Below are positions 1 to 64,000 of a stretch of DNA of 64,000 nucleotides, piece after piece. The notes beneath the pieces were generated by a model. The model was not told the origin of the DNA. It did not search any database and worked only from the letters and a program-made list of their open reading frames with translations. Positions within the stretch are counted from its first letter, which is position 1. The number at the start of each line of letters is the position of its first letter. The DNA is from Macrostomum lignano (taxonomy: Eukaryota): contig NIVC01001500.1 of assembly GCA_002269645.1 (NCBI GenBank), positions 186,001 through 250,000 of the forward strand, read 5' to 3'. Made by a program: the position numbers and the translations under genes.

Positions 1-103
1 GAGGTTGGCTGTTGTCTCTTCTCTGAAATACTTTTCAACCTGTTTATTAATTGATTTTATCGATCTTGCCTTCAGCTTGACATCCAACAAGACTCGTTTA
101 AGA

Positions 104-3100
104 ATGCCGCCGATCAAATTGGCCATAGTAACACTCTTGTTGCTGCTGCCGAGTCTTGTTGTCAGCTCGCCAACAGAGAAGGCAACTAAAAAACAGCCGA
201 ACATCCTCATATTGCTGGTGGACGACTTGGGTTTCGGCGACATCGGTGAGTCCTTCTGGTTTGTAGGCCGTTCTAAAAGAAAAAAATAATTAATTTAATT
301 TAATTTTCATTTCTCAATTCTTGAATGCTTTAAATTTATTCTAAGATAGTTTAACGTCTTGCCAGTGGCATGTCAGGCCGGCGCACTTTAAGCGACATAT
401 TTGTCACACAGCTGGCAAGAAGCATTGCTGCCCGCATTCCGCCGACTCCCCTGAGCAGTCACACAAGCGCGCAGATACGTATGCAGTCACACGCACAGGC
501 ACACACTCACACAGGAGTGTACAGCGGCCCTAACTTTATTGATCGTAAGGCATGTACACTTCACTGTGCCTTGGGGGTTGGCCCTCAAGCTGGGCGTTAA
601 TTGCACGAGCAGAGCCAAGCCGAGATTCCAATGTAGCCCCAAATTAATGTGACTGCACTTGGAATCGAGCCTGGGCCGCTGGCACATCAGAGCCTGCGCT
701 AGACCGCTGGGCTACGGCCCCGCTTAGCAGTATATATATACATGTATGTAAATGACATACTGACTAAACATTCACTGCTTTGTTAATATATAGATAACGA
801 TTCGTGTTATCTATATATGCGGGTTACGAACGTACAGCCTCCCTGATTCGAATATTATTTTAGCTTTGGTTGCAAAACAGTTCAATGCTTTATCCTAATT
901 TACTAAAATTTCCTTCTAACTTCACAGGCGCCAACGGCAATACCACAATTCGAACGCCGAATGTTGACAGAATCGCCAAGGAGGGCGTCCGGCTGTCGCA
1001 CCACCTGACAGCCGCGCCAGTTTGTACGCCGAGTCGGTCGGCACTGCTGACGGGAAAATATCCATTAGGATGGGCATGGTGCCCAGCATCCAGATGCAGG
1101 TGTTCCCGTTCACGGCTAGCCAAGCCGGTTTACCAACTAATGAGACCACTTTTGCCAAGGTGGCTCAGCGGTCTGGCTACCGCACCGGACTGATTGGTGA
1201 GCGATCGACCGGTCTTCATGCATTTTTTGTTGTACATTTTAATTATTGGATTTGGAGATTGTGCTGTGGGGACTTGTTTTGCGTGCTGAGTTTGAGGGAT
1301 TTTTTCGCGGTGGTGGGTGTGAGGGGTTGTTTCGGGGTGCTGGGCGTGAGGGGTTGTTTTAGGGTGGTGGGTGTGGGGGTTGTTTTGGGGTGCTGGATGT
1401 GAGGGATTGTTTTGTGGTGGTGGGTGTGAGGGGTTGTTTTGGGGTGCTGGGCGTGAGGGGTTGTTTAGGGTGGTGGATGTGAAGGGTTGTTTTGGGGTGC
1501 TGGATGTGAGGGGTTGTTTTGGGGTGCTGGATGTGAGGGGTTGTTTCGGGGTGCTGGACGTGAGGGTTTGTTTTGTGGTGGTGGGTGTGAGGGGTTGTTT
1601 TGGGGTGCTGGGCGTGATGGGTTGTTTTGGTGTGGTGGGTGTGAGGGGCTTATCTTGGGGTGCTGGACGTGAGGGGTTGTTTTAGGGTGGTGGATATGAA
1701 GGGTTGTTTTGGGGTGCTGGGCGTGATGGGTTGTTTTGGGGTGGTGGGTGTGAGGGGCTTGTCTTGGGGTGTTGGGTGTGAGGGGCTTGTCTTGGGTGGT
1801 GGGTGTGAGGGGCTTGTCTTGGGGTGGTGGGTGTGAGGGACATGTATGCACTGTATGCCCGATCCGCCACTATTGCGCAACTACACCACCAGGAAAGTGG
1901 CATTTGGGCGCCCACTGCAGCAACAGCAAAGACTTCTGCCACCATCCGAACAACCACGGCTTCGACTATTTCTACGGCTGCCTGCTGACTCTGTTGAAAG
2001 ATTTCAGCGGCCTAGGCGAGTCGGTCCTACATTCGCGATTCCCTCACTACTACAGAAACATTAGCCTCACACTACTGGCTACATTGGCTTCTCTCGGTGT
2101 GGGCTACAAAATTGGCATCCTGCCCAGAAAGCTCTGCATATTCTTAGCTTTGCTGGGCGTCCTTGTTACCGGATTCCTATTCTGCCTGCCGGATTACCTA
2201 GTCCGCACCGTGAACAGCCAGCTTCATCGGCAAACCGAGCTGGTTGAACAGCCAATTCGATTTGAGAAACTGACCCAGCGGCTGGTCTGGGAAGGCGAAG
2301 AGTTCCTTGACAAGGCGGTGGACGAGGGGAAGCCGTTTCTGCTGTTCATGTCTTTCCTGCAGGTTCGGAGCTGACTCATTCTACTAGCTTTTGCCTCATT
2401 TTTCTTTGGGGTAGCAGTGCTCAGGAGGTGTGGACTATCCAAAAGAGTCTGGGGTAGCAGTGCTCAGGAGGTGTGAGCTATCCGATTGAGTCTGGGGTAG
2501 CGGTGCTCAGGAGGTGTGAACTATCCGATTGAGTCTGGGGTAGCGGTGCTCAGGAGGTGTGAACTATCCGATTGAGTCTGGGGTAGCGGTGCTCAGGAGG
2601 TGTGAACTATCCGATTGAGTCTGGGGTAGCGTTGAATTTCAAATAGTTAATGCTTGGCCCCCGTTCTTCCAAAATGCCGCAGGTGCACTCCCCGTTGTAC
2701 AATTCGGTACCCGGATATCGAGGCCGCAGCGCCCACGGCTGGTACGGCGACAACATCGAAGAGATGGACTGGTCCGTCGGCCAGATCCTCGACGCTCTGG
2801 ACAAGCCGTGTACACCATCGTGTACTTCAGCTCGGACAATGGCGGCCACATCGAGGAGACGACGCACACGGGCGAGCGGGCCGGCGGCCACAACGGCATC
2901 TATCGGGGCAGCAAGTGCCAGGGCGCCGTTGACGGCGGCATCCGCGTGCCTGGACTGCTGCGCTGGCCTGGCGTCATCCCGGCTGGCAGTCAGAGCAACG
3001 CGCTGACCTCCCAGATGGACATCTTCCCGACTCTGCTGGAGGCCATGGGCCAGCCGGTACCGTCGGGCATCGACGGTCGCAGCATCACAAAGCTCCTGCG

Positions 3101-3539
3101 CCAGCCTCAATCAACAAAATCGCCTCACGACTTTCTATTTCAATACTGCGGCACCTTGCTGCACGCGGTGCGTTGGAACTCGCCCGAGGGGGTGCTCAAG
3201 CTGCGGCACTACTCCCCCAACTGGCTGCCAGGCACCGAGGGCTGCCGCTACATCTGCGGCTGCATGGAAGGCCTCGGCAGCGTTCGACACTCGGTGCCAC
3301 TGCTGTACGACCTCAGCGCCGACGAGCGCGAGACCGCCATCGTCCCTGCCGACTCGGAGCGCTACCGTCGTCTGGTGCCGCAAATTCTCGAAGCTGAGAG
3401 GCGTCATCAGGCGAGCCTGAGCTCAGTGCCGAGCCAGTTCACCTTCGCCAAGCTCATGTGGCGGCCCTGGCTGCAGGACTGCTGCAATTTCCCCCTCTGC
3501 AACTGTCGGGACACCAAGTACGACAGTAGGCCCGCCTAG
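104..3539 (+). CDS. STS: Steryl-sulfatase/arylsulfatase (STS/ARSD-E-F-H type), 4 exons: 104-245, 928-1196, 1893-2362, 2683-3539; frameshifts near 1067 and 2805 (defective copy or sequence errors)
   Basis: Signal peptide then [29 protein letters not shown] (formylglycine motif), GKWHLG, a two-helix hydrophobic hairpin, [15 protein letters not shown] and C-terminal [16 protein letters not shown] junctions are phase-compatible. Confidence 0.9.
1300..1840. repeat. GT-rich degenerate ~22-bp minisatellite in arylsulfatase intron 2
   Basis: Repeated GGGTGTGAGGGGTTGTTTT-like units. Confidence 0.9.
2408..2631. repeat. 40-bp tandem repeat (~5.5 copies) in arylsulfatase intron 3
   Basis: TGGGGTAGCGGTGCTCAGGAGGTGTGAACTATCCGATTGAGTC-like units. 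Confidence 0.9.
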
Positions 3540-3993
3540 GGGAGTCTTTGTTCTCGGCCTTCCAAATACTGACAAAGACATGAACATCTAAAGTACTTCC
3601 GTTTATGTAATTAATGTCTGTTTCTATTAAGTTTTCTCCGTGAGATAGATTTCTGCGACGACCACAATGAGATTCTCTGAATAGAGATTCTTATGGTTGA
3701 GATTCTCAAAGGTGAGATTCTTGATCTTGAAAGTGCAAGCATGTAGAATAAAATTATTATTGATAGGAAGGTTTGTAGATTTAATTATCGTCTATGGTCG
3801 ATATTGTTATACTGTTAAGCTATACTGTTAGAAACACTCGAACTGAAAATTTATCTATAGCGTGCATATATATGAACTATGTTGATATACAATATATATT
3901 GAGCTTGAATTGGAATACAAAATAAATTGAATATATATGCTGAATTAGAATTCTCTCAGTCGAGATTTTCGATCCTGAGTTTCTTATATTTTT

Positions 3994-4126
<133 letters not shown>

Positions 4127-4320
4127 GTAATTAATTTTGTTTGGGAACCCTCTGGTGGAGAAAAAAAGCCGATATGTATAGAAATGTATACAATAGAAAT
4201 AATACAGTAAAGCCTGCGATGAAAAATTCGATTTGGAAGTGCTGGGTCAAATATTTGAATGAATTTGAATGCTCCCCATGAGGGGCTTAGTGAGCTAGTA
4301 ACTTCTAAGGGCAGTCCATC

Positions 4321-6013
4321 TGCTGTATGTTGTGGTGTTGTGGAGCCTCAAATCTCTAGCTTTTAAATGAGCACTTAAAGAGCTCATAAATGAAAGCATA
4401 GACCATAAGACATAATCCCAACGTCGCCCCCTTTTATGAATAAAATCACAACCCGGTCATTGTCAGCTCTCTCATCGTTGAATTAGCAAAGTTACAAAAT
4501 CCCAAAGTCAGGTCGCTCTGTAGTAGACCAGCGGCTGTACAGTTCGACCAGAACGCGTCGACTGGATTTCGATTGGGTGACTGAATCACTTGGTGCGCTC
4601 CGTGAAGCCTGTTGCAATTATGCACTTGAATCCTGGTCTGCTGTCTCATTGGTTTAACGAATTTGCATGCTTTCCAGAATAGAGTCAAGTCTGGTCTCAG
4701 CATAACGTTCTGCGATCTTCTATTTCTCTTTTAGGTCTTTCATGCTGCTGTTTTGAACTTGTAAGACATTTCAGGATCTGTCTCATCTGTCTGTATCAGT
4801 TCAGCGGGTCGATCGTGACGCACCCGCACCTGATCTGCTTTGCTCAGTGGCTTTAGAGTTTTGACTGTCTGGTTTCACTACCGCATTAGCTTATTCCATT
4901 TGTCCATTGGAATTTTTAGTCTCACCTTTCGTCCAATGCTCCTTCGGATTCAGAATTCTTTTTCCGGGATTGGAAACTGGTATTGCAGTTTCCTTCCCAT
5001 CATCAGTTGCGATGGTGTTGGAAGTCCTCTCTCAATCGGAGCGTTTCGGCAGTGCAACAGTGCTTGATGGATGTCCTCACTTTTGCTTAAGTAGCCCTTA
5101 ACTGTTTGCACTGCTCGTTCCGCTAAACCATTTGACCATTGTTTGTGTCCCAACTCCTGACAAGATGTTGTATGTTGTGATGGTGGTTCACGTCCGCTCC
5201 AGTATGAATCTTGTACTGAACCTCCTGGAAATCTTCTGTGAGCATCCGTACAAAAGTTTTTACGTTGACACAATGCAGTGCGTTGCTAGTGATAGTGGAT
5301 GCTGATACAGATCACGAATTTTCTAGCTGCAACTCACCTACATAATTCAACTGATCAATGCATGAGGTCAACTTGTCGTGTTCCAGTGCCCCTTTGCTTC
5401 TTTCAACCTACTGCAGTAAAGAGGTTCTTTCTTCAGCAACTTGTACAAGTCTTGCCGAATGCCGCACGGACAATTCTTGCTGCCAAATTTGTTATACCGT
5501 CCATAGTACCTGCATTTCCCCTGCGATCCCGATGCCTCTGCCACCAAGAGCTCTACGATTGCAATGGATCCGGTAGGATAGCATTATATCGTTTCTCTGT
5601 TATTCGGAGCAGCGAACTTATCTGGCTTTATGCGGATTCCAAAGTCGCTGAGAAAGTGGTCAAAGTCCTCAAATTGGTATTGAACTCTCATCCTGAATTT
5701 GTACCGGGCGTGCGTCACAGTCTCGAGTGGTTTGCAGAAATTGTCAAAAGGCACTGACGATGCTGTCATATTTGCGACCGGCTTCAGAGCTTTCCTTAAT
5801 TGAATGTATCAAAGATGTCCCGACCTTCTCCAAGTGCTGTGAGCAGAAGGGCGATCTTCATCTCGTCGCTTCGTGGCTGTGAGCTGTGAGCTGTGGCTGG
5901 CTGTGTCCTCATCGAATGTGATGGATTCTGTTGCCTTTGAAATAGCTGAATGTTGTATACACTCAAGAACTAATCGTTAGCTGTTTCCTCTGACACCATG
6001 TTTTATGTTGTGG
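4321..6013 (-). mobile_element. Degenerate, internally deleted Gypsy-type LTR retrotransposon (gag fragment plus integrase C-terminal fragment, no RT)
   Basis: Minus-strand SNGLAERAVQTVKGYL...RNAPIERGLPTPSQLMMGRKL (integrase) and ARYKFRMRVQ (gag-like). PBS-like TGGTGTCAGAGG at 5998-5987; purine tract AAAAGGGGGCGA near 4435-4424. LTRs are poorly conserved. Confidence 0.75.
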
Positions 6014-6235
6014 AAATACAGTTGATTGATGAAAAATTAAGTAAAAAACAATAATTCCACTTTGGAGAATCGATGAACTAAATAATATATGAAAAAAATG
6101 AATGAACTACAAATAGAAGTCACCGTTATATCGAGACTAGCACTAGACTGCCAGCATCTCACCCACAGTGCTTCCAATATCCATATAAAACTGCATGGTA
6201 TGCGTCTGATTGGAGATTGATCTGCATGTACAAAA

Positions 6236-6430
6236 CAGGGGTCGGCAACTCTGGCCGGCAAGAACTCTCTGTCCGGCCTGAGAGTCCTTGGAAACTTCAC
6301 AATAGCCATCCGGCGCGCTCATGGTTTGTGTCTCTCTCTCAGCTCTCTCTTCTCTCCTCTCCCTCTTCTCTCTTCTATGGTCTCTTCTCTCCTCTCCCTC
6401 TTCTCTCTCATCTCCTCTCTCCTTCCATAT
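6236..6430 (+). mobile_element. hAT-MITE-like end (CAGGGGTCGGCAAC) followed by a CT-rich tract; similar end on minus near 56690
   Basis: Typical hAT terminal sequence; the partner end was not located. Confidence 0.4.
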
Positions 6431-7186
6431 CATCTCATTTATCGTCTTAGCTATTGACCTAAATCAGAAAGTCTTTGTTACGAATTAATTTTTAGCATGT
6501 GTTTAAGACGCGCTTAGCATGCGTTTAGCACGTGTATTATTAGTGCTTTAACAGAGACCTTGAACTGATAATACGAGGTACAAGCAATCAGCTTCACCTG
6601 CTGTAAAACAGCTCACCGCCTCACCTGTCCTCTGCAGCTATCATACAACGAATATAATTCGGTCATAAATAATTGGATAAGAACGCCTTGCACGACCTCA
6701 TCTCTATTGACTGTCAGCCTTCCTCTTTGCCATGCTGCGCCAAAGAGGACCGCCGTCTCTCTCTGTCTCTATATCAGGTCGACTTAGTCTCTGGCTTATT
6801 TCTATCTCTCTCTGTTAGTTCGCTTCTCCGCAAATGAGGAAAATATATTCTCCAAGCAGTGTTTTTTAGTTCGGCAGTTGACCACCTGGGCCGGAACTGT
6901 GACGACTCTGTCTGTCAGGGGAGCGAATTTGTGCTCGACAAAGGAAATTGGATAGGCAGTTGCAATAATAAAAAATGCGCATATATAAAGAGATGAGATA
7001 GGCATTGGATTATCTATGGTGTACTTTTGTAAGTGTCAAAGACTAGCTGATCTTGTTGATCAGACTGATAATAATAGCTAATTTCTAATTCCCAGTGTTT
7101 AGGGATTAGGCTGAGTTAGCCATCCATTTCATTCATTGATCCCTTAGAGAGAGTAGCAATCCATTCTATTCAATAACCTATTGGAT

Positions 7187-7575
7187 AGATTAGCAATCCA
7201 TTCTATTTATTCATCTACCTATTGGTTAGATTAGCAATTCATTCTATTTATTCATCTACCTATTGGTTAGATTAGCAATCCATTCTATTTATTCATCTAC
7301 CTATTGGTTAGATTAGCAATCCATTCTATTTATTCATCTACCTATTGGTTAGATTAGCAATCCATTCTATTTATTCATCTACCTATTGGTTAGATTAGCA
7401 ATCCATTCTATTTATTCATCTACCTATTGGTTAGATTAGCAATCCATTCTATTTATTCATCTACCTATTGGTTAGATTAGCAATCCATTCTATTTATTCA
7501 TCTACCTATTGGTTAGATTAGCAATCCATTCTATTTATTCATCTACCTATTGGTTAGATTAGCAATCCATTCTAT
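7187..7575. repeat. 41-bp minisatellite, ~9-10 copies
   Basis: GATTAGCAATCCATTCTATTTATTCATCTACCTATTGGTTA; period 41 (7270, 7311). Confidence 0.95.
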
Positions 7576-8524
7576 TCCTTCCCTGATGATATTAGCAACT
7601 GAATAGTTGAGAAAACATGCACAGCAATCTACGTACATTTTGCTTCAAATTAATTTTAATTTTCTGCACGCCAATGGAAAATGCGTTCAGACAAGAAGGC
7701 ATTGAAATCGCTCTAAGCTCTCGCCTATATTTCTCAGTGCATCTGGGAGGCAAGGATTTTTGCATGCACGGCAATACCGGTTCTCCGGCCCATGATTTAT
7801 TCATGCAGCTCATGCATAGCGATGGCTGGGTTGAAGAGACGAAGGACAGACAAAGGGGTAAAACACTTGAAATTCTGTCAAGCTTGAAGCAGCAAGAAAG
7901 GGAGTCTTATAGCAGCTCCCTCTGTGGCAGCCAGTCTGCATTTATTGCTAGCTAGCTGTGTTTTCTAATTTCACTAATGGGCCCGGTGCCTTTCTGCCCG
8001 ACATGATTCAGTTGTCAGGAGATGCTTCAGAGCCATTTGAAGGGAGGTGTTTGGGATTAATTTTTTTGCTGCAGCAGCGTGCTGCCACACAGACACGCAG
8101 ACACACAGAAGCAGTGCATGCAGTTGGCTTTTCATGGGGAAATTAAGTCTACGAAATTTGGAATTTTGTGTGTGTGTGTGTGTGTGTTCATTGTCCAAAA
8201 TCGTTTGCGTTGGTCACGTGATGCTTAATGTTAATAGCTTGTGATAATCGTTGGAGCCGTTGGAATGGCTCGTGTATCCTTTCTGCAAGCAATTCTAATA
8301 TGCTTTAAGGACTCCGTTGCAATTTGAGCAAATCACTGATTTCTTTGGAAATAAAGTGCTCTAGTGAGAATTGAGAAGGCCACGGAAATGAGGGCATTCA
8401 TCAGCCTGATTGTGTACCTGCCGGCCTGATTATGTTACATTTTTGTTATTGAGTATGCGTGCTGTGGCTCTGCGGTTTATGAAACCCCAGATGAAAAATC
8501 TGCCTGCAGAATTTGTGTCTCTTC

Positions 8525-8923
<399 letters not shown>

Positions 8924-9379
8924 ACTGTACTTTATGGACTCGAAAATTTGCCCAGAATTGAGGAACTTTTTTGGCGATCTTCCACCTTAATTATGGTATT
9001 ATCTAGTTTATAATTTCTTATAAGACACACTTATCTCACAAGAACAGTCAGGACCCAAGGCGAGCAATGATCACTTTGATCAGCGGTGGCCATCATCAAC
9101 GGACCCTTAATCACCAGCTTTAATCTCAAGCTATATACCGCTTAGCCATCTATGCATTCCCTATCGGCAGTTTAGACGAGGTTATGCATGTAATTACATA
9201 TAAGAATCTCGTCGCATTCTTAGACTTTGATCTCATTCGTTTTTGACAACAACAGCAGGCTTGTGTTTAGCAAATCGAATTCGCCAATATGAAAGTAAGT
9301 ACATCGCTTCGCCGTTAAATATCGATTAACTCATTTAGATCTTTTCGACTTTTATTAATTTACTCCAATACTGAACAAT

Positions 9380-10028
9380 GGGGAGTGAAGGGAAGTCACA
9401 GTGGGGAGTGAAGGGAAGTCACAGTGGGGAGTGAAGGGAAGTCACAGTGGGGAGTGAAGGGAAGTCACAGTGGGGAGTGAAGGGAAGTCACAATGAGGAG
9501 TGAAGTGAAGTCACACTGGGGAGTGAAGGGAAGTCACAGTGGGGAGTGAAGGAAAGTCACAGTGGGAGTGAAGGAAAGTCACAATGAGGAGTGATGGAAA
9601 GTCACAATAAGGAGTGAAGGAAAGTCACAATAAGGTGTGAAGGGAAGTCGCAATGAGGAGTGAAGGGAAGTCACAATGAGGAGTGAAGAAGGGAAGTCAC
9701 AATGAGGAGTGAAGGAAAGTCACAGTGGGAGTGAAGGGAAGTCACAATGAGGAGTGAAGGGAAGTCACAGTGGGGAGTGAAGGGAAGTCACAGTGGGGAG
9801 TGAAGGAAAGTCACAGTGGGAGTGAAGGAAAGTCACAATGAGGAGTGATGGAAAGTCACAATAAGGAGTGAAGGAAAGTCACAATAAGGTGTGAAGGGAA
9901 GTCGCAATGAGGAGTGAAGGGAAGTCACAATGAGGAGTGAAGAAGGGAAGTCACAATGAGGAGTGAAGGAAAGTCACAGTGGGAGTGAAGGGAAGTCACA
10001 ATGAGGAGTGAAGGGAAGTCACAGTGGG
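9380..10028. repeat. ~22-23-bp purine-rich minisatellite
   Basis: GGGGAGTGAAGGGAAGTCACAGT variants. Confidence 0.95.
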
Positions 10029-10347
10029 AAGAATATTGAAATATGAAAAAACCTTGGCGTATTGAGTAGCTGTCGCTCAGAAGCGGAGCAGAATAACACT
10101 GAGCTCTCAGCAACCAACTAGGGAAGAGTCGTTAACTCGGAATACTCAAAGCAGCCAATCGGAATGTCCGAAGAGTTAGGGACAAGTCCGGAAACAGGAG
10201 AATGAAACTGAGCTGCCAAATTCGCAATTCGCCTTTTGCAAAAGGAGAGAGAGATACCTAGGGAGTTAGCAAAGGATTGACACTGACAACTGGAGAATCA
10301 GGAGCTACAGTTCAGCCCAATATTATTTTTAAACAACGAACAGCAAC

Positions 10348-11062
10348 ATGCAGCCGCGCACCGGGGTTGTCATGGCAACCGTCGCTTTAGCCATGCTGAC
10401 TGTCGCGCTGGCGCGTTTGGACAACGGCGGCGTCGATTTGGCCGACTGGCTGGAGGAGCGATCGAGGAGCAAGGGTAACAACAGGGGCTTAGAGGGATTA
10501 GGAAAGTACAATTGCAAATAATGACAATAGAGGGAGAGCGTCCTAGATGACAGTTGAAAACAAGAGGATTAGATTAATAATGAAAATTATAGAAATTTTA
10601 CATACAGACAGGCAGACACAAAGACACATGAACTGGGGTGGACACAACTGACACCAAAGCACTGGATGACTTGGACACATAATGCATACTAGGGCATTGT
10701 GCACTGGACACTGAGACAAGGAAGAAAGCAATATTTTTTGCTTTTAAAATCATTTCTAACGGAAGATTATCCACTGCCAGCAAGCTGCAAACTTTGTTCC
10801 ATCATTATCTCCATTATCCCCAATTGCCATCTCAACCTGAGCAGACCGACTTGGTCCGAGCGAGTCCCGCCGCGACACGCTGGAAATGTTGCCGGCCACC
10901 AGGCGCCACGATTTGCGACTGCTCCGGCTTGCCCGACGACTGGCCAAGGAGCTGCGAGAGGCGACCGAAGCGGCGGCGACTGCTGCGGCGGGCCACGACT
11001 CGGACCTAGCAACGGTTGTCAAGCGGTGTCGCCTCGGCCGGTTCTCCTGTCCGATTGGCTGA
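10348..11062 (+). CDS. Putative secreted neuropeptide precursor, 114 aa, exons 10348-10474 and 10845-11062, ending KR-CRLGRFSCPIG*
   Basis: Hydrophobic signal peptide (MQPRTGVVMATVALAMLTVALA), phase-1 GT-AG intron giving a continuous frame, dibasic site, two Cys, terminal Gly. Exons are GC-rich like the other host genes. Confidence 0.65.
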
Positions 11063-13234
11063 ATTGTCGATATGTCAGTCGCATCCTGCATAGCCACTAA
11101 TATATTATCTGTGGAGATCTTTGAGATGAAATGGACCGATAAAAAACCTTACAACGCTGCAACAACCCCCCGAATGAGGGCTCCTCATCTTGAACTCAAT
11201 TTTGGTCGAAAATATACAGTACATCAAGTCAGTCCCGATCCACCTATACAGGCTGTTTGCGTGCGGTTTAAGGAGGCACTCTGAATGAACTTTTTCAAAT
11301 GATGTTCATAGTTTAACAATATCGCGAAATTTGCTGTTCGGATCATAAATCAGCGTCACAGGGCGCGTTTCACAGCTTGAGCGCAGTGGCGTAGCCATGC
11401 AAAAGGTTCAAAGAGGGCCGTGCACGGCCGTGCACGTGCATATGCTGGCAGAATGGGGTCAGCAAGCAGGCAGTCGACGGTTGGTCGCCTAACCGCGTTA
11501 AGGTTTCAGGGCGCTGATAAACGACGGTACAACAGGCGATCTCAGAATCGTTTAAAGACGATTCTCGAGAGTTTTCTTGACAAATCGACACGTCATGCAT
11601 TTGGTTTTTGTTACGATTCCCAAGATAGTCTGTGGGTGGTTTTAAGGATGGCCCAGGGCTGATGCATAAACAGCCCGATCTTGAATTTATCCAGCAGGAA
11701 GATCTCGACCACCGCGTCAAAACAACGTCCGATCGACTGCGCTACGATGTCGCAGTTCGTAGTTGGAAACTTCGGTTGGTAAGCAAGTCGTCGAAGAAGA
11801 CGAGAGGTTCCGTGATCTGCCTGTCAGCGCGCGTTGAGCACGAGGACGAAGTTGGCCAAGGAATTTGAAAACGAATTGTTAAATAGAGTTTCTCGCTAAT
11901 CTCGATATGCAGAAAAAGAAATTTCCTTCGTCAATTTACCAAGATTTTTTATAAGTAAACGACGCGTTTCGCCCTCGGTGGAGCATCTTTAGGTTTATTT
12001 TATTTAAGAAAAAGTTAATCATCAGCGTTAGCATTTTGAAAAGGCAGAGAAAGCCAACAGAAAACTTCATTAACTTTATCTCTACAAAACAAAATTTTAA
12101 TCTCTAGCTTTAATCTCAGTTTGTTGAATTCGCGCTACGGTTTCTTTCAACCATCTACTTGTACAGTACTTGTACATCGCTCGACAAATTTCCCGGCGAG
12201 GGAAGGCAGAAGCTGGCTTGCTTTTTTTCACGCTGTCTGCAATCTTTAATATGTCGGAATTGTTTTGAAACCTCAAAAGGCAAAAGTATTGTATCATAAA
12301 AAGTGCGATGGCACGTGTACTGGAATCCTGCAATTTAGTCCTGAAAGTCACTAAGATGTCAGAGACTGACTTGGTCTAAAAAATCATACATGTACCTGTT
12401 GCATTAAATGTCTATATTATTTTGCGAAGCAGCAGGCATAATCATGGCTGCATCTGTACGAGTATAGCATATCTATACCCAAAGCTTGAGAAGCAAACAA
12501 TCATAGACTCAAGCAAAATCATTTGTTGAAGCGCAAAGCAGTTTACACTCCCAGAGTCCCAACTCCATTATCGCAATAACTCTGGCAGTTCAACCAGAAC
12601 GTTCCATCTGCACGGGCGGCCTGCCAACCATGACTTACAGCACAGGCATATGGTATAGGCAGTATATCCTTATCCCCAGCTTTTTTTGTATGCATCCATG
12701 CATCGGATTTTTTAAAAGCTTGCTTTTTTAAGCCTTCTAAAAGCTGTAGAGTCGGATTTCAATCCTCTACTATGTACATGAACGCACATAGGTACATATA
12801 TAGTAAGCAAGTCACGAGACAATAATTGATTATATAAGCTACTCATATTTACACCACATATTAAATTACGACAGTGCTTCTGCACTACGCTTAAGATTAC
12901 CGTTCATCCACTGAACCTTAAAAGTAAATGATTCATTTAGGTATATAGCCAGGAGTCTACGTTTATATGCACTTCGCGCAACATTCAAAACTTGTCAAGA
13001 CTTGTACTCGTACGTGTATCTGTCAACTATTCGAGAGACAGATATTTTGCGATTTGCTGCATAAGATAGTAAGAATTTGTAAGGTAAACCAAAAACTCAA
13101 GCACTCTCTGGGATTCCCTAATATTAATTAATGATGTCAGTTAGTTTCACTATAGGACTGTATATTTGCATGTCATGACAGGACTTTAACCTAAAAATTA
13201 CAGGAAGTCACTAAAAGCCCTGTCAAACACCCTC

Positions 13235-13375
13235 AATTACCTCAGGTAAATGTGGTACCCATTTTACAGCCAGGTGAACATAATACATGCTGTCTTGCTC
13301 AAGGACACAAACAGTGTTCCGAGTGGGACGAAAATCGAACCTCTAACCTTTCAGTCGCGAGTCCGGCTACAACCC
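13235..13375 (-). mobile_element. tRNA-derived SINE fragment
   Basis: Minus strand has B-box-like GGTTCGA followed by GTGTCCTTGAGCAAG...TTCACCTGGCTGTAAAATGGGTACC, a conserved SINE central-domain-like sequence. Confidence 0.65.
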
Positions 13376-14422
13376 TCCTGAATTTAAGGTTGATACCAAA
13401 CAAAAAATCCCACAATGCCTATCGGATGCGATAGATACGATATATTTAGCCATACTGAAAATAGTTTTAGCAATTTTTTACAAACTTGCCATGACTGAAA
13501 GCTCTGATCCCGCGTCGATTCAGACAGGAATCTGCTTCCTGTAAAGAAAGCAACAATCGGTAGAGATGCATTGTTACTTGTTAATTTAAAACGATATGTA
13601 AATGTAACAAAAGCTATATTAAGCTGGTGTTTTCAATGGGGAGAGAAGAGATCGAAGGCAGCCCTATAGCTACGAGTAAGAGCTAAGAATCGACACAGAC
13701 CGGCTTCTACGCGTCGAAGCTGCAAAAAGTTCCATTCAATGTAGTTTTGAGCTCAACCAGACCAAGTGTGAATAACTTGAGCTTGATAAATCCAATTGAG
13801 GAATCCTTACTTATACATGCCAGTGCACCAGAGAAAAGCACGTCCTTGCGTTTTTTCGTGATTCTATAATCAGTATGAATTTTCGAAGCTATAAAGACCC
13901 AAGTTTGTAACTCCACATATAAGAGTGCTACTTGTACGAGCGTATAGTTTCATCATTAATGGCTAAAAATACTTCAAATTTCATGAAAGCTATAGACTAG
14001 GTGCAAACAGGCTGAACTGCTAATGCAACGACCTGGGTTCGAATTTTTATCATGAAAAATAACTTATATAAAAGTCTTTTCAACCAAGCAAAGCAGACTT
14101 GACTTGAGAAAAGGAAAAAGAAATTAGAACTCAATCAACCTTCAATAAACCGCTTCGATCTTGGAAGATCGTTCAAGCTTTTAGACACGGCAGATTTTGT
14201 CTGCATTGCATTTTGCCCCTCCGTGCTTAGTAAGTCTTATTACGTTCCGGTGGGTGACTGCATATCAAATTCATTTTTTGTCGGAGAAGTTTTCATTTCT
14301 ATATACATGCAGGGGTAAAATGTACCCGGTACATACATAAACATCGGTGAGCTATTAATTAATACATGAATATGCCATGTTGCATTTTTGTCCCCTAAAT
14401 CTCTTTTATAAGCGAGGTTAAT

Positions 14423-15555
14423 GGAGGAATTGGTGAGATGTCAAGGCTCACGGGGAAATTGCTGAGGTGAGATGTCAAGGCTCATGGGGAAATTGCTGAG
14501 GTGAGATGTCAAGGCTCATGGGGGAATTGGTGAGATTTCAAGGCTCATGGGGGAATTGGTGAGATGTCAAGGCTCATGGGGGAATTGGTGAGATTTCAAG
14601 GCTCATGGGGGAATTGCTGAGATTTCAAGGCTCATGGGGGAATTGGTGAGATTTCAAGGCTCATGGGGGAATTGGTGAGATGTCAAGGCTCATGGGGGAA
14701 TTGCTGAGATTTCAAGGCTCATGGGGGAATTGGTGAGATTTCAAGGCTCATGGGGGAATTGGTGAGATGTCAAGGCTCATGGGGGAATTGGTGAGATGTC
14801 AAGGCTCATGGGGGAATTGGTGAGATGTCAAGGCTCATGGGGGAATTGGTGAGATGTCAAGGCTCATGGGGAATTGGTGAGATTTCAAGGCTCATGGGGG
14901 AATTGGTGAGATTTCAAGGCTCATGGGGGAATTGGTGAGATGTCAAGGCTCATGGGGGAATTGGTGAGATTTCAAGGCTCATGGGGGAATTGGTGAGATG
15001 TCAAGGCTCATGGGGGAATTGGTGAGATGTCAAGGCTCATGGGGGAATTGGTGAGATGTCAAGGCTCATGGGGGAATTGGTGAGATGTCAAGGCTCATGG
15101 GGGAATTGGTGAGATGTCAAGGCTCATGGGGGAATTGGTGAGATGTCAAGGCTCATGGGGGAATTGGTGAGATGTCAAGGCTCATGGGGGAATTGGTGAG
15201 ATGTCAAGGCTCATGGGGGAATTGGTGAGATGTCAAGGCTCATGGGGGAATTGGTGAGATGTCAAGATGTCAAGGCTCATGGGGAACTGCTGAGATGTCA
15301 AGGCTCATGGGGGAATTGGTGAGATGTCAAGGCTCATGGGGGAATTGGTGAGATGTCAAGGCTCATGGGGGAATTGGTGAGATGTCAAGGCTCATGGGGG
15401 AATTGGTGAGATGTCAAGGCTCATGGGGGAATTGGTGAGATGTCAAGGCTCATGGGGAATTGGTGAGATGTCAAGGCTCATGGGGGAATTGGTGAGATGT
15501 CGAGGCTCATGGGGGAATTGGTGAGATGTCGAGGCTCACGGGGAAATCGCTGAAA
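14423..15555. repeat. 29-bp minisatellite, ~38 copies
   Basis: GGTGAGATGTCAAGGCTCATGGGGGAATT; period 29 (15021, 15050). Confidence 0.97.
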
Positions 15556-18360
15556 TTCTGTGACTCATGGGTTACTGAGTTGCAAAGGATTAATTGGAGG
15601 TTGTTGGTAGTCCAAGCATCAAGGGGGGGAGTGAGGTTTAGGGTTAAGCCATGGCTTTAAAGGGAAGTTTTGATGATATCTTAGGCTAGCCAGCTGGCTT
15701 TGAGGTCTGATGTTTTCATGCTTTAAACATCATTTTTCTTAGGAAACTTAGTAACTATACAAGGTCAAAAGCTGCATGTGATTTTTTGATTTATTGATAA
15801 AAAATGTGATTCCTTTCTTTGCGCGAAGATTACTAGTGCGTATTTTTAAACCGCCGTCTAGATTGCAACCCACTGCAAGGGTTCCATACGAGATTATATC
15901 AGTAGATTTCGAATCCAGAGTTTCTATACGTTATTTTTACACCTATGCTCTAGAGATTCCACTTAAAAGCTAACAATTATTAACTTAAAAAATAATCTTA
16001 AATCATTTAGAATAAACAAATTAGATTGTTTTAAGCAGGCAAAAGCTTAAACAAAGAGTGCATAGTCATATAGGTGTAATATAGCCGAATAAATATGATT
16101 TATGACCAATGAAAGGCACAGAATCGCCCAATGGTAAAAACACCAAACTAGTACAAAACTGCGCCACTTAGAAGTCACAAAATACAAAAAAATCGAATGA
16201 CAGAAAAGGAAAACACTGCAGCAATGACAAAATAAATCAAACAAGGCAGTTATTAAAATTATCAACTTAGAAATAACAGCAAGCATTATCTATGCAGCTA
16301 GTATAACTCTGAAATATAAAAAACCCAAGATCATGTCAATCATTCTTACAACAACAGCCGTCTTGGCTGTTCAGTCTCATAATTGACCCACAGGATATAC
16401 TCCGCAATAGACGGAGCGGAGGTGAACTGAGAGTTTAATTAACCAGTAGCTTATATTTTCTGTATGACAACCACTGTTCAGATTGGATGCAACTTACCGA
16501 AGAGACAAAACTAATAAGCATATGCAATCATTGATCGATTCGAAAAGACCTGATAATTAATGAACAAAACGACACGAGGGGAAATTAATAACAATATGTT
16601 AAATTCATAAAAAATTACAAGAATACCGAGAGGCATTTTTTGCAAAGAGTGTATTCCATAGAACACAGTTGTTGCAGTCGATTTGGTAACAACAGCCAGT
16701 CAAAATGATTGCGCTAATTTTGTGTAGGTTGGTTCATAAGTAGCCGAACACAATTATAAACACAAAAATACGCTCGTATGCATTAATTTTTTAATCTATC
16801 ATTATTTCTTTTATGTATTGTTAACAAAACTTGTTAGTTTTTAAGTTTTACATTTTCAGTTATATAGGATTTGGGTTCGGCTACTTATGCACCATTCTGT
16901 ATTATAAATTCCATTGCATTCCATCAATAATACATGCATATAGGCAATAAATGACTGACTCGGAACAACGATGCACTCAAAATATGAAAGTCAATTGTGA
17001 CTTTATAAAAGTACGCAACAGACTTGCAATTTGCGCATTCAGGCATTTACCAAGCAAAGCTGAAAGCGTTAAACTTGGGTGAACAAGACATAGCGGACAA
17101 AAAACCCAGGGCATCGGAGCGCTGTTTAAAAAACAATCGATAAACTTCAGTCTCCAAACGGGCCAACCAATCCAATAAGGGAAAAGCTAAATTCCGCTTA
17201 GGCCAAAGAAATAAAGTTAGCCGTTAGTGGGGGTGGGGGCAAGACAGAAAGGAGGGGCGGAGTGGGGTTGGTGCAGTGGTGCTGATTGCTGATAAAAAAG
17301 GCTGACCAAATTACTCCTACCCTGCCGGCTAAATAGCAATAAAACTTGTTTAAAGTCTACAAGGAACGGGGGTGGTGGCCGGAAGGGGTGAGACGTGCCT
17401 GTGGGTTAAGGTTAAAAATCGATATCTCGCCTAACGAAACCTACCCTAGAAAGCTACGAGACGAGTCTGGGGCCTGTTCCGTGCGATATAATGCAATTAA
17501 ATTTTAATTTGTGATGCTTAAAGTCCTACCTAAACACTGCCAAAGCCATATGCACGTCGTAAAGCATTTGTAATTAAGAGTCACACTTAAATTTATTGTC
17601 AACTTAATTTTCACCAGCTTTTTACTGGGACAAAATCTAAATTTAATTACTAGAAACCCACAACATACCACTTTAAGTAGCGAAATACGAACATTTTATT
17701 ACAAAATTTACTATAAAAAACAAAACTTTATAATGATAATGATCAACAATGGAAATTAATAGAAATCAATTACAAAAGCACCTTATAAGGCTTTGCTTCA
17801 GATATCCGATAATATTGAGCTATTGAGCTAATGCTATTATAAGTAGGTAAGTAAGTAGTATAGAAAAAGACGCTTCTAGACCCAGAGCACTTTTTTAATG
17901 ACCGTTTTAAGGGTCTAGAGGGGGGACACGGGGGGTAAATAAAAAAACACATCTAAACACCATTAATACATCTAATCAAATAATGCACTTAACACCCCCC
18001 ACCCTTTTCAGTTTCGGCGAAATTGGGTGTTTAAAAAACAGCTTAAAATTAGCAAAAATGGCTTAAAAATCGCTAAAAACACCAAAAAATCGCAAAATTT
18101 AGGCTTAAAAAAACCGATTTTAAAAACAGCAAAATTTGCCATATCGAAAGCAAAAATGTCTTAAAACAGCTAAAATCGTTATAAAAACATACAAATCGCA
18201 AAAGAAAATTAAAAAAGCCTCCATAAAAAACAATATCTAAATCCAAAAATTTTTAATCCACAAAAATAACACATAAATCCATAATTAATTCCACATAAGC
18301 TCCAAACTAACGTCCACAGAATCGCACCATAGGCACGCGAACCTTCGGCTCGATCGTACC

Positions 18361-20279
18361 GAAATCCACAATAGCAACCGAAATCCACAATAGCAACCGA
18401 AATCCACAATAGCAACCGAAATCCACAATAGCAACCGAAATCCACAATAGCAACCGAAATCCACAATAGCAACCGAAATCCACAATAGCAACCGAAATCC
18501 ACAATAGCAACCGAAATCCACAATAGCAACCGAAATCCACAATAGCAACCGAAATCCACAATAGCAACCGAAATCCACAATAGCAACCGAAATCCACAAT
18601 AGCAACCGAAATCCACAATAGCAACCGAAATCCACAATAGCAACCGAAATCCACAATAGCAACCGAAATCCACAATAGCAACCGAAATCCACAATAGCAA
18701 CCGAAATCCACAATAGCAACCGAAATCCACAATAGCAACCGAAATCCACAATAGCAACCGAAATCCACAATAGCAACCGAAATCCACAATAGCAACCGAA
18801 ATCCACAATAGCAACCGAAATCCACAATAGCAACCGAAATCCACAATAGCAACCGAAATCCACAATAGCAACCGAAATCCACAATAGCAACCGAAATCCA
18901 CAATAGCAACCGAAATCCACAATAGCAACCGAAATCCACAATAGCAACCGAAATCCACAATAGCAACCGAAATCCACAATAGCAACCGAAATCCACAATA
19001 GCAACCGAAATCCACAATAGCAACCGAAATCCACAATAGCAACCGAAATCCACAATAGCAACCGAAATCCATAACAGCAACCGGAATCCATAACAGCAAC
19101 CGGAATCCATAACAGCAACCGGAATCCATAACAGCAACCGGAATCCATAACACCAACCAAAATCCATAACACCAACCAAAATCCATAACAGCAACCGGAA
19201 TCCATAACACCAACCAAAATCCATAACACCAACCAAAATCCATAACAGAAACCGGAAGCCATATTAGTAATCGGAATCCATAACAAAAACCGGAATCCAT
19301 AACACCAACCAAAATCCATAACAGCAACCGGAATCCATAACAGAAACCGGAATCCATAATAGAAACCGGAATCCATAACAGAAACCGGAATCCATAACAG
19401 AAACCGGAATCCATAACAGAAACCGGAATCCATAACAGAACCCGGAATCCATAACAGAAACCGGAATCCATAACAGAACCCGGAATCCATAACAGAAACC
19501 GGAAGCCATATTAGTAATCGGAATCCATAACAGCAACCGGAATCCACAATAGCAACCGGAATCCATAACAGAACCCGGAATCCATAACAGAACCCGGAAT
19601 CCATAACAGAAACCGGAATCCATAACAGAACCCGGAATCCATAACAGAAACCGGAAGCCATATTAGTAATCGGAATCCATAACAAAAACCGGAATCCATA
19701 ACAGAAACCGGAATCCATAATAGAAACCGGAATCCATAACAGAAACCGGAATCCATAACAGAAACCGGAATCCATAACAGAACCCGGAATCCATAACAGA
19801 AACCGGAATCCATAACAGAACCCGGAATCCATAACACCAACCAAAATCCATAACAGAAACCGGAAGCCATATTAGTAATCGGAATCCATAACAAAAACCG
19901 GAATCCATAACAGAAACCGGAATCCACAATAGCAACCAAAATCCATAACAAAAACCAAAATCCATAACAGAACCCGGAATCCATAACAGAAACCGGAAGC
20001 CATATTAGTAATCGGAATCCATAACAAAAACCGGAATCCATAACAGAAACCGGAATCCACAATAGAAACCGGAATCCACAATAGCAACCGAAATCCATAA
20101 CAAAAACCAAAATCCATAACAGAACCCGGAATCCATAACAGAAACCGGAATCCATAACAGCAACCGGAATCCATAACAGCAACCGGAATCCACAATAGCA
20201 ACCGGAATCCACAATAGCAACCGGAATCCATAACAGCAACCGGAATCCATAACAGCAACCGGAATCCACAATAGCAACC
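18361..20279 (+). repeat. 19-bp tandem array, left arm, 101 units (37 identical distal units, then variant units)
   Basis: GAAATCCACAATAGCAACC x37 (18361-19063), then GGAATCCATAACAGAAACC-type variants; 1919 bp = 101x19. Confidence 0.97.
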
Positions 20280-20323
20280 GGAAACCATACTACCTCTAAA
20301 ACTTTAAATTTTTTTCCATAAAA

Positions 20324-20983
20324 ATGGACAGAGATAATTTTGGCGGTAACCACTGCGATAAACACACTTTAAAAATGTTAAAAAGAGCAATAAAAAAAAT
20401 AAAGGCCACCATCGAAGGATCGATAGACTGCAATCGCATTTTGCCACAACTACCACAATCTCTAAAAGAGTTAAGTACATTATTAAAAAACAATACAGAG
20501 ATGCAGAAGCAAATTCCAGATGGTTTAGAAGACTGGATGGAGGGCTTAGATATTGCAATATTAAATAACAGCATATATCTGTTAACAGAATTATGGTCTA
20601 CAACTAACCAATATGTTATTAAAATTAGAGAAAAAGAAAAGAAAGAAAAAGTCCAAACGGAAGCAGAAAGACAAAAAAGAATTTATAAAGAATCTTTAAG
20701 TTTATATAAAGCGGGAATTATTACAACCATACAATATGGTACTAAGCTCCAACAGATTAAACAAATGGTTAATTATTTACTTACTTTTACAAACGATCGC
20801 CCCGAAGGGTCGCGGCCTTCGCCCGATAGGACAAACGCTGCGAACTTACGGTACGACCCGAAGGAGATAAGAAATAAAGTTAAAGAAGATCTTATATTTC
20901 TACATAATAATATTAAATTACTAAAAGAAATAGTAGAAGATATTAACAGCCTTCTACCAACACCGGAGGAAACAGATATCTAA
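20324..20983 (+). CDS. Element ORF-A, 219 aa, unknown function; paralog of the N-terminus of ORF-B
   Basis: Intronless ORF with AAAAATGGA start context; identical mirror copy at 30339-30998. Confidence 0.8.
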   Translation: MDRDNFGGNHCDKHTLKMLKRAIKKIKATIEGSIDCNRILPQLPQSLKELSTLLKNNTEMQKQIPDGLEDWMEGLDIAILNNSIYLLTELWSTTNQYVIKIREKEKKEKVQTEAERQKRIYKESLSLYKAGIITTIQYGTKLQQIKQMVNYLLTFTNDRPEGSRPSPDRTNAANLRYDPKEIRNKVKEDLIFLHNNIKLLKEIVEDINSLLPTPEETDI

Positions 20984-21017
20984 AAATAAGAAATTGTTAA
21001 TTTTTTTATCTATAAAA

Positions 21018-23951
21018 ATGGACACAAATAATTTTAGCGAAAACCAATTCGACAAAATCTTACTACATTCCATAAAAAAAGAAATAATAAATATTAATAG
21101 GTTAATAGATATCTCTATATCGCATTACACCATAGAGCCACAAATAGAAAAAAATATATATAATTTAAATGTTTTAATCGATAAACAGCTAAAGGATATT
21201 AATAATATTAATATATTAGATGGGATAAACACGTGGTTATGTTCCATATCGATGGCAACCATAACAAGAGATATTACTCTTCTAAAGGAAATGCTAGAAA
21301 TAGGTACTAATTATCTTACAAAGATTAGCAAACTTATTCCAGACGATTCCAACGAGGAACTAGAGGAACTAATAATAGATATAGAAGATAGCATGGAGGA
21401 AACAGAGGAAATAGAAGATCGCTCCGACGAAGACTCCGACGAAGACTCCGACGAAGAAATAGAGCAACCAACAGAACCAACACAGCAACCAACAGAACCA
21501 ACACAGCAACCAATAGAACCAACACAGCAACCAATAGAACCAACACGCCCACTAGAGAAAAACCAAATCGACCCCAAAGCTTTTGGACTTAGATCTGGAA
21601 CCGATAAAACCCTGCTCGAGAGAATAGGGCACAAATTACTAATCGAAAACCTAAAGCAAAATAACCTTTTATCCGACGTCGGTAAAATCGACTACACATA
21701 TAAAGAACCAAAACTAAAAGACCAAGTAGCATTAACCGATATATTTTGCGATAATATAATGCTTATTAAAATAACATCTGCACGATCGATAAGAAACTAC
21801 AAAGAAGGAGATGTAATTCCAACCAGATTTTTAATTACCGAACAACTAACTGGAGCCTACAATTCGATTATTCGAGACGCCTTTCGCGATTTTGTAACAC
21901 AACCACATTCTGTAAAGGCAAAACAAGCACTAAATTTACATACCAACACCCACGAGGATTCGATTAACCAGCAGACGATTGCAGGAATTAGAAAGGTTAT
22001 CGCAAAAGACATGGACAGAATTAATGCAAACTTTGGAAAGGATTATGTTGGAGTTACCTACAAGGTAGAATTAGCAGACATACAATTAAAAGAACTTTTA
22101 AATAAATTACCACAATTATTAGAACATCTTAAGCAAGACTATTACTATTTGTTGGACTTCGATATAACACAAGATTTAAATGGTATTTTTAATAAATACG
22201 AGGCGATGGACACACTTAGTGCCATCTTTTCTAACGAGTACAAAATAGTTTCTAACGATAGAACTGTTGGAAGGGACTGCCTTACTTGGTTATACTCTAA
22301 TTGTCGGATAAAGATATATAATAAATTTGTCTGCCAACTAACATCCGGAGGAGTAACAAAGACTCTTGGTAATAACATTTATAATTTTATTAACTGTCCA
22401 GATAAACGATTAAAAGAAACATTCTTAAATCCACTTGCTAAGGAGCATGGTTTTACACGGTTGGAAGCAACAATTTATAATTATAACTACTTTGGTAATA
22501 ACAGACTCTTTAATCCATTATTAGATGCAACGGATGTTATATTGCAACAAAAGGAACATTTACAATATCTACAATTTTATTCCGTATCCTTTACTAAAAT
22601 GTGGAGTAAAATTTCTAACGAGATAGTTAATTCTTGCATAGTTAAATCTCCAGACTTTTTACAAATAGCTTATTATGGCAATTCCTTAACGAGTAAGATA
22701 ATTGGTACACAGATAAAGCTTGTGGATAAAACAGAAGAGCATAAAGAGAGTTTTTTAAATTATGCAATCGCAGCATGTAGTTATAACCAGCTCCCCATTA
22801 ATGTCCTCCTATTGGAACAAGACCCAAAAAATAAAGCCATCGTTAATTGCACACATAAAACATTTTTAAAGCAAGGAAAAACATTTTTTACACAGAGCAC
22901 ATCGCTTTATGCAAAAATTCCAAAAGATGTTAATATAGAAGAGCTGGGATTAATTAGCACAGAAAATATAAAACCAGAAGTGTTAAGAGTTAGAAAGAAT
23001 GCCACAGCACCCCCAATTTACAAATTTACAGAGATTAATAATATAACAACCCCATTCTTAAAACCACTTGCAAAGATTGCAGAAGAATTAGAAGCTGTAG
23101 AACAAGAGCACCAGAAAACTATTACTATTGCAAAACAAAGAAAAGTAATACAAACATATATAGAAAAAAACAAGAAAGAAGTCGACCATGCTAAATACAT
23201 TAAGGATTTATGCGCAGCATTTAAATTAGAACCAGACAATTTTAAAGAAAACACAAAATACGAGATAATTGCTGCACACTTTAACCTCGACATAAAATAT
23301 CCAATTGTGTTATTAATGGCTAAAATGGCGGATGGGGAATTAAAACCATTTTATCTTAAAGGTATTAATAAACAAAAATTTATTAACTTCTATAAAAATA
23401 AAATATTAGATAAGGAAACAACGTTTGGACATTTTACATACACTAATAAATATAAGCGAAATGTTGCTATAGTCTATATCCTAAACACAACAATTCTAAA
23501 CATAACAACAGGTAAACAAATCTCTTACAAAGGAAACACGTTTACAGCAATCGATGGGTTTAAAACCAATTACAACGATCTTAACGAAGAAATTATTAAA
23601 AAAGAAGATATACAAGGTGCACGCGCGGTAAGAAATATTTTAGAAATGGAGGACAAAAGTATACTAAACAATATAAAAGTAGCACATTGTAAACATATAG
23701 AGGAACTAGAAGATGGATTCGAGGACAACGTTACAACCATTATGGTTACGATACATAGAAATAAAACACGATATATTTTTAAACTAGCAACAAAAGAAGA
23801 CCCATTTGTATCCAACGAGTTTATGGAAGAAGAGATAAGAAAGCAAAGATTAAATCTCGATTATAAATTCCATTTAACAGTCGCTAATTATAAAATAACC
23901 AAAAATCGAAAAAAGGAAAGAAGTGTTTATTTAGTAAGTCTTTTGCAATAA
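21018..23951 (+). CDS. Element ORF-B, 977 aa from the first ATG; putative Rep_trans/gpII-like rolling-circle initiator, with acidic and PTEPTQQ-repeat linker
   Basis: Long intronless ORF with motifs DFDITQD (22155), RIKIYNK (Tyr codon 22317) and TRLEA (22458). The family call is by motif resemblance only. Confidence 0.8.
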   Translation: MDTNNFSENQFDKILLHSIKKEIININRLIDISISHYTIEPQIEKNIYNLNVLIDKQLKDINNINILDGINTWLCSISMATITRDITLLKEMLEIGTNYLTKISKLIPDDSNEELEELIIDIEDSMEETEEIEDRSDEDSDEDSDEEIEQPTEPTQQPTEPTQQPIEPTQQPIEPTRPLEKNQIDPKAFGLRSGTDKTLLERIGHKLLIENLKQNNLLSDVGKIDYTYKEPKLKDQVALTDIFCDNIMLIKITSARSIRNYKEGDVIPTRFLITEQLTGAYNSIIRDAFRDFVTQPHSVKAKQALNLHTNTHEDSINQQTIAGIRKVIAKDMDRINANFGKDYVGVTYKVELADIQLKELLNKLPQLLEHLKQDYYYLLDFDITQDLNGIFNKYEAMDTLSAIFSNEYKIVSNDRTVGRDCLTWLYSNCRIKIYNKFVCQLTSGGVTKTLGNNIYNFINCPDKRLKETFLNPLAKEHGFTRLEATIYNYNYFGNNRLFNPLLDATDVILQQKEHLQYLQFYSVSFTKMWSKISNEIVNSCIVKSPDFLQIAYYGNSLTSKIIGTQIKLVDKTEEHKESFLNYAIAACSYNQLPINVLLLEQDPKNKAIVNCTHKTFLKQGKTFFTQSTSLYAKIPKDVNIEELGLISTENIKPEVLRVRKNATAPPIYKFTEINNITTPFLKPLAKIAEELEAVEQEHQKTITIAKQRKVIQTYIEKNKKEVDHAKYIKDLCAAFKLEPDNFKENTKYEIIAAHFNLDIKYPIVLLMAKMADGELKPFYLKGINKQKFINFYKNKILDKETTFGHFTYTNKYKRNVAIVYILNTTILNITTGKQISYKGNTFTAIDGFKTNYNDLNEEIIKKEDIQGARAVRNILEMEDKSILNNIKVAHCKHIEELEDGFEDNVTTIMVTIHRNKTRYIFKLATKEDPFVSNEFMEEEIRKQRLNLDYKFHLTVANYKITKNRKKERSVYLVSLLQ

Positions 23952-24441
23952 ATATATTTTTATTTTTTTACAAATGCGAATACCAAATACGAAATGCAAA
24001 TACAGAATGCGAAATGCGAATACCAAACATCCAAATAAAAAATAAAAACATGTTTATACACAAATTAAATTAAATTATTTAAGTTTTGTTTTACAACTTC
24101 TATATCTTTTAAACAACAACTTCTTAAACTATCTAAATTAATAATTTCCACATTTTTAATTCGAGGACAACGTTACAACCATTGTGGTAACGATATATTT
24201 TTAAACTAGCAACAAAAGAAGACCCATTTGTATCCAACGAGTTTATGGAAGAAGAGATAAGAAACCAAAGATTAAATCTCGATTATAAATTCCGTTTAAC
24301 AGTCGCTAATTATAAAATAACCAAGAATCGAAAAAAGGAAAGAAGTGTTTATTTAGTAAGTCTTTAGCAATAAATATATTTTTATTTTTTTACAAACACA
24401 AATACAAATACAAAATACGAAATATCCAAATAAAAACATGT

Positions 24442-24843
24442 TTATACACAAATTAAATTATTTAAGTTTTGTTTTACAACATCTTTATCTTTTAAACAAC
24501 AACTTCTTAAACTATCTAAATTAATAATTTCCACATTTTTAACCACGGATGTAGCTTTGCGAGCATCGAACTCGTCCTGCATATACATTGGCATGCTAAT
24601 TGTTGGAAGGGCAAGTAGGTTTCTTATATAATTATTAATTAAATAAATAGCATAGGGGTAACAAGGATATCCATGCTTTTTAGACATCCGCGTATACACA
24701 TTTATATCTTGGAGAGAGTCCATTTTAAAAAGAATTTTATCCTCTACATTTAATTCTTCTTTAGTTACATAAAATATTACATCCTTGGTAGATGGACAGG
24801 AGTTCGCATCCAAAATAACTTTATGGATTAATCCTCGATCCAT
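24442..24843 (-). CDS. Element ORF-D, 133 aa, unknown function; paralog of ORF-C
   Basis: AAAAATGGA start; mirror copy at 26480-26881. Confidence 0.75.
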   Translation of the reverse strand: MDRGLIHKVILDANSCPSTKDVIFYVTKEELNVEDKILFKMDSLQDINVYTRMSKKHGYPCYPYAIYLINNYIRNLLALPTISMPMYMQDEFDARKATSVVKNVEIINLDSLRSCCLKDKDVVKQNLNNLICV

Positions 24844-24904
24844 TTTTTACAATATATTTTTTATTATAAAATTTGTTTATTTTGCAACACACCAAGCTTG
24901 TCTT

Positions 24905-25247
24905 TTACACCAACAGATCCATAACTTTATTTTTTTTATTAATTAGTGGTGTAACCTTAAATGTTTCTTCCACACTAATTATATCCACACTGCTAATAGT
25001 CGACATAACTTTCCCATCTTCGAACTCCTCCACACCCAACAACGCTGGAGGCATCGGTATGTGTGGGAGACCAACTAATTTTCTAACATATATCTTAACA
25101 AGCCAAACACCATAAGGATAGCAACCATCGCACTTTATTTTTGGTTTTTTAAGATATATTCTTATATCCTCCACGTTATCTTTTAAGTAGAATCTTTTTA
25201 AAGAAAGCTTTTCTTTAGTTACATAAAAGCAGTCTTTTTTAGTATTA
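24905..25247 (-). pseudogene. 5'-truncated left-arm copy of ORF-C
   Basis: Identity with 26020-26418 stops at 25247; the ATG and upstream motif are absent. Confidence 0.7.
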
Positions 25248-25280
25248 CTCCTAATATAACCTAAAATACTAAAAATATTA

Positions 25281-25620
25281 AATAAAACCAATTATAGTTA
25301 AATAATACCAATTATAGTTAAATAATACCAATTATAGTTAAGTGCGTTCCGCGCTCGCGTGTTTTTATCTCTTTTAACTGTCTTGTATGCCCTGTGTTGT
25401 GCGCCCATGGGCGCTGCGCGCCCACGGTGGTATTCTTTTTTATATTTTATATTTTATATTTTATATTTTATATTTTATATTTTATATTTTATATTTTATA
25501 TTTTAATTTTATATTTTATATTTTATATTTTATATTTTATATTTTATATATTTTATATATTTTATATATTTTATATATTTTATATTTTTTATATTTTATA
25601 TATTTTATATATTTTATGTG
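25281..25620. promoter_or_regulatory. Origin-like module: 3x20-bp direct repeats (25281-25340), GC palindrome GCGCCCATGGGCGC (25401-25414), pure A/T tract (~25436-25617)
   Basis: The motifs are read directly; the origin function is inferred. Confidence 0.5.
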
Positions 25621-25651
25621 TTGTATTTGGTGGAGAAAAAAAGTAAACCTT

Positions 25652-25990
25652 TTAATCGTCGATATCTCGCAAAACAACAACCCTTTCTTTCTTTTTAGAC
25701 TCGTTGGACTTTAACTCGAACGCATACAAAATAAATCTGTAGTTGTAATTTATTTTTTCGATTTGTTTCTCGAAATAATTGTTAGAAATATAAAGCTCTT
25801 TTGTGTTTTCTATCTGGAAAATATAGCGCATGCGGTTCCTAAACTTCTTTCTCCCTTGTGCAACAACAAAATATACTCCTGGTGGAAGGGATTCTAATCT
25901 TTTGCAGTTTTGTGTTATTAACTTACATTGGAGTTGTTTTAATATCCAATCTTGGGGGACATCTTTATCGAACTCGTGGATGGTATCCAT
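25652..25990 (-). CDS. Element ORF-E, 112 aa from the AAAAATGGA start (139 aa from the upstream ATG); single copy; homologous to the ORF-B C-terminus
   Basis: CKRLESL..G..RNRMRYIF..SN..KKERV versus ORF-B CKHIEEL..G..RNKTRYIF..SN..KKERSV. Confidence 0.75.
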   Translation of the reverse strand: MDTIHEFDKDVPQDWILKQLQCKLITQNCKRLESLPPGVYFVVAQGRKKFRNRMRYIFQIENTKELYISNNYFEKQIEKINYNYRFILYAFELKSNESKKKERVVVLRDIDD

Positions 25991-26019
25991 TTTTTTATTA
26001 TTAAAATATATTATGTAAA

Positions 26020-26418
26020 ATGGAAGATAATGTTGTGCATGTAGTAACTTTACATCCTTTGGTAGCTCCAAATATTAATACTAAAAAAGACTGCTTTTAT
26101 GTAACTAAAGAAAAGCTTTCTTTAAAAAGATTCTACTTAAAAGATAACGTGGAGGATATAAGAATATATCTTAAAAAACCAAAAATAAAGTGCGATGGTT
26201 GCTATCCTTATGGTGTTTGGCTTGTTAAGATATATGTTAGAAAATTAGTTGGTCTCCCACACATACCGATGCCTCCAGCGTTGTTGGGTGTGGAGGAGTT
26301 CGAAGATGGGAAAGTTATGTCGACTATTAGCAGTGTGGATATAATTAGTGTGGAAGAAACATTTAAGGTTACACCACTAATTAATAAAAAAAATAAAGTT
26401 ATGGATCTGTTGGTGTAA
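26020..26418 (+). CDS. Element ORF-C, 132 aa, complete copy; unknown function
   Basis: AAAATGGA start; the upstream motif is shared with ORF-D. Confidence 0.75.
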   Translation: MEDNVVHVVTLHPLVAPNINTKKDCFYVTKEKLSLKRFYLKDNVEDIRIYLKKPKIKCDGCYPYGVWLVKIYVRKLVGLPHIPMPPALLGVEEFEDGKVMSTISSVDIISVEETFKVTPLINKKNKVMDLLV

Positions 26419-26479
26419 AAGACAAGCTTGGTGTGTTGCAAAATAAACAAATTTTATAATAAAAAATATATTGTAAAAA

Positions 26480-26881
26480 ATGGATCGAGGATTAATCCAT
26501 AAAGTTATTTTGGATGCGAACTCCTGTCCATCTACCAAGGATGTAATATTTTATGTAACTAAAGAAGAATTAAATGTAGAGGATAAAATTCTTTTTAAAA
26601 TGGACTCTCTCCAAGATATAAATGTGTATACGCGGATGTCTAAAAAGCATGGATATCCTTGTTACCCCTATGCTATTTATTTAATTAATAATTATATAAG
26701 AAACCTACTTGCCCTTCCAACAATTAGCATGCCAATGTATATGCAGGACGAGTTCGATGCTCGCAAAGCTACATCCGTGGTTAAAAATGTGGAAATTATT
26801 AATTTAGATAGTTTAAGAAGTTGTTGTTTAAAAGATAAAGATGTTGTAAAACAAAACTTAAATAATTTAATTTGTGTATAA
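26480..26881 (+). CDS. Element ORF-D, right-arm copy, 133 aa
   Basis: Mirror of 24442-24843. Confidence 0.75.
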   Translation: MDRGLIHKVILDANSCPSTKDVIFYVTKEELNVEDKILFKMDSLQDINVYTRMSKKHGYPCYPYAIYLINNYIRNLLALPTISMPMYMQDEFDARKATSVVKNVEIINLDSLRSCCLKDKDVVKQNLNNLICV

Positions 26882-27371
26882 ACATGTTTTTATTTGGATA
26901 TTTCGTATTTTGTATTTGTATTTGTGTTTGTAAAAAAATAAAAATATATTTATTGCTAAAGACTTACTAAATAAACACTTCTTTCCTTTTTTCGATTCTT
27001 GGTTATTTTATAATTAGCGACTGTTAAACGGAATTTATAATCGAGATTTAATCTTTGGTTTCTTATCTCTTCTTCCATAAACTCGTTGGATACAAATGGG
27101 TCTTCTTTTGTTGCTAGTTTAAAAATATATCGTTACCACAATGGTTGTAACGTTGTCCTCGAATTAAAAATGTGGAAATTATTAATTTAGATAGTTTAAG
27201 AAGTTGTTGTTTAAAAGATATAGAAGTTGTAAAACAAAACTTAAATAATTTAATTTAATTTGTGTATAAACATGTTTTTATTTTTTATTTGGATGTTTGG
27301 TATTCGCATTTCGCATTCTGTATTTGCATTTCGTATTTGGTATTCGCATTTGTAAAAAAATAAAAATATAT

Positions 27372-30304
27372 TTATTGCAAAAGACTTACTAAATAAACAC
27401 TTCTTTCCTTTTTTCGATTTTTGGTTATTTTATAATTAGCGACTGTTAAATGGAATTTATAATCGAGATTTAATCTTTGCTTTCTTATCTCTTCTTCCAT
27501 AAACTCGTTGGATACAAATGGGTCTTCTTTTGTTGCTAGTTTAAAAATATATCGTGTTTTATTTCTATGTATCGTAACCATAATGGTTGTAACGTTGTCC
27601 TCGAATCCATCTTCTAGTTCCTCTATATGTTTACAATGTGCTACTTTTATATTGTTTAGTATACTTTTGTCCTCCATTTCTAAAATATTTCTTACCGCGC
27701 GTGCACCTTGTATATCTTCTTTTTTAATAATTTCTTCGTTAAGATCGTTGTAATTGGTTTTAAACCCATCGATTGCTGTAAACGTGTTTCCTTTGTAAGA
27801 GATTTGTTTACCTGTTGTTATGTTTAGAATTGTTGTGTTTAGGATATAGACTATAGCAACATTTCGCTTATATTTATTAGTGTATGTAAAATGTCCAAAC
27901 GTTGTTTCCTTATCTAATATTTTATTTTTATAGAAGTTAATAAATTTTTGTTTATTAATACCTTTAAGATAAAATGGTTTTAATTCCCCATCCGCCATTT
28001 TAGCCATTAATAACACAATTGGATATTTTATGTCGAGGTTAAAGTGTGCAGCAATTATCTCGTATTTTGTGTTTTCTTTAAAATTGTCTGGTTCTAATTT
28101 AAATGCTGCGCATAAATCCTTAATGTATTTAGCATGGTCGACTTCTTTCTTGTTTTTTTCTATATATGTTTGTATTACTTTTCTTTGTTTTGCAATAGTA
28201 ATAGTTTTCTGGTGCTCTTGTTCTACAGCTTCTAATTCTTCTGCAATCTTTGCAAGTGGTTTTAAGAATGGGGTTGTTATATTATTAATCTCTGTAAATT
28301 TGTAAATTGGGGGTGCTGTGGCATTCTTTCTAACTCTTAACACTTCTGGTTTTATATTTTCTGTGCTAATTAATCCCAGCTCTTCTATATTAACATCTTT
28401 TGGAATTTTTGCATAAAGCGATGTGCTCTGTGTAAAAAATGTTTTTCCTTGCTTTAAAAATGTTTTATGTGTGCAATTAACGATGGCTTTATTTTTTGGG
28501 TCTTGTTCCAATAGGAGGACATTAATGGGGAGCTGGTTATAACTACATGCTGCGATTGCATAATTTAAAAAACTCTCTTTATGCTCTTCTGTTTTATCCA
28601 CAAGCTTTATCTGTGTACCAATTATCTTACTCGTTAAGGAATTGCCATAATAAGCTATTTGTAAAAAGTCTGGAGATTTAACTATGCAAGAATTAACTAT
28701 CTCGTTAGAAATTTTACTCCACATTTTAGTAAAGGATACGGAATAAAATTGTAGATATTGTAAATGTTCCTTTTGTTGCAATATAACATCCGTCGCATCT
28801 AATAATGGATTAAAGAGTCTGTTATTACCAAAGTAGTTATAATTATAAATTGTTGCTTCCAACCGTGTAAAACCATGCTCCTTAGCAAGTGGATTTAAGA
28901 ATGTTTCTTTTAATCGTTTATCTGGACAGTTAATAAAATTATAAATGTTATTACCAAGAGTCTTTGTTACTCCTCCGGATGTTAGTTGGCAGACAAATTT
29001 ATTATATATCTTTATCCGACAATTAGAGTATAACCAAGTAAGGCAGTCCCTTCCAACAGTTCTATCGTTAGAAACTATTTTGTACTCGTTAGAAAAGATG
29101 GCACTAAGTGTGTCCATCGCCTCGTATTTATTAAAAATACCATTTAAATCTTGTGTTATATCGAAGTCCAACAAATAGTAATAGTCTTGCTTAAGATGTT
29201 CTAATAATTGTGGTAATTTATTTAAAAGTTCTTTTAATTGTATGTCTGCTAATTCTACCTTGTAGGTAACTCCAACATAATCCTTTCCAAAGTTTGCATT
29301 AATTCTGTCCATGTCTTTTGCGATAACCTTTCTAATTCCTGCAATCGTCTGCTGGTTAATCGAATCCTCGTGGTGTTGGTATGTAAATTTAGTGCTTGTT
29401 TTGCCTTTACAGAATGTGGTTGTGTTACAAAATCGCGAAAGGCGTCTCGAATAATCGAATTGTAGGCTCCAGTTAGTTGTTCGGTAATTAAAAATCTGGT
29501 TGGAATTACATCTCCTTCTTTGTAGTTTCTTATCGATCGTGCAGATGTTATTTTAATAAGCATTATATTATCGCAAAATATATCGGTTAATGCTACTTGG
29601 TCTTTTAGTTTTGGTTCTTTATATGTGTAGTCGATTTTACCGACGTCGGATAAAAGGTTATTTTGCTTTAGGTTTTCGATTAGTAATTTGTGCCCTATTC
29701 TCTCGAGCAGGGTTTTATCGGTTCCAGATCTAAGTCCAAAAGCTTTGGGGTCGATTTGGTTTTTCTCTAGTGGGCGTGTTGGTTCTATTGGTTGCTGTGT
29801 TGGTTCTATTGGTTGCTGTGTTGGTTCTGTTGGTTGCTGTGTTGGTTCTGTTGGTTGCTCTATTTCTTCGTCGGAGTCTTCGTCGGAGTCTTCGTCGGAG
29901 CGATCTTCTATTTCCTCTGTTTCCTCCATGCTATCTTCTATATCTATTATTAGTTCCTCTAGTTCCTCGTTGGAATCGTCTGGAATAAGTTTGCTAATCT
30001 TTGTAAGATAATTAGTACCTATTTCTAGCATTTCCTTTAGAAGAGTAATATCTCTTGTTATGGTTGCCATCGATATGGAACATAACCACGTGTTTATCCC
30101 ATCTAATATATTAATATTATTAATATCCTTTAGCTGTTTATCGATTAAAACATTTAAATTATATATATTTTTTTCTATTTGTGGCTCTATGGTGTAATGC
30201 GATATAGAGATATCTATTAACCTATTAATATTTATTATTTCTTTTTTTATGGAATGTAGTAAGATTTTGTCGAATTGGTTTTCGCTAAAATTATTTGTGT
30301 CCAT
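27372..30304 (-). pseudogene. Right-arm copy of ORF-B, split by a 1-bp deletion at ~29372
   Basis: Left ACCAACACCCACGAGG versus right ACCAACACCACGAGG; gives 357-aa and 646-aa ORFs. Could be a homopolymer sequencing error. Confidence 0.75.
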
Positions 30305-30338
30305 TTTTATAGATAAAAAAATTAACAATTTCTTATTT

Positions 30339-30998
30339 TTAGATATCTGTTTCCTCCGGTGTTGGTAGAAGGCTGTTAATATCTTCTACTATTTCTTTTA
30401 GTAATTTAATATTATTATGTAGAAATATAAGATCTTCTTTAACTTTATTTCTTATCTCCTTCGGGTCGTACCGTAAGTTCGCAGCGTTTGTCCTATCGGG
30501 CGAAGGCCGCGACCCTTCGGGGCGATCGTTTGTAAAAGTAAGTAAATAATTAACCATTTGTTTAATCTGTTGGAGCTTAGTACCATATTGTATGGTTGTA
30601 ATAATTCCCGCTTTATATAAACTTAAAGATTCTTTATAAATTCTTTTTTGTCTTTCTGCTTCCGTTTGGACTTTTTCTTTCTTTTCTTTTTCTCTAATTT
30701 TAATAACATATTGGTTAGTTGTAGACCATAATTCTGTTAACAGATATATGCTGTTATTTAATATTGCAATATCTAAGCCCTCCATCCAGTCTTCTAAACC
30801 ATCTGGAATTTGCTTCTGCATCTCTGTATTGTTTTTTAATAATGTACTTAACTCTTTTAGAGATTGTGGTAGTTGTGGCAAAATGCGATTGCAGTCTATC
30901 GATCCTTCGATGGTGGCCTTTATTTTTTTTATTGCTCTTTTTAACATTTTTAAAGTGTGTTTATCGCAGTGGTTACCGCCAAAATTATCTCTGTCCAT
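30339..30998 (-). CDS. Element ORF-A, right-arm copy, 219 aa
   Basis: Same translation as 20324-20983. Confidence 0.8.
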   Translation of the reverse strand: MDRDNFGGNHCDKHTLKMLKRAIKKIKATIEGSIDCNRILPQLPQSLKELSTLLKNNTEMQKQIPDGLEDWMEGLDIAILNNSIYLLTELWSTTNQYVIKIREKEKKEKVQTEAERQKRIYKESLSLYKAGIITTIQYGTKLQQIKQMVNYLLTFTNDRPEGSRPSPDRTNAANLRYDPKEIRNKVKEDLIFLHNNIKLLKEIVEDINSLLPTPEETDI

Positions 30999-31042
30999 TT
31001 TTATGGAAAAAAATTTAAAGTTTTAGAGGTAGTATGGTTTCC

Positions 31043-32847
31043 GGTTGCTATTGTGGATTCCGGTTGCTGTTATGGATTCCGGTTGCTGTTATGGATTCCG
31101 GTTGCTATTGTGGATTCCGGTTGCTATTGTGGATTCCGGTTGCTGTTATGGATTCCGGTTGCTGTTATGGATTCCGGTTTCTGTTATGGATTCCGGGTTC
31201 TGTTATGGATTTTGGTTTTTGTTATGGATTTCGGTTGCTATTGTGGATTCTGGTTTCTATTGTGGATTCCGGTTTCTGTTATGGATTCCGGTTTTTGTTA
31301 TGGATTCCGATTACTAATATGGCTTCCGGTTTCTGTTATGGATTCCGGGTTCTGTTATGGATTTTGGTTTTTGTTATGGATTTTGGTTGCTATTGTGGAT
31401 TCCGGTTTCTGTTATGGATTCCGGTTTTTGTTATGGATTCCGATTACTAATATGGCTTCCGGTTTCTGTTATGGATTTTGGTTGGTGTTATGGATTCCGG
31501 GTTCTGTTATGGATTCCGGTTTCTGTTATGGATTCCGGGTTCTGTTATGGATTCCGGTTTCTGTTATGGATTCCGGTTTCTGTTGTGGATTCCGGTTTCT
31601 GTTATGGATTCCGGTTTCTATTATGGATTCCGGTTTCTGTTATGGATTCCGGTTTTTGTTATGGATTCCGATTACTAATATGGCTTCCGGTTTCTGTTAT
31701 GGATTCCGGGTTCTGTTATGGATTCCGGTTTCTGTTATGGATTCCGGGTTCTGTTATGGATTCCGGGTTCTGTTATGGATTCCGGTTGCTATTGTGGATT
31801 CCGGTTGCTGTTATGGATTCCGATTACTAATATGGCTTCCGGTTTCTGTTATGGATTCCGGGTTCTGTTATGGATTCCGGTTTCTGTTATGGATTCCGGG
31901 TTCTGTTATGGATTCCGGTTTCTGTTATGGATTCCGGTTTCTGTTATGGATTCCGGTTTCTGTTATGGATTCCGGTTTCTATTATGGATTCCGGTTTCTG
32001 TTATGGATTCCGGTTGCTGTTATGGATTTTGGTTGGTGTTATGGATTCCGGTTTTTGTTATGGATTCCGATTACTAATATGGCTTCCGGTTTCTGTTATG
32101 GATTTTGGTTGGTGTTATGGATTTTGGTTGGTGTTATGGATTCCGGTTGCTGTTATGGATTTTGGTTGGTGTTATGGATTTTGGTTGGTGTTATGGATTC
32201 CGGTTGCTGTTATGGATTCCGGTTGCTGTTATGGATTCCGGTTGCTGTTATGGATTCCGGTTGCTGTTATGGATTTCGGTTGCTATTGTGGATTTCGGTT
32301 GCTATTGTGGATTTCGGTTGCTATTGTGGATTTCGGTTGCTATTGTGGATTTCGGTTGCTATTGTGGATTTCGGTTGCTATTGTGGATTTCGGTTGCTAT
32401 TGTGGATTTCGGTTGCTATTGTGGATTTCGGTTGCTATTGTGGATTTCGGTTGCTATTGTGGATTTCGGTTGCTATTGTGGATTTCGGTTGCTATTGTGG
32501 ATTTCGGTTGCTATTGTGGATTTCGGTTGCTATTGTGGATTTCGGTTGCTATTGTGGATTTCGGTTGCTATTGTGGATTTCGGTTGCTATTGTGGATTTC
32601 GGTTGCTATTGTGGATTTCGGTTGCTATTGTGGATTTCGGTTGCTATTGTGGATTTCGGTTGCTATTGTGGATTTCGGTTGCTATTGTGGATTTCGGTTG
32701 CTATTGTGGATTTCGGTTGCTATTGTGGATTTCGGTTGCTATTGTGGATTTCGGTTGCTATTGTGGATTTCGGTTGCTATTGTGGATTTCGGTTGCTATT
32801 GTGGATTTCGGTTGCTATTGTGGATTTCGGTTGCTATTGTGGATTTC
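31043..32847 (-). repeat. 19-bp tandem array, right arm, 95 units (30 identical distal units)
   Basis: 1805 bp = 95x19; homogeneous block 32278-32847. Confidence 0.97.
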
Positions 32848-33717
32848 GGTACGATCGAGCCGAAGGTTCGCGTGCCTATGGTGCGATTCTGTGGACGTTA
32901 GTTTGGAGCTTATGTGGAATTAATTATGGATTTATGTGTTATTTTTGTGGATTAAAAATTTTTGGATTTAGATATTGTTTTTTATGGAGGCTTTTTTAAT
33001 TTTCTTTTGCGATTTGTATGTTTTTATAACGATTTTAGCTGTTTTAAGACATTTTTGCTTTCGATATGGCAAATTTTGCTGTTTTTAAAATCGGTTTTTT
33101 TAAGCCTAAATTTTGCGATTTTTTGGTGTTTTTAGCGATTTTTAAGCCATTTTTGCTAATTTTAAGCTGTTTTTTAAACACCCAATTTCGCCGAAACTGA
33201 AAAGGGTGGGGGGTGTTAAGTGCATTATTTGATTAGATGTATTAATGGTGTTTAGATGTGTTTTTTTATTTACCCCCCGTGTCCCCCCTCTAGACCCTCA
33301 AAACGGTCATTAAAAAAGTGCTCTGGGTCCAGAAGCGTCTTTTTCTATACTACTTAAGTAGGTTGATATATTACATTCAAAATATAAACAAAAATGCTGT
33401 TCGTAGTAATACAAAATAAAACAAAAACACAGGATCGATGGGGAGAATGAGGAAAAGCAAACGGGAATACAAGACAATTGACGAACTTACCTAAAATGGC
33501 TGAAGCGCCTCGTCATCTAATTGAAAAAAAAACTCGCCACTCAGCATGCATAATGAAATGAAAATCAGCGAGATTGTTAAAAACAACTAAAATAATTAGC
33601 CGCTCAATCAGTCTGATCGGCGTTTTGTTTTTTTGTCGTCATTTTCCGAATTGCTCTCGACGACTTCGTTGACGGGACCAGCCTGGGCGGGGTCATTAGG
33701 AAATGGGATTGTGTTCA

Positions 33718-33868
33718 GATGAGATTCTATTCATAATGGGTGAGATTCTATTCATAATGGGTGAGATTCTATTCATAATGGGTGAGATTCTATTCATAAT
33801 GGGTGAAATTCTATTCATATTGGATGAGATTCTATTCATATTGGATGAGATTCTATTCATAATCGATG
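33718..33868. repeat. 21-bp tandem repeat, ~7 copies
   Basis: GAGATTCTATTCATAATGGGT units. Confidence 0.9.
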
Positions 33869-33886
33869 AATGAGCCGACAATTCAC

Positions 33887-34308
33887 CTGCCAAAGTCCAG
33901 ATATGCCACGTGGCCGTGAACCATCATTGGCTGCATCTCTCGCCAACCAGTGAGATTGTGCACCAGAGCCGCCTGATTGGCCAGCGTCAGCACGTGCTGA
34001 TTACGGCTGGTACTAATGTGAATCACGTGAATCTGGTTTGACCAGCACAGATCGTACGCCATGTTAACAAAACTTGTGCTGCCAGTTTTAGGTACCCGAT
34101 TGTAGACTATTAGACTTGGAATCGAACTTTTTGACTGTTGGATTGGCGAATTAAAGGTCTGTACAACTTGATGGGGCTGAGACTGAGGCTGCTCATCCAG
34201 ACGATTTCGGCTAAGGGTCACGATGAGCAGCAGACAAATCAGGCAGACGGCTGCCACAGGCCAACGCTGTCGCCAAACGAATGAACAGAAACGAACCATA
34301 GACGGCAT
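33887..34308 (-). CDS. HS2ST1: Heparan sulfate 2-O-sulfotransferase, first coding exon (TM anchor and 5'-PSB loop); downstream exons not found
   Basis: IVYNRVPKTGSTSFVNMAYDLC...HGHVAYLDFG followed by the donor AG|GTGAAT at 33886. Confidence 0.85.
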
Positions 34309-34530
34309 GATATCGGCTTTGTTTGTTTACGTGCACAAATATCTACTTTCAGTGTTGCAACTGAATAGTAGTAGAATATGTAATAACTACTATTCAGCTG
34401 TTATTCACATCCATGCAAAATTGAGAGAAATTTTATTACAAATATTTGTAAGCGACTGTCATTAGTATTAATCCTGTCATAAGACTATATAAATATTCCG
34501 AGTGTAAATGATATTATAATCCTATTAGAA

Positions 34531-36236
34531 TGGAATCGGCGCTAAAACTGTCACAGACTGTTGAATTCGGCGCTAAAACTGTCACAGACTGTTGAATTCG
34601 GCGCTAAAACTGTCACAGACTGTTGAATTCGGCGCTAAAACTGTCACAGACTGTTGAATTCGGCGCTAAAACTGTCACAGACTGTTGAATTCGGCGCTAA
34701 AACTATAAGAGACTGTTGGATTCGGCGCTAAAACTATTAGAGACTGTTGGATTCGGCGCTAAAACTATCAGAGACTGTTGGATTCGGCGCTAAAACTATT
34801 AGAGACTGTTAGAATCGGCGATAAGACAGCCACACACTGTTGGAATCGGCGCTAAAACTATCAAACTTTTGGAATCGGTGCTAAAACTATCAGACTGTTG
34901 GATTCGGTGCTAAAACTGTCAGAGACTGTTAGAATCGGCGCTAAAACTATCAGACTGTTGGATTCGGTGCTAAAACTGTCAGAGACTGTTAAAAATCGGC
35001 GCTAAAACTATCAGAGACTGTTGGATTCGGCGCTAAAACTATCAGACTGTTGGATTCGGTGCTAAAACTATCAGACTGTTGGATTCGGCGCTAAAACTGT
35101 CAGAGACTGTTAGAATCGGCGCTAAAACTATCAGACTGTTGGATTCGGTGCTAAAACTGTCAGAGACTGTTAGAATCGGCGCTAAAACTATCAGAGACTG
35201 TTGGATTCGGCGCTAAAACTATCAGACTGTTGGATTCGGTGCTAAAACTGTCAGAGACTGTTAGAATCGGCGCTAAAACTATCAGACTGTTGGATTCGGT
35301 GCTAAAACTGTCAGAGACTGTTAGAATCGGCGCTAAAACTATCAGAGACTGTTGGATTCGGCGCTAAAACTATCAGACTGTTGGATTCGGTGCTAAAACT
35401 ATCAGACTGTTGGATTCGGTGCTAAAACTGTCAGAGACTGTTAGAATCGGCGCTAAAACTATCAGAGACTGTTGGATTCGGCGCTAAAACTATTAGACTG
35501 TTGGATTCGGTGCTAAAACTATCAGACTGTTGGATTCGGCGCTAAAACTATCAGACTGTTGGATTCGGTGCTAAAACTATCAGACTGTTGGATTCGGCGC
35601 TAAAACTATCAGACTGTTGGAATCGGTGCTAAAACTGTCAGACTGTTGGATTCGGTGCTAAAACTATCAGACTGTTGGATTCGGCGCTAAAACTATCAGA
35701 CTGTTGGAATCGGTGCTAAAACTATCAGACTGTTGGAATCGGCGCTAAAACTATCAGACTGTTGGATTCGGTGCTAAAACTGTCAGAGACTGTTAGAATC
35801 GGCGCTAAAACTATCAGAGACTGTTGGATTCGGCGCTAAAACTATCAGACTGTTGGATTCGGTGCTAAAACTATCAGACTGTTGGATTCGGTGCTAAAAC
35901 TATCAGACTGTTGGAATCGGTGCTAAACTGTCAGAGACTGTTAGAATCGGCGCTAAAACTATCAGAGACTGTTGGATTCGGCGCTAAAACTATTAGAGAC
36001 TGTTAGAATCGGCGCTAAAACTATCAGAGACTGTTAGAATCGGCGCTAAAACTATTAGAGACTGTTAGAATCGGCGCTAAAACTGTTAGAGACTGTTAGA
36101 ATCGGCGCTAAAACTGACAGGCCGTTGGATTCGGCGCTAAAACTATCAGACTGTTGGAATTGGCGCTAAAACAGCCACACACTGTTGGAATCGGCGCTAA
36201 AACAGCCAGACTGTTGGAATCGGCGCTAAAACTGTT
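34531..36236. repeat. 29/31-bp minisatellite
   Basis: GGATTCGGCGCTAAAACTATCA(GA)GACTGTT variants. Confidence 0.97.
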
Positions 36237-36542
36237 ATGAACCGTCGGTTTAGTTTTCTAGACTAATATTTAAGGTGCTGTAGATGTTTATGAAAGTAAC
36301 AATGAACAAAATAACTGGAACTTGCAGCTAACTGCACTGTTAATATATTAACAAGCTGCACTATTTTAACATAAAATTAACACAGACAACAAAAAACCTG
36401 TTGTAGGGATACTTGCAACAGCATCGCAAACATATTAACACAAGGAGCAACTAAGCAGAAATAAATACAAACAAGCCCGTTGGGAATCACAGTAAAAGCC
36501 AGCGGCAATCAAGAGTATTCGATGCTAGTCTTAACTCAGTGC

Positions 36543-39500
36543 CTATGCTAAAGCTGATCCCGGCCCAGCAGCATCATCATCTTCATCTAACCGTCGCCGC
36601 TTTGAAACCGACGCAGTGCCGGATTCGGCGTCAATGTCATCTTCGACATCGTCGTTGGAAGTAGACGCGGCAGCTGTGGATCTTGCTGATGGACCATTGT
36701 GCCTGCAAGTTGAAGCGCGGATGATGTATTGTTAAAAGATAATAGACACATTAACCATCGGATCGGCTTTTTCTGCTTCTACTCAGTCTGCTTCATTGGC
36801 CTCGTCATGTCCAAATCCACCATCGATAGCTCAGCTATCCAATCCACCCCACCGTTAGCTTAGCTACTCCAATCCACCCCATAGCTACCCCAATCCTCCC
36901 CTTAGCTACCCCATCCACCCATAGCTACCCCAATTCACCCATAGCTACCCCATCCACCCATAGCTACCCCATCCACCCATAGCTACCCCATCCACCCATA
37001 GCTACCCCATCCACCCATAGCTACCCCAATCCTCCCCATAGCTACCCCAATCCTCCCCTTAGCTACCCCATCCACCCATAGCTACCCCAATCCACCCATA
37101 GCTACCCCATCCACCCATAGCTACCCCATCCACCCATAGCTACCCCAATCCTCCCCATAGCTACCCCAATCCTCCCCTTAGCTACCCCATCCACCCATAG
37201 CTACCCCAATCCACCCATAGCTACCCCATCCACCCATAGCTACCCCATCCACCCATAGCTACCCCAATCCTCCCCTTAGCTACCCCATCCACCCATAGCT
37301 ACCCCATCCACCCATAGCTACCCCATAGCTACCCCAATCCTCCCCTTAGCTACCCCAATCCACCCTATAGCTACCCCTAATCCACCCCATAGCTACCCCA
37401 ATCCACCCATAGCTACCCCTAATCCACCCATAGCTACCCCATCCACCCCACAGCTACTCAGTCCACCCCATAGCTACCCCATCCACCCATAGCTACCCCA
37501 TCCACCCCACAGCTACCCAGTCCACCCCATAGCTACCCCATCCACCCATAGCTACCCCAATCCACCCCACAGCTACCCCATCCACCCCACAGCTACCCAG
37601 TCCACCCCATAGCTACCCCATCCACCCATAGCTACCCCAATCCACCCCACAGCTACCCCAATCCACCCCATTGCTCACCTGTACGCAGGCCATATAAGGT
37701 AGGGCAGGTTGTTAGTAAGCAGGCTGACCAAGCCAGGCGGCAGTGTCAAGGCCTCTGTAACGCAGAGCCTATCCGGTATGAGATGTCGCAGAGCCCTGCA
37801 GCTAAGCGCCTGCAGAGTGATTGGCAGACTAAGCGCCCGGATTAGTTTAACGCCACTCTTAGCCGCCGTGCTGCACACGGCCGGATACATTGGCGCCTTG
37901 AGACCGCGAGCGGCCACGCCAAGGCACTGGCGATTTAGAAAATAGGTAAGGGTGCCGTGCCAGAGGTCCAGGAGGAGGCCAACAATGGCGCCTTGGCCGA
38001 ATGGTCTGCAGAATTCGCGTTTTTGCCTGAGGCGCGATTTCAAGAGGATAGGGGAGTTCTTTTCATTTGTTTCGAGGCGCAAAACTGGGTTTAGGATACT
38101 TGAACACTTGCATATATGGCGCCAAAATGAGTAGCAGTTGGCGCTAAAATGAGTACTAGGGAGCTGCCAAAATTGGTACAGGGAGCCGCCAAAATGAGTA
38201 CCAGGAAGCTGCCATAATGAGTACCAGAGAGGCGCCAAAATGAGCACCAGAAAGCTGCCAAAATGAGTACCAGAGAGCTGCCAAAATGAGTACCAGAGAG
38301 CTGCCAAAATGAGTACCACAGAGCTGCCAAAATGAGTACCAGAGAGCTGCCAAAATGAGTACCAGAGAGCTGCCAAAATGAGTACCAGAGAGGCGCCAAA
38401 ATAAACCCCAGAGAGGCGCCAAAATGAGCACCAGAGAGGCGCCAAAATGAACACCAGAGAGGCGCCAAAATGAACACCAGAGAGGCGCCAAAATGAGCAC
38501 CAGAGAGGCGCCAAAATGAACACCAGAGAGGCGCCAAAATGAGTACCAGGGAGGCGCCAAAATGAGCAACAGAGAGGCGCCAAAATGAGCACTAGAGAGG
38601 CGCCAAAATGAGTACCAGGGAGCCGCCAAAATGAGCACCAGAGAGGCGCCAAAATGAGCACCAGAGAGGCGCCAAAATGAACACCAGAGAGGCGCCAAAA
38701 TGAGTACCAGGGAGGCGCCAAAATGAGTACCAGGGAGCCGCCAAAATGAGTACCAGGAGGCGCCAAAATTAGTGACAAGAAGACGCCAAAATTAGCACCA
38801 GAGAGGCGCCAAAATGAGCACCAGAGAGGCGTCAAAATGAGTACCAGGGAGCCGCCAAGCTTGTTACTTAGACACAAAATATCGCCTGTAAAACATTATC
38901 AACTGTATATGAATATTTTTATTTCTTAATCGAGGAAGGAGACAAGCTAGGCATACACGCTCTGACACAATTATTTATGAAAGAAAAGAAAAACAAATCC
39001 TCACTGATTCTGTTGAAAGTAGCCATTATAGGACAGTCCCATCGAGTCGGGTCCCAATCCCAGTAGGGATACGAATGCGCTATGATGACTGCGCGGCTCG
39101 AATCCTGTCGAGCAGACGCCGGCCATAATATCGGTGCCATAAACCGGGCTGACAAATTTCAATTCCCAATAATGCAAGCCGTCTATTAGTGGCCGGTTGC
39201 CAACCGCTGCCGCGGTGCCTCGGCTAAACAGCGGATGAAAGCTGACGATCCGGCCGCAGCTGGACAGGGCACAGTCGGCGGCCTCCGGCTCTGCCCAGGA
39301 CCAATCGGCGTCGCTATTATCGTGCCGACTACCGCCGTCGCCGACTGTCGATGCCGACAACTCTTCGCCGCAGGCGCAATGAATCCAAGTCAAAGATCTG
39401 GCACCGCCGCCGTTGGCTCGGGGACAGTTGCAGAACGACTCGGTGTCTCTGCGCGGTTTGTACAGTTCGGACAGGCCGCCGCCCTGGGCGCTGATGGCTG

Positions 39501-39726
39501 CGGTTCGGCGATGCTGTTGAAGATGATGACGGAGTCTGAGATGGCGCCGAGGCGACTCACCACTGTTGCTGCTTCTGTCATCATCGTCTAGGAGGGTGAG
39601 CCTCAGCTGCTCGCCAGCGGCCGACTGCTGAGGCTGATGATCAGCGCCAGTGTAGCCATCGCTGCTGATGCTGCTACTGCTGCTGTTACTACTGTCAGTA
39701 GTAGTGCTGTTGTCTGGTGCTGTTGC
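36543..39726 (-). CDS. SPSB3: SPRY domain-containing SOCS box protein 3; exons 39726-39005, 38026-37679, 36702-36543; start exon not identified
   Basis: FCNC..CACGEE, HYWELKFVSPVYGTDIM, FGQGAIVGLLLDLWHGTL, YPAVCSTAAKS and SOCS-box TLQALSC..LPPGL; phase-2 GT-AG junctions are consistent. Confidence 0.9.
36850..37672. repeat. ~18-20-bp C-rich minisatellite (G-quadruplex-prone minus strand) in SPSB3 intron
   Basis: CTACCCCATCCACCCATAG units. Confidence 0.95.
38110..38856. repeat. 23-bp minisatellite in SPSB3 intron
   Basis: GGCGCCAAAATGAGCACCAGAGA variants. Confidence 0.95.
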
Positions 39727-40134
39727 CTGAAATCATTTTTGTCATTTTCTAACTAATACATTAGAAAATATATATAAAATAAAACCAATTACTTTAAGGG
39801 ATTAGTTTAAGGGGAAGCCTCTCTATCCGGCTCTCAGGTCCTTTAGAACTTCACAATAGCATACTGGCCTGCTTAAGGTTTATGACACTTCTCTGCTCTC
39901 TCTCTGATCTCATATCTTGTCTTTTCTCTCTTCTATCCCTTCTCTCCTCCCCTTCTCTCTTTTTTCCTCTCTTACCATATTTCATCTCTTCTCTTCTCTT
40001 GTCTCATATCTTCTCTTTAATTCCTTTGCCTCTCATTTCTCCATCTCTCTTCCCTTGATATCTCTTCTTGTTCCCTTCTCTGACTCGCAGTCACGCGCTG
40101 GATTCTCTATCTGGCCCTTAAGGTAAAAAACGTT

Positions 40135-40370
40135 TGCCACTCACTGGGTGAAAGCATCGGACTGACAACTGAAAGGTCGGTGGTTCGATTCCCGATCCCA
40201 CTAGAGCAATTTGTATACTTGAGCAAGAACTATTATGCATTGCTTCAGTTCACCCAGCTGTAACTGAGGGTGTGTGGCGATCCTCCAGTCCTCAGACTGA
40301 ACTGCCATATGCAGCCTTCAGATGCGCCACACAATAGCTGAGGCTGAGCTGTCAGTTGCACATCTGGCTC
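40135..40370 (+). mobile_element. tRNA-derived SINE, related to the 13235-13375 copy
   Basis: B-box GGTTCGATTCC, then TTGAGCAAG...CAGTTCACCCAGCTGTA. Confidence 0.65.
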
Positions 40371-41304
40371 AATTAGGGCCAATCTATATATTATTTTTTA
40401 TATATTGTTAATATAGAAAGAAGCCACAGTTTTGCATTTGACTAATTATGCTATGGATGGCCCTTAATATGGCAAAACACTACTTTTGTACATCTTTTGA
40501 AAAATAATAATAATATATTAATATGGTATAAAAATAACAAAATTAGGAGCATCCTCTTTGGGAAAAGGAGACATCCTTTTTTTGCTATATCAACAATTTC
40601 TTTAGAAAAATTTTTTTTAATTATTTTTTTGATGTTATCCTTTTATATTTTATATTTGAGACCTAGGATGACTTTTTAGACTTTGCTACTAAGGCTTTTT
40701 GGCTATGTTGGTTATATTATTAAATTTACTTAATAGCAGTCTGCACCCCTTATTAGGAAGGCAACAAAGAAATAAATATATATTTTCAAAAAACTACTGT
40801 AGCTTTAAACCTTATATAGTCACTAACATTAGTATCATTATATTATTTGCTTTTACTTAGCATTTTAGCAATTCCCTCCTTCTAAGCCTTGATATATATC
40901 AAAGCAGTGCTCTATCCTATATTAGCTCGTATAAGCATTGATAACTTAGCAATTCCTAAATAAATATATAATGTTTAATAAGGCAATTATTCTATGGTTT
41001 AACCCTCCTAACCCTGCTGAAAGTCACAACATTTTAGCCATTTCCCTAATAAGATAAAGCATGCCAGCTATTCCCAATGAGCTTCAAGCCACAAAAATTT
41101 AGATATTACCCTTATATGCCCTAACAACTTAACAGTTTAGCATTTTAGCAAATCCCTTAATGATTCTTCATATTTTAGTAATTCTTTATAATACAATTTA
41201 GCCAATAAACTAGTAATTAATAAAAAGCCTATTGTGGTACAAAATTTATGAAACAAAAAACAAGAGCCAGCTTTTGCTCTACAATGATCACTATTAATTT
41301 TATA

Positions 41305-41648
41305 AAGGGCCCGTCAACTCAAGCCCATAAAGTGGAGCCTGAGTAACCTATATACACAAATGATATATCATTCTGATCACAGTGACACCAGAAAGCAGGG
41401 TTTGGCAAAAATGTGACTAAAATTGGACTTGGGATAGGGGAGAACAAGCAAGGGGATAATTATAGGGACTCTACTTTATGAGCTTAAGTTGACATATAAT
41501 AGTCTGGTAATCCCTTATTTATTTACAAGTATTGTTGCTTTTTGCCAAACCCTGTTTCCTAGTGTCACTGTGAGCAGAAAGATATATCATTTGTATATTT
41601 AGGTTACTTATTAGGCTCCACTTTATGAGCTTAAGTTGATAGGCCCTT
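41305..41648. mobile_element. MITE-like foldback with ~100-bp terminal inverted repeats
   Basis: AAGGGCCCGTCAACTCAAGCCCATAAAGTGGAGCC... versus ...GGCTCCACTTTATGAGCTTAAGTTGATAGGCCCTT. Confidence 0.7.
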
Positions 41649-43586
41649 TTATAATAAAAATTTTACTTGACCTTTAGCTGTGCAAAACAGCATGTTTCTA
41701 TATAAAACCTAATCTTCCTAGCAATTAGCATTGTACATTTTTAGGCCTATCCTCAATAATACATTTCTGATGCAAATTACAAGATCCATGGTGTGGTTGA
41801 AGTATAGTTCATAATGTACTAATTCTAAAAAATTCTAATTCAACAATGACAATCTTTTAAAAAATGATAGCCATTTTTATTAAATCAATTACATAGACAT
41901 AGGTCATAGATAAGCCCTAAGCAAACTATTTGTTATAGTATAATTAATTGATTATACTATATTTATGCTAGGCCTAGCTGGTTAGCTAGTTAAATAATAA
42001 TAGTAACAATAGGCTTTTTAGAAAGAACCAATCAAAAAGGTGATTGAATACAGGCCTAGTGTCCTTATAAACCATAGTCCTAATTATACACTGTGCACAA
42101 AGAATTTTCTTTGCTCTATATGCAGCATGTGGGAGGGTTGGATCAAATCTACCCTGAGTGTATGCCAATGAACCCAGGAATGGAAAGGGTTGTAGGTTGG
42201 GGTGCTTTTTTATGTTGCAACTATATAGCTTTTTGTGTTTTAAATTTTATGTGAGACTGCAAATAAACAATGCTTATAGAAATGCTCTTTTGTTTGCAAC
42301 CCAAATACATTTACTTGCTTTTCAGTTATTAAATTATCCATGTCTCTTAAAATTTACATACAATACTTTCTTCAAAAAATGATAAGCATTGTATCATAGC
42401 TTTGATAATCAGATTTTCTAATCATGGCATAGCTTTGACTATGGTGCTATGCATTTTTACCTTTTTATATATTGTGCTACTGTAGAAAGCATACCAAAAA
42501 ACTTTGCCAACTCCTTGATGCACACTGTGCATGTGGTATTAGACTGCCTGGAACCTTGTTTTTCTCTTAAAAATAGCATCTTCAGGAGTATAGTCTATAA
42601 ATAAGAAACATATTGGCACTAGTACAGTTTTGTATATGAAATTATTTTTCTTTTGAATTTAGCTAAACAAATAATTTTTATTTCATTTTTTATTCCTAAG
42701 AGTGCAAAGAACTATTGTAACATGCAAAACATTTGTTGGTTTGTTTTTATAACAATAAATGTAACTATAAACTAGGAAAGGAGTTTGTAGTTTAGTATAT
42801 ATATAGTTACAGATCAATTGTCATTTATCTTTTTGCTTTACAAAAAATATAAAAGTAGAAAATGCTTTCTGCTGACTGCTATTCCTTTCCTACATAGGAA
42901 TTATTAGATACTATCCCTTTGGGCCATAGTCAATTTATAAGGTATAGAGTAGACTTCTTTGCTATATAAGCATTGTCTTTCAAATCATTGATTTAGATCC
43001 TTTGCACTGGTACAAATTTAAATGAAAAATAATTTCATAAAATATTGCCAACTGATATGACCATGATGTTAAAAGTCATTAGTATTATCAATTATTGGAA
43101 CTAGCATAAATTCAAAGAAAATTAATTTTTCAAATGAAGCCACACTATAGTGCCAACATATAAATTACACATATTAGAGCTGTCACGAGATCTCGACAAG
43201 ACAAGATTCAAGACAAGATCTCGACATTTTTTCTCGTCTCAAGAAATCTCGAATTTTGTCAAGAAATTTGAGACAAGATTCAAGAATTTTTCTGATACCT
43301 TTTTTCAAAAGCTTTTAAGGGATAAGATATAAAAAGGGGAGCAAATTTTTATATAAATACAACTATTTGTTGTAACATGCTTCATAGGGCAATTTTCAAA
43401 TGGTAAAATCTACCCAATGTCGAGCAGTTTTAGTTATTTAACGAACATTGTTATATACGAGTTTGTATGGCATATGCACTCTTTTAGTTATCATTTCAGT
43501 TCTGCGGCAAGGTGTATCATGGCAGACTTGATTTCTTTTGACGAATTAGTACCAGACTTTGTACTAGTAAGTAACCTTTAATTAAT

Positions 43587-45968
43587 GGCAGTTGCTATTT
43601 GTCCGGTGACTGGATGAATAGCGACATGGTTATTTGTCCAGTTACCAGACAAATAGCCATTTCACTATTCGTCCGGTTATTTTACCGGACAAATAGCCAT
43701 TTTGTTATTCGTCCGGTTAAATATATATTACTAGTACTATCTACTTGTAGGGAATATGTCTGGTTTTTAATGGCTTCTTTACTCATATCTTGATCAATAT
43801 ATTGTTATACTAGTGTACGACTACACGCGCGATTAGTTTCACTTAAAATTTAGCTTGCAGGCACATTTGTCTTTGCACAATTGTTAAAACTGCTCAATGC
43901 TTATCTAGCATTTAGATTAGATAGTAATATCTATCTCAAAGGTATATGTATATCTCATCTATATTGCATACTGTATCGATGCAGATGCCACGAGTACTCT
44001 AATGGCGGTAGCTTTATGGTGTATCGTAGAAAACCAATTGGTATAATAAATTGGCTTTATTCAACACTCAAAAAGTAGTTACTTGGTTAAATTTATTACC
44101 ACAGACACATGACAATAGCTTTTTTCAATAAAGCCAAGTCTATACTGCATATTTGCTTCCATTAGGCATTATAAGATTATGTAAATAAACAGTCTGTAAT
44201 CTGCAACTGTTTTAGTAATAAAATTTCTGCATTTCTTTGTTCTAATGAATTGCTAAATCGTAACTATAAAGGAGCCAACTAGGAATATAAAAAATTGATA
44301 ATCAAGTGGTTCAAGTAACATTTTTTACTAGGCTATTTGTGTTTTATTATATATATATGTGTTTGATAATAAAGTTTGCAATAATTATGTTGCAAATGTT
44401 TTAACAAAGAAATTGCTCATTGTAACCTAATGACATAAGCTATTCTATAAAACTCCATCTATGCTACTCCAGTCCCGCGATTGATCTGTAGTGTCTCTTA
44501 CTTCTAATTATTTAATCTAAGCATTTGATAGTATTTGAAAAACAATAAAGCTGAACTATTTTTTTTATTTCCAGGCCATGGATAGCATAACTGTTGGTGC
44601 ACGATTTCAGTTGTTCCAACTTCTTTGTGAAGCTATAAAGCACTATGAAGAAAGCCGATTTGTTTGGTTTCATGTACGTGATAGCAGAAAGTTGGCTTCA
44701 CAAAATCAACGTCGCATCAAAAGAGCCATTAACAACCAGCTGGGGTTCTACAAGTTGATGTTTGCTTGCATTCATGGTGGGAAAGAACAAAAGTCAACAT
44801 CAACTGGATGCAGGCCCAAACAGGCGTAAGTACTGCAATTAAGGATAGCTACAATATTTTTCTTTTATATCTTATATTTTATATTTTGATGGTAAAAGTT
44901 TATTTATACTGCTTTCTCAGAACGCTGCAGCTCAGCTGTCCAGCTAAGATTTGTGTATGTGCCTCCAAGTGTGGTCAATTTCTTGAGATCCGCCAAGTTG
45001 TTGATGAGCACAATCATACCACCACCAAGGTAGGTACATGTACATTGTATATAAAGCATTTGGTTGTGCAAAAAATGTGAATTACACAATTTTTTAAGCA
45101 ATTGAGTGACTTAAATTTAGTCTACATACATACATGTGGGAGTGCATATTGTTTAATCTACAAAATTATTAGTTAAAACTTTTAACTAAGCTTAGCTACA
45201 TTTGAACTTCTGCCCTAGTCATGACGCTTGACACCCAAGGAGCAGCAGAAATCAAAATCGTTTCTTCAGGTCGGAGCAAACAAGAAACTAGTACAAACCC
45301 ATTTTCTGGAATCCACTGGAAAGCGGGTTCTCCTGCGCAATATTCATAATCTTGCAGCTGCCATCAAGGCTACAGACACCGACATCATTGATGCTATTCA
45401 AAGTCTTGGCCCAGAAGCTTTTTAAGCTATAACCACTGAAGGCTCTGGAAAAACTGAAGTTCTGGGACTACTGTACCAAGATGAATTAATGCAAAAGACC
45501 TATGAATCATTTCTTGAAATCCTATTAGTCGACGCAACGTACAAAGTAACGAATGCTGGAATGGCACTTTATGTATTGCTTGCCAAAGATGGAAACGGGG
45601 AAAGTGATTTCGTGGCACTGTGGTTGCTGAAAGCAGAAACCAGTGCAGTTATTTCCGAAGCCGCGCGACACCTAAAGGAAAAAATCCCTGCTGGCAGTGC
45701 ACCAAAGTCATCATGGCCAACAAAGATTTCGCTGAACGCAGTCGTACACTAGTATAACAATATATTGATCAAGATATGAGTAAAGAAGCAGTTAAAAACC
45801 AGACATATTCCTTACAAGTAGATAGTACTAGTATTTAACTAGACGAATAACAAAATGGCTATTTATCCGGTAAAATAACCAGACAAATAGTGAAATGGCT
45901 ATTTGTCCAGTAACTGGACGAATAACCATGTCACTATTCGTCCAGTCACCAGACAAATAACAACTGCC
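43587..45968 (+). mobile_element. Mutator-like element (MULE), deletion derivative
   Basis: ~240-bp TIRs starting GGCAGTTG and a perfect 9-bp TSD TTAATTAAT (43578-43586, 45969-45977). Confidence 0.9.
44578..45745 (+). pseudogene. Fragmented MULE transposase (FAR1-like N-terminus and start of the DDE domain)
   Basis: CIHGG, CPAKI..DEHNH and LLVDATYKVTN..DGNGES..VALWLL; frameshifts and stops; cut off at the right TIR. Confidence 0.8.
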
Positions 45969-46468
45969 TTAATTAATATATTAATGCATGAAGCAAATTT
46001 TTAAACATTGGAAATATAATTGTAACATTTTGTCTTACTGGTTCATTATTTCTTTCTTTCTGATGGCAAAGAATTAAAAAAAAATTAAGAAGGTATTCTG
46101 GAAAATCTAAAAAATATATTTTAGAATTGTATCTTCTCAAAAAATATAAGACAAGACAAGAGCAAGACAAGATGCAAATTTTCTGAAATATATATTTTTT
46201 AGATTTACTTTGTCTTGTCTCGTCTTGAAATTCTCGACTTATAAGCCTTTCTCATCTTGAATCTTGTCTCGAATAAAATCTCTAATTTTGACAGCTCTAA
46301 CATATATTCATTTAAATAATATTATTAATAGGCCTACTAAATTAACTAAGTTGATGGCAGACGAGGTAATTGGAATCTATAAAAATAGAGTTGATAAGCT
46401 ATCGATGCATTTGATTAGCTATTCGATAGCTTATCGATGCATTGTAATGATTATGCTGCCAATATTTA

Positions 46469-48064
46469 TGTAATGTATCTTCTAACATAAAAGTGTCATG
46501 CCAATTTTAAAGGAGCCACTATAGAGCTAAGGAAACTGTTGCACTAGCTACTTATTGTCTGGTGGATGCTTACTATTTGGGGATGCTTGCTATCTGGGGG
46601 ATGCTTGCTATCTGGGGGATGCTTGCTATTTGGGGGATGCTTGCTATCTGGGGGATGCTTGCTGTCTTGGGATGATTTCTTTTTGCATTACACTTCATTT
46701 GAGTAGTTTGTCTGTTGTCTTTGTGAAGGCTTTTTTTGGCTGTCTTTTTGTTACTTGTAGAGAACAGAGATTCTATCCAGATGCCCCCAACAGGGGGCGA
46801 AGATTGCTAGTCTATTTTAAAAGTAATCATATTTAGTACCTACTTCAAATTGTGCATTATTTGTATTTGTATTCTATTTATATTTTACTGTACTTTTTAC
46901 TGTATGTATTTATGTTTATTTTGCTTGACAGTTTATAATGAAGCTTGTTTTAATGACTAATAATTAACTAATATAAATATGAATCATCGATTTTTGGTAA
47001 GAGTTCGCCACTCTGATTTAGCACCTCTCGATTGGAAATTCAAGTGTTGGCTTTGGCAATTCATTTTATTACATTGGCGACCACGCCAGGACCCAGATTC
47101 CACGAGGGGACTCCACTGGATCCTTCTGACTCCTAAGCATGCAGCCAGCAAATCAACACGAGCCGACGCCATGAAGCCAGCCAATGACGGCAGAGATACC
47201 ATGACTCCACCAGCGCGGGCGTAGGAAATGCGCCGAAGAGAATTTTCATTGTTTTAATGCACTGTACAGTAATTCCACTTAGTTACTTGTATTCTTTCAT
47301 ATCAAATGTACTTTATACAGTATTTTGGCAATTGCCACAATGTACTTACTCTTCAAATAATTTTTTCAATGTAACTGTTTTTTTATGAAGGTCACCCAAT
47401 GGCAGTGCATCACGAAAGTGTGTACAAAAAATTCTTTTTTCTATAAAGTATTTTTTCTTGATCCATACTGTATGTGCTCTGTGCTGGTTGTGGTAGGGAG
47501 AACCCAGGGCTCTGTTATCCCTGTTAGGTTCTGGTCTATGTACTGTCTTTTTAACTTGCTTCTTATAAGATACTAGACCATTACATTGTTTTTGTTAATG
47601 TGTTCTGCTATTCTCATATTAAATGCATAGTTGGGGAAGCAATTAAATTTGTTCTAATAATTTCACTTTCATGTGTTCATTTACTGTATGATTTATATAG
47701 TTAGTTTCTTTACTTTGTATTTCACTCGTTTTGTACTTTTATTGACAATGTGGACATTGTCTTCTTTCTCATAGAGGAGGGTAATGTAATGTATCTTCAT
47801 ATCTATTTTAAAAGTAATCATATTTAGTACCTACTTCAAATTGTGCATTATTTGTATTTGTATTCTATTTATATTTTACTGTACTTTTTACTGTATGTAT
47901 TTATGTTTATTTTGCTTGACAGTTTATAATGAAGCTTGTTTTAATGAATAATAATTAACTAATATAAATATGAATCATCGATTTTTGGTAAGAGTTCGCC
48001 ACTTTGATTTAGCACCTCTCGATTGGAAATTCAAGTGTTGGCTTTGGCAATTCATTTTATTACA
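46469..48064 (+). mobile_element. Small non-coding LTR element (TRIM-like): 5' LTR 46469-47073, internally deleted 3' LTR 47785-48064
   Basis: TG..CA ends, shared ~260-bp 3' part, PBS-like TGGCGACC at 47075, PPT AGAGGAGGG before 47785, 4-bp TSD TTTA. Confidence 0.85.
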
Positions 48065-48638
48065 TTTATAAAGTATTTTGTTTATAGGCCCTACTAATTT
48101 CATATTAGAAAAATGTTTAGGTTAGGTCTACCCAGTGGTGGATCTAGAGTTTCATTTGGGGGGGGGGAGGAAGGGGGTAGTCCAAGTTTTGGATGCCAAA
48201 ACGAGTATAGGGGGTACCAATTTTCAATTTTTAAGCTAATGGCACACAAAATTGCATATAGGGGGCAAAAAATCAAGCTTAGGGCCATACAAAAGGTGTT
48301 TAGGGGCAAAAAATCTAGGTTAAGGGAAGCAAACTTAGGTTTTTGGAGGGCCCAATATGTTTTATCAAGCGATTATAAGGGGGACAGACACCCCCTGCCC
48401 TCCCCTCCCCTCAAAATCCACCCCTGGGCCTATCTACAACTTGTAGTATAAGCCAATTATATATTATTTGAGTTTTATATTTTTATGTACTTGGCACTTG
48501 ATAGTTGTTGTTTTGTCTGCTGCTAGTTTGCCACTTTTTTTCGCCAAAGGGTAGTCCTTTTATACCACTAAATAGGCCTATTTTTTAAATACAATGCCAG
48601 TTGCCAGTATTACTATTAGGGCCTATGACTTTATAATG

Positions 48639-49890
48639 GGACTTCTTCAAGTTTATGTTGATAAAATACTTCTGATTTTCCGATTTTTCTGAAACTTGCA
48701 GTGGACACTTATGGGGCACCAAAAATTTCAAAAATGCAAAAAACTGTAGAAAGTTACCTGTATGGTTGATGCAATCACGATTTACTCATTTCCCTATTCT
48801 CTTAATGAGGTTCGGTAGCAAAAGTTTCTCCGAATACATTTTTGAAAGTGTATCCACTAGACTTTTAATATAATAGCACATGTGCTAGAACTTCATTAGG
48901 CCAATTAAAGATAAATATTAATATCTAAAAATTAATATGCAATTGTCTTTTACGTTCGATGATAATAGTTTTTCAATTTAGTTATAATGCATAGACACTG
49001 TTTGCTTTTTTTTAAATTGCCACGTCACGACCCGCTTGATCTGTGCACTTGCACTTTCATTGCACCTAGCCAAAGCAACGTTTGCAACTTCAAAGCACTT
49101 CGCACCTCTCAACCAATTACTGTACAAGGCTATACTACTAATTATATTGTATTATGGCAATAACAGCACCTGATTTCGGTAAGCAAATTCATATAGATAA
49201 AGTTATAGAATTTAACCAACTTCTGAATCTGAAATATGTTGACTCTTTTCTTGTGTCGTCTGATTCAGACAACCCCCCCCCCCCTATTAGGATTGGAATT
49301 TATCAACAGAATCTTGAATAGGTCTCCATGCCTCTATTCAAGTTTATGTTGATAAAATCAATCCCCATGAAAAATCTCCCCACCCTAAACCCTCCCCCAT
49401 TCCCCATGCCCCAGTCATTGGTTTTAAGCTACAACCCCCCCCCCCTATTAGGATTAGAATTTAACAACACAATCTTGAATAGGTCTCCATGCCTCTATTT
49501 AAGTTTATGTTGATAAAATCAATCCCCATGAAGAATCTCCCTACCCTAAACCCCCCTTCCCCAATCCCCGACCCCATGCCCCAGTCGTTGGTTTTAAGCT
49601 ACAACCCCCTCTCCTCCCCCCTATTAGGATTGGAATTTATCAACACAATCTTGAATAGGTCTCCATGCCTCTATTCAAGTTTATGTTGATAAAATCAATC
49701 CCCATGAAGAATCTCCCTACCCTAAAACCCCCTATTCCCTATGCCCTGGTGGTTGGTTTTAAGCTACATATAATTGGGTTAAAGCTACCAAAAAATGGAG
49801 CTCAAATTTGAAATCAGCACCATCAAAAACCCTTATAGAGACAAAATTATGATCTTATCAAAATTGCAACTATTTTATCAACATAAACTT
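48639..49890. mobile_element. Non-autonomous DNA transposon with 30-bp TIR and 8-bp TSD; internal ~170-bp tandem units
   Basis: TIR GGACTTCTTCAAGTTTATGTTGATAAAATA; TTATAATG at 48631-48638 and 49891-49898. Confidence 0.85.
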
Positions 49891-51555
49891 GAAGAAGTCC
49901 TTATAATGAGATAGTGATATTACTGATAAGATAACGAACTTATTTGAGTCATGTCTTAATAATAGTAGGCCTACTGTCCCTGTACTGACAACTAATATTA
50001 TTAGGCCCTAGTAATTAGAAAAATGAGCATATCTTAAAAAAATAATTCTCACACGTCTTCCTAAATACTTATGCTTTCGTTTATATTTGATACCAATCTG
50101 CTAATCAACCATTGCATAAAATTGATAAATAATAAATAATAAATCAACCAATTGAAGAAACAAGCACAGTAGTAAGATGTACATAAACTTTTCAGAAGCC
50201 TGAAAAGGCTTAATTAAAGAATTTCTACTGTAGTGACCTTCGCGAAAGTTCTATACCGTACGATGATGTTTATTTCTGGAAAATTCTGCGATAGAATACA
50301 AGTTAAATTCTAGAAACTTCTTTCATTAGCTATTTTTAATTTTATAGTAAATATTTCTATTCAATAGATATTTAATCACTGTAATTTATGCTCATACTAA
50401 ATATGAATACCGTACGTACAATACTAACTATAGAATTTGTTTTACTGCACTAGAACGATTCAGAAATTTCCGGAAGACTAAATTACAGTATACAGATACA
50501 GTATCCGAATCAGCATTTTTCTCCAAGCCTCTTCGATACTCAAGCAACTCAAGAGCTAACACAAAGAAGCAAAAACAAATGCAAACCACTGCCTAGCTCT
50601 GCCTTCTTCCTTTCTCAGTCGCTACACTAATGTTACGTATTCTAGGAATGTAATGTATCAACTATTTACTTACTGTAATTGTTATGGTATTATTTGTTAT
50701 GAATAGTGTTTTGTATGCAAATATAAGGTAAAACCAGTTTAAACTGGTTAGGCGCATGTTGAGCAGTTGGTCTCTCAGGTGGCTGCCAGTAACCATTAGA
50801 CGCAATTCATAATAGACACAGACATCACACTACCCGCCGTAGACATACATGTAGACTTATACGAGAATATTACATTATTTAAGTTTACTTAGAGCGTAGG
50901 TAATATCCGAACTACTATTACTATTATTAGCCCATCCCAATACCAATATTATCCTAAATATAATAGTTACAGCCAGCGCGTGCCACCTAATCTATCTGGA
51001 TCATTAATCAAGGACTTCTAGACTAACAGGACGTAAAACTCAAAGATCGTGCAATTTTTTGGAGGCCACGATTTCCTGGAAAAAATACACTGCGAAGATA
51101 GGAAAAAATCAGTTTTTCGTCACAAAATCTGTGATTGTATTTGATCTGGGGCAGTCAAGACTACCATTCTTTTAATTTAACATGCACAATATGTTACTCT
51201 ATTATATTTTCATATAGTTGTGTAGTGAAGTTTTCATTTTCATATTGTTTTCACTTTATTTCATAAGCCCAAAGTTGCAAACTCACAAGTGGCATTAGCC
51301 AAATATCAAATTCAAGAAAAGAAAAGCTATTCAAATTTGTAATATAATAATATTTTTAGCCTTTAAAATAAAAATTATAAAAGGACTAATCAATGTTTTT
51401 TCTTATAGATATCTAGTAAAAATGGTTAGGGCCTATTTTTGTGATTAAGTCTATTCTTCTTAAATCTTAGTCCTAAATATAGGCTTGGCTTAAAAACTGA
51501 TAATACAGCTTTCTCAAGCCTAGGTAACCAACCATATGAAACTATTTATTGGTAA

Positions 51556-51816
51556 TCTATATATAATAAAAAAATCTACATATACTAATCTTTAAGTCAT
51601 TGTCTAAATTTAATTACTTATTAGGCTAGATAGTGTAGTGATAGGTCTAGTTCTAGTTCCCAGTGAGCTCCGCGAAACCCACAAACCCAAGGACACGCGC
51701 TCGCGCGTGTCCTTGTGTTTGTGGGGTGAGCGGAGCGAACGCGCGAGGCACAAAGTGCCGAGCATGAGGAACAAACAGCCAGCCAATGCGCGAAGCGCAT
51801 TGGGTGGTCTGGCTTG
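51556..51816 (+). mobile_element. Short non-autonomous Helitron-like element
   Basis: A|TCTATATATAATAAAA 5' end, 3' hairpin CCAATGCGC-GAA-GCGCATTGG (51783-51803), CTTG|T end. Confidence 0.5.
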
Positions 51817-54489
51817 TGACGAATATAATAATATGAGACGTGTGCATCGAAAAAATGACAAGAAAAATCTCACAAAAACTGCTGTAACTTCAAAACTACA
51901 AGTGCGAATTTCACAAGTGAGGTGTCATTTTAAAGAGAAGAATCTGATCTATTTAACGAGTATAGTTTTGTATGGATTCACTGCGGAGAAAAGGAACAGG
52001 CTTCAGTTGAAATGTTTGTCTTAAGATTATGTCTTTACAAAAGTGCATTTCCTCATGCACATTAAAACTCGAGCTAAAAATGTTCGAGGGTTATAGGTGC
52101 GCCTTACTAAGATGCATAACATTATTGGGTTGTTTTTTTCAATTGTATCAAAAAGTTGGCACTTTGGTTGCAAAAAATGCAAAAATTGAAAATGTACTTT
52201 TACAGTTTTTTGCATTTTTTTCTATACTGCTAATAGTTAAGCATACATACTATGCACCAATTGATGCGCAATTCAAAGATACACAAGTGTGGAAGTTTTC
52301 AATTCTTAAACATTTGAAATCAGAAAGTTATCGACGAAAGACTAAAAATCATGATCTCAAACTGATTTGAGGAAAAGTGCTCATTATAATTTTTGGAATA
52401 TGGAAGAAACAATTCAACGCCGTCATCTAATTCCAAACTAACTGTACTTTAAGGTACTGCGATGATTTTTTTATTGAAAGAGCGAAACCTGTTTAAATAT
52501 TTGAAAAAATGGAAAAAAAGTACCTTTTTTTCATAGAAATACACTCTTTTGACTGCTTAATCCGATTTCCAACAACAAAATAGTTGCTTTCCTGCTGGTG
52601 CAAACCGTTATTAGGGTGAATTTTCAAAATTGCATACTGTGCCAAAAGTAAACTGAAGCTTAATATTTATAAACATTAGAAACGGGACCACTAATGGGTA
52701 TTTTACTTTGGTTACTTACTATGGACTAAACTGGCACTGGCAGAGACAGATTTGAGAGAAACTAATTGCTCCATTGTATTTGGCTCCAGCGTTACAAATT
52801 ACAATAGCTATTTCGGGGTCTAACCGGCTAAGTTATCAAAAAAGCTAGATACCAATCACCAGTTTCATCATCAGCTATACCTACCACGATTTTATAGTCA
52901 CATGCAACAGTAATACCCTCCTTTAAAAGTTTTCAATATCTAAAATGATGTGTTAAATTTTATAAAATTTCATAAACAGTGAAATTTTAGCTGTTTACGT
53001 GCTGGTGGTTTGAACGTAGCTACTTTGTGCGAAAATACACTGTCATTAATACCGTACCTATTATTGTATTTATTGTATTGAAAGTTGATGTGTAAATTGT
53101 ACTTTTCTATTTTTTTGTCATTCGTTATCGCACTCGGGCCGGCCTGCCTGCCTTGTGGGGTGTGGTGGCCTTGGCCACTTTCTCCCCCTTCTGCTAGGAT
53201 CCAAAGCAAGCTTTCAAGTGTACATTTAATATTATCGATCGATTATTTAAAACAAGCCTCTAGTGGCTGGTGTTGAGAGTGAGTGGCCTTGAGTGTACGC
53301 GAAAGCAAGAGGAAGCCCATGGGCGGACTATATGAACCTTCCTTTAGTGGAAAGTTGGGCCTTGTGCATTGGATAGTGTACGCTACACAAGACAGAAGGT
53401 AAAGAGAAAGAGAACGACAGGCTAGCCAATAGCGATAGCATGTGCTTCTTTCTCTCCAGTCCACTATGGTAGGGGGGGGAGGGGGGTGTCAGACGGCCCA
53501 ACTCTAACCCCCATACCCAAAACAGCGTACATGTAGAATAAGAAGGGATTGGGTCCAGATAAGTCTTCCCAAATGTACATGTATGTACAAAGACAAACAC
53601 AGACAAGAAAAATGGCTCTAAAAACCATTGTTATTGTTACACTGTGTGTCTATTTTTATTAACTTGACTTTGACTTGTCTTTACTCTAGCATGGTCAAGG
53701 ATAATTACTGTTACTTCATACCTAATTTACAATTAATTGCATAAGATTAAGAAGGAATAATACAATCGAGGTCGAACCCATGATCACTTGACCCACCCAC
53801 CCATGATCACTTCTGATTCTGACCTACATGTATCTACTATATCCTGCCAGTTTCTCCAGTTTTATGGGTCTTGGTGTCGGTGATTCGAGCAATTCCATTA
53901 CATTTTATCGGTGCAGTGCGTCTATTAATGCTTAGCTACTTGTATATGTGTTGCAGAACTTATGCTCGTAGTTTCCCTTCTAGGTAGGGGGCGACCCAGT
54001 CCCGGGCCCGGGCCCGAAAAGTCGGGAATCCCGACCAAAATCGTGGCCCGACCCGGGCCCGGGCCCGAACCTAAAAAAGTCGGGAAATCGGGACAAGTCT
54101 TTTTTCCCTAAAGGCACTAACCGCGTGCGAATAAGAAAAAATTATTTTTCAACACATTCACACTAATTTACCCTTAATTCCAGCCCCAGGAAAATGCAAC
54201 TGCAACTGCAAGGCATGACTGCATGAGGCATCTCTGTCTCTGGTCGGTCACTGACCTCACCTCGACCTCACCTGACCTGACTGTGAGCGGTCTGTGATTC
54301 TATGAAGCTGTCGGTCACTCACTGTCACTGGTGACTGGTGTCAGTCAAGCTCAAGCCTGTCTGCCCTGCCCCGGCTGTCCGTGAAGTTCGGTGATGCCTG
54401 GTGCTGCTCCCATCCCGATTCCCGATGTCCAGTCCAGGTCCAGGCTGCCAAGTCCGAGTGCCGATGCCGACTCCCGTTCCCGTTCCGTC

Positions 54490-57400
54490 TAGGGGGCGAC
54501 CGGGACGGCCAAAGTCGGGCCCGGGTCGGGCCCGGGAATGAGGACTCGGGCCCGGGTCGGGCCTCGGGAATTCGGGACAAGATCTTTAAGACAGCTCAAT
54601 AATTGGAAAAAATCATAATAAATCTTAATACTTTTAGCATATGCGGATTACTATTAAATATATAATAAATATATTAATATATTAAATCTATAATAAATAT
54701 ATGATAAACATTAAATATATTATAATATATAAATATATGAAATATATAATAATATATAAATATAATATATTATATTAAATATATAATAAATATTATTTTT
54801 ATTTAATACATTAGTTAAGACTTCAGAATAGATAAGAGTTACATTAAAAGACTTAATACTCAAATATCAATATACTCAATAGTTCAAATTCAATGTCACT
54901 GTGTGGCACAAGTACTGTGTGTGTGCCAGTGACAGTGACACTAACACTTAACAGGCAGTGAGGTAGGCAAGCAGGCACTGAGGTAGTGCGGCTGGCACTG
55001 GCAGTGGCAGTAAGCAAAAAGAAGAAAAGCTGAAGCATTAAGTGTAAGGCACTTGGCATTGGAAGCAGTAAGGAAGTAAGAACCAAATCAATTGATTGAT
55101 TCTTTTATTTGAATTTTTAGTTTCTTTACATAGCTTCAATGTAAAGAGCCATGTACACAGTCAGTATTCAGTAAGACAACAAGACAAGACAACAGAACAG
55201 AACACAAGTGAAGTGACAACACAACACAACACTCAACTGTCTCAACAGAACAGGCAAACAGACAATGGAAATACAAGTAATTAGCTGATACCTGCCTACC
55301 TGCTCACCTACCTACCTAAACGAATATGATTACGAATACGATACTGAGTCTACAACTACAACTACCTACATACATGCGCAACTTCTGAAATTACGCTGGC
55401 CGTGCGACTTAGTTTTCGATCAAAAATGCGACTTACCTATGTTAGAAAGCTAAAAAATTGTGGGTAAACGGCAGGAGTAACTATGACCACATTTTAAAGG
55501 CTAAATGCCTCGCCAGCTAATTAGTGCTGATTTCGCGGTTTTTATAACAGCTAATCAGTATATCATCTAGTGGCGGCCTCAGGCAATTAGTAATGACAAT
55601 GAGTAAAGACATGTAAAGACAAAAGTTATGATTCATAAATGTCTAGAAGTAAGTGAAGTGAAGACAGTGTGACCTATAGCTCAAGAATAATTTCACTTGC
55701 TAGACGATTTGGCATGGAAGATGAGAGCCCTGATTCAGATGGCTCATCAGATGCAGAATAAAAATCCAGTGGAGATACAAGCTGTGAAAACCCACAGATT
55801 TTTAAACTGCTGAATTCCAATTCCTAGAACTATTTTGCATAGATTCTTAAATTTGAAGTCATGCACAAACAAAAACTTGTTAACAGTTAGGAAAAAGGCA
55901 AACAAGGATGGGAGTAAATGCATGTTAAATTAAGATTTGAGGCCTTTGCAAATTCTCTCCTTTCCTCAATCTTCTCATCCTCTTTTTCTTTTCTCTCTCA
56001 TCCCTCATCCCTTCTCTTTTTCCTCTCCTCTCTTATCTCTTCTGTCTCCTCTCTACATTATTATCTCTCCTCTCGTCTCTCTCCACTTCACTCTACTCTC
56101 ATCTTATCCCTCCTCTTGTCTCTCTCCTCTTATCTCCTCCTTATCCTCTCTTCTCTCGTCTACTCTCTTATCTCCTTTCTTCTCTCCTCTTTCCTCTCTT
56201 TTCTGATCTCATCCATCATCATATCTTTCCTCTTTCCTCTCATCTCTCTTATCTCTCTCCTCACTCAGCTTTTCTCTCATCTTCTATCTTTTCTCCCATC
56301 GCATCGCTCGCCTCCCATCGCATCGCTCGCCTCCCATCGCATCGCTCGCCTCTCCTCTGTTTGCTTATCTCCAATCTTCTATTCCCTCTACTTTGAAGTA
56401 AGAAAATATGCACACATTTTTGCTGAAGATAAGAGGAGAGAACAGGGAATTAAGGAGAAAGGGTAGAGAGAAAAGGGGAGAAAGGAGAGGGGAGAAGAGA
56501 GGAGAGTAAAAATGAGAGGAGAGAGAAAAGGGAAAAGGGGGGAGAGAGCGAAGAGGGGAGGCAAGGTAGAGAAGAAGAGAGAGATGAGAGTTGAAGAAAT
56601 ACCAACCTTGCTAGTTAGAAAGTTTCAAAGAACCCGAGGGGCGAGGGCCAGATAGAGGGGCTTCGCGAGCTGGAGTTTGCCAACCCCTGCTCCAGAGTTA
56701 AAGAAATCAATGGGAAACTGTTGACATAGGCTGCTGATTTCAAAGATCTTGTCTGTGGTTAAAGGCTTCTATTCTGTTTTTGCTCTCCTGCCACACTTGC
56801 ACCTACTACCCCCTGATTGCCTCTGATTGTGACTTACTTCCCTCTTATTGCGACTTAGTTGCTCCTTTTGCGACTTACCTAATCCTTTTGCGACTTGACC
56901 TAATCCTTTTTGCGACTTACCTAATCCTTTTGCGACTTACCTAATCCTTTTTGCGACTTACCTAATCTTTTTTGCGACTTACCTAATCCTTTTGCGACTT
57001 AGTTGCTCCTTTTGCGACTTACCTAATCCTTTTTGCGACTTAGTTGCTCCTTTTGCGACTTACCTAATCCTTTTTGCGACTTAGTTGCTCCTTTTGCGAC
57101 TTACCTAATCCTCTTTGCAACTTAGTTGCTCCTTTTGCGACTTACCTAATCCTTTTGCGACGTACCTAATCCTCTTTGCAACTTAGTTGCTCCTTTTGCG
57201 ACTTACTTAACCCTTTTGCGACTTATCTAATCTTTTTTTGCAACTTAGTTGCTCCTTTTGTGACTTACCTAATTATTTGTGTAACTTAATTTGCTTCTGC
57301 TGCAACTTGTTTTTCTTTTGCTTCACCATTTTACTTCCCTGTATTGCTCTTTCCTCTTGCCTTTTTTCGTTTTTGGTCAACTCAATTTTGCGACTTACCC

Positions 57401-58083
57401 TGGTCCACCACAATTTACGGTGGCCGGATCGGCCAGCTCGGCCAGCAGTTGCGCATGTATGACTACCTACGAATACAATACAAATATGAACACGATTACA
57501 AACTCTGATAGATAGCAAACTTCTTGGAAAAATGGTAGCCTTGGCCCTTAATAGGTACTTCTTGGAACGTAAATAGGAAATGTTATTTACAAAAGCTTAA
57601 AAATGACAAATCAACTTTTTAAAAAATCATATTTTTGCTTTTAGGCTGCAGCCTGCAGCGTGTAAAGTGGAATCAATATTGCATCAACTATGTTTTAATT
57701 TTATCTTCCTGGAAAAAATCCGATCTTCCTGGAAAGTGGAAACTGGCTGTGGCTGACGCTCACGGTCACAGACGCTCACGCTTAGAGCCTACTACGAATC
57801 AATGATATTGCTACTTCACATCATATCATCTATTACTATTACTGCAGTCGTGCAGTGCTTGAGTCTTGAGTGCTGATGCAATGCTTAACTGAGTGTTGTG
57901 CTGTGCTGTGAATAAAAATAATTTTATTCTTATTTGCACGCGGTTAGACTGTGCCTTTAGGGAAAAAAGACTTGTCCCGATTTCCCGACTTTTTTAGGGT
58001 CGGGCCCGGGCCCGGGTCGGGCCACGATTTTGGTCGGGATTCCCGACTTTTCGGGCCCGGGCCCGGGACTGGGTCGCCCCCTA
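54490..58083 (+). mobile_element. Same hAT family, inner copy inserted in opposite orientation into its own relative
   Basis: Same TIRs; 8-bp TSD GTTCCGTC (54482-54489, 58084-58091); internal sequence is inverted relative to 58820-60171. Confidence 0.9.
55369..57461. mobile_element. DNA transposon with TIR CATACATGCGCAACT and 8-bp TSD; carries CT-rich tracts and a TTTGCGACTTACCTAATCC array (56850-57290)
   Basis: ACTACCTA at 55361-55368 and 57462-57469; the outer hAT copy shows the empty site (~59227-59240). Confidence 0.85.
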
Positions 58084-61000
58084 GTTCCGTCACCGTCCTG
58101 AGTCTTGGACAGCTGGACTCCTGTCCTGAGTCCTGACTCCCACTCGAGCTTGAGTCAAGTAACCCACTCACTTAACTAAACAGTCAGATTCGAATTTTCG
58201 AGTGTACATGTACGACAATAAAATTACATACTGTTCAAAATTGATGATACATATCATACAATATACATACAATATAGATATATGTATATATATATATATG
58301 TAATACTGATAGACTGATAGTGATATCATATCTGATACCGATTTATTGAAATTGACATCGTAAAAGATTACTGACTTCTGAGTTTTGACTTTTTCCTTTT
58401 TTATCACTTTCGTTTCGTCTGGACTCCTGGAGTGGAGAAGAGAAGTTGAGTGGAGGCCGAGGCCCGAGGGTGGACTGGACTGGACTTTGAACTTTCTGGG
58501 CTCGTGGAGTGGAGTCGTGTCGTGTCTGAGGCGTGAGTCGTGACTTGTGACTGATTCGTGATTCGCGAGTTTTGTTTTGACCGTGACGGTGACTCGTGAT
58601 TGTGTAGTGACTCGTGAGTCGTGATCGTGACTCCGTAAGTGACGGACTACAGACGGAGTGCTAAAAATCACTGCTAGGCTAGTGCTATAAGTATCGAGTA
58701 ATTATTACTGTCACTTTCGTTAGAATTATACAGTGTAGTGTAGTGTACTCTAATCAATAATCATTTCATCGTCATCCGTCATGTCAGGTCAGTGGTCAGG
58801 ACTCAGGACTCAGGATCAGGACAGCACAACACTCAGTTAAGCATCGCATCAGTAATAGTAATAGATTTAGTATATTTAGATGATATGATGTGAAGTAGCA
58901 ATATCATTGATTCGTAGTAGGCTCTTAGCGTGAGCGTCTGTGACCGTGAGCGTCAGCCACAGCCAGTTTCCACTTTCCAGGAAGATCGGATTTTTTTCCA
59001 GGAAGATAAAATTAAAACATAGTTTTGCAATACTTTTTTGCAATATTGATTCCACTTTACACGCTGCAGGCTGCAGCCTAAAAGCAAAAATATGATTCTT
59101 TAAAAAGTTTATTTGTCATTTTTAAGCTTTTGTAAATAACATTTCCTATTTACATTCCAAGAAGGCTACCATTTTTCCAAGAAGTTTGCTATCTATTAGA
59201 GTTTGTAATCGTGTTCATATTTGTATCGTAGGTAGTCGTAGTCGTAGACTTGTAGTATCGTATTCGTAATCATATTCGTTTAAGTAGGTAGGTGAGCAGG
59301 TAGGCAGGTATCAGCTAATTACTTGTATTTCCATTGTCTGTTTGCCTGTTCTGTTGAGACAGTTGAGTGTTGTGTTGTGTTGTCACTTCACTTGTGTTCT
59401 GTTCTGTTATCTTGTCTTGTTGTCTTACTGAATACTGACTGTGTACATGGCTCTTTACATTGAAGCTATGTAAAGGATCTAAAAATTCAAATAAAAGAAT
59501 CAATCAATTGATTTGGTTCTTACTTCCTTACTGCTTCCTATGCCAAGTGCCTTATACTTAATGCTTCAGCTTTTCTTCTTTTGCTTACTGCCACTGCCAG
59601 TGCCAGCCGCACTGCCGCAGTGACTGCTTGCCTACCTCACTGCTTGTTAGTATCACTGTCACTGGCACACACACAGTACTTGTGCCACACACTCACACAG
59701 TGACATTGAATTTGAACTATTGAGTATATTGATATTTGAGTATTAAGTCTTTTAATGTAACTCTTATCTTATTCTGAAGTCTTAACTAATGTATTAAATA
59801 ATAATAATATTTATTGTATATTTATTATATTTAAATTTAAATATTTATTATATTTAATATAATATATTATATTTATTATATTTATATATTATTATATATT
59901 TAATATATTTATATATTATAATATATTTAATGTTTATCATATATTTATTATACATTTAATATATTATATTAAATTTAATATATTGATATATTTATTATAT
60001 ATTTAATAGTAATCCGCATATGCTAAAAGTATTAAGATTTATTATGATTTTTTTCCAATTATTGAGCTGTCCTAAAGATCTTGTCCCGAATTCCCGAGGC
60101 CCGACCCGGGCCCGAGTCCTCATTCCCGGGCCCGACCCGGGCCCGACTTTGGCCGTCCCGGTCGCCCCCTACTTCTAGGGATGTTGACCCCGGGAGTGCT
60201 CCCCGGGAAGCTTGTCGGGGAATACTCTCCGGGGAATTTTACCGGGGACCCTGGGGAGAAAAAATATGAAAAAATGCATTTGTAACTTAATTTTTGCCAT
60301 TAAAATAAGAAACTGATTCACAGAAAGCTGATTGAAACTCTGTCTATGCTCTTTTACCGCATAATTGCTTATTTCAATGCATTACATGTATTTGAAACAC
60401 AACACACGTTTGATTGTTTTTTCACTAATAAGTCATTCAATCAAGCAAATTGCACGTAGAAAAGAAACCCGTCAGGAAAAAGAAGCCTTACTGACTAGTG
60501 ACTGCTGTGTTGGTCTGCGTTGACGGCTTGACGCAGGCGCAGCGCTGCGTCATGCGTCAGGCACTGACGCATAGGGGGGTGTCATACATATACTCCCTAT
60601 TAGACAAGGACAAAATGGTGATTTACATATATATGCAAGAAATAAAATTCCGATTATAAAAACAGTCTCATTCATTAATTATCCTCTCACGAGCGTAGCT
60701 GTTTAGCATGCATTCCAACAAATGCACTTTTCCGATAAAGGTGCGCGCACGATTTCGTGATGCCACATTGTCAAATACAGTTTAAAAAAACATTGTTTAA
60801 AATTTTTACCCCTGCGCCTTGAACATGTAGTACAAAGCTTAAATCAAAGTTTAAAAAATTCCACTTACAATTTAAGTGATCCGCCGTTTTTACTTATTTT
60901 TTCTTTTCACCGGGGTCCCCGATAAGATAATTCCCTGGGGAATCGACATCCCTAATTCCCTTCCTATAAATCATTTGACGTTAGAGACATTTTACAACTC

Positions 61001-61952
61001 TCGCCCTACTTTATCTATTAGGCTAACTTTATGTATGACACGACGCAAAATATTAGGAGCATCAGCGTTAATAATGCCTTGAAAGTCTTTAAATAATCGA
61101 TACAACACTAGGTATTATAAAATTCCAACCCCAAAGCTCACTGGGGCGAAAAGACTTTGTCTTCATTAACTAGTAGGCCTAGGAATTAGTAAAGTTACTA
61201 AACCAACAATAATAGCTTAAGACTAAGAGTACCTACATGCAATGTTTTTATACTTTATTTTAAAAAGAACAACACAAAAAGTTTGGCTAATGCCACTTGT
61301 GAGTTTGCAACTTTGGGCCCATGAAATAAAGTGAAAACAATATGAAAATGAAAACTTCACTACACAGCTATATGAAAATATAATAGAGTAACATATTGTG
61401 CATGTTAAATTAAAAGAATGGTAGTCTTGACTGCCCCAGATCAAATACAATCACAGATTTTGTGACGAAAAACTGATTTTTTCCTATCTTCGCAGTGTAT
61501 TTTTTCCAGGAAATCGTGGCCTCCAAAAAATTGCACGATCTTTGAGTTTTACGTCCTGTTAGTCTAGAAGTCCTTGTCATTAATATTGTAATATATACAG
61601 TCGACCTATATTAACCTTTACAAATATTAAACCTAATTGCTCTGCAGAGTTTTTGTTTCAATTTCTTTTACTCAACTTCAGTACAGATAATTTGAATGGC
61701 GGCGACCACAAAAATTATAATTATTACAATATCGAATTTTGAATATTATTATTTAACAGACTAGTTCTCTGAAATGTTGTTTTAAACAAAATTTTACATA
61801 CAAAACTGACACTTACATGTTTTACAATATATCATTATATAAAATAAATTTCAAAATATACATAGTTACATTTTACTTATTCTTAATACTATAATTTTTT
61901 GTACTTTGAGCTCTCAAAGGTTGCAGACAAAATGACCACGCGCCATTGTTAA

Positions 61953-62185
61953 TTACATTACATTACATTACATTACAACGACGCTACGGTTGGGGGGCGC
62001 TAGCGCGCACACGATTGCGAAAAAGAGGGGCAGGGCAGATCGCAGCAGTCTGGGGGGTCAGTCCAATTGCCTCCAGGTCGGCAACGTGTCTCCCGGAGCG
62101 TCTGGGTCCGCCCTTGGCCGCGGCAGAACCGTTCGGTCGGCGCGTACAGAACGGCCAGTCCGAGCGGGTTGTCAAACCGCCGCAG
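61953..62185 (-). mobile_element. 3' end of an RTE-like LINE with (TGTAA)n tail
   Basis: Minus-strand GGPRR..DLEAIGLTPQTAA..RNRVRASAPQP*, then (TGTAA)5. Confidence 0.55.
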
Positions 62186-63316
62186 CCCAATGAACCACCA
62201 GACGTCGAACTGACGTCATATTTAGGTCTAAATTGGTCGGTTTGGTCGGGCAGTTCTTTTGGTTAGTTTTATAAGTCTTATGGACGTTCAACCGACGTTA
62301 AAGAAAAAAGCAACTTTTTTGACTAGTGTAAGAAAAATAGAATTGCTTAAATCGAAAGATGGAAAAAATAAAAAGGAAATATATTATGTTTTTGCTTAGT
62401 CTGTTAAGACGAAAATCATAGCGAATATTTTTATGAATAGTATTTCTTATAACGGACAAATTTCAAACGAAAATTTTACCACATTTCGCTCTTGCAATGT
62501 TTGCATGCTTTGAACTTTGAAGACTGTCCTGAATTATTATACTGAAATATTTTCAGATACTATTTATTCTAAAGAAAATAACCTCTTAATATCATTATTT
62601 ATCTACTACAATAACAATGAAGAGAATGAGCTAACGTTATCAGTTTCAGTATATATATAATTATACTTATCTTAGGCCTATGACTTATGAGTTATTAGAA
62701 CTTATGATATTAATAGCATACTTATAGAAAAAAAAATTGACAAAATTCTTTGTGGTTTTGCTAATAAGAGTTTATTTATTAAAATAAGATATATATATAG
62801 GTTAGCTTTATGGCCTTGGGCTTGGCTTTACACTTAAAAAGGTTGTTAGTAGGCCTATGCTAGAAATTTCCAGCTTATCAATTGACAGTTTAACTATTTG
62901 GGAACTTTTAACTTTTAGGGACTTTTAGGGACTATAATAAAGGTCCCATGATTTGCCAAACAATAAATATGCAGAGAGTAGAGAAGACTAATAGTATTTG
63001 CAACTAAGTTTTGCAATCTAAATTACAGAAAGCATTAAAATATTAATTACTTAAAAAAACTATGATGCTTAAAAATATATGCTTTTGCTTTTGCAGGTTA
63101 AAATTGAAAAATTGGTTGGCCTACATTTTATTTAGCTTAGGCCTATACTAAAACACTAGGCCAATATAATTTTTTTTCAATTTCAACTAAGCATTTTCTG
63201 TCTTAAAACTATTTGAATATCTTTCAAAATCTCATTGGAGACATTATATAAACCATTAGACTTCTAGTAATAATTTTGTTTTTAATTTTTTGTTTCAGAT
63301 GTTTTAATTAGGCCTA

Positions 63317-64000
63317 ATGGATTTATCTAATGAACGTCAAAGACAAAGATCAATAAAAAGAAAGGCAGATACACTTATTTCTGAGGTGCTTACTGATGAA
63401 ACCAATAGTCAAAATGAAGTCAATGATAATGCTAATATCTCTAAGGAAACTTTGGCTAATACTAATACTACTAGCATTATAGAATTAGATTTATCAACTG
63501 ACTATTATTATCCAGAGTCAAGTGAAGAAGATGAAGATGAAGATCCATTATCAAAAAGTATTGGTTTTAATGAGACACTTAAAGAGTGGGCAATCAAATT
63601 TAATATAACGCATGCCGCTACTTCAGAATTATTGCAATTACTTTCAAGTCATATTCCAAACCTGCCTAAGTCAGCAAGGTCCCTTCTAAGCACACCACGA
63701 GTTAATAATATTACTATTCTTGGCTCTGGAAAGTTTGTATATTTTGGCCTTGATGAGATCAAAAAAAAGATACCACAAAATAATAGAATGTTTTCAAAGC
63801 TACAAGTGCAAATCAACATTGATGGACTCCCTATTTTTAAAAGCTCAAAGCAAGAATTTTGGCCTATTCTTGGTGCAGTTGGTTCTAGTGCACCATTTGT
63901 TATTGCAGTGTACTTTGGACCTGGTAAACCTATGCTTGAAGCATTTTTAACTCAGCTAATTTGTGATTTGAAAGAAATTGAAGACTATGTTAGCTTAATA
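63317..64000 (+). CDS. CACTA/EnSpm (CMC)-type transposase, open to the window edge; the element may start near 62186
   Basis: Open 228-codon frame with LKEWAIKFNI, LPKSARSLLSTP, QINIDGLPIFKSS and FWPILG. Confidence 0.8.
   Translation, partial: MDLSNERQRQRSIKRKADTLISEVLTDETNSQNEVNDNANISKETLANTNTTSIIELDLSTDYYYPESSEEDEDEDPLSKSIGFNETLKEWAIKFNITHAATSELLQLLSSHIPNLPKSARSLLSTPRVNNITILGSGKFVYFGLDEIKKKIPQNNRMFSKLQVQINIDGLPIFKSSKQEFWPILGAVGSSAPFVIAVYFGPGKPMLEAFLTQLICDLKEIEDYVSLI

What the first reader, a model, noticed from the sequence alone, without database searches (positions are those of the whole stretch)
17852..33356. 15.5-kb gene-bearing palindrome: candidate undescribed virus/plasmid-like replicon integrated in an animal genome
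Seen: two ~7.3-kb arms in inverted orientation surround an 828-bp unique spacer. Symmetry ends abruptly at 17852/33356 and the flanks outside are unrelated. Each arm runs terminal hairpin, A-tracts, 19-bp array, ORF-A, ORF-B, then convergent ORF-D and ORF-C. The genes are intronless, AT-rich and tightly packed, unlike the GC-rich spliced host genes. Knowledge: Polintons carry pPolB, integrase and capsids; Helitrons carry Rep-helicase; TIR transposons do not normally duplicate their whole gene set in the TIRs. I recognise none of these hallmark genes here. Inference: this is either an integrated head-to-head replicative dimer of a ~8-kb hairpin/rolling-circle replicon, or a new foldback element class.
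Basis: partly seen in the sequence, partly recalled or inferred. Interest (0 to 1): 0.95.

Follow-up and report, generated by a model that had tools for sequence, protein, structure and literature searches.

The report
Palindromic mobile element with nickase-like gene
A 15.5-kb mirror-image DNA insertion in an animal chromosome carries two copies of a gene whose protein resembles the DNA-nicking enzymes that bacterial plasmids use to copy themselves, which points to a kind of selfish DNA element not yet described in animals.

Summary
Two near-identical inverted arms (17852-25247, 26076-33356) flank an 828-bp spacer, and symmetry stops to the base at both ends. Outside the 19-bp arrays the arms differ by 3 substitutions and one 1-base indel. 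A 9-nt direct repeat at the two junctions suggests the whole palindrome inserted as one unit.

The "terminal hairpin" is no more stable than shuffled sequence. No Polinton, Helitron, densovirus or DDE-transposase hallmark was found.

ORF-B belongs to a large unannotated family: 1,075 clusters at 50% identity. It occurs in insect chromosomes and AT-rich metagenome contigs. It is nearly absent from prokaryote genomes and was not found in plasmids, phages or IMG/VR.

Its core is predicted with high confidence (pLDDT 89) to have a TBP-like fold. The best structural matches are TBP and the Rep_trans initiator RepDE. It keeps the same ordered Asp / Tyr-Asn-Lys / Arg-x-Glu motifs, and OB-fold modules follow the core.

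Distant relatives lie on inverted-repeat contigs, and two of them end in strong T-shaped hairpins.

Best reading: an integrated long-TIR (foldback-shaped) copy of an undescribed eukaryotic nick-and-displace replicon. The mechanism is inferred, not shown.

The parts
17852..33356 (.). Whole palindromic element (15,505 bp)
   Evidence: Inverted-repeat search; exact ends read
17840..17848 (+). Left copy of the 9-nt direct repeat TAAGTAGGT (candidate target-site duplication). It is separated from the element end by 3 nt.
   Evidence: a shared 9-mer of this kind is seen in 29 of 20,000 random pairs of host 18-mers
33355..33363 (+). Right copy of the 9-nt direct repeat. It overlaps the last 2 nt of the element.
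17852..25247 (+). Left arm (7,396 bp)
26076..33356 (-). Right arm (7,281 bp), the reverse complement of the left arm
17852..18357 (+). Left outer terminal domain (506 bp). It contains the weak 9-bp inverted repeat 17875-17883 / 17911-17919. The mirror copy is 32851-33356 and differs by 2 substitutions.
18016..18300 (+). Phased A-tract (predicted bent DNA) segment, period 10-10.5 bp. The mirror copy is about 32908-33192.
18358..20289 (+). Left 19-bp tandem array, 101.7 units. The outer block has 37 identical units; the inner block is heterogeneous.
31033..32850 (-). Right 19-bp tandem array, 95.7 units. The outer block has 30 identical units; the inner pattern matches the left arm.
20324..20983 (+). 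ORF-A, left copy (219 aa). It is helical and a paralogue of the N-terminal module of ORF-B.
   Evidence: BLASTP E 1e-9
30339..30998 (-). ORF-A, right copy (219 aa, identical)
20994..23951 (+). ORF-B, left copy, intact (985 aa from TTG; first ATG at 21018). Residues ~1-205 form a helical, acidic N-terminal extension. Residues 205-690 are the TBP-like core. Residues 692-743 form a long helix. Residues ~750-985 are OB-fold modules.
21606..23063 (+). ORF-B core domain (residues 205-690): predicted TBP-like fold carrying the invariant D253, D390, D394, K440, Y442, K444, R489 and E491
   Evidence: AF2 pLDDT 89.4, pTM 0.89; Foldseek; conservation; shared motif pattern with pT181-family Rep_trans
27372..30328 (-). 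ORF-B, right copy: broken by one frameshift (a single-base length difference) plus one substitution relative to the left copy
24442..24843 (-). ORF-D, left copy (133 aa), convergent with ORF-B; an orphan
26480..26881 (+). ORF-D, right copy (133 aa)
24905..25291 (-). ORF-C, left copy (128 aa), a paralogue of ORF-D. Its first ~15 codons lie in the spacer.
   Evidence: BLASTP E 3e-19
26020..26418 (+). ORF-C, right copy (132 aa), with a different N-terminus encoded in the spacer
25248..26075 (.). Unique middle domain (spacer, 828 bp, 26% G+C)
25278..25341 (+). 3.2 direct repeats of 20 bp (iteron-like)
25342..25432 (+). G+C-rich island containing a perfect 14-bp palindrome at 25401-25414. It is a candidate origin or nick region by inference only; the fold z-score is just -1.4.
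25438..25628 (+). (TTTTATA)n run of 27 units, a very A+T-rich stretch
25652..26071 (-). Spacer ORF (139 aa), a paralogue of the C-terminal OB module of ORF-B. It has the same orientation as the right-arm ORF-A and ORF-B.
   Evidence: BLASTP E 1e-9; tblastn hits to the C-termini of homologues

Best explanation
This is an integrated copy of an undescribed kind of eukaryote-associated selfish DNA element with a foldback shape: very long gene-bearing terminal inverted repeats around a short unique centre.

Its signature gene, ORF-B, encodes a large protein. Its core is a TBP-fold, Rep_trans-like tyrosine nicking-joining enzyme. Its C-terminus carries built-in OB-fold single-strand-DNA-binding modules.

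Inferred mechanism: the protein nicks one strand at a specific site, stays attached through Tyr442, and the freed 3' end primes strand-displacement synthesis while the OB modules coat the displaced strand. On a linear molecule with inverted or hairpin ends, this 'rolling-hairpin' style of copying naturally gives inverted dimers and long TIRs. That would explain two almost identical arms around a centre that looks like the remaining unique end of an ~8-kb monomer (arm plus spacer).

The element then entered the host chromosome as one unit. Its two ends are precise and identical, and they are flanked by a 9-nt direct repeat.

Shown: the anatomy, the protein family and its distribution, the predicted fold, the conserved motif set, and the hairpin ends of distant relatives.

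Inferred: the nicking activity, the replication mode, the way the palindrome arose, and the way it integrated.
For: Anatomy:
- A 9-nt direct repeat sits at both junctions (chance about 0.15%).
- Both ends start at the same nucleotide.

ORF-B family:
- 22 word-indexed homologues of ~780 aa were found. They include annotated single genes in Schistocerca americana, Planococcus citri and Cacopsylla.
- The exhaustive profile search gives 1,075 clusters at E<=1e-3.
- The family was found once in 185,579 prokaryote genomes, on a 3.5-kb MAG contig. It was not found in PLSDB plasmids, phages or IMG/VR.

Fold:
- The core model has pLDDT 89.4 and pTM 0.89.
- The best PDB matches are TBP 1mp9 (E 4e-3, prob 0.91) and the Rep_trans initiator RepDE 4cwc/4cwe (E 1.2e-2, prob 0.57-0.82).
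- BFVD matches are TBP-fold proteins, including Inoviridae proteins.
- Rep_trans enzymes are known to have the TBP-like fold. Their catalytic residues are Y191 with D46, D142 and E214 (PMC13107129, PMC13595969).

Motifs:
- The pT181-family alignment is invariant at R140-x-D142-x-A-x-D146, Y191-N-K and R212-x-E214.
- The ORF-B family has D390-x-T-x-D394, K440-x-Y442-N-K444 and R489-L-E491 in the same order, all on predicted beta strands.
- Across up to 146 representatives: Y442 146/146, D253 115/115, D390 142/145, D394 144/145, E491 141/143.
- One composite pattern hits 5/6 Rep_trans proteins and 87/127 family members. It hits 1/25,400 shuffled proteins and 0 in 96,796 aa of six-frame host sequence.
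- The only hhalign local match aligns the two Tyr motifs.

OB modules: the C-terminus matches Teb1 OB folds (E 5.7e-4), PrgE and LEF-3. Rep_trans relaxases are known to work with OB-fold partners (PMC12614216).

Relatives:
- L036 and L034 end exactly in T/Y-shaped hairpins (dG -28.8 and -30.9 kcal/mol, z -9.8 and -9.2, 0/200 shuffles).
- L033 (9.5 kb) has 640-nt TIRs that start with the same stem.
- L012, L013, L017 and the start of L036 show inverted-repeat junctions.
- L013 and L026 pair the ORF-B homologue with a D5_N/DUF5906 or a PriCT_2+DEAD primase-helicase. A nickase plus a helicase is the functional pair of eukaryotic RCR viruses.
- L003 and the window both place OB-module paralogues downstream of ORF-B.
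Against: - No sequence-level link to Rep_trans was found. There is no Pfam, NCBIfam or PHROG hit for ORF-B or any relative. hhalign is not significant.
- Foldseek E-values are modest. The TBP fold also occurs in non-catalytic DNA binders: TBP itself and NCLDV VETF-L-like proteins are among the top hits.
- No 3-D superposition of the active-site residues could be made here.
- The window's own termini have no significant hairpin.
- The relatives that do have hairpins share only ~25% identity over the core.
- A flanking direct repeat is typical of DDE-type staggered cuts, not of known RCR enzymes.
- The window element has no helicase, polymerase or capsid gene.
- ORF-A, ORF-C and ORF-D are orphans.
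- Copy number, empty sites, expression and extrachromosomal forms are unknown, and the host species is unresolved.
- Everything rests on one assembled contig.
Confidence: 0.5

Rival explanations
1. It is a foldback-type cut-and-paste transposon moved in trans by a DDE (for example Mutator-like) transposase encoded elsewhere. On this reading ORF-B and the other ORFs are cargo or DNA-binding accessory genes that TIR elongation pulled into the arms, and ORF-B is a TBP-like DNA binder rather than a nickase.
For: The architecture matches the published foldback scheme: outer TIR domain, variable tandem-repeat block, inner domain, middle domain. Foldback TSDs of 8-10 bp fit the 9-nt repeat seen here (PMC4079207). 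The ends are precise and identical. The array copy number differs between the arms. The top fold matches include non-catalytic TBP-fold proteins.
Against: No DDE transposase lies in or near the element. ORF-B is the only gene shared by many inverted-repeat or hairpin-ended contigs, so it looks like their core gene rather than cargo. The invariant Asp/Tyr/Glu set matches a catalytic constellation. Foldback TIRs are not known to carry a duplicated full gene set.
Confidence: 0.2
2. It is a host inverted segmental duplication (fold-back repair of a break) of a domesticated or dead insertion. The palindrome would then be a chromosomal accident and say nothing about the element's life cycle.
For: Fold-back priming after a break gives inverted duplications with a unique spacer of hundreds of bp (general knowledge). 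The arm boundary cuts through ORF-C. The arms are 99.9% identical outside the arrays. Solo, non-palindromic homologues exist in Schistocerca and Planococcus.
Against: A post-insertion fold-back would not create a second precise terminus next to a matching 9-nt flank repeat. Palindromic or inverted-repeat architecture recurs in unrelated metagenomic relatives. The left ORF-B is intact over 985 codons in 31% G+C DNA.
Confidence: 0.12
3. It is an assembly artefact: a chimeric or fold-back long read, or a collapsed repeat, produced a false palindrome.
For: Palindromes are a known long-read artefact. There is only one contig and no read data are available here.
Against: The arms are not identical: arrays of 37 vs 30 outer units plus one extra inner unit, 3 substitutions and 1 indel. 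There is an 828-bp unique centre with its own ORF. Different host genes lie on the two sides (Sulfatase, Sulfotransfer_2). The junction repeats match. The same architecture is seen in independent metagenome assemblies.
Confidence: 0.05
4. It is a diverged member of a known element or virus family (Polinton/Maverick, Helitron, densovirus or bidnavirus, or an NCLDV fragment).
For: Polintons and parvoviruses have TIRs or hairpins. BFVD fold hits include iridovirus and marseillevirus VETF-L-like proteins. A weak DUF816 (baculovirus) hit was seen for the spacer ORF (E 0.003, below the cut-off).
Against: Pfam, PHROGs, NCBIfam and PDB sequence searches found no pPolB, integrase, capsid, protease, packaging ATPase, HUH Rep or Pif1 helicase. 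No viral protein appears among the sequence homologues.
Confidence: 0.03

Closest known systems
Rep_trans (PF02486) rolling-circle initiators of bacterial plasmids, filamentous phages and ICE relaxases (pT181 RepC, RepD/RepDE; PDB 4CWC, 4CWE)
   Same: The catalytic core is predicted to have the TBP-like fold, and RepDE is among the top PDB matches. Both have the same ordered motif set, D-x-[A/T]-x-D ... [K/R]-x-Y-N-K ... R-L-E. Both are associated with OB-fold ssDNA binders (PMC12614216).
   Different: There is no HMM or profile-level sequence match. The protein is 2.5-3 times larger, with fused OB modules and a helical extension. The family is eukaryote-associated and nearly absent from prokaryotes. 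The carrier is a linear-looking element bounded by inverted repeats, not a small circle.
Rep-Arvir (DUF7845) TBP-fold initiators of archaeal pleolipoviruses and plasmids (PMC13107129)
   Same: A divergent TBP-fold tyrosine endonuclease family that can be recognised only by structure and by conserved Tyr and acidic residues, found outside bacteria.
   Different: The Tyr context differs (KHYYM there, K-x-Y-N-K here, which is closer to bacterial Rep_trans). There is no wHTH domain, and the hosts differ. No DUF7845 hit was found.
Foldback (FB-like) transposons: Drosophila FB, Tetris, Galileo, nematode Tm1 (PMC4079207, PMC3573991, PMC3169594)
   Same: Very long TIRs built from an outer domain, a variable tandem-repeat block and an inner domain around a middle domain. 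The array copy number differs between arms. There is a flanking direct repeat of 8-10 bp.
   Different: The arms here carry a complete duplicated gene set. There is no Mutator- or P-type DDE transposase. The conserved gene is a TBP-fold protein.
Parvovirus/densovirus (and bidnavirus) rolling-hairpin replicons and their inverted dimer replicative forms
   Same: Relatives L034 and L036 end in T/Y-shaped hairpins. The pairing of a tyrosine nickase with an SF3-type helicase is seen in L013. The window has a palindromic 'dimer' geometry.
   Different: The nickase is not HUH. No capsid gene was recognised. The sizes are 9-15 kb. The window's termini lack a significant hairpin, and the centre is an 828-bp unique segment rather than a hairpin axis.
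Helitrons (eukaryotic rolling-circle transposons)
   Same: A eukaryotic mobile element presumed to use a tyrosine nickase and strand displacement.
   Different: Helitrons use a HUH Rep fused to a Pif1 helicase. They have no TIRs and make no target-site duplication. None of these features is found here.

Membership tests
Rep_trans (PF02486) RCR initiators | Significant match to the family HMM or profile | tested here: not met
   No PF02486 hit at E<=1 for ORF-B, 18 homologues or 9 distant relatives. hhalign against a pT181-family alignment gave E 0.23 and 0.049.
Rep_trans (PF02486) RCR initiators | TBP-like fold of the catalytic domain | tested here: met
   The AF2 core model has pLDDT 89.4 and pTM 0.89. 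The top PDB matches are TBP (E 4e-3) and RepDE (E 1.2e-2). BFVD top hits are TBP-fold proteins (E 1.9e-4). The E-values are modest.
Rep_trans (PF02486) RCR initiators | Catalytic Tyr in a Y-x-x-K context plus acidic metal ligands, in the family's order | tested here: met
   This was tested at the motif level only. Y442 is invariant in 146/146 and sits in K-x-Y-N-K. D253, D390, D394 and E491 are >=98% conserved. The order and internal spacing match the pT181-family invariants. Spatial coincidence with Y191/D46/D142/E214 was not checked.
Rep_trans (PF02486) RCR initiators | Site-specific nicking with a covalent 5'-phosphotyrosine link | not testable with these tools
   This is a biochemical property.
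Rep_trans (PF02486) RCR initiators | Carried by a small circular plasmid or phage or by an ICE of bacteria | tested here: not met
   The element lies in an animal contig between spliced host genes. The family was found once in 185,579 prokaryote genomes and was not found in plasmids or phages.
Foldback transposons | Long TIRs with an outer domain, internal tandem repeats and an inner domain around a middle domain | tested here: met
   scheme as in PMC4079207.
Foldback transposons | Target-site duplication of about 8-10 bp | tested here: inconclusive
   The 9-nt repeat TAAGTAGGT is at both junctions, with a chance of about 0.15%. It is offset by 3 nt on the left and overlaps the element by 2 nt on the right. 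The element end itself resembles the target.
Foldback transposons | Mutator- or P-type DDE transposase in autonomous copies, or no coding capacity | tested here: not met
   There are five ORF families in the element, and none has a DDE or any Pfam match.
Foldback transposons | Multiple dispersed copies with the same ends | not testable with these tools
   The host genome is not available. There is no other copy in the 64-kb window.
Parvoviridae / rolling-hairpin viruses | HUH NS1/Rep with SF3 helicase and a jelly-roll capsid protein | tested here: not met
   No such domains were found by Pfam, PHROGs or PDB sequence search.
Parvoviridae / rolling-hairpin viruses | Terminal hairpin telomeres | tested here: not met
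   The window termini give z -0.78. The feature is met only in the distant relatives L034 and L036.
Polinton/Maverick | Protein-primed PolB, retroviral-type integrase, capsid proteins, protease, packaging ATPase | tested here: not met
   None was detected.
Helitron | HUH Rep fused to Pif1 helicase; no TIRs and no TSD | tested here: not met
   There are no HUH or helicase domains. The element has 7.3-kb TIRs and a flanking repeat.

The most novel reading that the evidence does not exclude
ORF-B defines a third-domain (eukaryotic) branch of the TBP-fold rolling-circle endonucleases. The literature up to 2026 treats these enzymes as confined to bacteria, with the distinct Rep-Arvir family in archaea. 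With this branch comes a whole new class of linear, hairpin- or long-TIR-ended DNA replicons, either episomes or viruses with an unrecognised capsid. They would circulate in arthropods and other eukaryotes, replicate by a rolling-hairpin-like route with a non-HUH nickase, and integrate precisely into chromosomes. The near-identical arms and the intact 985-codon ORF suggest a very recent, possibly still active, copy in this host.
Probability: 0.4. Interest if true: 0.92.

Novelty: new variant of a known kind. Interest (0 to 1): 0.8.

Why it matters
- Rolling-circle and rolling-hairpin elements of eukaryotes (CRESS viruses, parvoviruses, Helitrons) are all thought to use HUH nucleases. The structurally unrelated TBP-fold Rep_trans enzymes are described as restricted to bacteria, and were extended to archaea only in 2026 (PMC13107129).
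- A large eukaryote-associated family with the same fold and catalytic motif set would fill the missing domain. It sits on inverted-repeat and hairpin-ended elements and is integrated in animal chromosomes.
- It would add a new enzyme class to the eukaryotic mobilome.
- It would give names to more than a thousand 'hypothetical protein' clusters, including annotated insect genes.
- It also offers a concrete case for how gene-bearing palindromes and foldback structures arise.

Tried and rejected
Searches that found nothing:
- Pfam, PHROGs, NCBIfam and PDB sequence searches of all five ORFs, and of ORF-B relatives, gave nothing above threshold.
- hhalign of the family against a pT181-family alignment was not significant.
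- ORF-C/ORF-D had no homologue among 5.8 billion proteins.
- ORF-A, ORF-C and ORF-D gave no tblastn hit in any fetched locus or elsewhere in the window.
- IMG/VR, PLSDB plasmids and phage genomes hold no relatives of ORF-B.
- Exact-product look-ups of ORF-A and ORF-B in public assemblies found nothing, so no second copy or host identity could be obtained.
- Rfam and tRNA scans of the window were empty.
- No large tandem arrays like the 19-bp array exist in relatives.

Host questions left open:
- Host identification through the sulfatase exon gave only 48% identity, to vertebrate, amphioxus and spider proteins.
- A search for the remaining exons of the sulfotransferase gene found nothing.

Ideas rejected:
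- The terminal hairpin as a telomere: folding is no better than shuffles.
- The G+C-rich palindrome in the spacer as a clearly stable hairpin: z is only -1.4.
- A conserved terminal motif: the 9-mer CAGAGCACT is shared with L033/L036, but L034 differs, so the match is probably chance.
- The exact 127-nt and 77-nt terminal inverted repeats of L013, L017 and L036 as true TIR lengths. They equal common assembler k-mer sizes and only show that a longer inverted repeat exists.
- A bacterial origin via the 'Baumannia' MAG hit: that scaffold is chimeric, with a run of N and eukaryote-type microsatellites.
- Homology between ORF-C/D and the 128-aa convergent ORFs of L033, L034 and L036: only 15-20% identity.

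Full report
**1. The observation**

The inverted-repeat search finds two arms, 17852-25247 and 26076-33356, around a unique 828-bp spacer (25248-26075). The 3.3 kb next to the spacer are 100% complementary and the next 3.5 kb are 98% complementary. Reading both ends shows that the symmetry starts at exactly the same nucleotide on each side and that the flanks are unrelated.

Each arm contains the following, in order:
- a 506-bp outer domain;
- a 19-bp tandem array of 101.7 (left) or 95.7 (right) units;
- ORF-A (219 aa);
- ORF-B (985 aa);
- the convergent paralogues ORF-D and ORF-C.

Outside the arrays the arms differ by three substitutions and one single-base indel in about 5.46 kb. The indel breaks the right copy of ORF-B with one frameshift.

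The arrays have an outer block of 37 (left) or 30 (right) identical units. This is followed by the same heterogeneous inner pattern in both arms.

The A-tracts between the end and the array are phased at 10-10.5 bp, beyond all 300 shuffles. The gene-bearing part has 27-35% G+C, against 45-58% around the host exons.

The one weak item is the 'terminal hairpin'. It is a 9-bp inverted repeat with a 27-nt loop, and its folding energy is ordinary (z -0.78). It is imperfect in the right arm.

**2. Surroundings and integration**

The left side of the window has exons of an arylsulfatase / steryl-sulfatase-like gene. About 0.5 kb from the right end lies the first coding exon of a Sulfotransfer_2 gene on the minus strand. 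The best sulfatase relatives are only 48% identical and come from vertebrates, amphioxus and a spider. So the host is an animal, but the species was not resolved.

The 9-mer TAAGTAGGT occurs at both junctions, at 17840-17848 and 33355-33363. Random pairs of host 18-mers share a 9-mer in 29 of 20,000 trials. The repeat is offset by 3 nt on the left and overlaps the element by 2 nt on the right. It is therefore a candidate target-site duplication, not a proven one.

Together with the two precise, identical ends, it argues that the whole palindrome entered this site as one unit. It also argues against a post-insertion fold-back and against a simple assembly artefact. The non-identity of the arms points the same way.

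**3. The genes are modules of one protein plus an orphan pair**

- ORF-A is a paralogue of the N-terminal helical extension of ORF-B (E 1e-9).
- The spacer ORF (25652-26071, minus strand) is a paralogue of the C-terminal module of ORF-B (E 1e-9). It points the same way as the right-arm ORF-A and ORF-B.
- ORF-C and ORF-D are paralogues of each other (E 3e-19). They have no homologue in 5.8 billion proteins.

The arm boundary falls inside ORF-C, so its two copies have different N-termini. Read from the right end, 'arm plus spacer' therefore looks like an ~8.1-kb monomer: end, A-tracts, array, ORF-A, ORF-B, ORF-D/ORF-C, OB-module ORF.

The spacer also holds 3.2 iteron-like 20-bp repeats and a G+C-rich island with a perfect 14-bp palindrome. 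It also holds a (TTTTATA)27 run. This arrangement is reminiscent of a replication origin. That is inference only, and the palindrome is not significantly stable.

**4. ORF-B belongs to a large, unannotated, eukaryote-associated family**

No Pfam, PHROG, NCBIfam or PDB sequence match exists for any ORF.

The word-indexed search returned 22 homologues of about 780 aa. They include annotated 'uncharacterized protein' genes of Schistocerca americana, Planococcus citri and Cacopsylla melanoneura. P. citri has a tandem cluster of at least three.

The exhaustive profile search found 1,075 clusters (50% identity) at E<=1e-3 and 281 at E<=1e-30.

Motif-guided scans gave these results:
- 38 JGI metagenome loci with 23-49% G+C;
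- none in IMG/VR;
- one 3.5-kb MAG contig among 185,579 prokaryote species genomes;
- none in PLSDB plasmids or phage genomes.

The 'Baumannia' MAG hit sits on a scaffold that joins bacterial and insect-like DNA across a run of N.

**5. What ORF-B looks like**

With the family alignment, the core (residues 205-690) is modelled at pLDDT 89.4 and pTM 0.89.

Foldseek results:
- Against the PDB, the top hits are TATA-binding proteins (1mp9, E 4e-3) and the staphylococcal rolling-circle initiator RepDE (4cwc/4cwe, E 1.2e-2).
- Against BFVD, the hits are TBP-fold proteins, including viral TBPs, NCLDV VETF-L-like proteins and Inoviridae proteins (best E 1.9e-4).
- With the full-length model, the C-terminal third matches OB-fold ssDNA binders: Teb1 (E 5.7e-4), PrgE and LEF-3.

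The literature states three relevant points (PMC13107129, PMC13595969):
- Rep_trans enzymes have exactly this TBP-like fold.
- RepDE uses Y191 with D46, D142 and E214.
- The family 'appears restricted to bacteria', with the distinct Rep-Arvir family in archaea.

I built a pT181-family alignment from plasmid records. Its invariant residues are R140-x-D142-x-A-x-D146, Y191-N-K and R212-x-E214.

The ORF-B family has D390-x-T-x-D394, K440-x-Y442-N-K444 and R489-L-E491, in the same order and all on predicted beta strands. An upstream invariant D253 is also present.

Conservation across up to 146 representatives:

| Residue | Conserved in |
|---|---|
| Y442 | 146/146 |
| D253 | 115/115 |
| D390 | 142/145 |
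| D394 | 144/145 |
| K440 | 145/146 |
| E491 | 141/143 |

One composite pattern gives these counts:

| Test set | Matches |
|---|---|
| pT181-family Rep_trans proteins | 5 of 6 |
| ORF-B family members | 87 of 127 |
| Shuffled family proteins | 1 of 25,400 |
| Six-frame host sequence (96,796 aa) | 0 |

This pattern was chosen after the fact.

Profile-profile comparison is not significant, but its only local match aligns the two tyrosine motifs.

I conclude that ORF-B most likely is a TBP-fold, Rep_trans-like tyrosine nicking enzyme with fused OB-fold modules. It fails the sequence test for membership of PF02486 itself. A non-catalytic TBP-like DNA binder is not excluded.

**6. Relatives show that inverted repeats and hairpin ends are a family trait**

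- L033 (9.5 kb) is bounded by 640-nt imperfect TIRs (94%). Going inward from the end, it has two 423-bp tandem repeats, the ORF-B homologue and a small convergent ORF. That is the same order as in the window.
- L036 and L034 carry homologues of the same subgroup (about 25% identity to ORF-B, with all motif residues kept). Both end exactly in T/Y-shaped hairpins with 22-23-bp stems: dG -28.8 and -30.9 kcal/mol, z -9.8 and -9.2, none of 200 shuffles as stable. Their stem sequences differ.
- L033 begins with the inner strand of the L036 stem.
- L036 starts, and L012 ends, at palindrome centres with 63- and 414-nt loops.
- L013 and L017 carry k-mer-sized terminal inverted repeats, which betray longer ones.
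- L013 and L026 pair the homologue with a D5_N/DUF5906 or a PriCT_2+DEAD primase-helicase.
- L003 places two OB-module paralogues downstream of ORF-B, like the spacer ORF here.
- Solo copies without inverted repeats also exist, as in Schistocerca.

**7. Mechanism (inferred)**

Known facts about related systems frame the inference. T-shaped terminal hairpins, plus a tyrosine nickase and a helicase, are the parts list of rolling-hairpin replication in parvoviruses, where the nickase is a HUH enzyme (established knowledge). Rep_trans enzymes nick, bind the 5' end through tyrosine and let a host polymerase displace the strand (PMC13107129). Rep_trans relaxases cooperate with OB-fold proteins (PMC12614216).

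The most economical reading is that this family copies linear, inverted-repeat-ended DNA by nick-primed strand displacement. That route readily yields inverted dimers and TIR extension. On this reading, the window holds such a long-TIR or dimer form, integrated as a unit.

Several things do not fit neatly:
- a 9-nt flanking repeat is not what known RCR enzymes leave;
- the window ends lack a strong hairpin;
- the ~100-unit arrays have no known role.

The anatomy equally matches the published foldback-transposon scheme: outer domain, variable tandem block, inner domain, middle domain and 8-10-bp duplications (PMC4079207). The main rival is therefore mobilisation in trans by a DDE transposase, with ORF-B as a passenger. 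I rate this lower because ORF-B is the only gene common to the inverted-repeat and hairpin contigs.

**8. Comparison, novelty and verdict**

The element is not a member of Polinton, Helitron, Parvoviridae or any DDE superfamily. The defining genes were tested and are absent.

It works most like two known things: a Rep_trans-type replicon in its enzyme, and a foldback or rolling-hairpin element in its DNA architecture. I found no paper describing a eukaryotic TBP-fold RCR enzyme or this protein family.

I file it as a new variant of known kinds, with about 0.4 probability that it represents a new class of eukaryotic replicon. Confidence in the overall best explanation is 0.5. Interest is 0.8.

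The broken right copy of ORF-B is reported only as one frameshift.

Noticed in passing
L001 (GCA_018224525.1 JAGTUS010000002.1) 1-22358: A scaffold of a 'Candidatus Baumannia cicadellinicola' MAG joins bacterial genes (HSP20, band-7, ThiG/ThiH) to an insect-like stretch. The join crosses a run of N and AT/GT microsatellites. The insect-like stretch holds the ORF-B homologue P0003 and a 326+109-aa ORF pair on the other strand. The scaffold looks chimeric.
   Followed up: partly
L052 (CAZYCV010000212.1) and L018, last ~110 nt: The only 'prokaryotic' hit is a 3.5-kb contig binned into an Acidobacteria MAG. Its end is identical to a JGI metagenome contig. Both carry TTTTGGG-type repeats about 25 nt from the contig end, which suggests a eukaryotic (possibly protist) origin and mis-binning.
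   Followed up: no
L003 (Logan SRR21069158) 9-5143: An ORF-B homologue of 1,203 aa has a long low-complexity insertion in the middle. Two ORFs (181 and 299 aa) follow it and are paralogues of its C-terminal OB module.
   Followed up: partly
L049 (Planococcus citri OX465510.1) and proteins P0014, P0017, P0024, P0026: The mealybug has at least three tandem, same-strand paralogues of ORF-B (LOC135836840, LOC135836843, LOC135836844). They are annotated as spliced genes with several isoforms, which may indicate domestication or annotation across decayed copies.
   Followed up: no
window 15000-15547, 33720-33863, 34531-36000, 8410-9013, 37675-38877: The host DNA around the element is unusually rich in mini- and microsatellites: 29-bp x19, 21-bp x7, 31-bp x49, a CTGT-type array, and ~60-nt coding-looking repeats. 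None is related to the element's 19-bp unit.
   Followed up: no
window 33883-34308 (minus strand): The first coding exon of a Sulfotransfer_2 gene covers only profile positions 11-79 of 252. It points towards the element, and no further exon was found in the window. The element may lie in this gene's first intron, or the gene may be truncated.
   Followed up: partly
L002 (Schistocerca americana CM038243.1) 5190-7836: A 2.6-kb nested palindrome of mariner-like fragments lies 2 kb upstream of the solo ORF-B homologue. It is unrelated to the ORF-B family.
   Followed up: no
window 17883-17891; L033 6-14; L036 5587-5595 and 5645-5653: The 9-mer CAGAGCACT lies about 30 nt from the window element's ends and also within the terminal hairpin stem of L033 and L036. 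L034 has a different stem, so the match is probably chance.
   Followed up: partly

What the first reader, a model, noticed from the sequence alone, without database searches (positions are those of the whole stretch)
22100..22480. ORF-B carries a Rep_trans / inovirus gpII-like catalytic motif set, unexpected in a eukaryotic element
Seen: LLDFDITQD, then 48 aa later SNCRIKIYNK, then ~47 aa later FTRLEA. Knowledge: pT181-family Rep_trans initiators use RLDxAxD (metal ligands), RIYNK/RIYDK (catalytic Tyr) and a downstream RxE. This fold differs from the HUH Reps of CRESS viruses, Helitrons and Replitrons. Inference: ORF-B is a non-HUH rolling-circle nickase (Tyr ~434) fused to extra N- and C-terminal domains. 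The Arg of the first motif is replaced by Asp, so the call is tentative.
Basis: partly seen in the sequence, partly recalled or inferred. Interest (0 to 1): 0.87.

Follow-up and report, generated by a model that had tools for sequence, protein, structure and literature searches.

The report
Rep_trans-like tyrosine nickase in eukaryotic element
A 985-residue gene inside a 15.5-kb palindromic insertion in a eukaryotic genome belongs to a large undescribed protein family. Its conserved core most resembles, in predicted fold and in active-site residues, the non-HUH (Rep_trans) rolling-circle nickases so far reported from bacteria, with distant archaeal relatives.

Summary
The three motifs are at the stated coordinates: LLDFDITQD at 22149-22175, SNCRIKIYNK at 22296-22325 and FTRLEA at 22452-22469. 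They lie in ORF-B (20994-23951, + strand).

They are not chance strings. ORF-B belongs to a family of at least 905 clusters at 50% identity. Across 169 aligned sequences the Tyr is 163/163. D253, D390, D394, K444, R489 and E491 are 97-100% conserved.

No sequence method links the family to Rep_trans, Phage_CRI or DUF7845. Pfam, PHROGs, NCBIfam, a profile search of PDB sequences and hhalign were all negative (hhalign probability below 1%).

Two confident AlphaFold models of members about 24% identical to each other (pLDDT 88.7 and 94.6) both have staphylococcal Rep_trans initiator chain 4cwe_A as their best PDB neighbour. TATA-binding proteins follow. The scores are marginal (E 1.6e-2 and 1.8e-3; TM about 0.3).

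The conserved residues lie on predicted beta-strands in the published Rep_trans order: N', I, III (YxK), IV (RxE).

Relatives occur in insects, Mortierellomycota and chytrid fungi and a ciliate. They are almost absent from 185,579 prokaryotic genomes.

Verdict: ORF-B is probably a TBP-fold, Rep_trans-like tyrosine nickase. It is a structural relative, not a PF02486 member. Confidence is about 0.55.

The parts
20994..23951 (+). ORF-B. It is 985 aa from the TTG at 20994, or 977 aa from the first ATG at 21018. This is the intact copy of the Rep_trans-like protein.
   Evidence: 22 homologues found with E down to 8e-144; at least 905 cluster representatives
21018..21572 (+). N-terminal extension of ORF-B (about 185 aa). 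It is absent from all close homologues. Its first ~100 aa are paralogous to the N-terminus of ORF-A. It contains an acidic tract and four copies of a 21-nt coding repeat at 21463-21546.
   Evidence: alignment A1; BLASTP 31% identity over 107 aa, E 2e-10; TRF
21573..22742 (+). Conserved core domain (390 aa) modelled as a TBP-like alpha/beta fold. This is the putative nickase domain.
   Evidence: AF2 pLDDT 88.7, pTM 0.86; Foldseek PDB ranks 1-4 are 4cwe, 4cwc and 4cij
21744..21755 (+). FCDN (aa 251-254). D253 is invariant and is the candidate equivalent of the Rep_trans motif N' Asp (RepC D46).
   Evidence: D 142/142; lies in predicted strand 58-69 of the model; motif definition from PMC5714925
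22149..22175 (+). LLDFDITQD (aa 386-394). D390 and D394 are the candidate equivalents of Rep_trans motif I (RepC D142 and D146). D388 takes the place of the motif's Arg.
   Evidence: D390 160/163, D394 161/163, T392 149/163; predicted strand 191-203; RepC columns
22296..22325 (+). SNCRIKIYNK (aa 435-444). Tyr442 is the putative catalytic nucleophile in a YxK motif, equivalent to RepC Y191 and K193.
   Evidence: Y 163/163, K444 162/163, K440 161/163; predicted strand 244-250; the best hhalign local match of A2 is RepC 184-193, 7 of 10 identical but not significant
22452..22469 (+). FTRLEA (aa 487-492). R489-x-E491 is the candidate equivalent of Rep_trans motif IV (RepC R212 and E214).
   Evidence: R 155/158, E 154/157; predicted strand 294-302
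22743..23951 (+). C-terminal ~400 aa of ORF-B. It is conserved in the long (~780-930 aa) subfamily. Its last ~90 aa form a module that also occurs as a separate small ORF.
   Evidence: alignment A1; BLASTP to the centre ORF, 34% identity over 82 aa, E 2e-10
20324..20983 (+). ORF-A (219 aa), directly upstream of ORF-B. Its N-terminus is paralogous to the ORF-B N-terminal extension. It has no family hit.
27372..30328 (-). Second, mirrored copy of ORF-B in the other arm. It is broken by one frameshift (a single one-base indel) and carries one further substitution relative to the intact copy. It has no premature stop other than those caused by the frameshift.
30339..30998 (-). Mirrored copy of ORF-A, identical to the first copy.
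17852..33356 (.). The whole element, a 15.5-kb palindrome. The arms are about 17852-25247 and 26076-33356, around an asymmetric 828-nt centre. It is inserted between sequences that carry eukaryotic exons.
   Evidence: the repeat finder I1-I3; junction reads; arylsulfatase and SPRY exons in the flanks
18358..20289 (.). Array of about 102 copies of a 19-nt unit near the left outer end. The mirrored array lies at 31033-32850 with about 96 copies.
   Evidence: TRF
31033..32850 (.). Mirrored 19-nt array near the right outer end.
   Evidence: TRF
24442..25291 (-). Two paralogous small ORFs, 133 aa at 24442-24843 and 128 aa at 24905-25291, lying tail-to-tail with ORF-B. They are mirrored at 26020-26881 and have no family hit.
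   Evidence: (36% identity over 96 aa)
25248..26075 (.). Asymmetric centre of the palindrome. It contains three 20-nt repeats, a GC-rich palindromic island (25341-25430), a (TTTTATA)n tract (25438-25628) and a 139-aa ORF (25652-26071, - strand) paralogous to the ORF-B C-terminal module.

Best explanation
ORF-B encodes a multidomain protein of a large, previously undescribed eukaryote-associated family. Its conserved ~330-390-aa core is predicted to adopt the TBP-like alpha/beta fold of the Rep_trans rolling-circle initiators. The core carries an invariant Tyr (Tyr442 from the TTG start, Tyr434 from the ATG) in an R-x-K-x-Y-N-K strand. It also carries invariant acidic residues D253, D390/D394 and E491, with R489 next to E491. 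These residues follow the same linear order as Rep_trans motifs N', I, III and IV. The most likely function is a metal-dependent single-strand DNA nicking and joining enzyme that attacks a phosphodiester with the Tyr and stays attached to the 5' end, as RepC and RepD do. Here it would serve the element that carries it, a 15.5-kb palindrome with 19-nt arrays at both outer ends and an origin-like asymmetric centre. What is shown: the motif positions, their invariance, the confidence of the predicted fold, the ranking of PDB neighbours, the element anatomy and the taxonomic distribution. What is inferred: catalysis, metal binding, the nick site and the replication or mobility mode. One tentative idea comes from the palindromic dimer form and from the flip-flop end segment in related contigs. 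The nickase may resolve hairpin or turn-around intermediates rather than drive simple circle-to-circle replication.
For: Motifs verified. Invariance across 169 sequences: Y 163/163, D253 142/142, D390 160/163, D394 161/163, K444 162/163, R489 155/158, E491 154/157. AF2 model of the window core has pLDDT 88.7 and pTM 0.86. Its Foldseek PDB ranks 1-4 are the Rep_trans initiators 4cwe_A, 4cwc_A and 4cij_D/B, followed by TBP. An independent model of P0021, about 24% identical, has pLDDT 94.6. Its rank 1 is again 4cwe_A, with E 1.8e-3 and probability 0.92, and TBP is at ranks 4 and 6. BFVD hits are TBP-fold proteins and Inoviridae proteins, the same kind of hits reported for the archaeal Rep-Arvir family (PMC13107129). 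All motif residues lie on predicted beta-strands, as described for the Rep_trans catalytic Tyr (PMC5714925). The same columns are conserved in 8 diverse plasmid Rep_trans proteins: Y191, K193, R212, E214 and D146 are 8/8 and D142 is 7/8. The context is a mobile element. The window copy is a palindromic insertion. Most relatives lie on small multi-copy-like contigs. Fungal members are paired with a DDE_Tnp_4 transposase.
Against: There is no sequence-level link. Pfam, PHROGs and NCBIfam found nothing. HMM searches against PDB sequences found nothing. hhalign probability was below 1%. The Foldseek scores are marginal: E 1.6e-2 and 1.8e-3, TM 0.24-0.34 and rmsd 10-15 A. Generic alpha/beta folds (ACT domains, SIMPL, SAM lyase) score almost as well in the second search. 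The motif III Glu of Rep_trans is Gln or Cys in this family. No nick-site hairpin was identified. In fungi a DDE transposase next door could supply all the DNA cleavage.
Confidence: 0.55

Rival explanations
1. The core is a non-catalytic TBP-like DNA-binding domain. The protein would be an accessory or targeting factor of transposons, comparable to the Myb-like second ORF of PIF/Harbinger elements or the TBP-like domain of poxvirus-type VETF-L. It would recognise element ends or repeats without cutting DNA.
For: The fungal ~550-aa subfamily is consistently adjacent to a DDE_Tnp_4 transposase gene in L035, L037, L038-L041 and L022. The best BFVD hits are VETF-large-subunit-like and TBP proteins, with E down to 8e-5. 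TBP chains rank just below Rep_trans in both PDB searches. The window element carries about 100 copies of a 19-nt unit that could be binding sites.
Against: A DNA-binding saddle does not explain an absolutely invariant Tyr together with three or four near-invariant acidic residues on the sheet; acidic clusters are unusual on a DNA-contact surface unless they bind metal. The long subfamily, which includes the window element, has no DDE gene nearby.
Confidence: 0.2
2. The protein is an enzyme, but of another kind. An alpha/beta sandwich would carry a Tyr and acidic active site that resembles Rep_trans only by convergence, for example a different phosphotransferase, a lyase, or a recombinase-like protein acting on double-stranded DNA.
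For: Profile-profile comparison is negative. The second Foldseek list contains SIMPL-like, SAM-lyase and ACT-domain folds with E values of 4e-3 to 2e-2. TM scores to Rep_trans are low.
Against: The same specific PDB family ranks first for two members about 24% identical to each other, out of 350,542 chains. The four conserved motifs follow the Rep_trans order, and the YxK motif is 7 of 10 identical to RepC 184-193. The gene always sits in mobile-element-like contexts.
Confidence: 0.15
3. ORF-B is a true PF02486 or Phage_CRI member recently acquired from a bacterial plasmid or a filamentous phage.
For: Motif III closely resembles that of pT181 RepC.
Against: None of 95 scanned members gives a Pfam hit. 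Only one 3.6-kb MAG contig among 185,579 prokaryotic species encodes a relative. No relative was found in IMG/VR. The family is deep and diverse within eukaryotes.
Confidence: 0.02
4. The locus is an assembly artefact, such as a fold-back chimera, or a dead repeat, and the ORF has no function.
For: The perfect palindrome could arise from fold-back reads. One of the two copies is frameshifted.
Against: The arms differ by six 19-nt units, one substitution and one indel. The asymmetric centre carries its own ORF. Independent metagenome contigs L004-L006 show the same arm-centre-arm layout, with the central segment in both orientations. The intact 985-aa ORF keeps every family-invariant residue.
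Confidence: 0.05

Closest known systems
Rep_trans rolling-circle initiators (PF02486): pT181 RepC, RepD/RepDE (PDB 4CWC, 4CWE), pSTK1 Rep (4CIJ), and the NicK-type relaxases
   Same: It is the best PDB structural neighbour for two divergent members. Both have a TBP-like fold (PMC13107129). Both have a Tyr in a beta-strand within YxK, and the window has ...IKIYNK where RepC has ...IRIYNK. The conserved Asp (N'), D-x-[A/T]-x-D (I) and R-x-E (IV) occur in the same order.
   Different: No HMM or HMM-HMM similarity was found. The core is about 100 aa longer, with insertions between N' and I and between III and IV. The Arg of motif I is Asp or Leu, and the Glu of motif III is Gln or Cys. The proteins are 550-1200 aa with extra domains. 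The hosts are eukaryotic, and the element is a palindromic insertion rather than a small circular plasmid.
Rep-Arvir (DUF7845, PF25227) of archaeal pleolipoviruses and plasmids (PMC13107129)
   Same: This is the same situation: a TBP-fold, Tyr-bearing initiator related to Rep_trans only at the structural level, with the same kind of Foldseek hits (viral TBPs such as A0A2N9QVX7, and Inoviridae proteins).
   Different: There is no PF25227 hit. The motif around the Tyr differs, since the window family keeps the canonical YxK. The host domain is different, and no central wHTH was demonstrated here.
Filamentous-phage gpII / Phage_CRI (PF05144)
   Same: The review PMC5714925 says these proteins share Rep_trans-like motifs. 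Weak BFVD matches to uncharacterised Inoviridae proteins were found, with E 1e-3 to 2e-3.
   Different: There is no PF05144 hit in any member, and no named gpII came back from any search.
TATA-binding protein and the TBP-like domain of NCLDV VETF-large-subunit-like proteins
   Same: The fold class is shared.
   Different: Those proteins are DNA-bending factors without a conserved Tyr and acidic set. The sequences are unrelated.
PIF/Harbinger two-gene transposons (DDE_Tnp_4 transposase plus a Myb-like protein)
   Same: The fungal subfamily forms compact two-gene units with a DDE_Tnp_4 transposase.
   Different: The partner here is a 550-aa TBP-fold protein, not a Myb/SANT protein. The window element and the long subfamily have no DDE gene.
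Dictyostelium Ddp2-family nuclear plasmids (one large Rep ORF plus long inverted repeats). This is a lead from memory only.
   Same: Both have one very large 'Rep' ORF of about 800-900 aa, long inverted repeats around a short unique segment, and a eukaryotic nuclear setting.
   Different: This was not tested. The Ddp5 record (NC_001889) and the descriptive paper could not be fetched, and no Dictyostelium protein appeared among the 30 clusters whose sources were looked up.
HUH endonucleases (CRESS Rep, Helitron RepHel, parvovirus NS1)
   Same: The inferred chemistry is the same: a Tyr nucleophile, metal dependence and a 5'-linked intermediate. The palindromic dimer layout recalls parvovirus replicative forms.
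   Different: There is no HUH motif or HUH Pfam hit. The fold is different, and AAV Rep68 appears only at rank 42-47 with E about 0.7.

Membership tests
Rep_trans (PF02486) | Match to the Pfam model at or above the gathering score | tested here: not met
   No PF02486 hit at E<=10 in ORF-B or in 94 other members. As a positive control, pT181 RepC hits PF22477 and PF02486.
Rep_trans (PF02486) | Profile-profile similarity to a Rep_trans alignment | tested here: not met
   hhalign of the 169-sequence family profile (Neff 6.9), or of A2, against 16 Rep_trans sequences (Neff 2.4) gave probability below 1% and E 0.17-0.2. The template alignment is shallow and no secondary-structure terms were used, so this test is weak.
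Rep_trans (PF02486) | TBP-like catalytic fold as in RepDE and RepSTK1 | tested here: inconclusive
   Rep_trans chains are the top PDB hits for two models, at E 1.6e-2 and 1.8e-3, probability 0.47 and 0.92. TM is only 0.24-0.34 and no hit reaches E<=1e-3.
Rep_trans (PF02486) | Catalytic Tyr in a beta-strand within motif III, YxK | tested here: met
   Y442 is 163/163 and K444 is 162/163. The Tyr lies in predicted strand 244-250 of the model. The motif definition comes from PMC5714925.
Rep_trans (PF02486) | Glu at Y+5 of motif III (YxKxxE) | tested here: not met
   That position is Gln in 81, Cys in 62 and other residues in 19 of 162 sequences. It is Glu in 8 of 8 plasmid Rep_trans proteins.
Rep_trans (PF02486) | Acidic metal ligands in motifs N' (D), I (D) and IV (RxE), in that order | tested here: met
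   D253 is 142/142, D390 is 160/163, D394 is 161/163, R489 is 155/158 and E491 is 154/157, and all lie on predicted strands. This is a match in order and pattern only; the 3-D clustering could not be measured.
Rep_trans (PF02486) | Arg of motif I (RxD) | tested here: not met
   The equivalent position is D388 (Asp 138/163), or Leu in the other register.
Rep_trans (PF02486) | Site-specific nicking with a covalent 5'-phosphotyrosine link; a cognate origin hairpin | not testable with these tools
   No activity data can be obtained here. Only a short GC-rich palindrome was seen in the centre of the element.
Phage_CRI / gpII (PF05144) | Match to the Pfam model | tested here: not met
   No hit in 95 members. 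The only matches are weak BFVD structural hits to unnamed Inoviridae proteins.
Rep-Arvir (DUF7845, PF25227) | Match to the Pfam model | tested here: not met
   No hit in 95 members.
HUH endonucleases | HUH and Y motifs on an RRM-like fold; HUH-family Pfam hit | tested here: not met
   No Pfam hit. HUH structures appear only at E about 0.7.
PIF/Harbinger-type two-gene transposon | Adjacent DDE_Tnp_4 transposase gene | tested here: not met
   None of the window element's five main ORFs has a DDE hit. The feature is met only in the fungal compact subfamily, in L022, L035 and L037-L041.
Dictyostelium Ddp2-family plasmid Rep | Sequence similarity to the Ddp2, Ddp5 or Ddp6 Rep | not tested
   The record and the paper were not retrievable.

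The most novel reading that the evidence does not exclude
ORF-B and its 900 or more relatives would be the eukaryotic branch of the TBP-fold (Rep_trans / Rep-Arvir) tyrosine-nickase superfamily. They would define a previously unrecognised class of eukaryotic mobile or episomal DNA elements, found in animals, early-diverging fungi and ciliates, that are built around this enzyme instead of an HUH Rep, a DDE transposase or a tyrosine recombinase. Some of these elements would have palindromic or flip-flop architecture, which suggests hairpin or turn-around replication intermediates.
Probability: 0.4. Interest if true: 0.9.

Novelty: new variant of a known kind. Interest (0 to 1): 0.8.

Why it matters
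The literature held here states that Rep_trans-type initiators are restricted to bacteria, with distant archaeal relatives recognised only in 2026 (PMC13107129). All known eukaryotic rolling-circle elements (Helitrons, CRESS viruses, parvoviruses) use the unrelated HUH fold.

A eukaryote-wide family with the Rep_trans fold and active-site set would place this enzyme superfamily in all three domains of life. It would also add a new protein class to the catalogue of eukaryotic mobile-element enzymes.

It would give a functional handle on hundreds of orphan 'hypothetical proteins'. These occur in insect, fungal and ciliate genomes and on small metagenomic contigs.

Finally, it raises a testable question: why is the same core coupled to a DDE transposase in some fungi but sits in palindromic multi-gene elements elsewhere?

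Tried and rejected
**Sequence searches that found nothing relevant**
- hmmscan against Pfam of ORF-B and its neighbours, and of 22 + 72 family members.
- PHROGs and NCBIfam.
- phmmer and hmmsearch against PDB sequences with ORF-B, A1 and A2.

**Profile-profile comparison**
- I read pT181 RepC from the public record NC_001393.
- I added seven diverse plasmid Rep_trans genes found by tblastn.
- hhalign in local and global mode gave no significant alignment.
- A protein search with RepC returned only homologues of 81% identity or more among the 120 listed, so it did not deepen the template.

**Tests of bacterial, phage or viral origin**
- IMG/VR gave 0 relatives.
- The prokaryotic genomes gave one 3.6-kb MAG contig.

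**Tests of element form**
- A circular plasmid or virus: none of 22 small contigs has a terminal overlap.
- Bacterial-type promoters and terminators in the element: counts equal chance.
- Short hairpins as nick-site candidates: only two 10-nt palindromes.

**Other checks**
- Rfam over the whole window found nothing.
- The Dictyostelium Ddp2/Ddp5 Rep comparison could not be done because the record and the paper were not retrievable.
- Spatial clustering of the motif residues could not be measured because model coordinates are not exposed to the script tool.


Full report
**1. The observation**

ORF-B runs from 20994 to 23951 on the + strand. It is 985 aa from a TTG codon; the first ATG is at 21018.

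LLDFDITQD is at nt 22149-22175, SNCRIKIYNK at 22296-22325 and FTRLEA at 22452-22469.

**2. The motifs are family invariants, not chance strings**

A word-indexed search found 22 homologues of about 780 aa, with E down to 8e-144. They come from Schistocerca americana, Planococcus citri, Cacopsylla and many small unnamed contigs.

An exhaustive HMMER search with the core alignment A2 found 905 cluster representatives at 50% identity with E<=1e-3. Of these, 554 had E<=1e-10.

I aligned the window core and 168 relatives to the profile. Conservation of the key residues is:

| Residue (TTG numbering) | Conserved in |
|---|---|
| Tyr442 | 163/163 |
| K444 | 162/163 |
| K440 | 161/163 |
| R438 | 154/164 |
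| D390 | 160/163 |
| D394 | 161/163 |
| D388 | 138/163 |
| R489 | 155/158 |
| E491 | 154/157 |

**3. Sequence-level tests against known families all failed**

- Pfam gave no Rep_trans (PF02486), Phage_CRI (PF05144) or DUF7845 (PF25227) hit at E<=10. This covers ORF-B, the 22 first homologues and 72 divergent representatives.
- PHROGs and NCBIfam gave nothing.
- Profiles A1 and A2 found no Rep_trans chain among PDB sequences at E<=10.

For a profile-profile test I needed real Rep_trans sequences. I read pT181 RepC from the public record NC_001393; as a control, it hits PF22477 and PF02486. I added seven plasmid Rep_trans genes of 23-85% identity from Enterococcus, Lactobacillus, Bacillus and Staphylococcus, plus eight close homologues of RepC from the protein search, 16 sequences in all.

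hhalign of the family profile (Neff 6.9) or of A2 against this alignment (Neff 2.4) gave probability below 1%. Two details are worth noting:
- The best local match of A2 was exactly SNCRIKIYNK against RepC 184-193, which contains Tyr191 (7 of 10 identical).
- The best match of the deep profile paired the family's G-x-TRLE strand with RepC's GFTRLD strand.

Neither match is significant, and the template alignment was shallow.

**4. Structure**

The AlphaFold2 model of the window core (390 aa, 21 sequences) has pLDDT 88.7 and pTM 0.86. In Foldseek against 350,542 PDB chains, ranks 1-4 were the Rep_trans initiators 4cwe_A, 4cwc_A (RepDE) and 4cij_D/B (pSTK1 Rep). Archaeal and eukaryotic TATA-binding proteins came next. 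The scores are weak: E 0.016-0.044, probability 0.38-0.47, TM 0.24-0.34.

Against BFVD, the best hits were NCLDV VETF-large-subunit-like proteins, viral TBPs and uncharacterised Inoviridae proteins. This is the same hit pattern reported for the archaeal Rep-Arvir family. That paper also states that Rep_trans adopts the TBP fold and had been considered restricted to bacteria (PMC13107129).

As an independent test I modelled P0021 aa 1-352. This is a fungal-type member about 24% identical to the window core. The alignment had 80 sequences, and the model has pLDDT 94.6 and pTM 0.90. Its top PDB hit was again 4cwe_A (E 1.8e-3, probability 0.92), with TBP at ranks 4 and 6. Generic alpha/beta folds (SIMPL, SAM lyase, ACT domains) were close behind.

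The conclusion on fold is that a TBP-like fold is well supported. Rep_trans is the nearest solved relative for two divergent members, but the scores are not decisive on their own.

**5. Active-site correspondence**

The review PMC5714925 defines the Rep_trans motifs as N' (a conserved D), I (RxD), II, III (YxKxxE) and IV (W/LxRxE). It states that the Tyr sits in a beta-strand and that D, D and E bind the metal. PMC13107129 names D46, D142, Y191 and E214 for RepDE. In the pT181 RepC that I read from the record, these numbers fall on SFD, TRLD, RIYNK and WRVE.

| Rep_trans motif | RepC residue(s) | ORF-B residue(s) | Predicted strand in the model |
|---|---|---|---|
| N' | D46 | D253 | 58-69 |
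| I | D142 / D146 | D390 / D394 | 191-203 |
| III | Y191 / K193 | Y442 / K444 | 244-250 |
| IV | R212 / E214 | R489 / E491 | 294-302 |

The order is the same in both families. The differences are:
- The Glu of motif III is Gln or Cys.
- The N'-to-I and III-to-IV spacings are longer (135 against 96 aa, and 49 against 23 aa).

I could not measure 3-D distances because model coordinates are not exposed.

**6. The setting of the gene**

ORF-B lies in a 15.5-kb palindrome, 17852-33356. Its arms are about 17852-25247 and 26076-33356, 98-100% identical, around an asymmetric 828-nt centre. Reading inward, each arm has:
- about 500 nt of unique sequence;
- about 100 copies of a 19-nt unit;
- ORF-A (219 aa);
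- ORF-B;
- two paralogous small ORFs on the opposite strand.

The centre has three 20-nt repeats, a GC-rich palindromic island, a (TTTTATA)n tract and a 139-aa ORF.

The second copy of ORF-B (27372-30328, - strand) is broken by one frameshift and differs by one further substitution. The two ORF-A copies are identical. The arms also differ by six 19-nt units. This, together with the asymmetric centre, argues against a fold-back artefact.

The flanks carry an arylsulfatase exon and a SPRY exon, so the host is a eukaryote, probably an animal. A 7-nt direct repeat (AGTAGGT) may flank the element, but it is offset by 3 nt on the left side, so it is not conclusive.

The N-terminal ~185 aa of ORF-B are absent from its homologues and are paralogous to ORF-A. 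The C-terminal ~90-aa module is paralogous to the centre ORF. In L003 two downstream ORFs are likewise paralogues of the big protein's C-terminal region.

**7. Relatives and their contexts**

*Distribution.* Named sources are insects, Mortierellomycota (Mortierella, Podila, Linnemannia, Haplosporangium, Actinomortierella, Gryganskiella), the chytrid Blyttiomyces and the ciliate Tetrahymena utriculariae. Most other members are on metagenome or SRA contigs of 1-9 kb. A pattern-plus-tblastn scan found no relative in IMG/VR. It found one 3.6-kb MAG contig among 185,579 prokaryotic species.

*Three contexts were seen:*
- **(a) P0186-type elements.** These contigs are 7-9 kb with six or seven unknown genes. 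Three of the four contigs (L004-L006) end in a 595-nt segment flanked by perfect inverted repeats that are cut at the assembler's k-mer length, and the segment occurs in both orientations. This is the same arm-centre-arm logic as in the window.
- **(b) Fungal ~550-aa members.** These are paired with a DDE_Tnp_4 (PIF/Harbinger-type) transposase gene in seven loci.
- **(c) Solitary intronless ORFs in insect chromosomes**.

No contig showed a circular overlap.

**8. Interpretation**

The best-supported reading (about 0.55) is a TBP-fold, Rep_trans-like tyrosine nickase that serves a eukaryotic mobile element. Catalysis, metal binding, the nick site and the replication mode are all inferred.

The main rival (about 0.2) is a non-catalytic TBP-like DNA-binding accessory protein. 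The pairing with a DDE transposase in fungi favours it; the invariant Tyr and acidic set argues against it. A convergent enzyme of another kind (about 0.15) cannot be excluded without a residue-level superposition. Recent acquisition of a true PF02486 gene and an assembly artefact are both unlikely.

**9. Novelty**

Searches of the held literature found no description of a eukaryotic Rep_trans-like family. The 2026 Rep-Arvir paper states that Rep_trans had been thought restricted to bacteria. I rate this a new variant of a known kind, with a substantial chance (about 0.4) that it marks a new class of eukaryotic elements.

One untested lead from memory is the Ddp2 family of Dictyostelium nuclear plasmids, which have a single large Rep ORF and long inverted repeats. 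I could not fetch their sequences.

Noticed in passing
window 17852-33356: The gene sits in a 15.5-kb near-perfect palindrome with an asymmetric 828-nt centre (25248-26075). The arms differ only by six 19-nt repeat units, one substitution and one one-base indel. A possible 7-nt flanking direct repeat (AGTAGGT) is offset by 3 nt on the left.
   Followed up: partly
window 18358-20289 and 31033-32850: About 102 and about 96 tandem copies of a 19-nt unit lie in mirror orientation near both outer ends of the element. They could be iteron-like binding sites or telomere-like ends; their role is unknown.
   Followed up: no
window 20324-20983 vs 21018-21340: The N-terminus of ORF-A is paralogous to the N-terminal extension of ORF-B (31% identity over 107 aa, E 2e-10). 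No other family member has this extension.
   Followed up: yes
window 25652-26071 (-) vs 23660-23951 (+); L003 3669-5140: The small ORF in the palindrome centre is a paralogue of ORF-B's C-terminal ~90-aa module. In L003 two downstream ORFs are likewise paralogues of the big protein's C-terminal region, and in P0022 the module is repeated. Stand-alone copies of a C-terminal domain therefore recur in this family.
   Followed up: partly
window 25278-25628: The centre has an origin-like layout: three 20-nt repeats, a ~90-nt GC-rich island with a 14-nt perfect palindrome, then about 190 nt of (TTTTATA)n.
   Followed up: no
L004 7996-8854, L005 6997-7795, L006 6866-7740: A 595-nt segment carrying a 175-aa gene is flanked by perfect inverted repeats truncated at about the assembler's k-mer length. 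It is found in both orientations in different samples, which is a flip-flop or turn-around signature.
   Followed up: partly
L022 2044-3471; L035 2034-3359; L037 6567-7820; L038 3779-5092 (also L039-L041): The fungal ~550-aa subfamily is consistently adjacent to a DDE_Tnp_4 (PIF/Harbinger-type) transposase gene. One of these has a C-terminal chromodomain. This is a two-gene unit with a non-Myb partner.
   Followed up: partly
L001 6-305 vs 2944-3243; 3450-3900: Upstream of the gene lies a 300-nt stretch 71% identical to the gene's own 3' part, suggesting diverged head-to-tail copies about 2.9 kb apart. Four ~120-nt repeats follow the gene.
   Followed up: no
L002 (JAGTUS010000002.1, filed as a Candidatus Baumannia MAG): The contig carrying P0003 has about 30% GC, (AT)n microsatellites and few genes (HSP20, ThiG, radical SAM). 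It looks more like host insect DNA than a streamlined symbiont, so the bacterial label is doubtful.
   Followed up: partly
window 14421-15547, 34531-36233, 36861-37668, 37675-38877: Several unrelated minisatellites (29-nt, 31-nt and 19/20-nt units) flank the element. The long 'ORFs' over these arrays and over the 19-nt arrays are repeat artefacts.
   Followed up: no
window 2808-3539 (+) and ~38000-39400 (-): Host exons are present: the C-terminal part of an arylsulfatase (Sulfatase_C, E 1e-27) and a SPRY-domain exon.
   Followed up: partly
window 21463-21546 (mirrored at 29776-29859): Four copies of a 21-nt coding repeat give an (E/Q)PTQQP(T/I) repeat next to an acidic tract in the ORF-B N-terminal extension.
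   Followed up: no

What the first reader, a model, noticed from the sequence alone, without database searches (positions are those of the whole stretch)
25248..25650. Single-copy centre looks like a replication origin
Seen in order: three 20-bp direct repeats AATAA(A/T)ACCAATTATAGTTA (25281-25340), a GC island with GCGCTCGCG and the perfect palindrome GCGCCCATGGGCGC (25401-25414), and ~180 bp of pure A/T built from TTTTATA(TA) units. Knowledge: iterons, a GC hairpin and an AT-rich unwinding element are the usual origin parts, and Rep_trans proteins nick in a GC-rich hairpin. Inference: this is the origin or hairpin-resolution site and sits near the symmetry axis.
Basis: partly seen in the sequence, partly recalled or inferred. 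Interest (0 to 1): 0.7.

Follow-up and report, generated by a model that had tools for sequence, protein, structure and literature searches.

The report
Non-coding centre of a palindromic element
The three repeats, the GC-rich palindrome and the long A/T run are real and lie in the small unique middle of a 15.5-kb mirror-image, virus-like DNA element inserted in an animal chromosome. They could mark where that element starts copying itself, but relatives built on the same mirror-image plan lack them, so this is unproven.

Summary
The setting needs correcting. The finding (25248-25650) is only the non-coding left half of an 828-bp single-copy centre (25248-26075). That centre also holds a small gene and the true 5' end of another.

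The centre sits between two 7.4-kb inverted arms of a 15,505-bp AT-rich element (17852-33356) inserted in an animal chromosome. The element's 985-aa protein belongs to a large unnamed family: 925 clusters, no Pfam, NCBIfam or PDB sequence match. Its core is Rep_trans-like by weak fold match and partial motif match. Its C-terminal half is OB-fold-like.

Relatives are small linear elements with terminal inverted repeats, fold-back ends and one physical DNA end. One lineage, 28% identical in the large protein, has the same plan of long arms around a short single-copy centre.

An origin in the finding is plausible (about 0.35) but only circumstantial:
- The relative's centre is 89% coding and lacks repeats, palindrome and A/T run.
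- No sequence is shared with any relative.
- The hairpins are not unusually stable.
- The host is rich in tandem repeats.
- The centre has no mirror symmetry, so a hairpin-resolution site of the classical kind is not supported.

The parts
17852..33356 (.). Whole element, 15,505 bp: AT-rich, palindromic, inserted in host DNA
   Evidence: Inverted repeats. Both ends read TAAGTAGTATAG... inward. GC 0.27-0.42 against host 0.39-0.45, and CpG o/e 1.1-1.3 against 0.70. Host exons lie on both sides.
17852..25247 (.). Left arm
   Evidence: The 4,958-bp gene part differs from the right arm by 1 substitution and 1 one-base indel.
26076..33356 (.). Right arm (inverted copy of the left arm)
25248..26075 (.). 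Single-copy centre, 828 bp; symmetry axis at 25661.5; no internal inverted symmetry
25281..25340 (+). Three tandem 20-bp direct repeats (candidate protein-binding repeats or a young minisatellite)
25341..25433 (.). GC island (57% GC). Holds GCGCTCGCG (25351-25359), the perfect 14-bp palindrome (25401-25414) and an overlapping hairpin (arms 25405-25414 / 25418-25427).
25436..25617 (.). 182-bp A/T-only tract of TTTTATA / TTTTATATA units
25652..26071 (-). Centre gene. The ORF is 139 aa; the probable start is the ATG at 25990, giving 112 aa. It is a paralogue of the last C-terminal domain of the 985-aa protein.
   Evidence: 34% identity over 82 aa, E 1e-9; start-site motif.
26020..26418 (+). 132-aa gene, complete copy. 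Its first 56 bases lie in the centre.
   Evidence: Its N-terminus aligns with the paralogue ORF133.
24905..25247 (-). Left-arm copy of the 132-aa gene, which lacks the 5' end because the arm ends here
20994..23951 (+). 985-aa protein gene, intact copy (ATG at 21018). Rep_trans-like core at residues about 206-640; OB-fold-like C-terminal half.
27372..30328 (-). Right-arm copy of the 985-aa gene. Broken by one frameshift (a one-base indel), plus one substitution relative to the left copy.
20324..20983 (+). 219-aa gene (mirror copy 30339-30998, minus strand)
   Evidence: No family match.
24442..24843 (-). 133-aa gene, paralogue of the 132-aa gene (mirror copy 26480-26881, plus strand)
18358..20289 (.). 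19-bp tandem array, about 102 copies (mirror array 31033-32850, about 96 copies)
17852..18357 (.). Outer terminal non-coding region with G-runs and a 9-bp inverted repeat TCTAGACCC / GGGTCTAGA (mirror 32851-33356)
23952..24441 (.). Second non-coding stretch of each arm (mirror 26882-27371). Holds 13/20-bp repeats and a partial second copy of the 3' end of the 985-aa gene.

Best explanation
Shown:
- The finding is the non-coding left half (25248-25651) of the 828-bp single-copy centre of a 15.5-kb linear-type palindromic element that sits in an animal chromosome.
- The rest of the centre is a small gene, paralogous to the last C-terminal domain (residues about 899-980) of the element's large protein, whose C-terminal half matches OB-fold DNA-binding proteins, plus the true 5' end of a second gene.
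- The long-arms-plus-short-centre plan recurs in a lineage whose large protein is only 28% identical. I read it as the native form of these elements rather than an accident of this locus.

Inferred, and my most likely single reading (about 0.35): the stretch is a cis-acting replication region of the element.
- The large protein has a Rep_trans-like nicking core with an invariant tyrosine on a beta-strand and an acidic cluster, plus OB-fold single-strand-binding domains.
- This protein would bind the three 20-bp repeats.
- The adjoining 182-bp A/T run would open.
- One strand would be cut in or beside the GC palindromes (25401-25427).
- Synthesis would run outward into an arm.
- Because the arms are inverted copies, a displaced strand can snap back on itself, which would also keep the arms identical.

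No step of this mechanism has been shown.
For: - The features are real and adjacent in the order repeats, GC palindromes, A/T run.
- The palindrome is the only perfect palindrome of 14 bp or more in the element and is rare in shuffles of the island (45/20,000).
- The stretch is the only single-copy non-coding DNA of the element.
- The arms next to the centre are coding, so any signal near the axis has to be here.
- Large protein, fold evidence: the core model has pLDDT 88. Its best PDB match is the Rep_trans initiator 4cwe_A. An inovirus 'REP' is among the viral matches.
- Large protein, motif evidence: in the 17-sequence alignment, D388/D390/D394, R438/K440/Y442/K444 and R489/E491/T493 are invariant. 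They lie on predicted strands 384-396, 437-443 and 487-495. Y-x-K and x-R-x-E match Rep_trans motifs III and IV as listed in PMC5714925. pT181 RepC reads IYNK where the window protein reads IYNK.
- The C-terminal half matches OB-fold DNA-binding proteins: Teb1, baculovirus LEF-3 and PrgE.
- Family context points to replication through turn-arounds. There are fold-back contig ends, true terminal repeats (L015, 435 nt at 98%) and a D5-type helicase partner in L012.
- Several relatives also have a long non-coding stretch with short tandem repeats and palindromes: L012 2860-3030 and L027 3998-4836.
- L022-L025 share the arms-plus-centre plan.
Against: - The centre of L022-L025 is 89% coding (63 + 4 non-coding bases) and has no repeats, GC palindrome or A/T run.
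- The same holds for the L015 internal centre and the L016/L017 terminal spacers.
- No k-mer is shared with any relative beyond chance.
- No close relative exists in the databases searched. The best is 39% protein identity.
- The 20-bp unit is confined to one tandem triplet and is unrelated to the 19-bp terminal array.
- The hairpins are not unusually stable.
- The host is rich in tandem repeats and has similar A/T microsatellites.
- About 40% of each arm-plus-centre unit is non-coding, including a partial gene duplicate, so non-functional DNA is tolerated.
- Rep_trans membership is unproven. There is no Pfam or NCBIfam match, profile-profile comparison is negative, and fold matches to giant-virus transcription-factor-like and TBP proteins are equally good or better.
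- In known linear replicons with terminal repeats the origins lie at the termini (own knowledge).
Confidence: 0.35

Rival explanations
1. Spacer at a repeat boundary. The stretch is non-essential DNA left at the inner edge of the left arm when the inverted repeat expanded inward. It is a remnant of the former unique region, lying 3' of the centre gene. The 20-bp triplet and the A/T run are slippage products. The element's replication and end-processing signals lie at the outer termini.
For: - The left arm/centre boundary cuts the 132-aa gene, so it is a recombination junction.
- The triad is absent from the equivalent regions of relatives.
- There is no conservation.
- Tandem arrays are common in the host and in the element: about 0.56 and 0.86 per kb (my counts).
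- The 19-bp arrays have changed by 6 units between otherwise near-identical arms.
- The A/T run resembles host microsatellites.
- Relatives have terminal repeats, fold-back ends and a physical end at the outer terminus.
- A partial gene duplicate shows that junk is tolerated.
Against: - The GC island with the element's only long perfect palindrome is not explained by slippage.
- Two arrays in 404 bp is somewhat more than the background density predicts (Poisson P about 0.02 from the density).
- The insertion looks young (near-identical arms, no CpG loss), which leaves little time for decay after insertion.
Confidence: 0.3
2. Transcription-control region. Read on the minus strand, the A/T run is an array of TATAAAA-type units like the A/T-rich sequence in front of every start codon of the element. 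The stretch would then be one of three things: a binding array for the element's TBP-like large protein, a promoter or enhancer region, or simply the termination zone of the centre gene.
For: - All five genes start in a T-A(4-7)-TGGA context. There are 10 hits in the window, all inside the element, against 0.24 expected in the gene part.
- T-run termination-like signals follow most stops, including the centre gene's stop at the right edge of the finding.
- The best viral fold matches of the core are giant-virus early-transcription-factor-large-subunit-like proteins, and TBP is among the PDB matches.
Against: - No intact gene lies downstream of the array on either strand. To the left is only the truncated gene copy.
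- The invariant acidic and tyrosine residues on the sheet suit an enzyme better than a pure DNA binder.
- The OB-fold domains and the helicase partner in a relative point to replication.
Confidence: 0.12
3. Classical hairpin or concatemer resolution site. The centre would be the unfolded form of a hairpin telomere, as in poxvirus concatemer junctions or parvovirus dimer junctions. The finding would hold the site where the junction is cut to give monomers.
For: - Relatives show turn-arounds with single-copy spacers of 39-63 nt at their ends.
- L022-L025 have a 595-nt centre.
- The element has tandem arrays near its ends, like poxvirus terminal repeats (own knowledge).
- The gene start and stop signals look like those of a cytoplasmic virus.
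Against: - The 828-bp centre has no inverted symmetry and no paired sites on both sides of the axis.
- It contains a gene and part of another.
- The features lie 250-380 bp to one side of the axis.
- An 828-nt non-self-complementary loop is unlike known hairpin telomeres.
Confidence: 0.1
4. Artefact. The palindrome is an assembly fold-back or a host rearrangement, and the finding is junction filler with no relation to the element's biology.
For: - The inner 3.3 kb of the arms is 100% identical.
- The single one-base indel could be a sequencing error.
- No second copy is available for comparison.
Against: - Different host DNA flanks the two identical outer ends, and a 7-bp direct repeat lies at the junctions.
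- The arrays differ by 6 units and the outer 510 bp by 4 substitutions.
- Four independent assemblies of a distant relative show the same plan.
- The centre is continuous with the right arm through an intact gene.
Confidence: 0.05

Closest known systems
Rep_trans (PF02486) initiators and their double-strand origins: pT181 RepC, pC221 RepD, pSTK1 Rep
   Same: - The best PDB fold match of the core is 4cwe_A.
- An invariant tyrosine sits in Y-x-K on a beta-strand.
- An x-R-x-E strand and an acidic D-x-D strand occur in the same order as motifs I, III and IV.
- A GC-rich palindrome lies next to direct repeats, like a bind-plus-nick origin.
   Different: - No HMM or profile match.
- Motif I lacks the arginine, motif III lacks the glutamate, and motif II is not recognisable.
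- The protein is three times larger, with OB-fold domains.
- The replicon is linear and palindromic, not a small circle.
- The host is eukaryotic.
- A 182-bp A/T run is not part of pT181-type origins.
Iteron-type plasmid origins (direct repeats next to an A/T-rich unwinding element)
   Same: Three tandem 20-bp repeats within about 100 bp of a long A/T-only tract.
   Different: - The element has no theta-type Rep family protein.
- The repeats are perfectly tandem, like a minisatellite.
- Nothing is conserved in relatives.
Poxvirus-type linear genomes (inverted terminal repeats with tandem arrays, hairpin ends, concatemer junctions)
   Same: - Identical inverted ends, with long tandem arrays just inside them.
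- The repeat/unique boundary cuts a gene.
- A/T-rich start-site motif overlapping the ATG, and T-run signals after genes.
- Fold-back ends in relatives.
- A distant homologue lies on a giant-virus-like contig.
   Different: - Only five gene families and no capsid or polymerase genes.
- The arms make up 95% of the genome.
- The centre is not a symmetric junction.
Parvovirus rolling-hairpin replication (dimer junctions cut by a site-specific nickase)
   Same: - A nickase-like initiator.
- Palindromic duplex forms.
- Turn-arounds.
   Different: - The initiator is not of the HUH type.
- The palindrome is 7.4 kb per arm rather than 0.1-0.4 kb.
- No structural genes.
Palindromic linear replicons that start copying near the centre or at a cross-linked end: Tetrahymena rDNA minichromosome, Paramecium mitochondrial DNA
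   Same: - A giant palindrome with a short non-palindromic centre.
- In Paramecium, an A/T-rich tandem-repeat, non-palindromic loop at the initiating end and head-to-head dimers.
   Different: - Cellular or organellar replicons with no relation in sequence.
- No initiator protein of this kind.
Transpovirons (about 7-kb linear episomes with terminal inverted repeats that ride on giant viruses; PMC7031253, PMC5499653, listed)
   Same: - A small, AT-rich, capsid-less linear element with terminal inverted repeats.
- Giant-virus-like expression signals.
   Different: - Transpovirons are marked by a superfamily-1 helicase fused to an inactivated polymerase (PMC5499653 title and abstract). That protein is absent here.
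- The large protein here has no match to them.

Membership tests
Rep_trans (PF02486) - the 985-aa protein | Match to the family HMM above the gathering score | tested here: not met
   - No Rep_trans hit for the window protein, 16 relatives or distant relatives, even at E up to 5.
- The positive control, pT181 RepC, hits at 5e-11.
- No NCBIfam hit.
Rep_trans (PF02486) - the 985-aa protein | Fold of the RepD/RepDE catalytic domain | tested here: inconclusive
   - 4cwe_A is the top PDB match of the core model, but at E 7e-3, probability 0.38 and TM 0.18/0.26.
- TBP and giant-virus transcription-factor-like proteins match as well or better.
Rep_trans (PF02486) - the 985-aa protein | Motif III: catalytic tyrosine on a beta-strand in Y-x-K-x-x-E (PMC5714925) | tested here: inconclusive
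   - Y442-N-K444 is invariant in 17 sequences and lies on predicted strand 437-443.
- RepC has the same I-Y-N-K.
- The glutamate position is C447/Q448 instead.
Rep_trans (PF02486) - the 985-aa protein | Motif IV: W/L-x-R-x-E | tested here: met
   F-T-R489-L-E491 on strand 487-495, with R and E invariant.
Rep_trans (PF02486) - the 985-aa protein | Motif I (R-x-D) and motif II (T/S-x-Y/E-x-G) | tested here: not met
   - The D388-x-D390 strand is invariant but has no arginine.
- No T/S-x-Y/E-x-G lies between it and Y442.
Rep_trans (PF02486) - the 985-aa protein | Site-specific nicking with a covalent 5'-phosphotyrosine link | not testable with these tools
   This is a biochemical property.
Rolling-circle-type double-strand origin (bind site plus nick site in a hairpin) | Inverted repeat able to extrude a hairpin, next to initiator-binding repeats | tested here: inconclusive
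   The palindromes at 25401-25427 lie 60 bp from the repeats. Folding is not better than shuffles (z -1.2).
Rolling-circle-type double-strand origin (bind site plus nick site in a hairpin) | Conservation of the nick hairpin among related replicons | tested here: not met
   No counterpart exists in L022-L025, L015-L017, L012 or L027, and no k-mers are shared. The caveat is that these relatives are only 25-39% identical in protein.
Iteron-type origin | Several direct repeats next to an A/T-rich unwinding element | tested here: met
   3 x 20 bp at 25281-25340, and a 182-bp A/T-only run at 25436-25617.
Iteron-type origin | Repeats bound by the element's own initiator | not testable with these tools
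   No binding data exist. The unit is unrelated to the 19-bp terminal array and has no other copy.
Hairpin-telomere / concatemer-junction resolution site | Sequence symmetric about the axis, with paired sites in inverted orientation | tested here: not met
   No minus-strand self-matches occur within the centre. Only short local palindromes are present. All features lie on one side of the axis.
Linear replicon with terminal inverted repeats | Identical inverted termini | tested here: met
   - Arms 17852-25247 and 26076-33356.
- L015 has a 435-nt terminal repeat at 98%.
- L012 has at least 127 nt.
Linear replicon with terminal inverted repeats | Physical DNA ends | tested here: inconclusive
   - The window copy is integrated, so it has no free ends.
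- The relative L022 starts with a sequencing-adapter string directly on element DNA.
- L016/L017 fold back at the terminus.

The most novel reading that the evidence does not exclude
These are members of an undescribed, widespread family of eukaryote-associated linear DNA elements. They would replicate as giant hairpins or palindromes using a Rep_trans-type tyrosine nickase fused to OB-fold single-strand-binding domains. In the window element the single-copy centre would be both the turn-around and the start site. This would resemble the cross-linked A/T-rich initiation loop of Paramecium mitochondrial DNA, but driven by a plasmid-type initiator and carried by an element with giant-virus-like expression signals.
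Probability: 0.2. Interest if true: 0.85.

Novelty: new variant of a known kind. Interest (0 to 1): 0.6.

Why it matters
As far as I know, Rep_trans initiators have been described only in bacterial plasmids, phages and conjugative elements. The review read here (PMC5714925) lists only such examples.

A family of 925 clusters (at 50% identity) of large Rep_trans-like proteins with OB-fold domains would therefore extend this initiator class to eukaryote-associated replicons. Members are found in insect genomes, in an unidentified animal, on 5-9-kb linear metagenomic contigs and on a giant-virus-like contig.

It would also add a new genome plan: about 16 kb, of which 95% is inverted repeat.

If the centre is the origin, it gives a concrete and testable place to look for the nick. 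If it is not, the finding still marks the one asymmetric piece of an otherwise symmetric genome, and the element is a clean, apparently young insertion for studying how such DNA enters animal chromosomes.

Tried and rejected
- Pfam, PHROGs and NCBIfam scans of all five proteins, of 17-19 relatives and of distant relatives. There was no significant family. ORF139 has a sub-threshold hit to baculovirus DUF816 at E 0.0033, which I did not rely on.
- PDB sequence searches with the protein and with the profile found nothing.
- Profile-profile comparison with a pT181 RepC alignment was negative. That alignment is too shallow (80-89% identical members) because the homologue search returned only close staphylococcal copies.
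- A scan of viral contigs for relatives found none. An exact scan for the repeat dimer found none.
- Exact look-ups of two window proteins found nothing on record, so the source genome and other copies could not be found.
- Rfam and tRNA scans of the element found nothing.
- Host identification through a sulfatase exon gave at best 48% identity, so the host is unidentified.
- Literature searches for Rep_trans in eukaryotic or giant-virus contexts and for palindromic linear elements found no description of this family. The Paramecium analogy could not be checked in the held library.
- Similarity between the 20-bp repeat and the 19-bp terminal array unit was not significant (p 0.17).
- The 9-mer CAGAGCACT is shared by the window terminus and the L015 terminus (by eye). 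I judged it too weak to use.
- The Schistocerca and 'Baumannia MAG' loci hold solitary gene copies with no element context, so they were no use for the origin question.
- Housekeeping: before the nature of the element was known, a scratch file held the left arm for a self-BLAST. In one search, scratch files held three metagenomic contigs. All scratch files were deleted.
Full report
**1. The observation**

- Three tandem 20-bp units lie at 25281-25340. TRF gives 3.2 copies, 97% matches.
- GCGCTCGCG lies at 25351-25359.
- The perfect 14-bp palindrome lies at 25401-25414.
- A second overlapping hairpin has arms 25405-25414 and 25418-25427.
- A 93-bp island of 57% GC lies in a 26-30% GC element.
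- An uninterrupted A/T-only run of 182 bp spans 25436-25617. It is the longest in the window. TRF reads it as 27 copies of a 7-bp unit.

The statistics are mixed.
- The palindrome is the only perfect palindrome of 14 bp or more in the 15.5-kb element. It arises in 45 of 20,000 shuffles of the island. The window as a whole holds 27 such palindromes against 5.6 expected.
- The hairpins fold no better than shuffled sequence (z -1.2 to -1.7).
- The 20-bp unit has no other copy in the window, even with two mismatches.
- The A/T run is 77-81% identical to host A/T microsatellites at 54.65-54.8 and 59.8-60.0 kb.
- The host flanks carry about 0.56 tandem arrays per kb (my count).

**2. The setting**

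The finding sits in a giant palindrome with arms 17852-25247 and 26076-33356.
- The 4,958-bp gene part of the arms differs by one substitution and one one-base indel.
- The 19-bp tandem arrays (about 102 and 96 copies) differ by six units.
- The outer 510 bp differ by four substitutions.
- Both outer ends read TAAGTAGTATAG... inward and abut different host DNA.
- AGTAGGT lies three bases from the left end and directly at the right end. This may be a 7-bp target duplication or microhomology.
- Host exons (a steryl-sulfatase-like gene and a sulfotransferase-like gene) lie on either side. The host could not be identified; the best match is 48% identical.
- CpG is not depleted in the element (o/e 1.1-1.3) but is depleted in the host (0.70).
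- I conclude that this is a real and probably young insertion of a 15,505-bp element, not an assembly fold-back.

**3. Anatomy of the centre**

The single-copy centre is 25248-26075 (828 bp), twice what the finding covers.
- Its right half holds a small gene on the minus strand. The ORF is 25652-26071, with the probable start at 25990, giving 112 aa. It is a paralogue of the last C-terminal domain of the large protein (34% over 82 aa, E 1e-9).
- The right half also holds the first 56 bases of a 132-aa gene (26020-26418).
- The N-terminus of that gene aligns with its paralogue ORF133. The right copy is therefore the complete gene, and the left-arm copy lacks its 5' end.
- It follows that the left arm/centre boundary is a recombination junction inside a gene.
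- The symmetry axis is at 25661.5.
- The centre has no internal inverted symmetry.

**4. Gene content and expression signals**

Each arm carries a 219-aa gene, a 985-aa gene and a 133-aa gene, plus the 132-aa gene at the centre boundary.
- The left copy of the 985-aa gene is intact. The right copy has one frameshift.
- All five gene families start in a T-A(4-7)-TGGA context. There are 10 hits in 64 kb, all inside the element, eight of them at start codons, against 0.24 expected in the gene part.
- T-runs interrupted by one base follow most stop codons.
- This arrangement resembles the promoter-at-the-ATG and T-run termination style of cytoplasmic large DNA viruses (own knowledge).

**5. The large protein**

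There is no Pfam, PHROGs, NCBIfam or PDB sequence match.

The family is large and unnamed.
- 925 clusters (at 50% identity) score E below 1e-3.
- Named members are only 'uncharacterized' proteins of insects: Schistocerca, Planococcus and Cacopsylla.
- Most others lie on metagenome contigs of 3-9 kb.

Structure prediction gives a confident core (residues 206-640, pLDDT 88, pTM 0.85).
- Its best PDB match is the staphylococcal Rep_trans initiator 4cwe_A, weakly (E 7e-3, probability 0.38), followed by TBP.
- Among viral models the best matches are giant-virus proteins annotated as early-transcription-factor-large-subunit-like (E 1.5e-4). An inovirus 'REP' follows at E 4.8e-3.
- The C-terminal half matches OB-fold DNA-binding proteins: Teb1, baculovirus LEF-3 and PrgE.

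Three neighbouring predicted strands carry invariant residues:
- D388, D390, T392 and D394;
- R438, K440, Y442 and K444;
- R489, E491 and T493.

The review PMC5714925 lists the Rep_trans motifs as I R-x-D, II T/S-x-Y/E-x-G, III Y-x-K-x-x-E (with the tyrosine on a strand) and IV W/L-x-R-x-E.
- The window protein has the Y-x-K. It reads I-Y-N-K, as does pT181 RepC.
- It has the x-R-x-E.
- It has an acidic strand where motif I lies.
- It lacks the motif I arginine, the motif III glutamate and motif II.
- A profile-profile comparison with RepC was negative, but the RepC alignment was too shallow to be a fair test.
- My verdict is that it works like a Rep_trans nickase with moderate likelihood, while family membership is not established.

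**6. Relatives**

- L012 (5.7 kb) has inverted ends of at least 127 nt, a 504-aa homologue and a D5-type helicase (D5_N, E 7e-9). It also has a central non-coding stretch with an inverted array of 9-10-bp repeats.
- L015 (9.5 kb) has true 435-nt terminal repeats at 98% identity.
- L016 and L017 run through the same terminus, across a 39-51-nt single-copy spacer, and back into the inverted terminus. This is the signature of hairpin ends or head-to-head junctions.
- L018 places a distant homologue on a giant-virus-like contig with heliorhodopsin, RING, BTB and PARG genes.

Most telling are L022-L025.
- They are four assemblies from different samples, with a 931-aa homologue that is 28% identical over 620 aa (E 2e-38) and one shared gene order.
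- L022, L023 and L024 end on the right with a 100% inverted repeat that always runs to the contig end. The repeat is 102-140 nt, which is the limit for a k-141 assembler. L025 stops inside the centre gene.
- The repeats flank a 595-nt single-copy segment that carries one 175-aa gene. That segment is found in both orientations.
- L022 begins with a sequencing-adapter string directly on G/C-rich element DNA, which marks a physical end.
- This lineage therefore has about 8.1-kb arms around a 0.6-kb centre, the same plan as the window element. On that basis I take the plan to be native to these elements rather than peculiar to this locus.

**7. Testing the origin reading**

For:
- The stretch is the only single-copy non-coding DNA.
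- The arms next to the axis are coding.
- The order of repeats, GC palindromes and A/T run is what binding, nicking and unwinding parts would look like.
- The protein is plausibly a nickase with single-strand-binding domains.
- The family shows turn-arounds.
- Other relatives have a long non-coding stretch with short repeats and palindromes: L012, and L027 at 3998-4836.

Against:
- The L022-type centre is 89% coding and has none of the three features.
- Neither the L015 internal centre nor the L016/L017 spacers have them.
- No k-mers are shared beyond chance.
- The 20-bp unit is unrelated to the 19-bp terminal array (p 0.17).
- The hairpins are not special thermodynamically.
- About 40% of each arm-plus-centre unit is non-coding, including a partial second copy of the 3' end of the large gene in 23952-24441. 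Dispensable DNA is therefore tolerated.
- The host is prone to tandem repeats.
- The available relatives are too distant (25-39% protein identity) for non-coding conservation to be expected.

**8. Mechanism**

My ranking is:
- cis-acting replication region (bind, open, nick): 0.35;
- spacer at a repeat-expansion junction, with replication signals at the outer termini: 0.30;
- transcription-control or termination region: 0.12;
- classical symmetric hairpin-resolution site: 0.10, disfavoured because the centre has no symmetry and contains genes;
- artefact: 0.05.

Only the anatomy is shown. Every mechanistic step is inferred.

**9. Comparison with known systems, and novelty**

- The closest known initiators are Rep_trans proteins.
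- The closest genome plans are poxvirus-type linear genomes with terminal repeats and arrays, parvovirus rolling-hairpin intermediates, the palindromic rDNA of Tetrahymena and the cross-linked linear mitochondrial DNA of Paramecium. The last two rest on my own knowledge.
- The closest life-style analogue may be the transpovirons, but their signature protein is absent.
- I found no description of this family.
- I rate it a new variant of known kinds. The origin claim itself remains a hypothesis.

**10. Limits**

- No second copy of this element and no close relative could be retrieved.
- No read-level data were available.
- The host is unidentified.

Noticed in passing
window 23952-24441 (mirror 26882-27371): The intergenic stretch between the convergent 985-aa and 133-aa genes holds a second, partial copy of the 3' end of the 985-aa gene, followed by the same downstream sequence. 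It also holds 13/20-bp tandem repeats.
   Followed up: partly
window 18358-20289 and 31033-32850: There are about 100 copies of a 19-bp unit just inside each end. The two arrays differ by 114 bp (six units), although the gene parts of the arms are almost identical. They could be binding or maintenance arrays. This was not tested.
   Followed up: partly
window 17842-17851 and 33357-33363: AGTAGGT flanks the element on both sides. It lies 3 bp from the left end and abuts the right end. The target also resembles the element's own terminal TAAGTAG. This may be a 7-bp target duplication or microhomology-mediated joining.
   Followed up: partly
window 20319, 21013, 24849(-), 25997(-), 26016 and mirror sites: Every gene of the element starts in a T-A(4-7)-TGGA context. 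There are 10 hits in 64 kb, all inside the element. T-runs interrupted by one base follow most stops. This resembles the expression signals of cytoplasmic large DNA viruses.
   Followed up: yes
window 17852-33356 against the flanks: CpG observed/expected is 1.1-1.3 in the element and 0.70 in the host flanks. This suggests a recent insertion or an unmethylated island.
   Followed up: no
L022 1-60: The contig begins with a sequencing-adapter string directly followed by G/C-rich element DNA, so this is a physical DNA end in the sample. AAAACCCC x3 lies about 200 nt inside.
   Followed up: partly
L022 1554-2669: By eye, the 371-aa protein combines an N-terminal domain like the C-terminal domain of the large protein with a cysteine/histidine-rich HNH-like region. 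There is a weak BLAST match to the window's centre gene (E 0.16).
   Followed up: no
L004 3669-5143; L003 1-640: Small genes, or degraded copies, that repeat the C-terminal part of the large protein lie next to the large gene in other lineages too. The window's centre gene fits this habit.
   Followed up: partly
L016 4686-4782; L017 1-217 and 5579-5661: The contig ends fold back through single-copy spacers of 39-63 nt. L015 and L017 share a 99% identical 439-nt terminal region although their large genes are only 75% identical. This points to terminal-repeat exchange between lineages.
   Followed up: partly
L001 (GCA_018224525.1 scaffold filed under Candidatus Baumannia cicadellinicola): The scaffold mixes symbiont genes with an insect-type homologue of the large protein, runs of N and a polymerase-B-like ORF fragment. 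It is probably host or endogenous-element DNA binned with the symbiont.
   Followed up: no
L018 15538-16275 and neighbours: A distant homologue (816 aa) sits on a 23-kb contig with heliorhodopsin, RING, BTB and PARG genes, which is typical of giant viruses.
   Followed up: partly
window 54003-54067 and 58001-58065: The host repeat CGGGCCCGGGCCCG occurs four times, in two pairs 4 kb apart. This suggests a duplicated host element.
   Followed up: no
window 1274-15547 and 34531-38858: The host flanks are unusually rich in long minisatellites with 19-43-bp units and tens of copies, and in (TCTG)n arrays. This matters as background for judging any tandem repeat in the window.
   Followed up: partly
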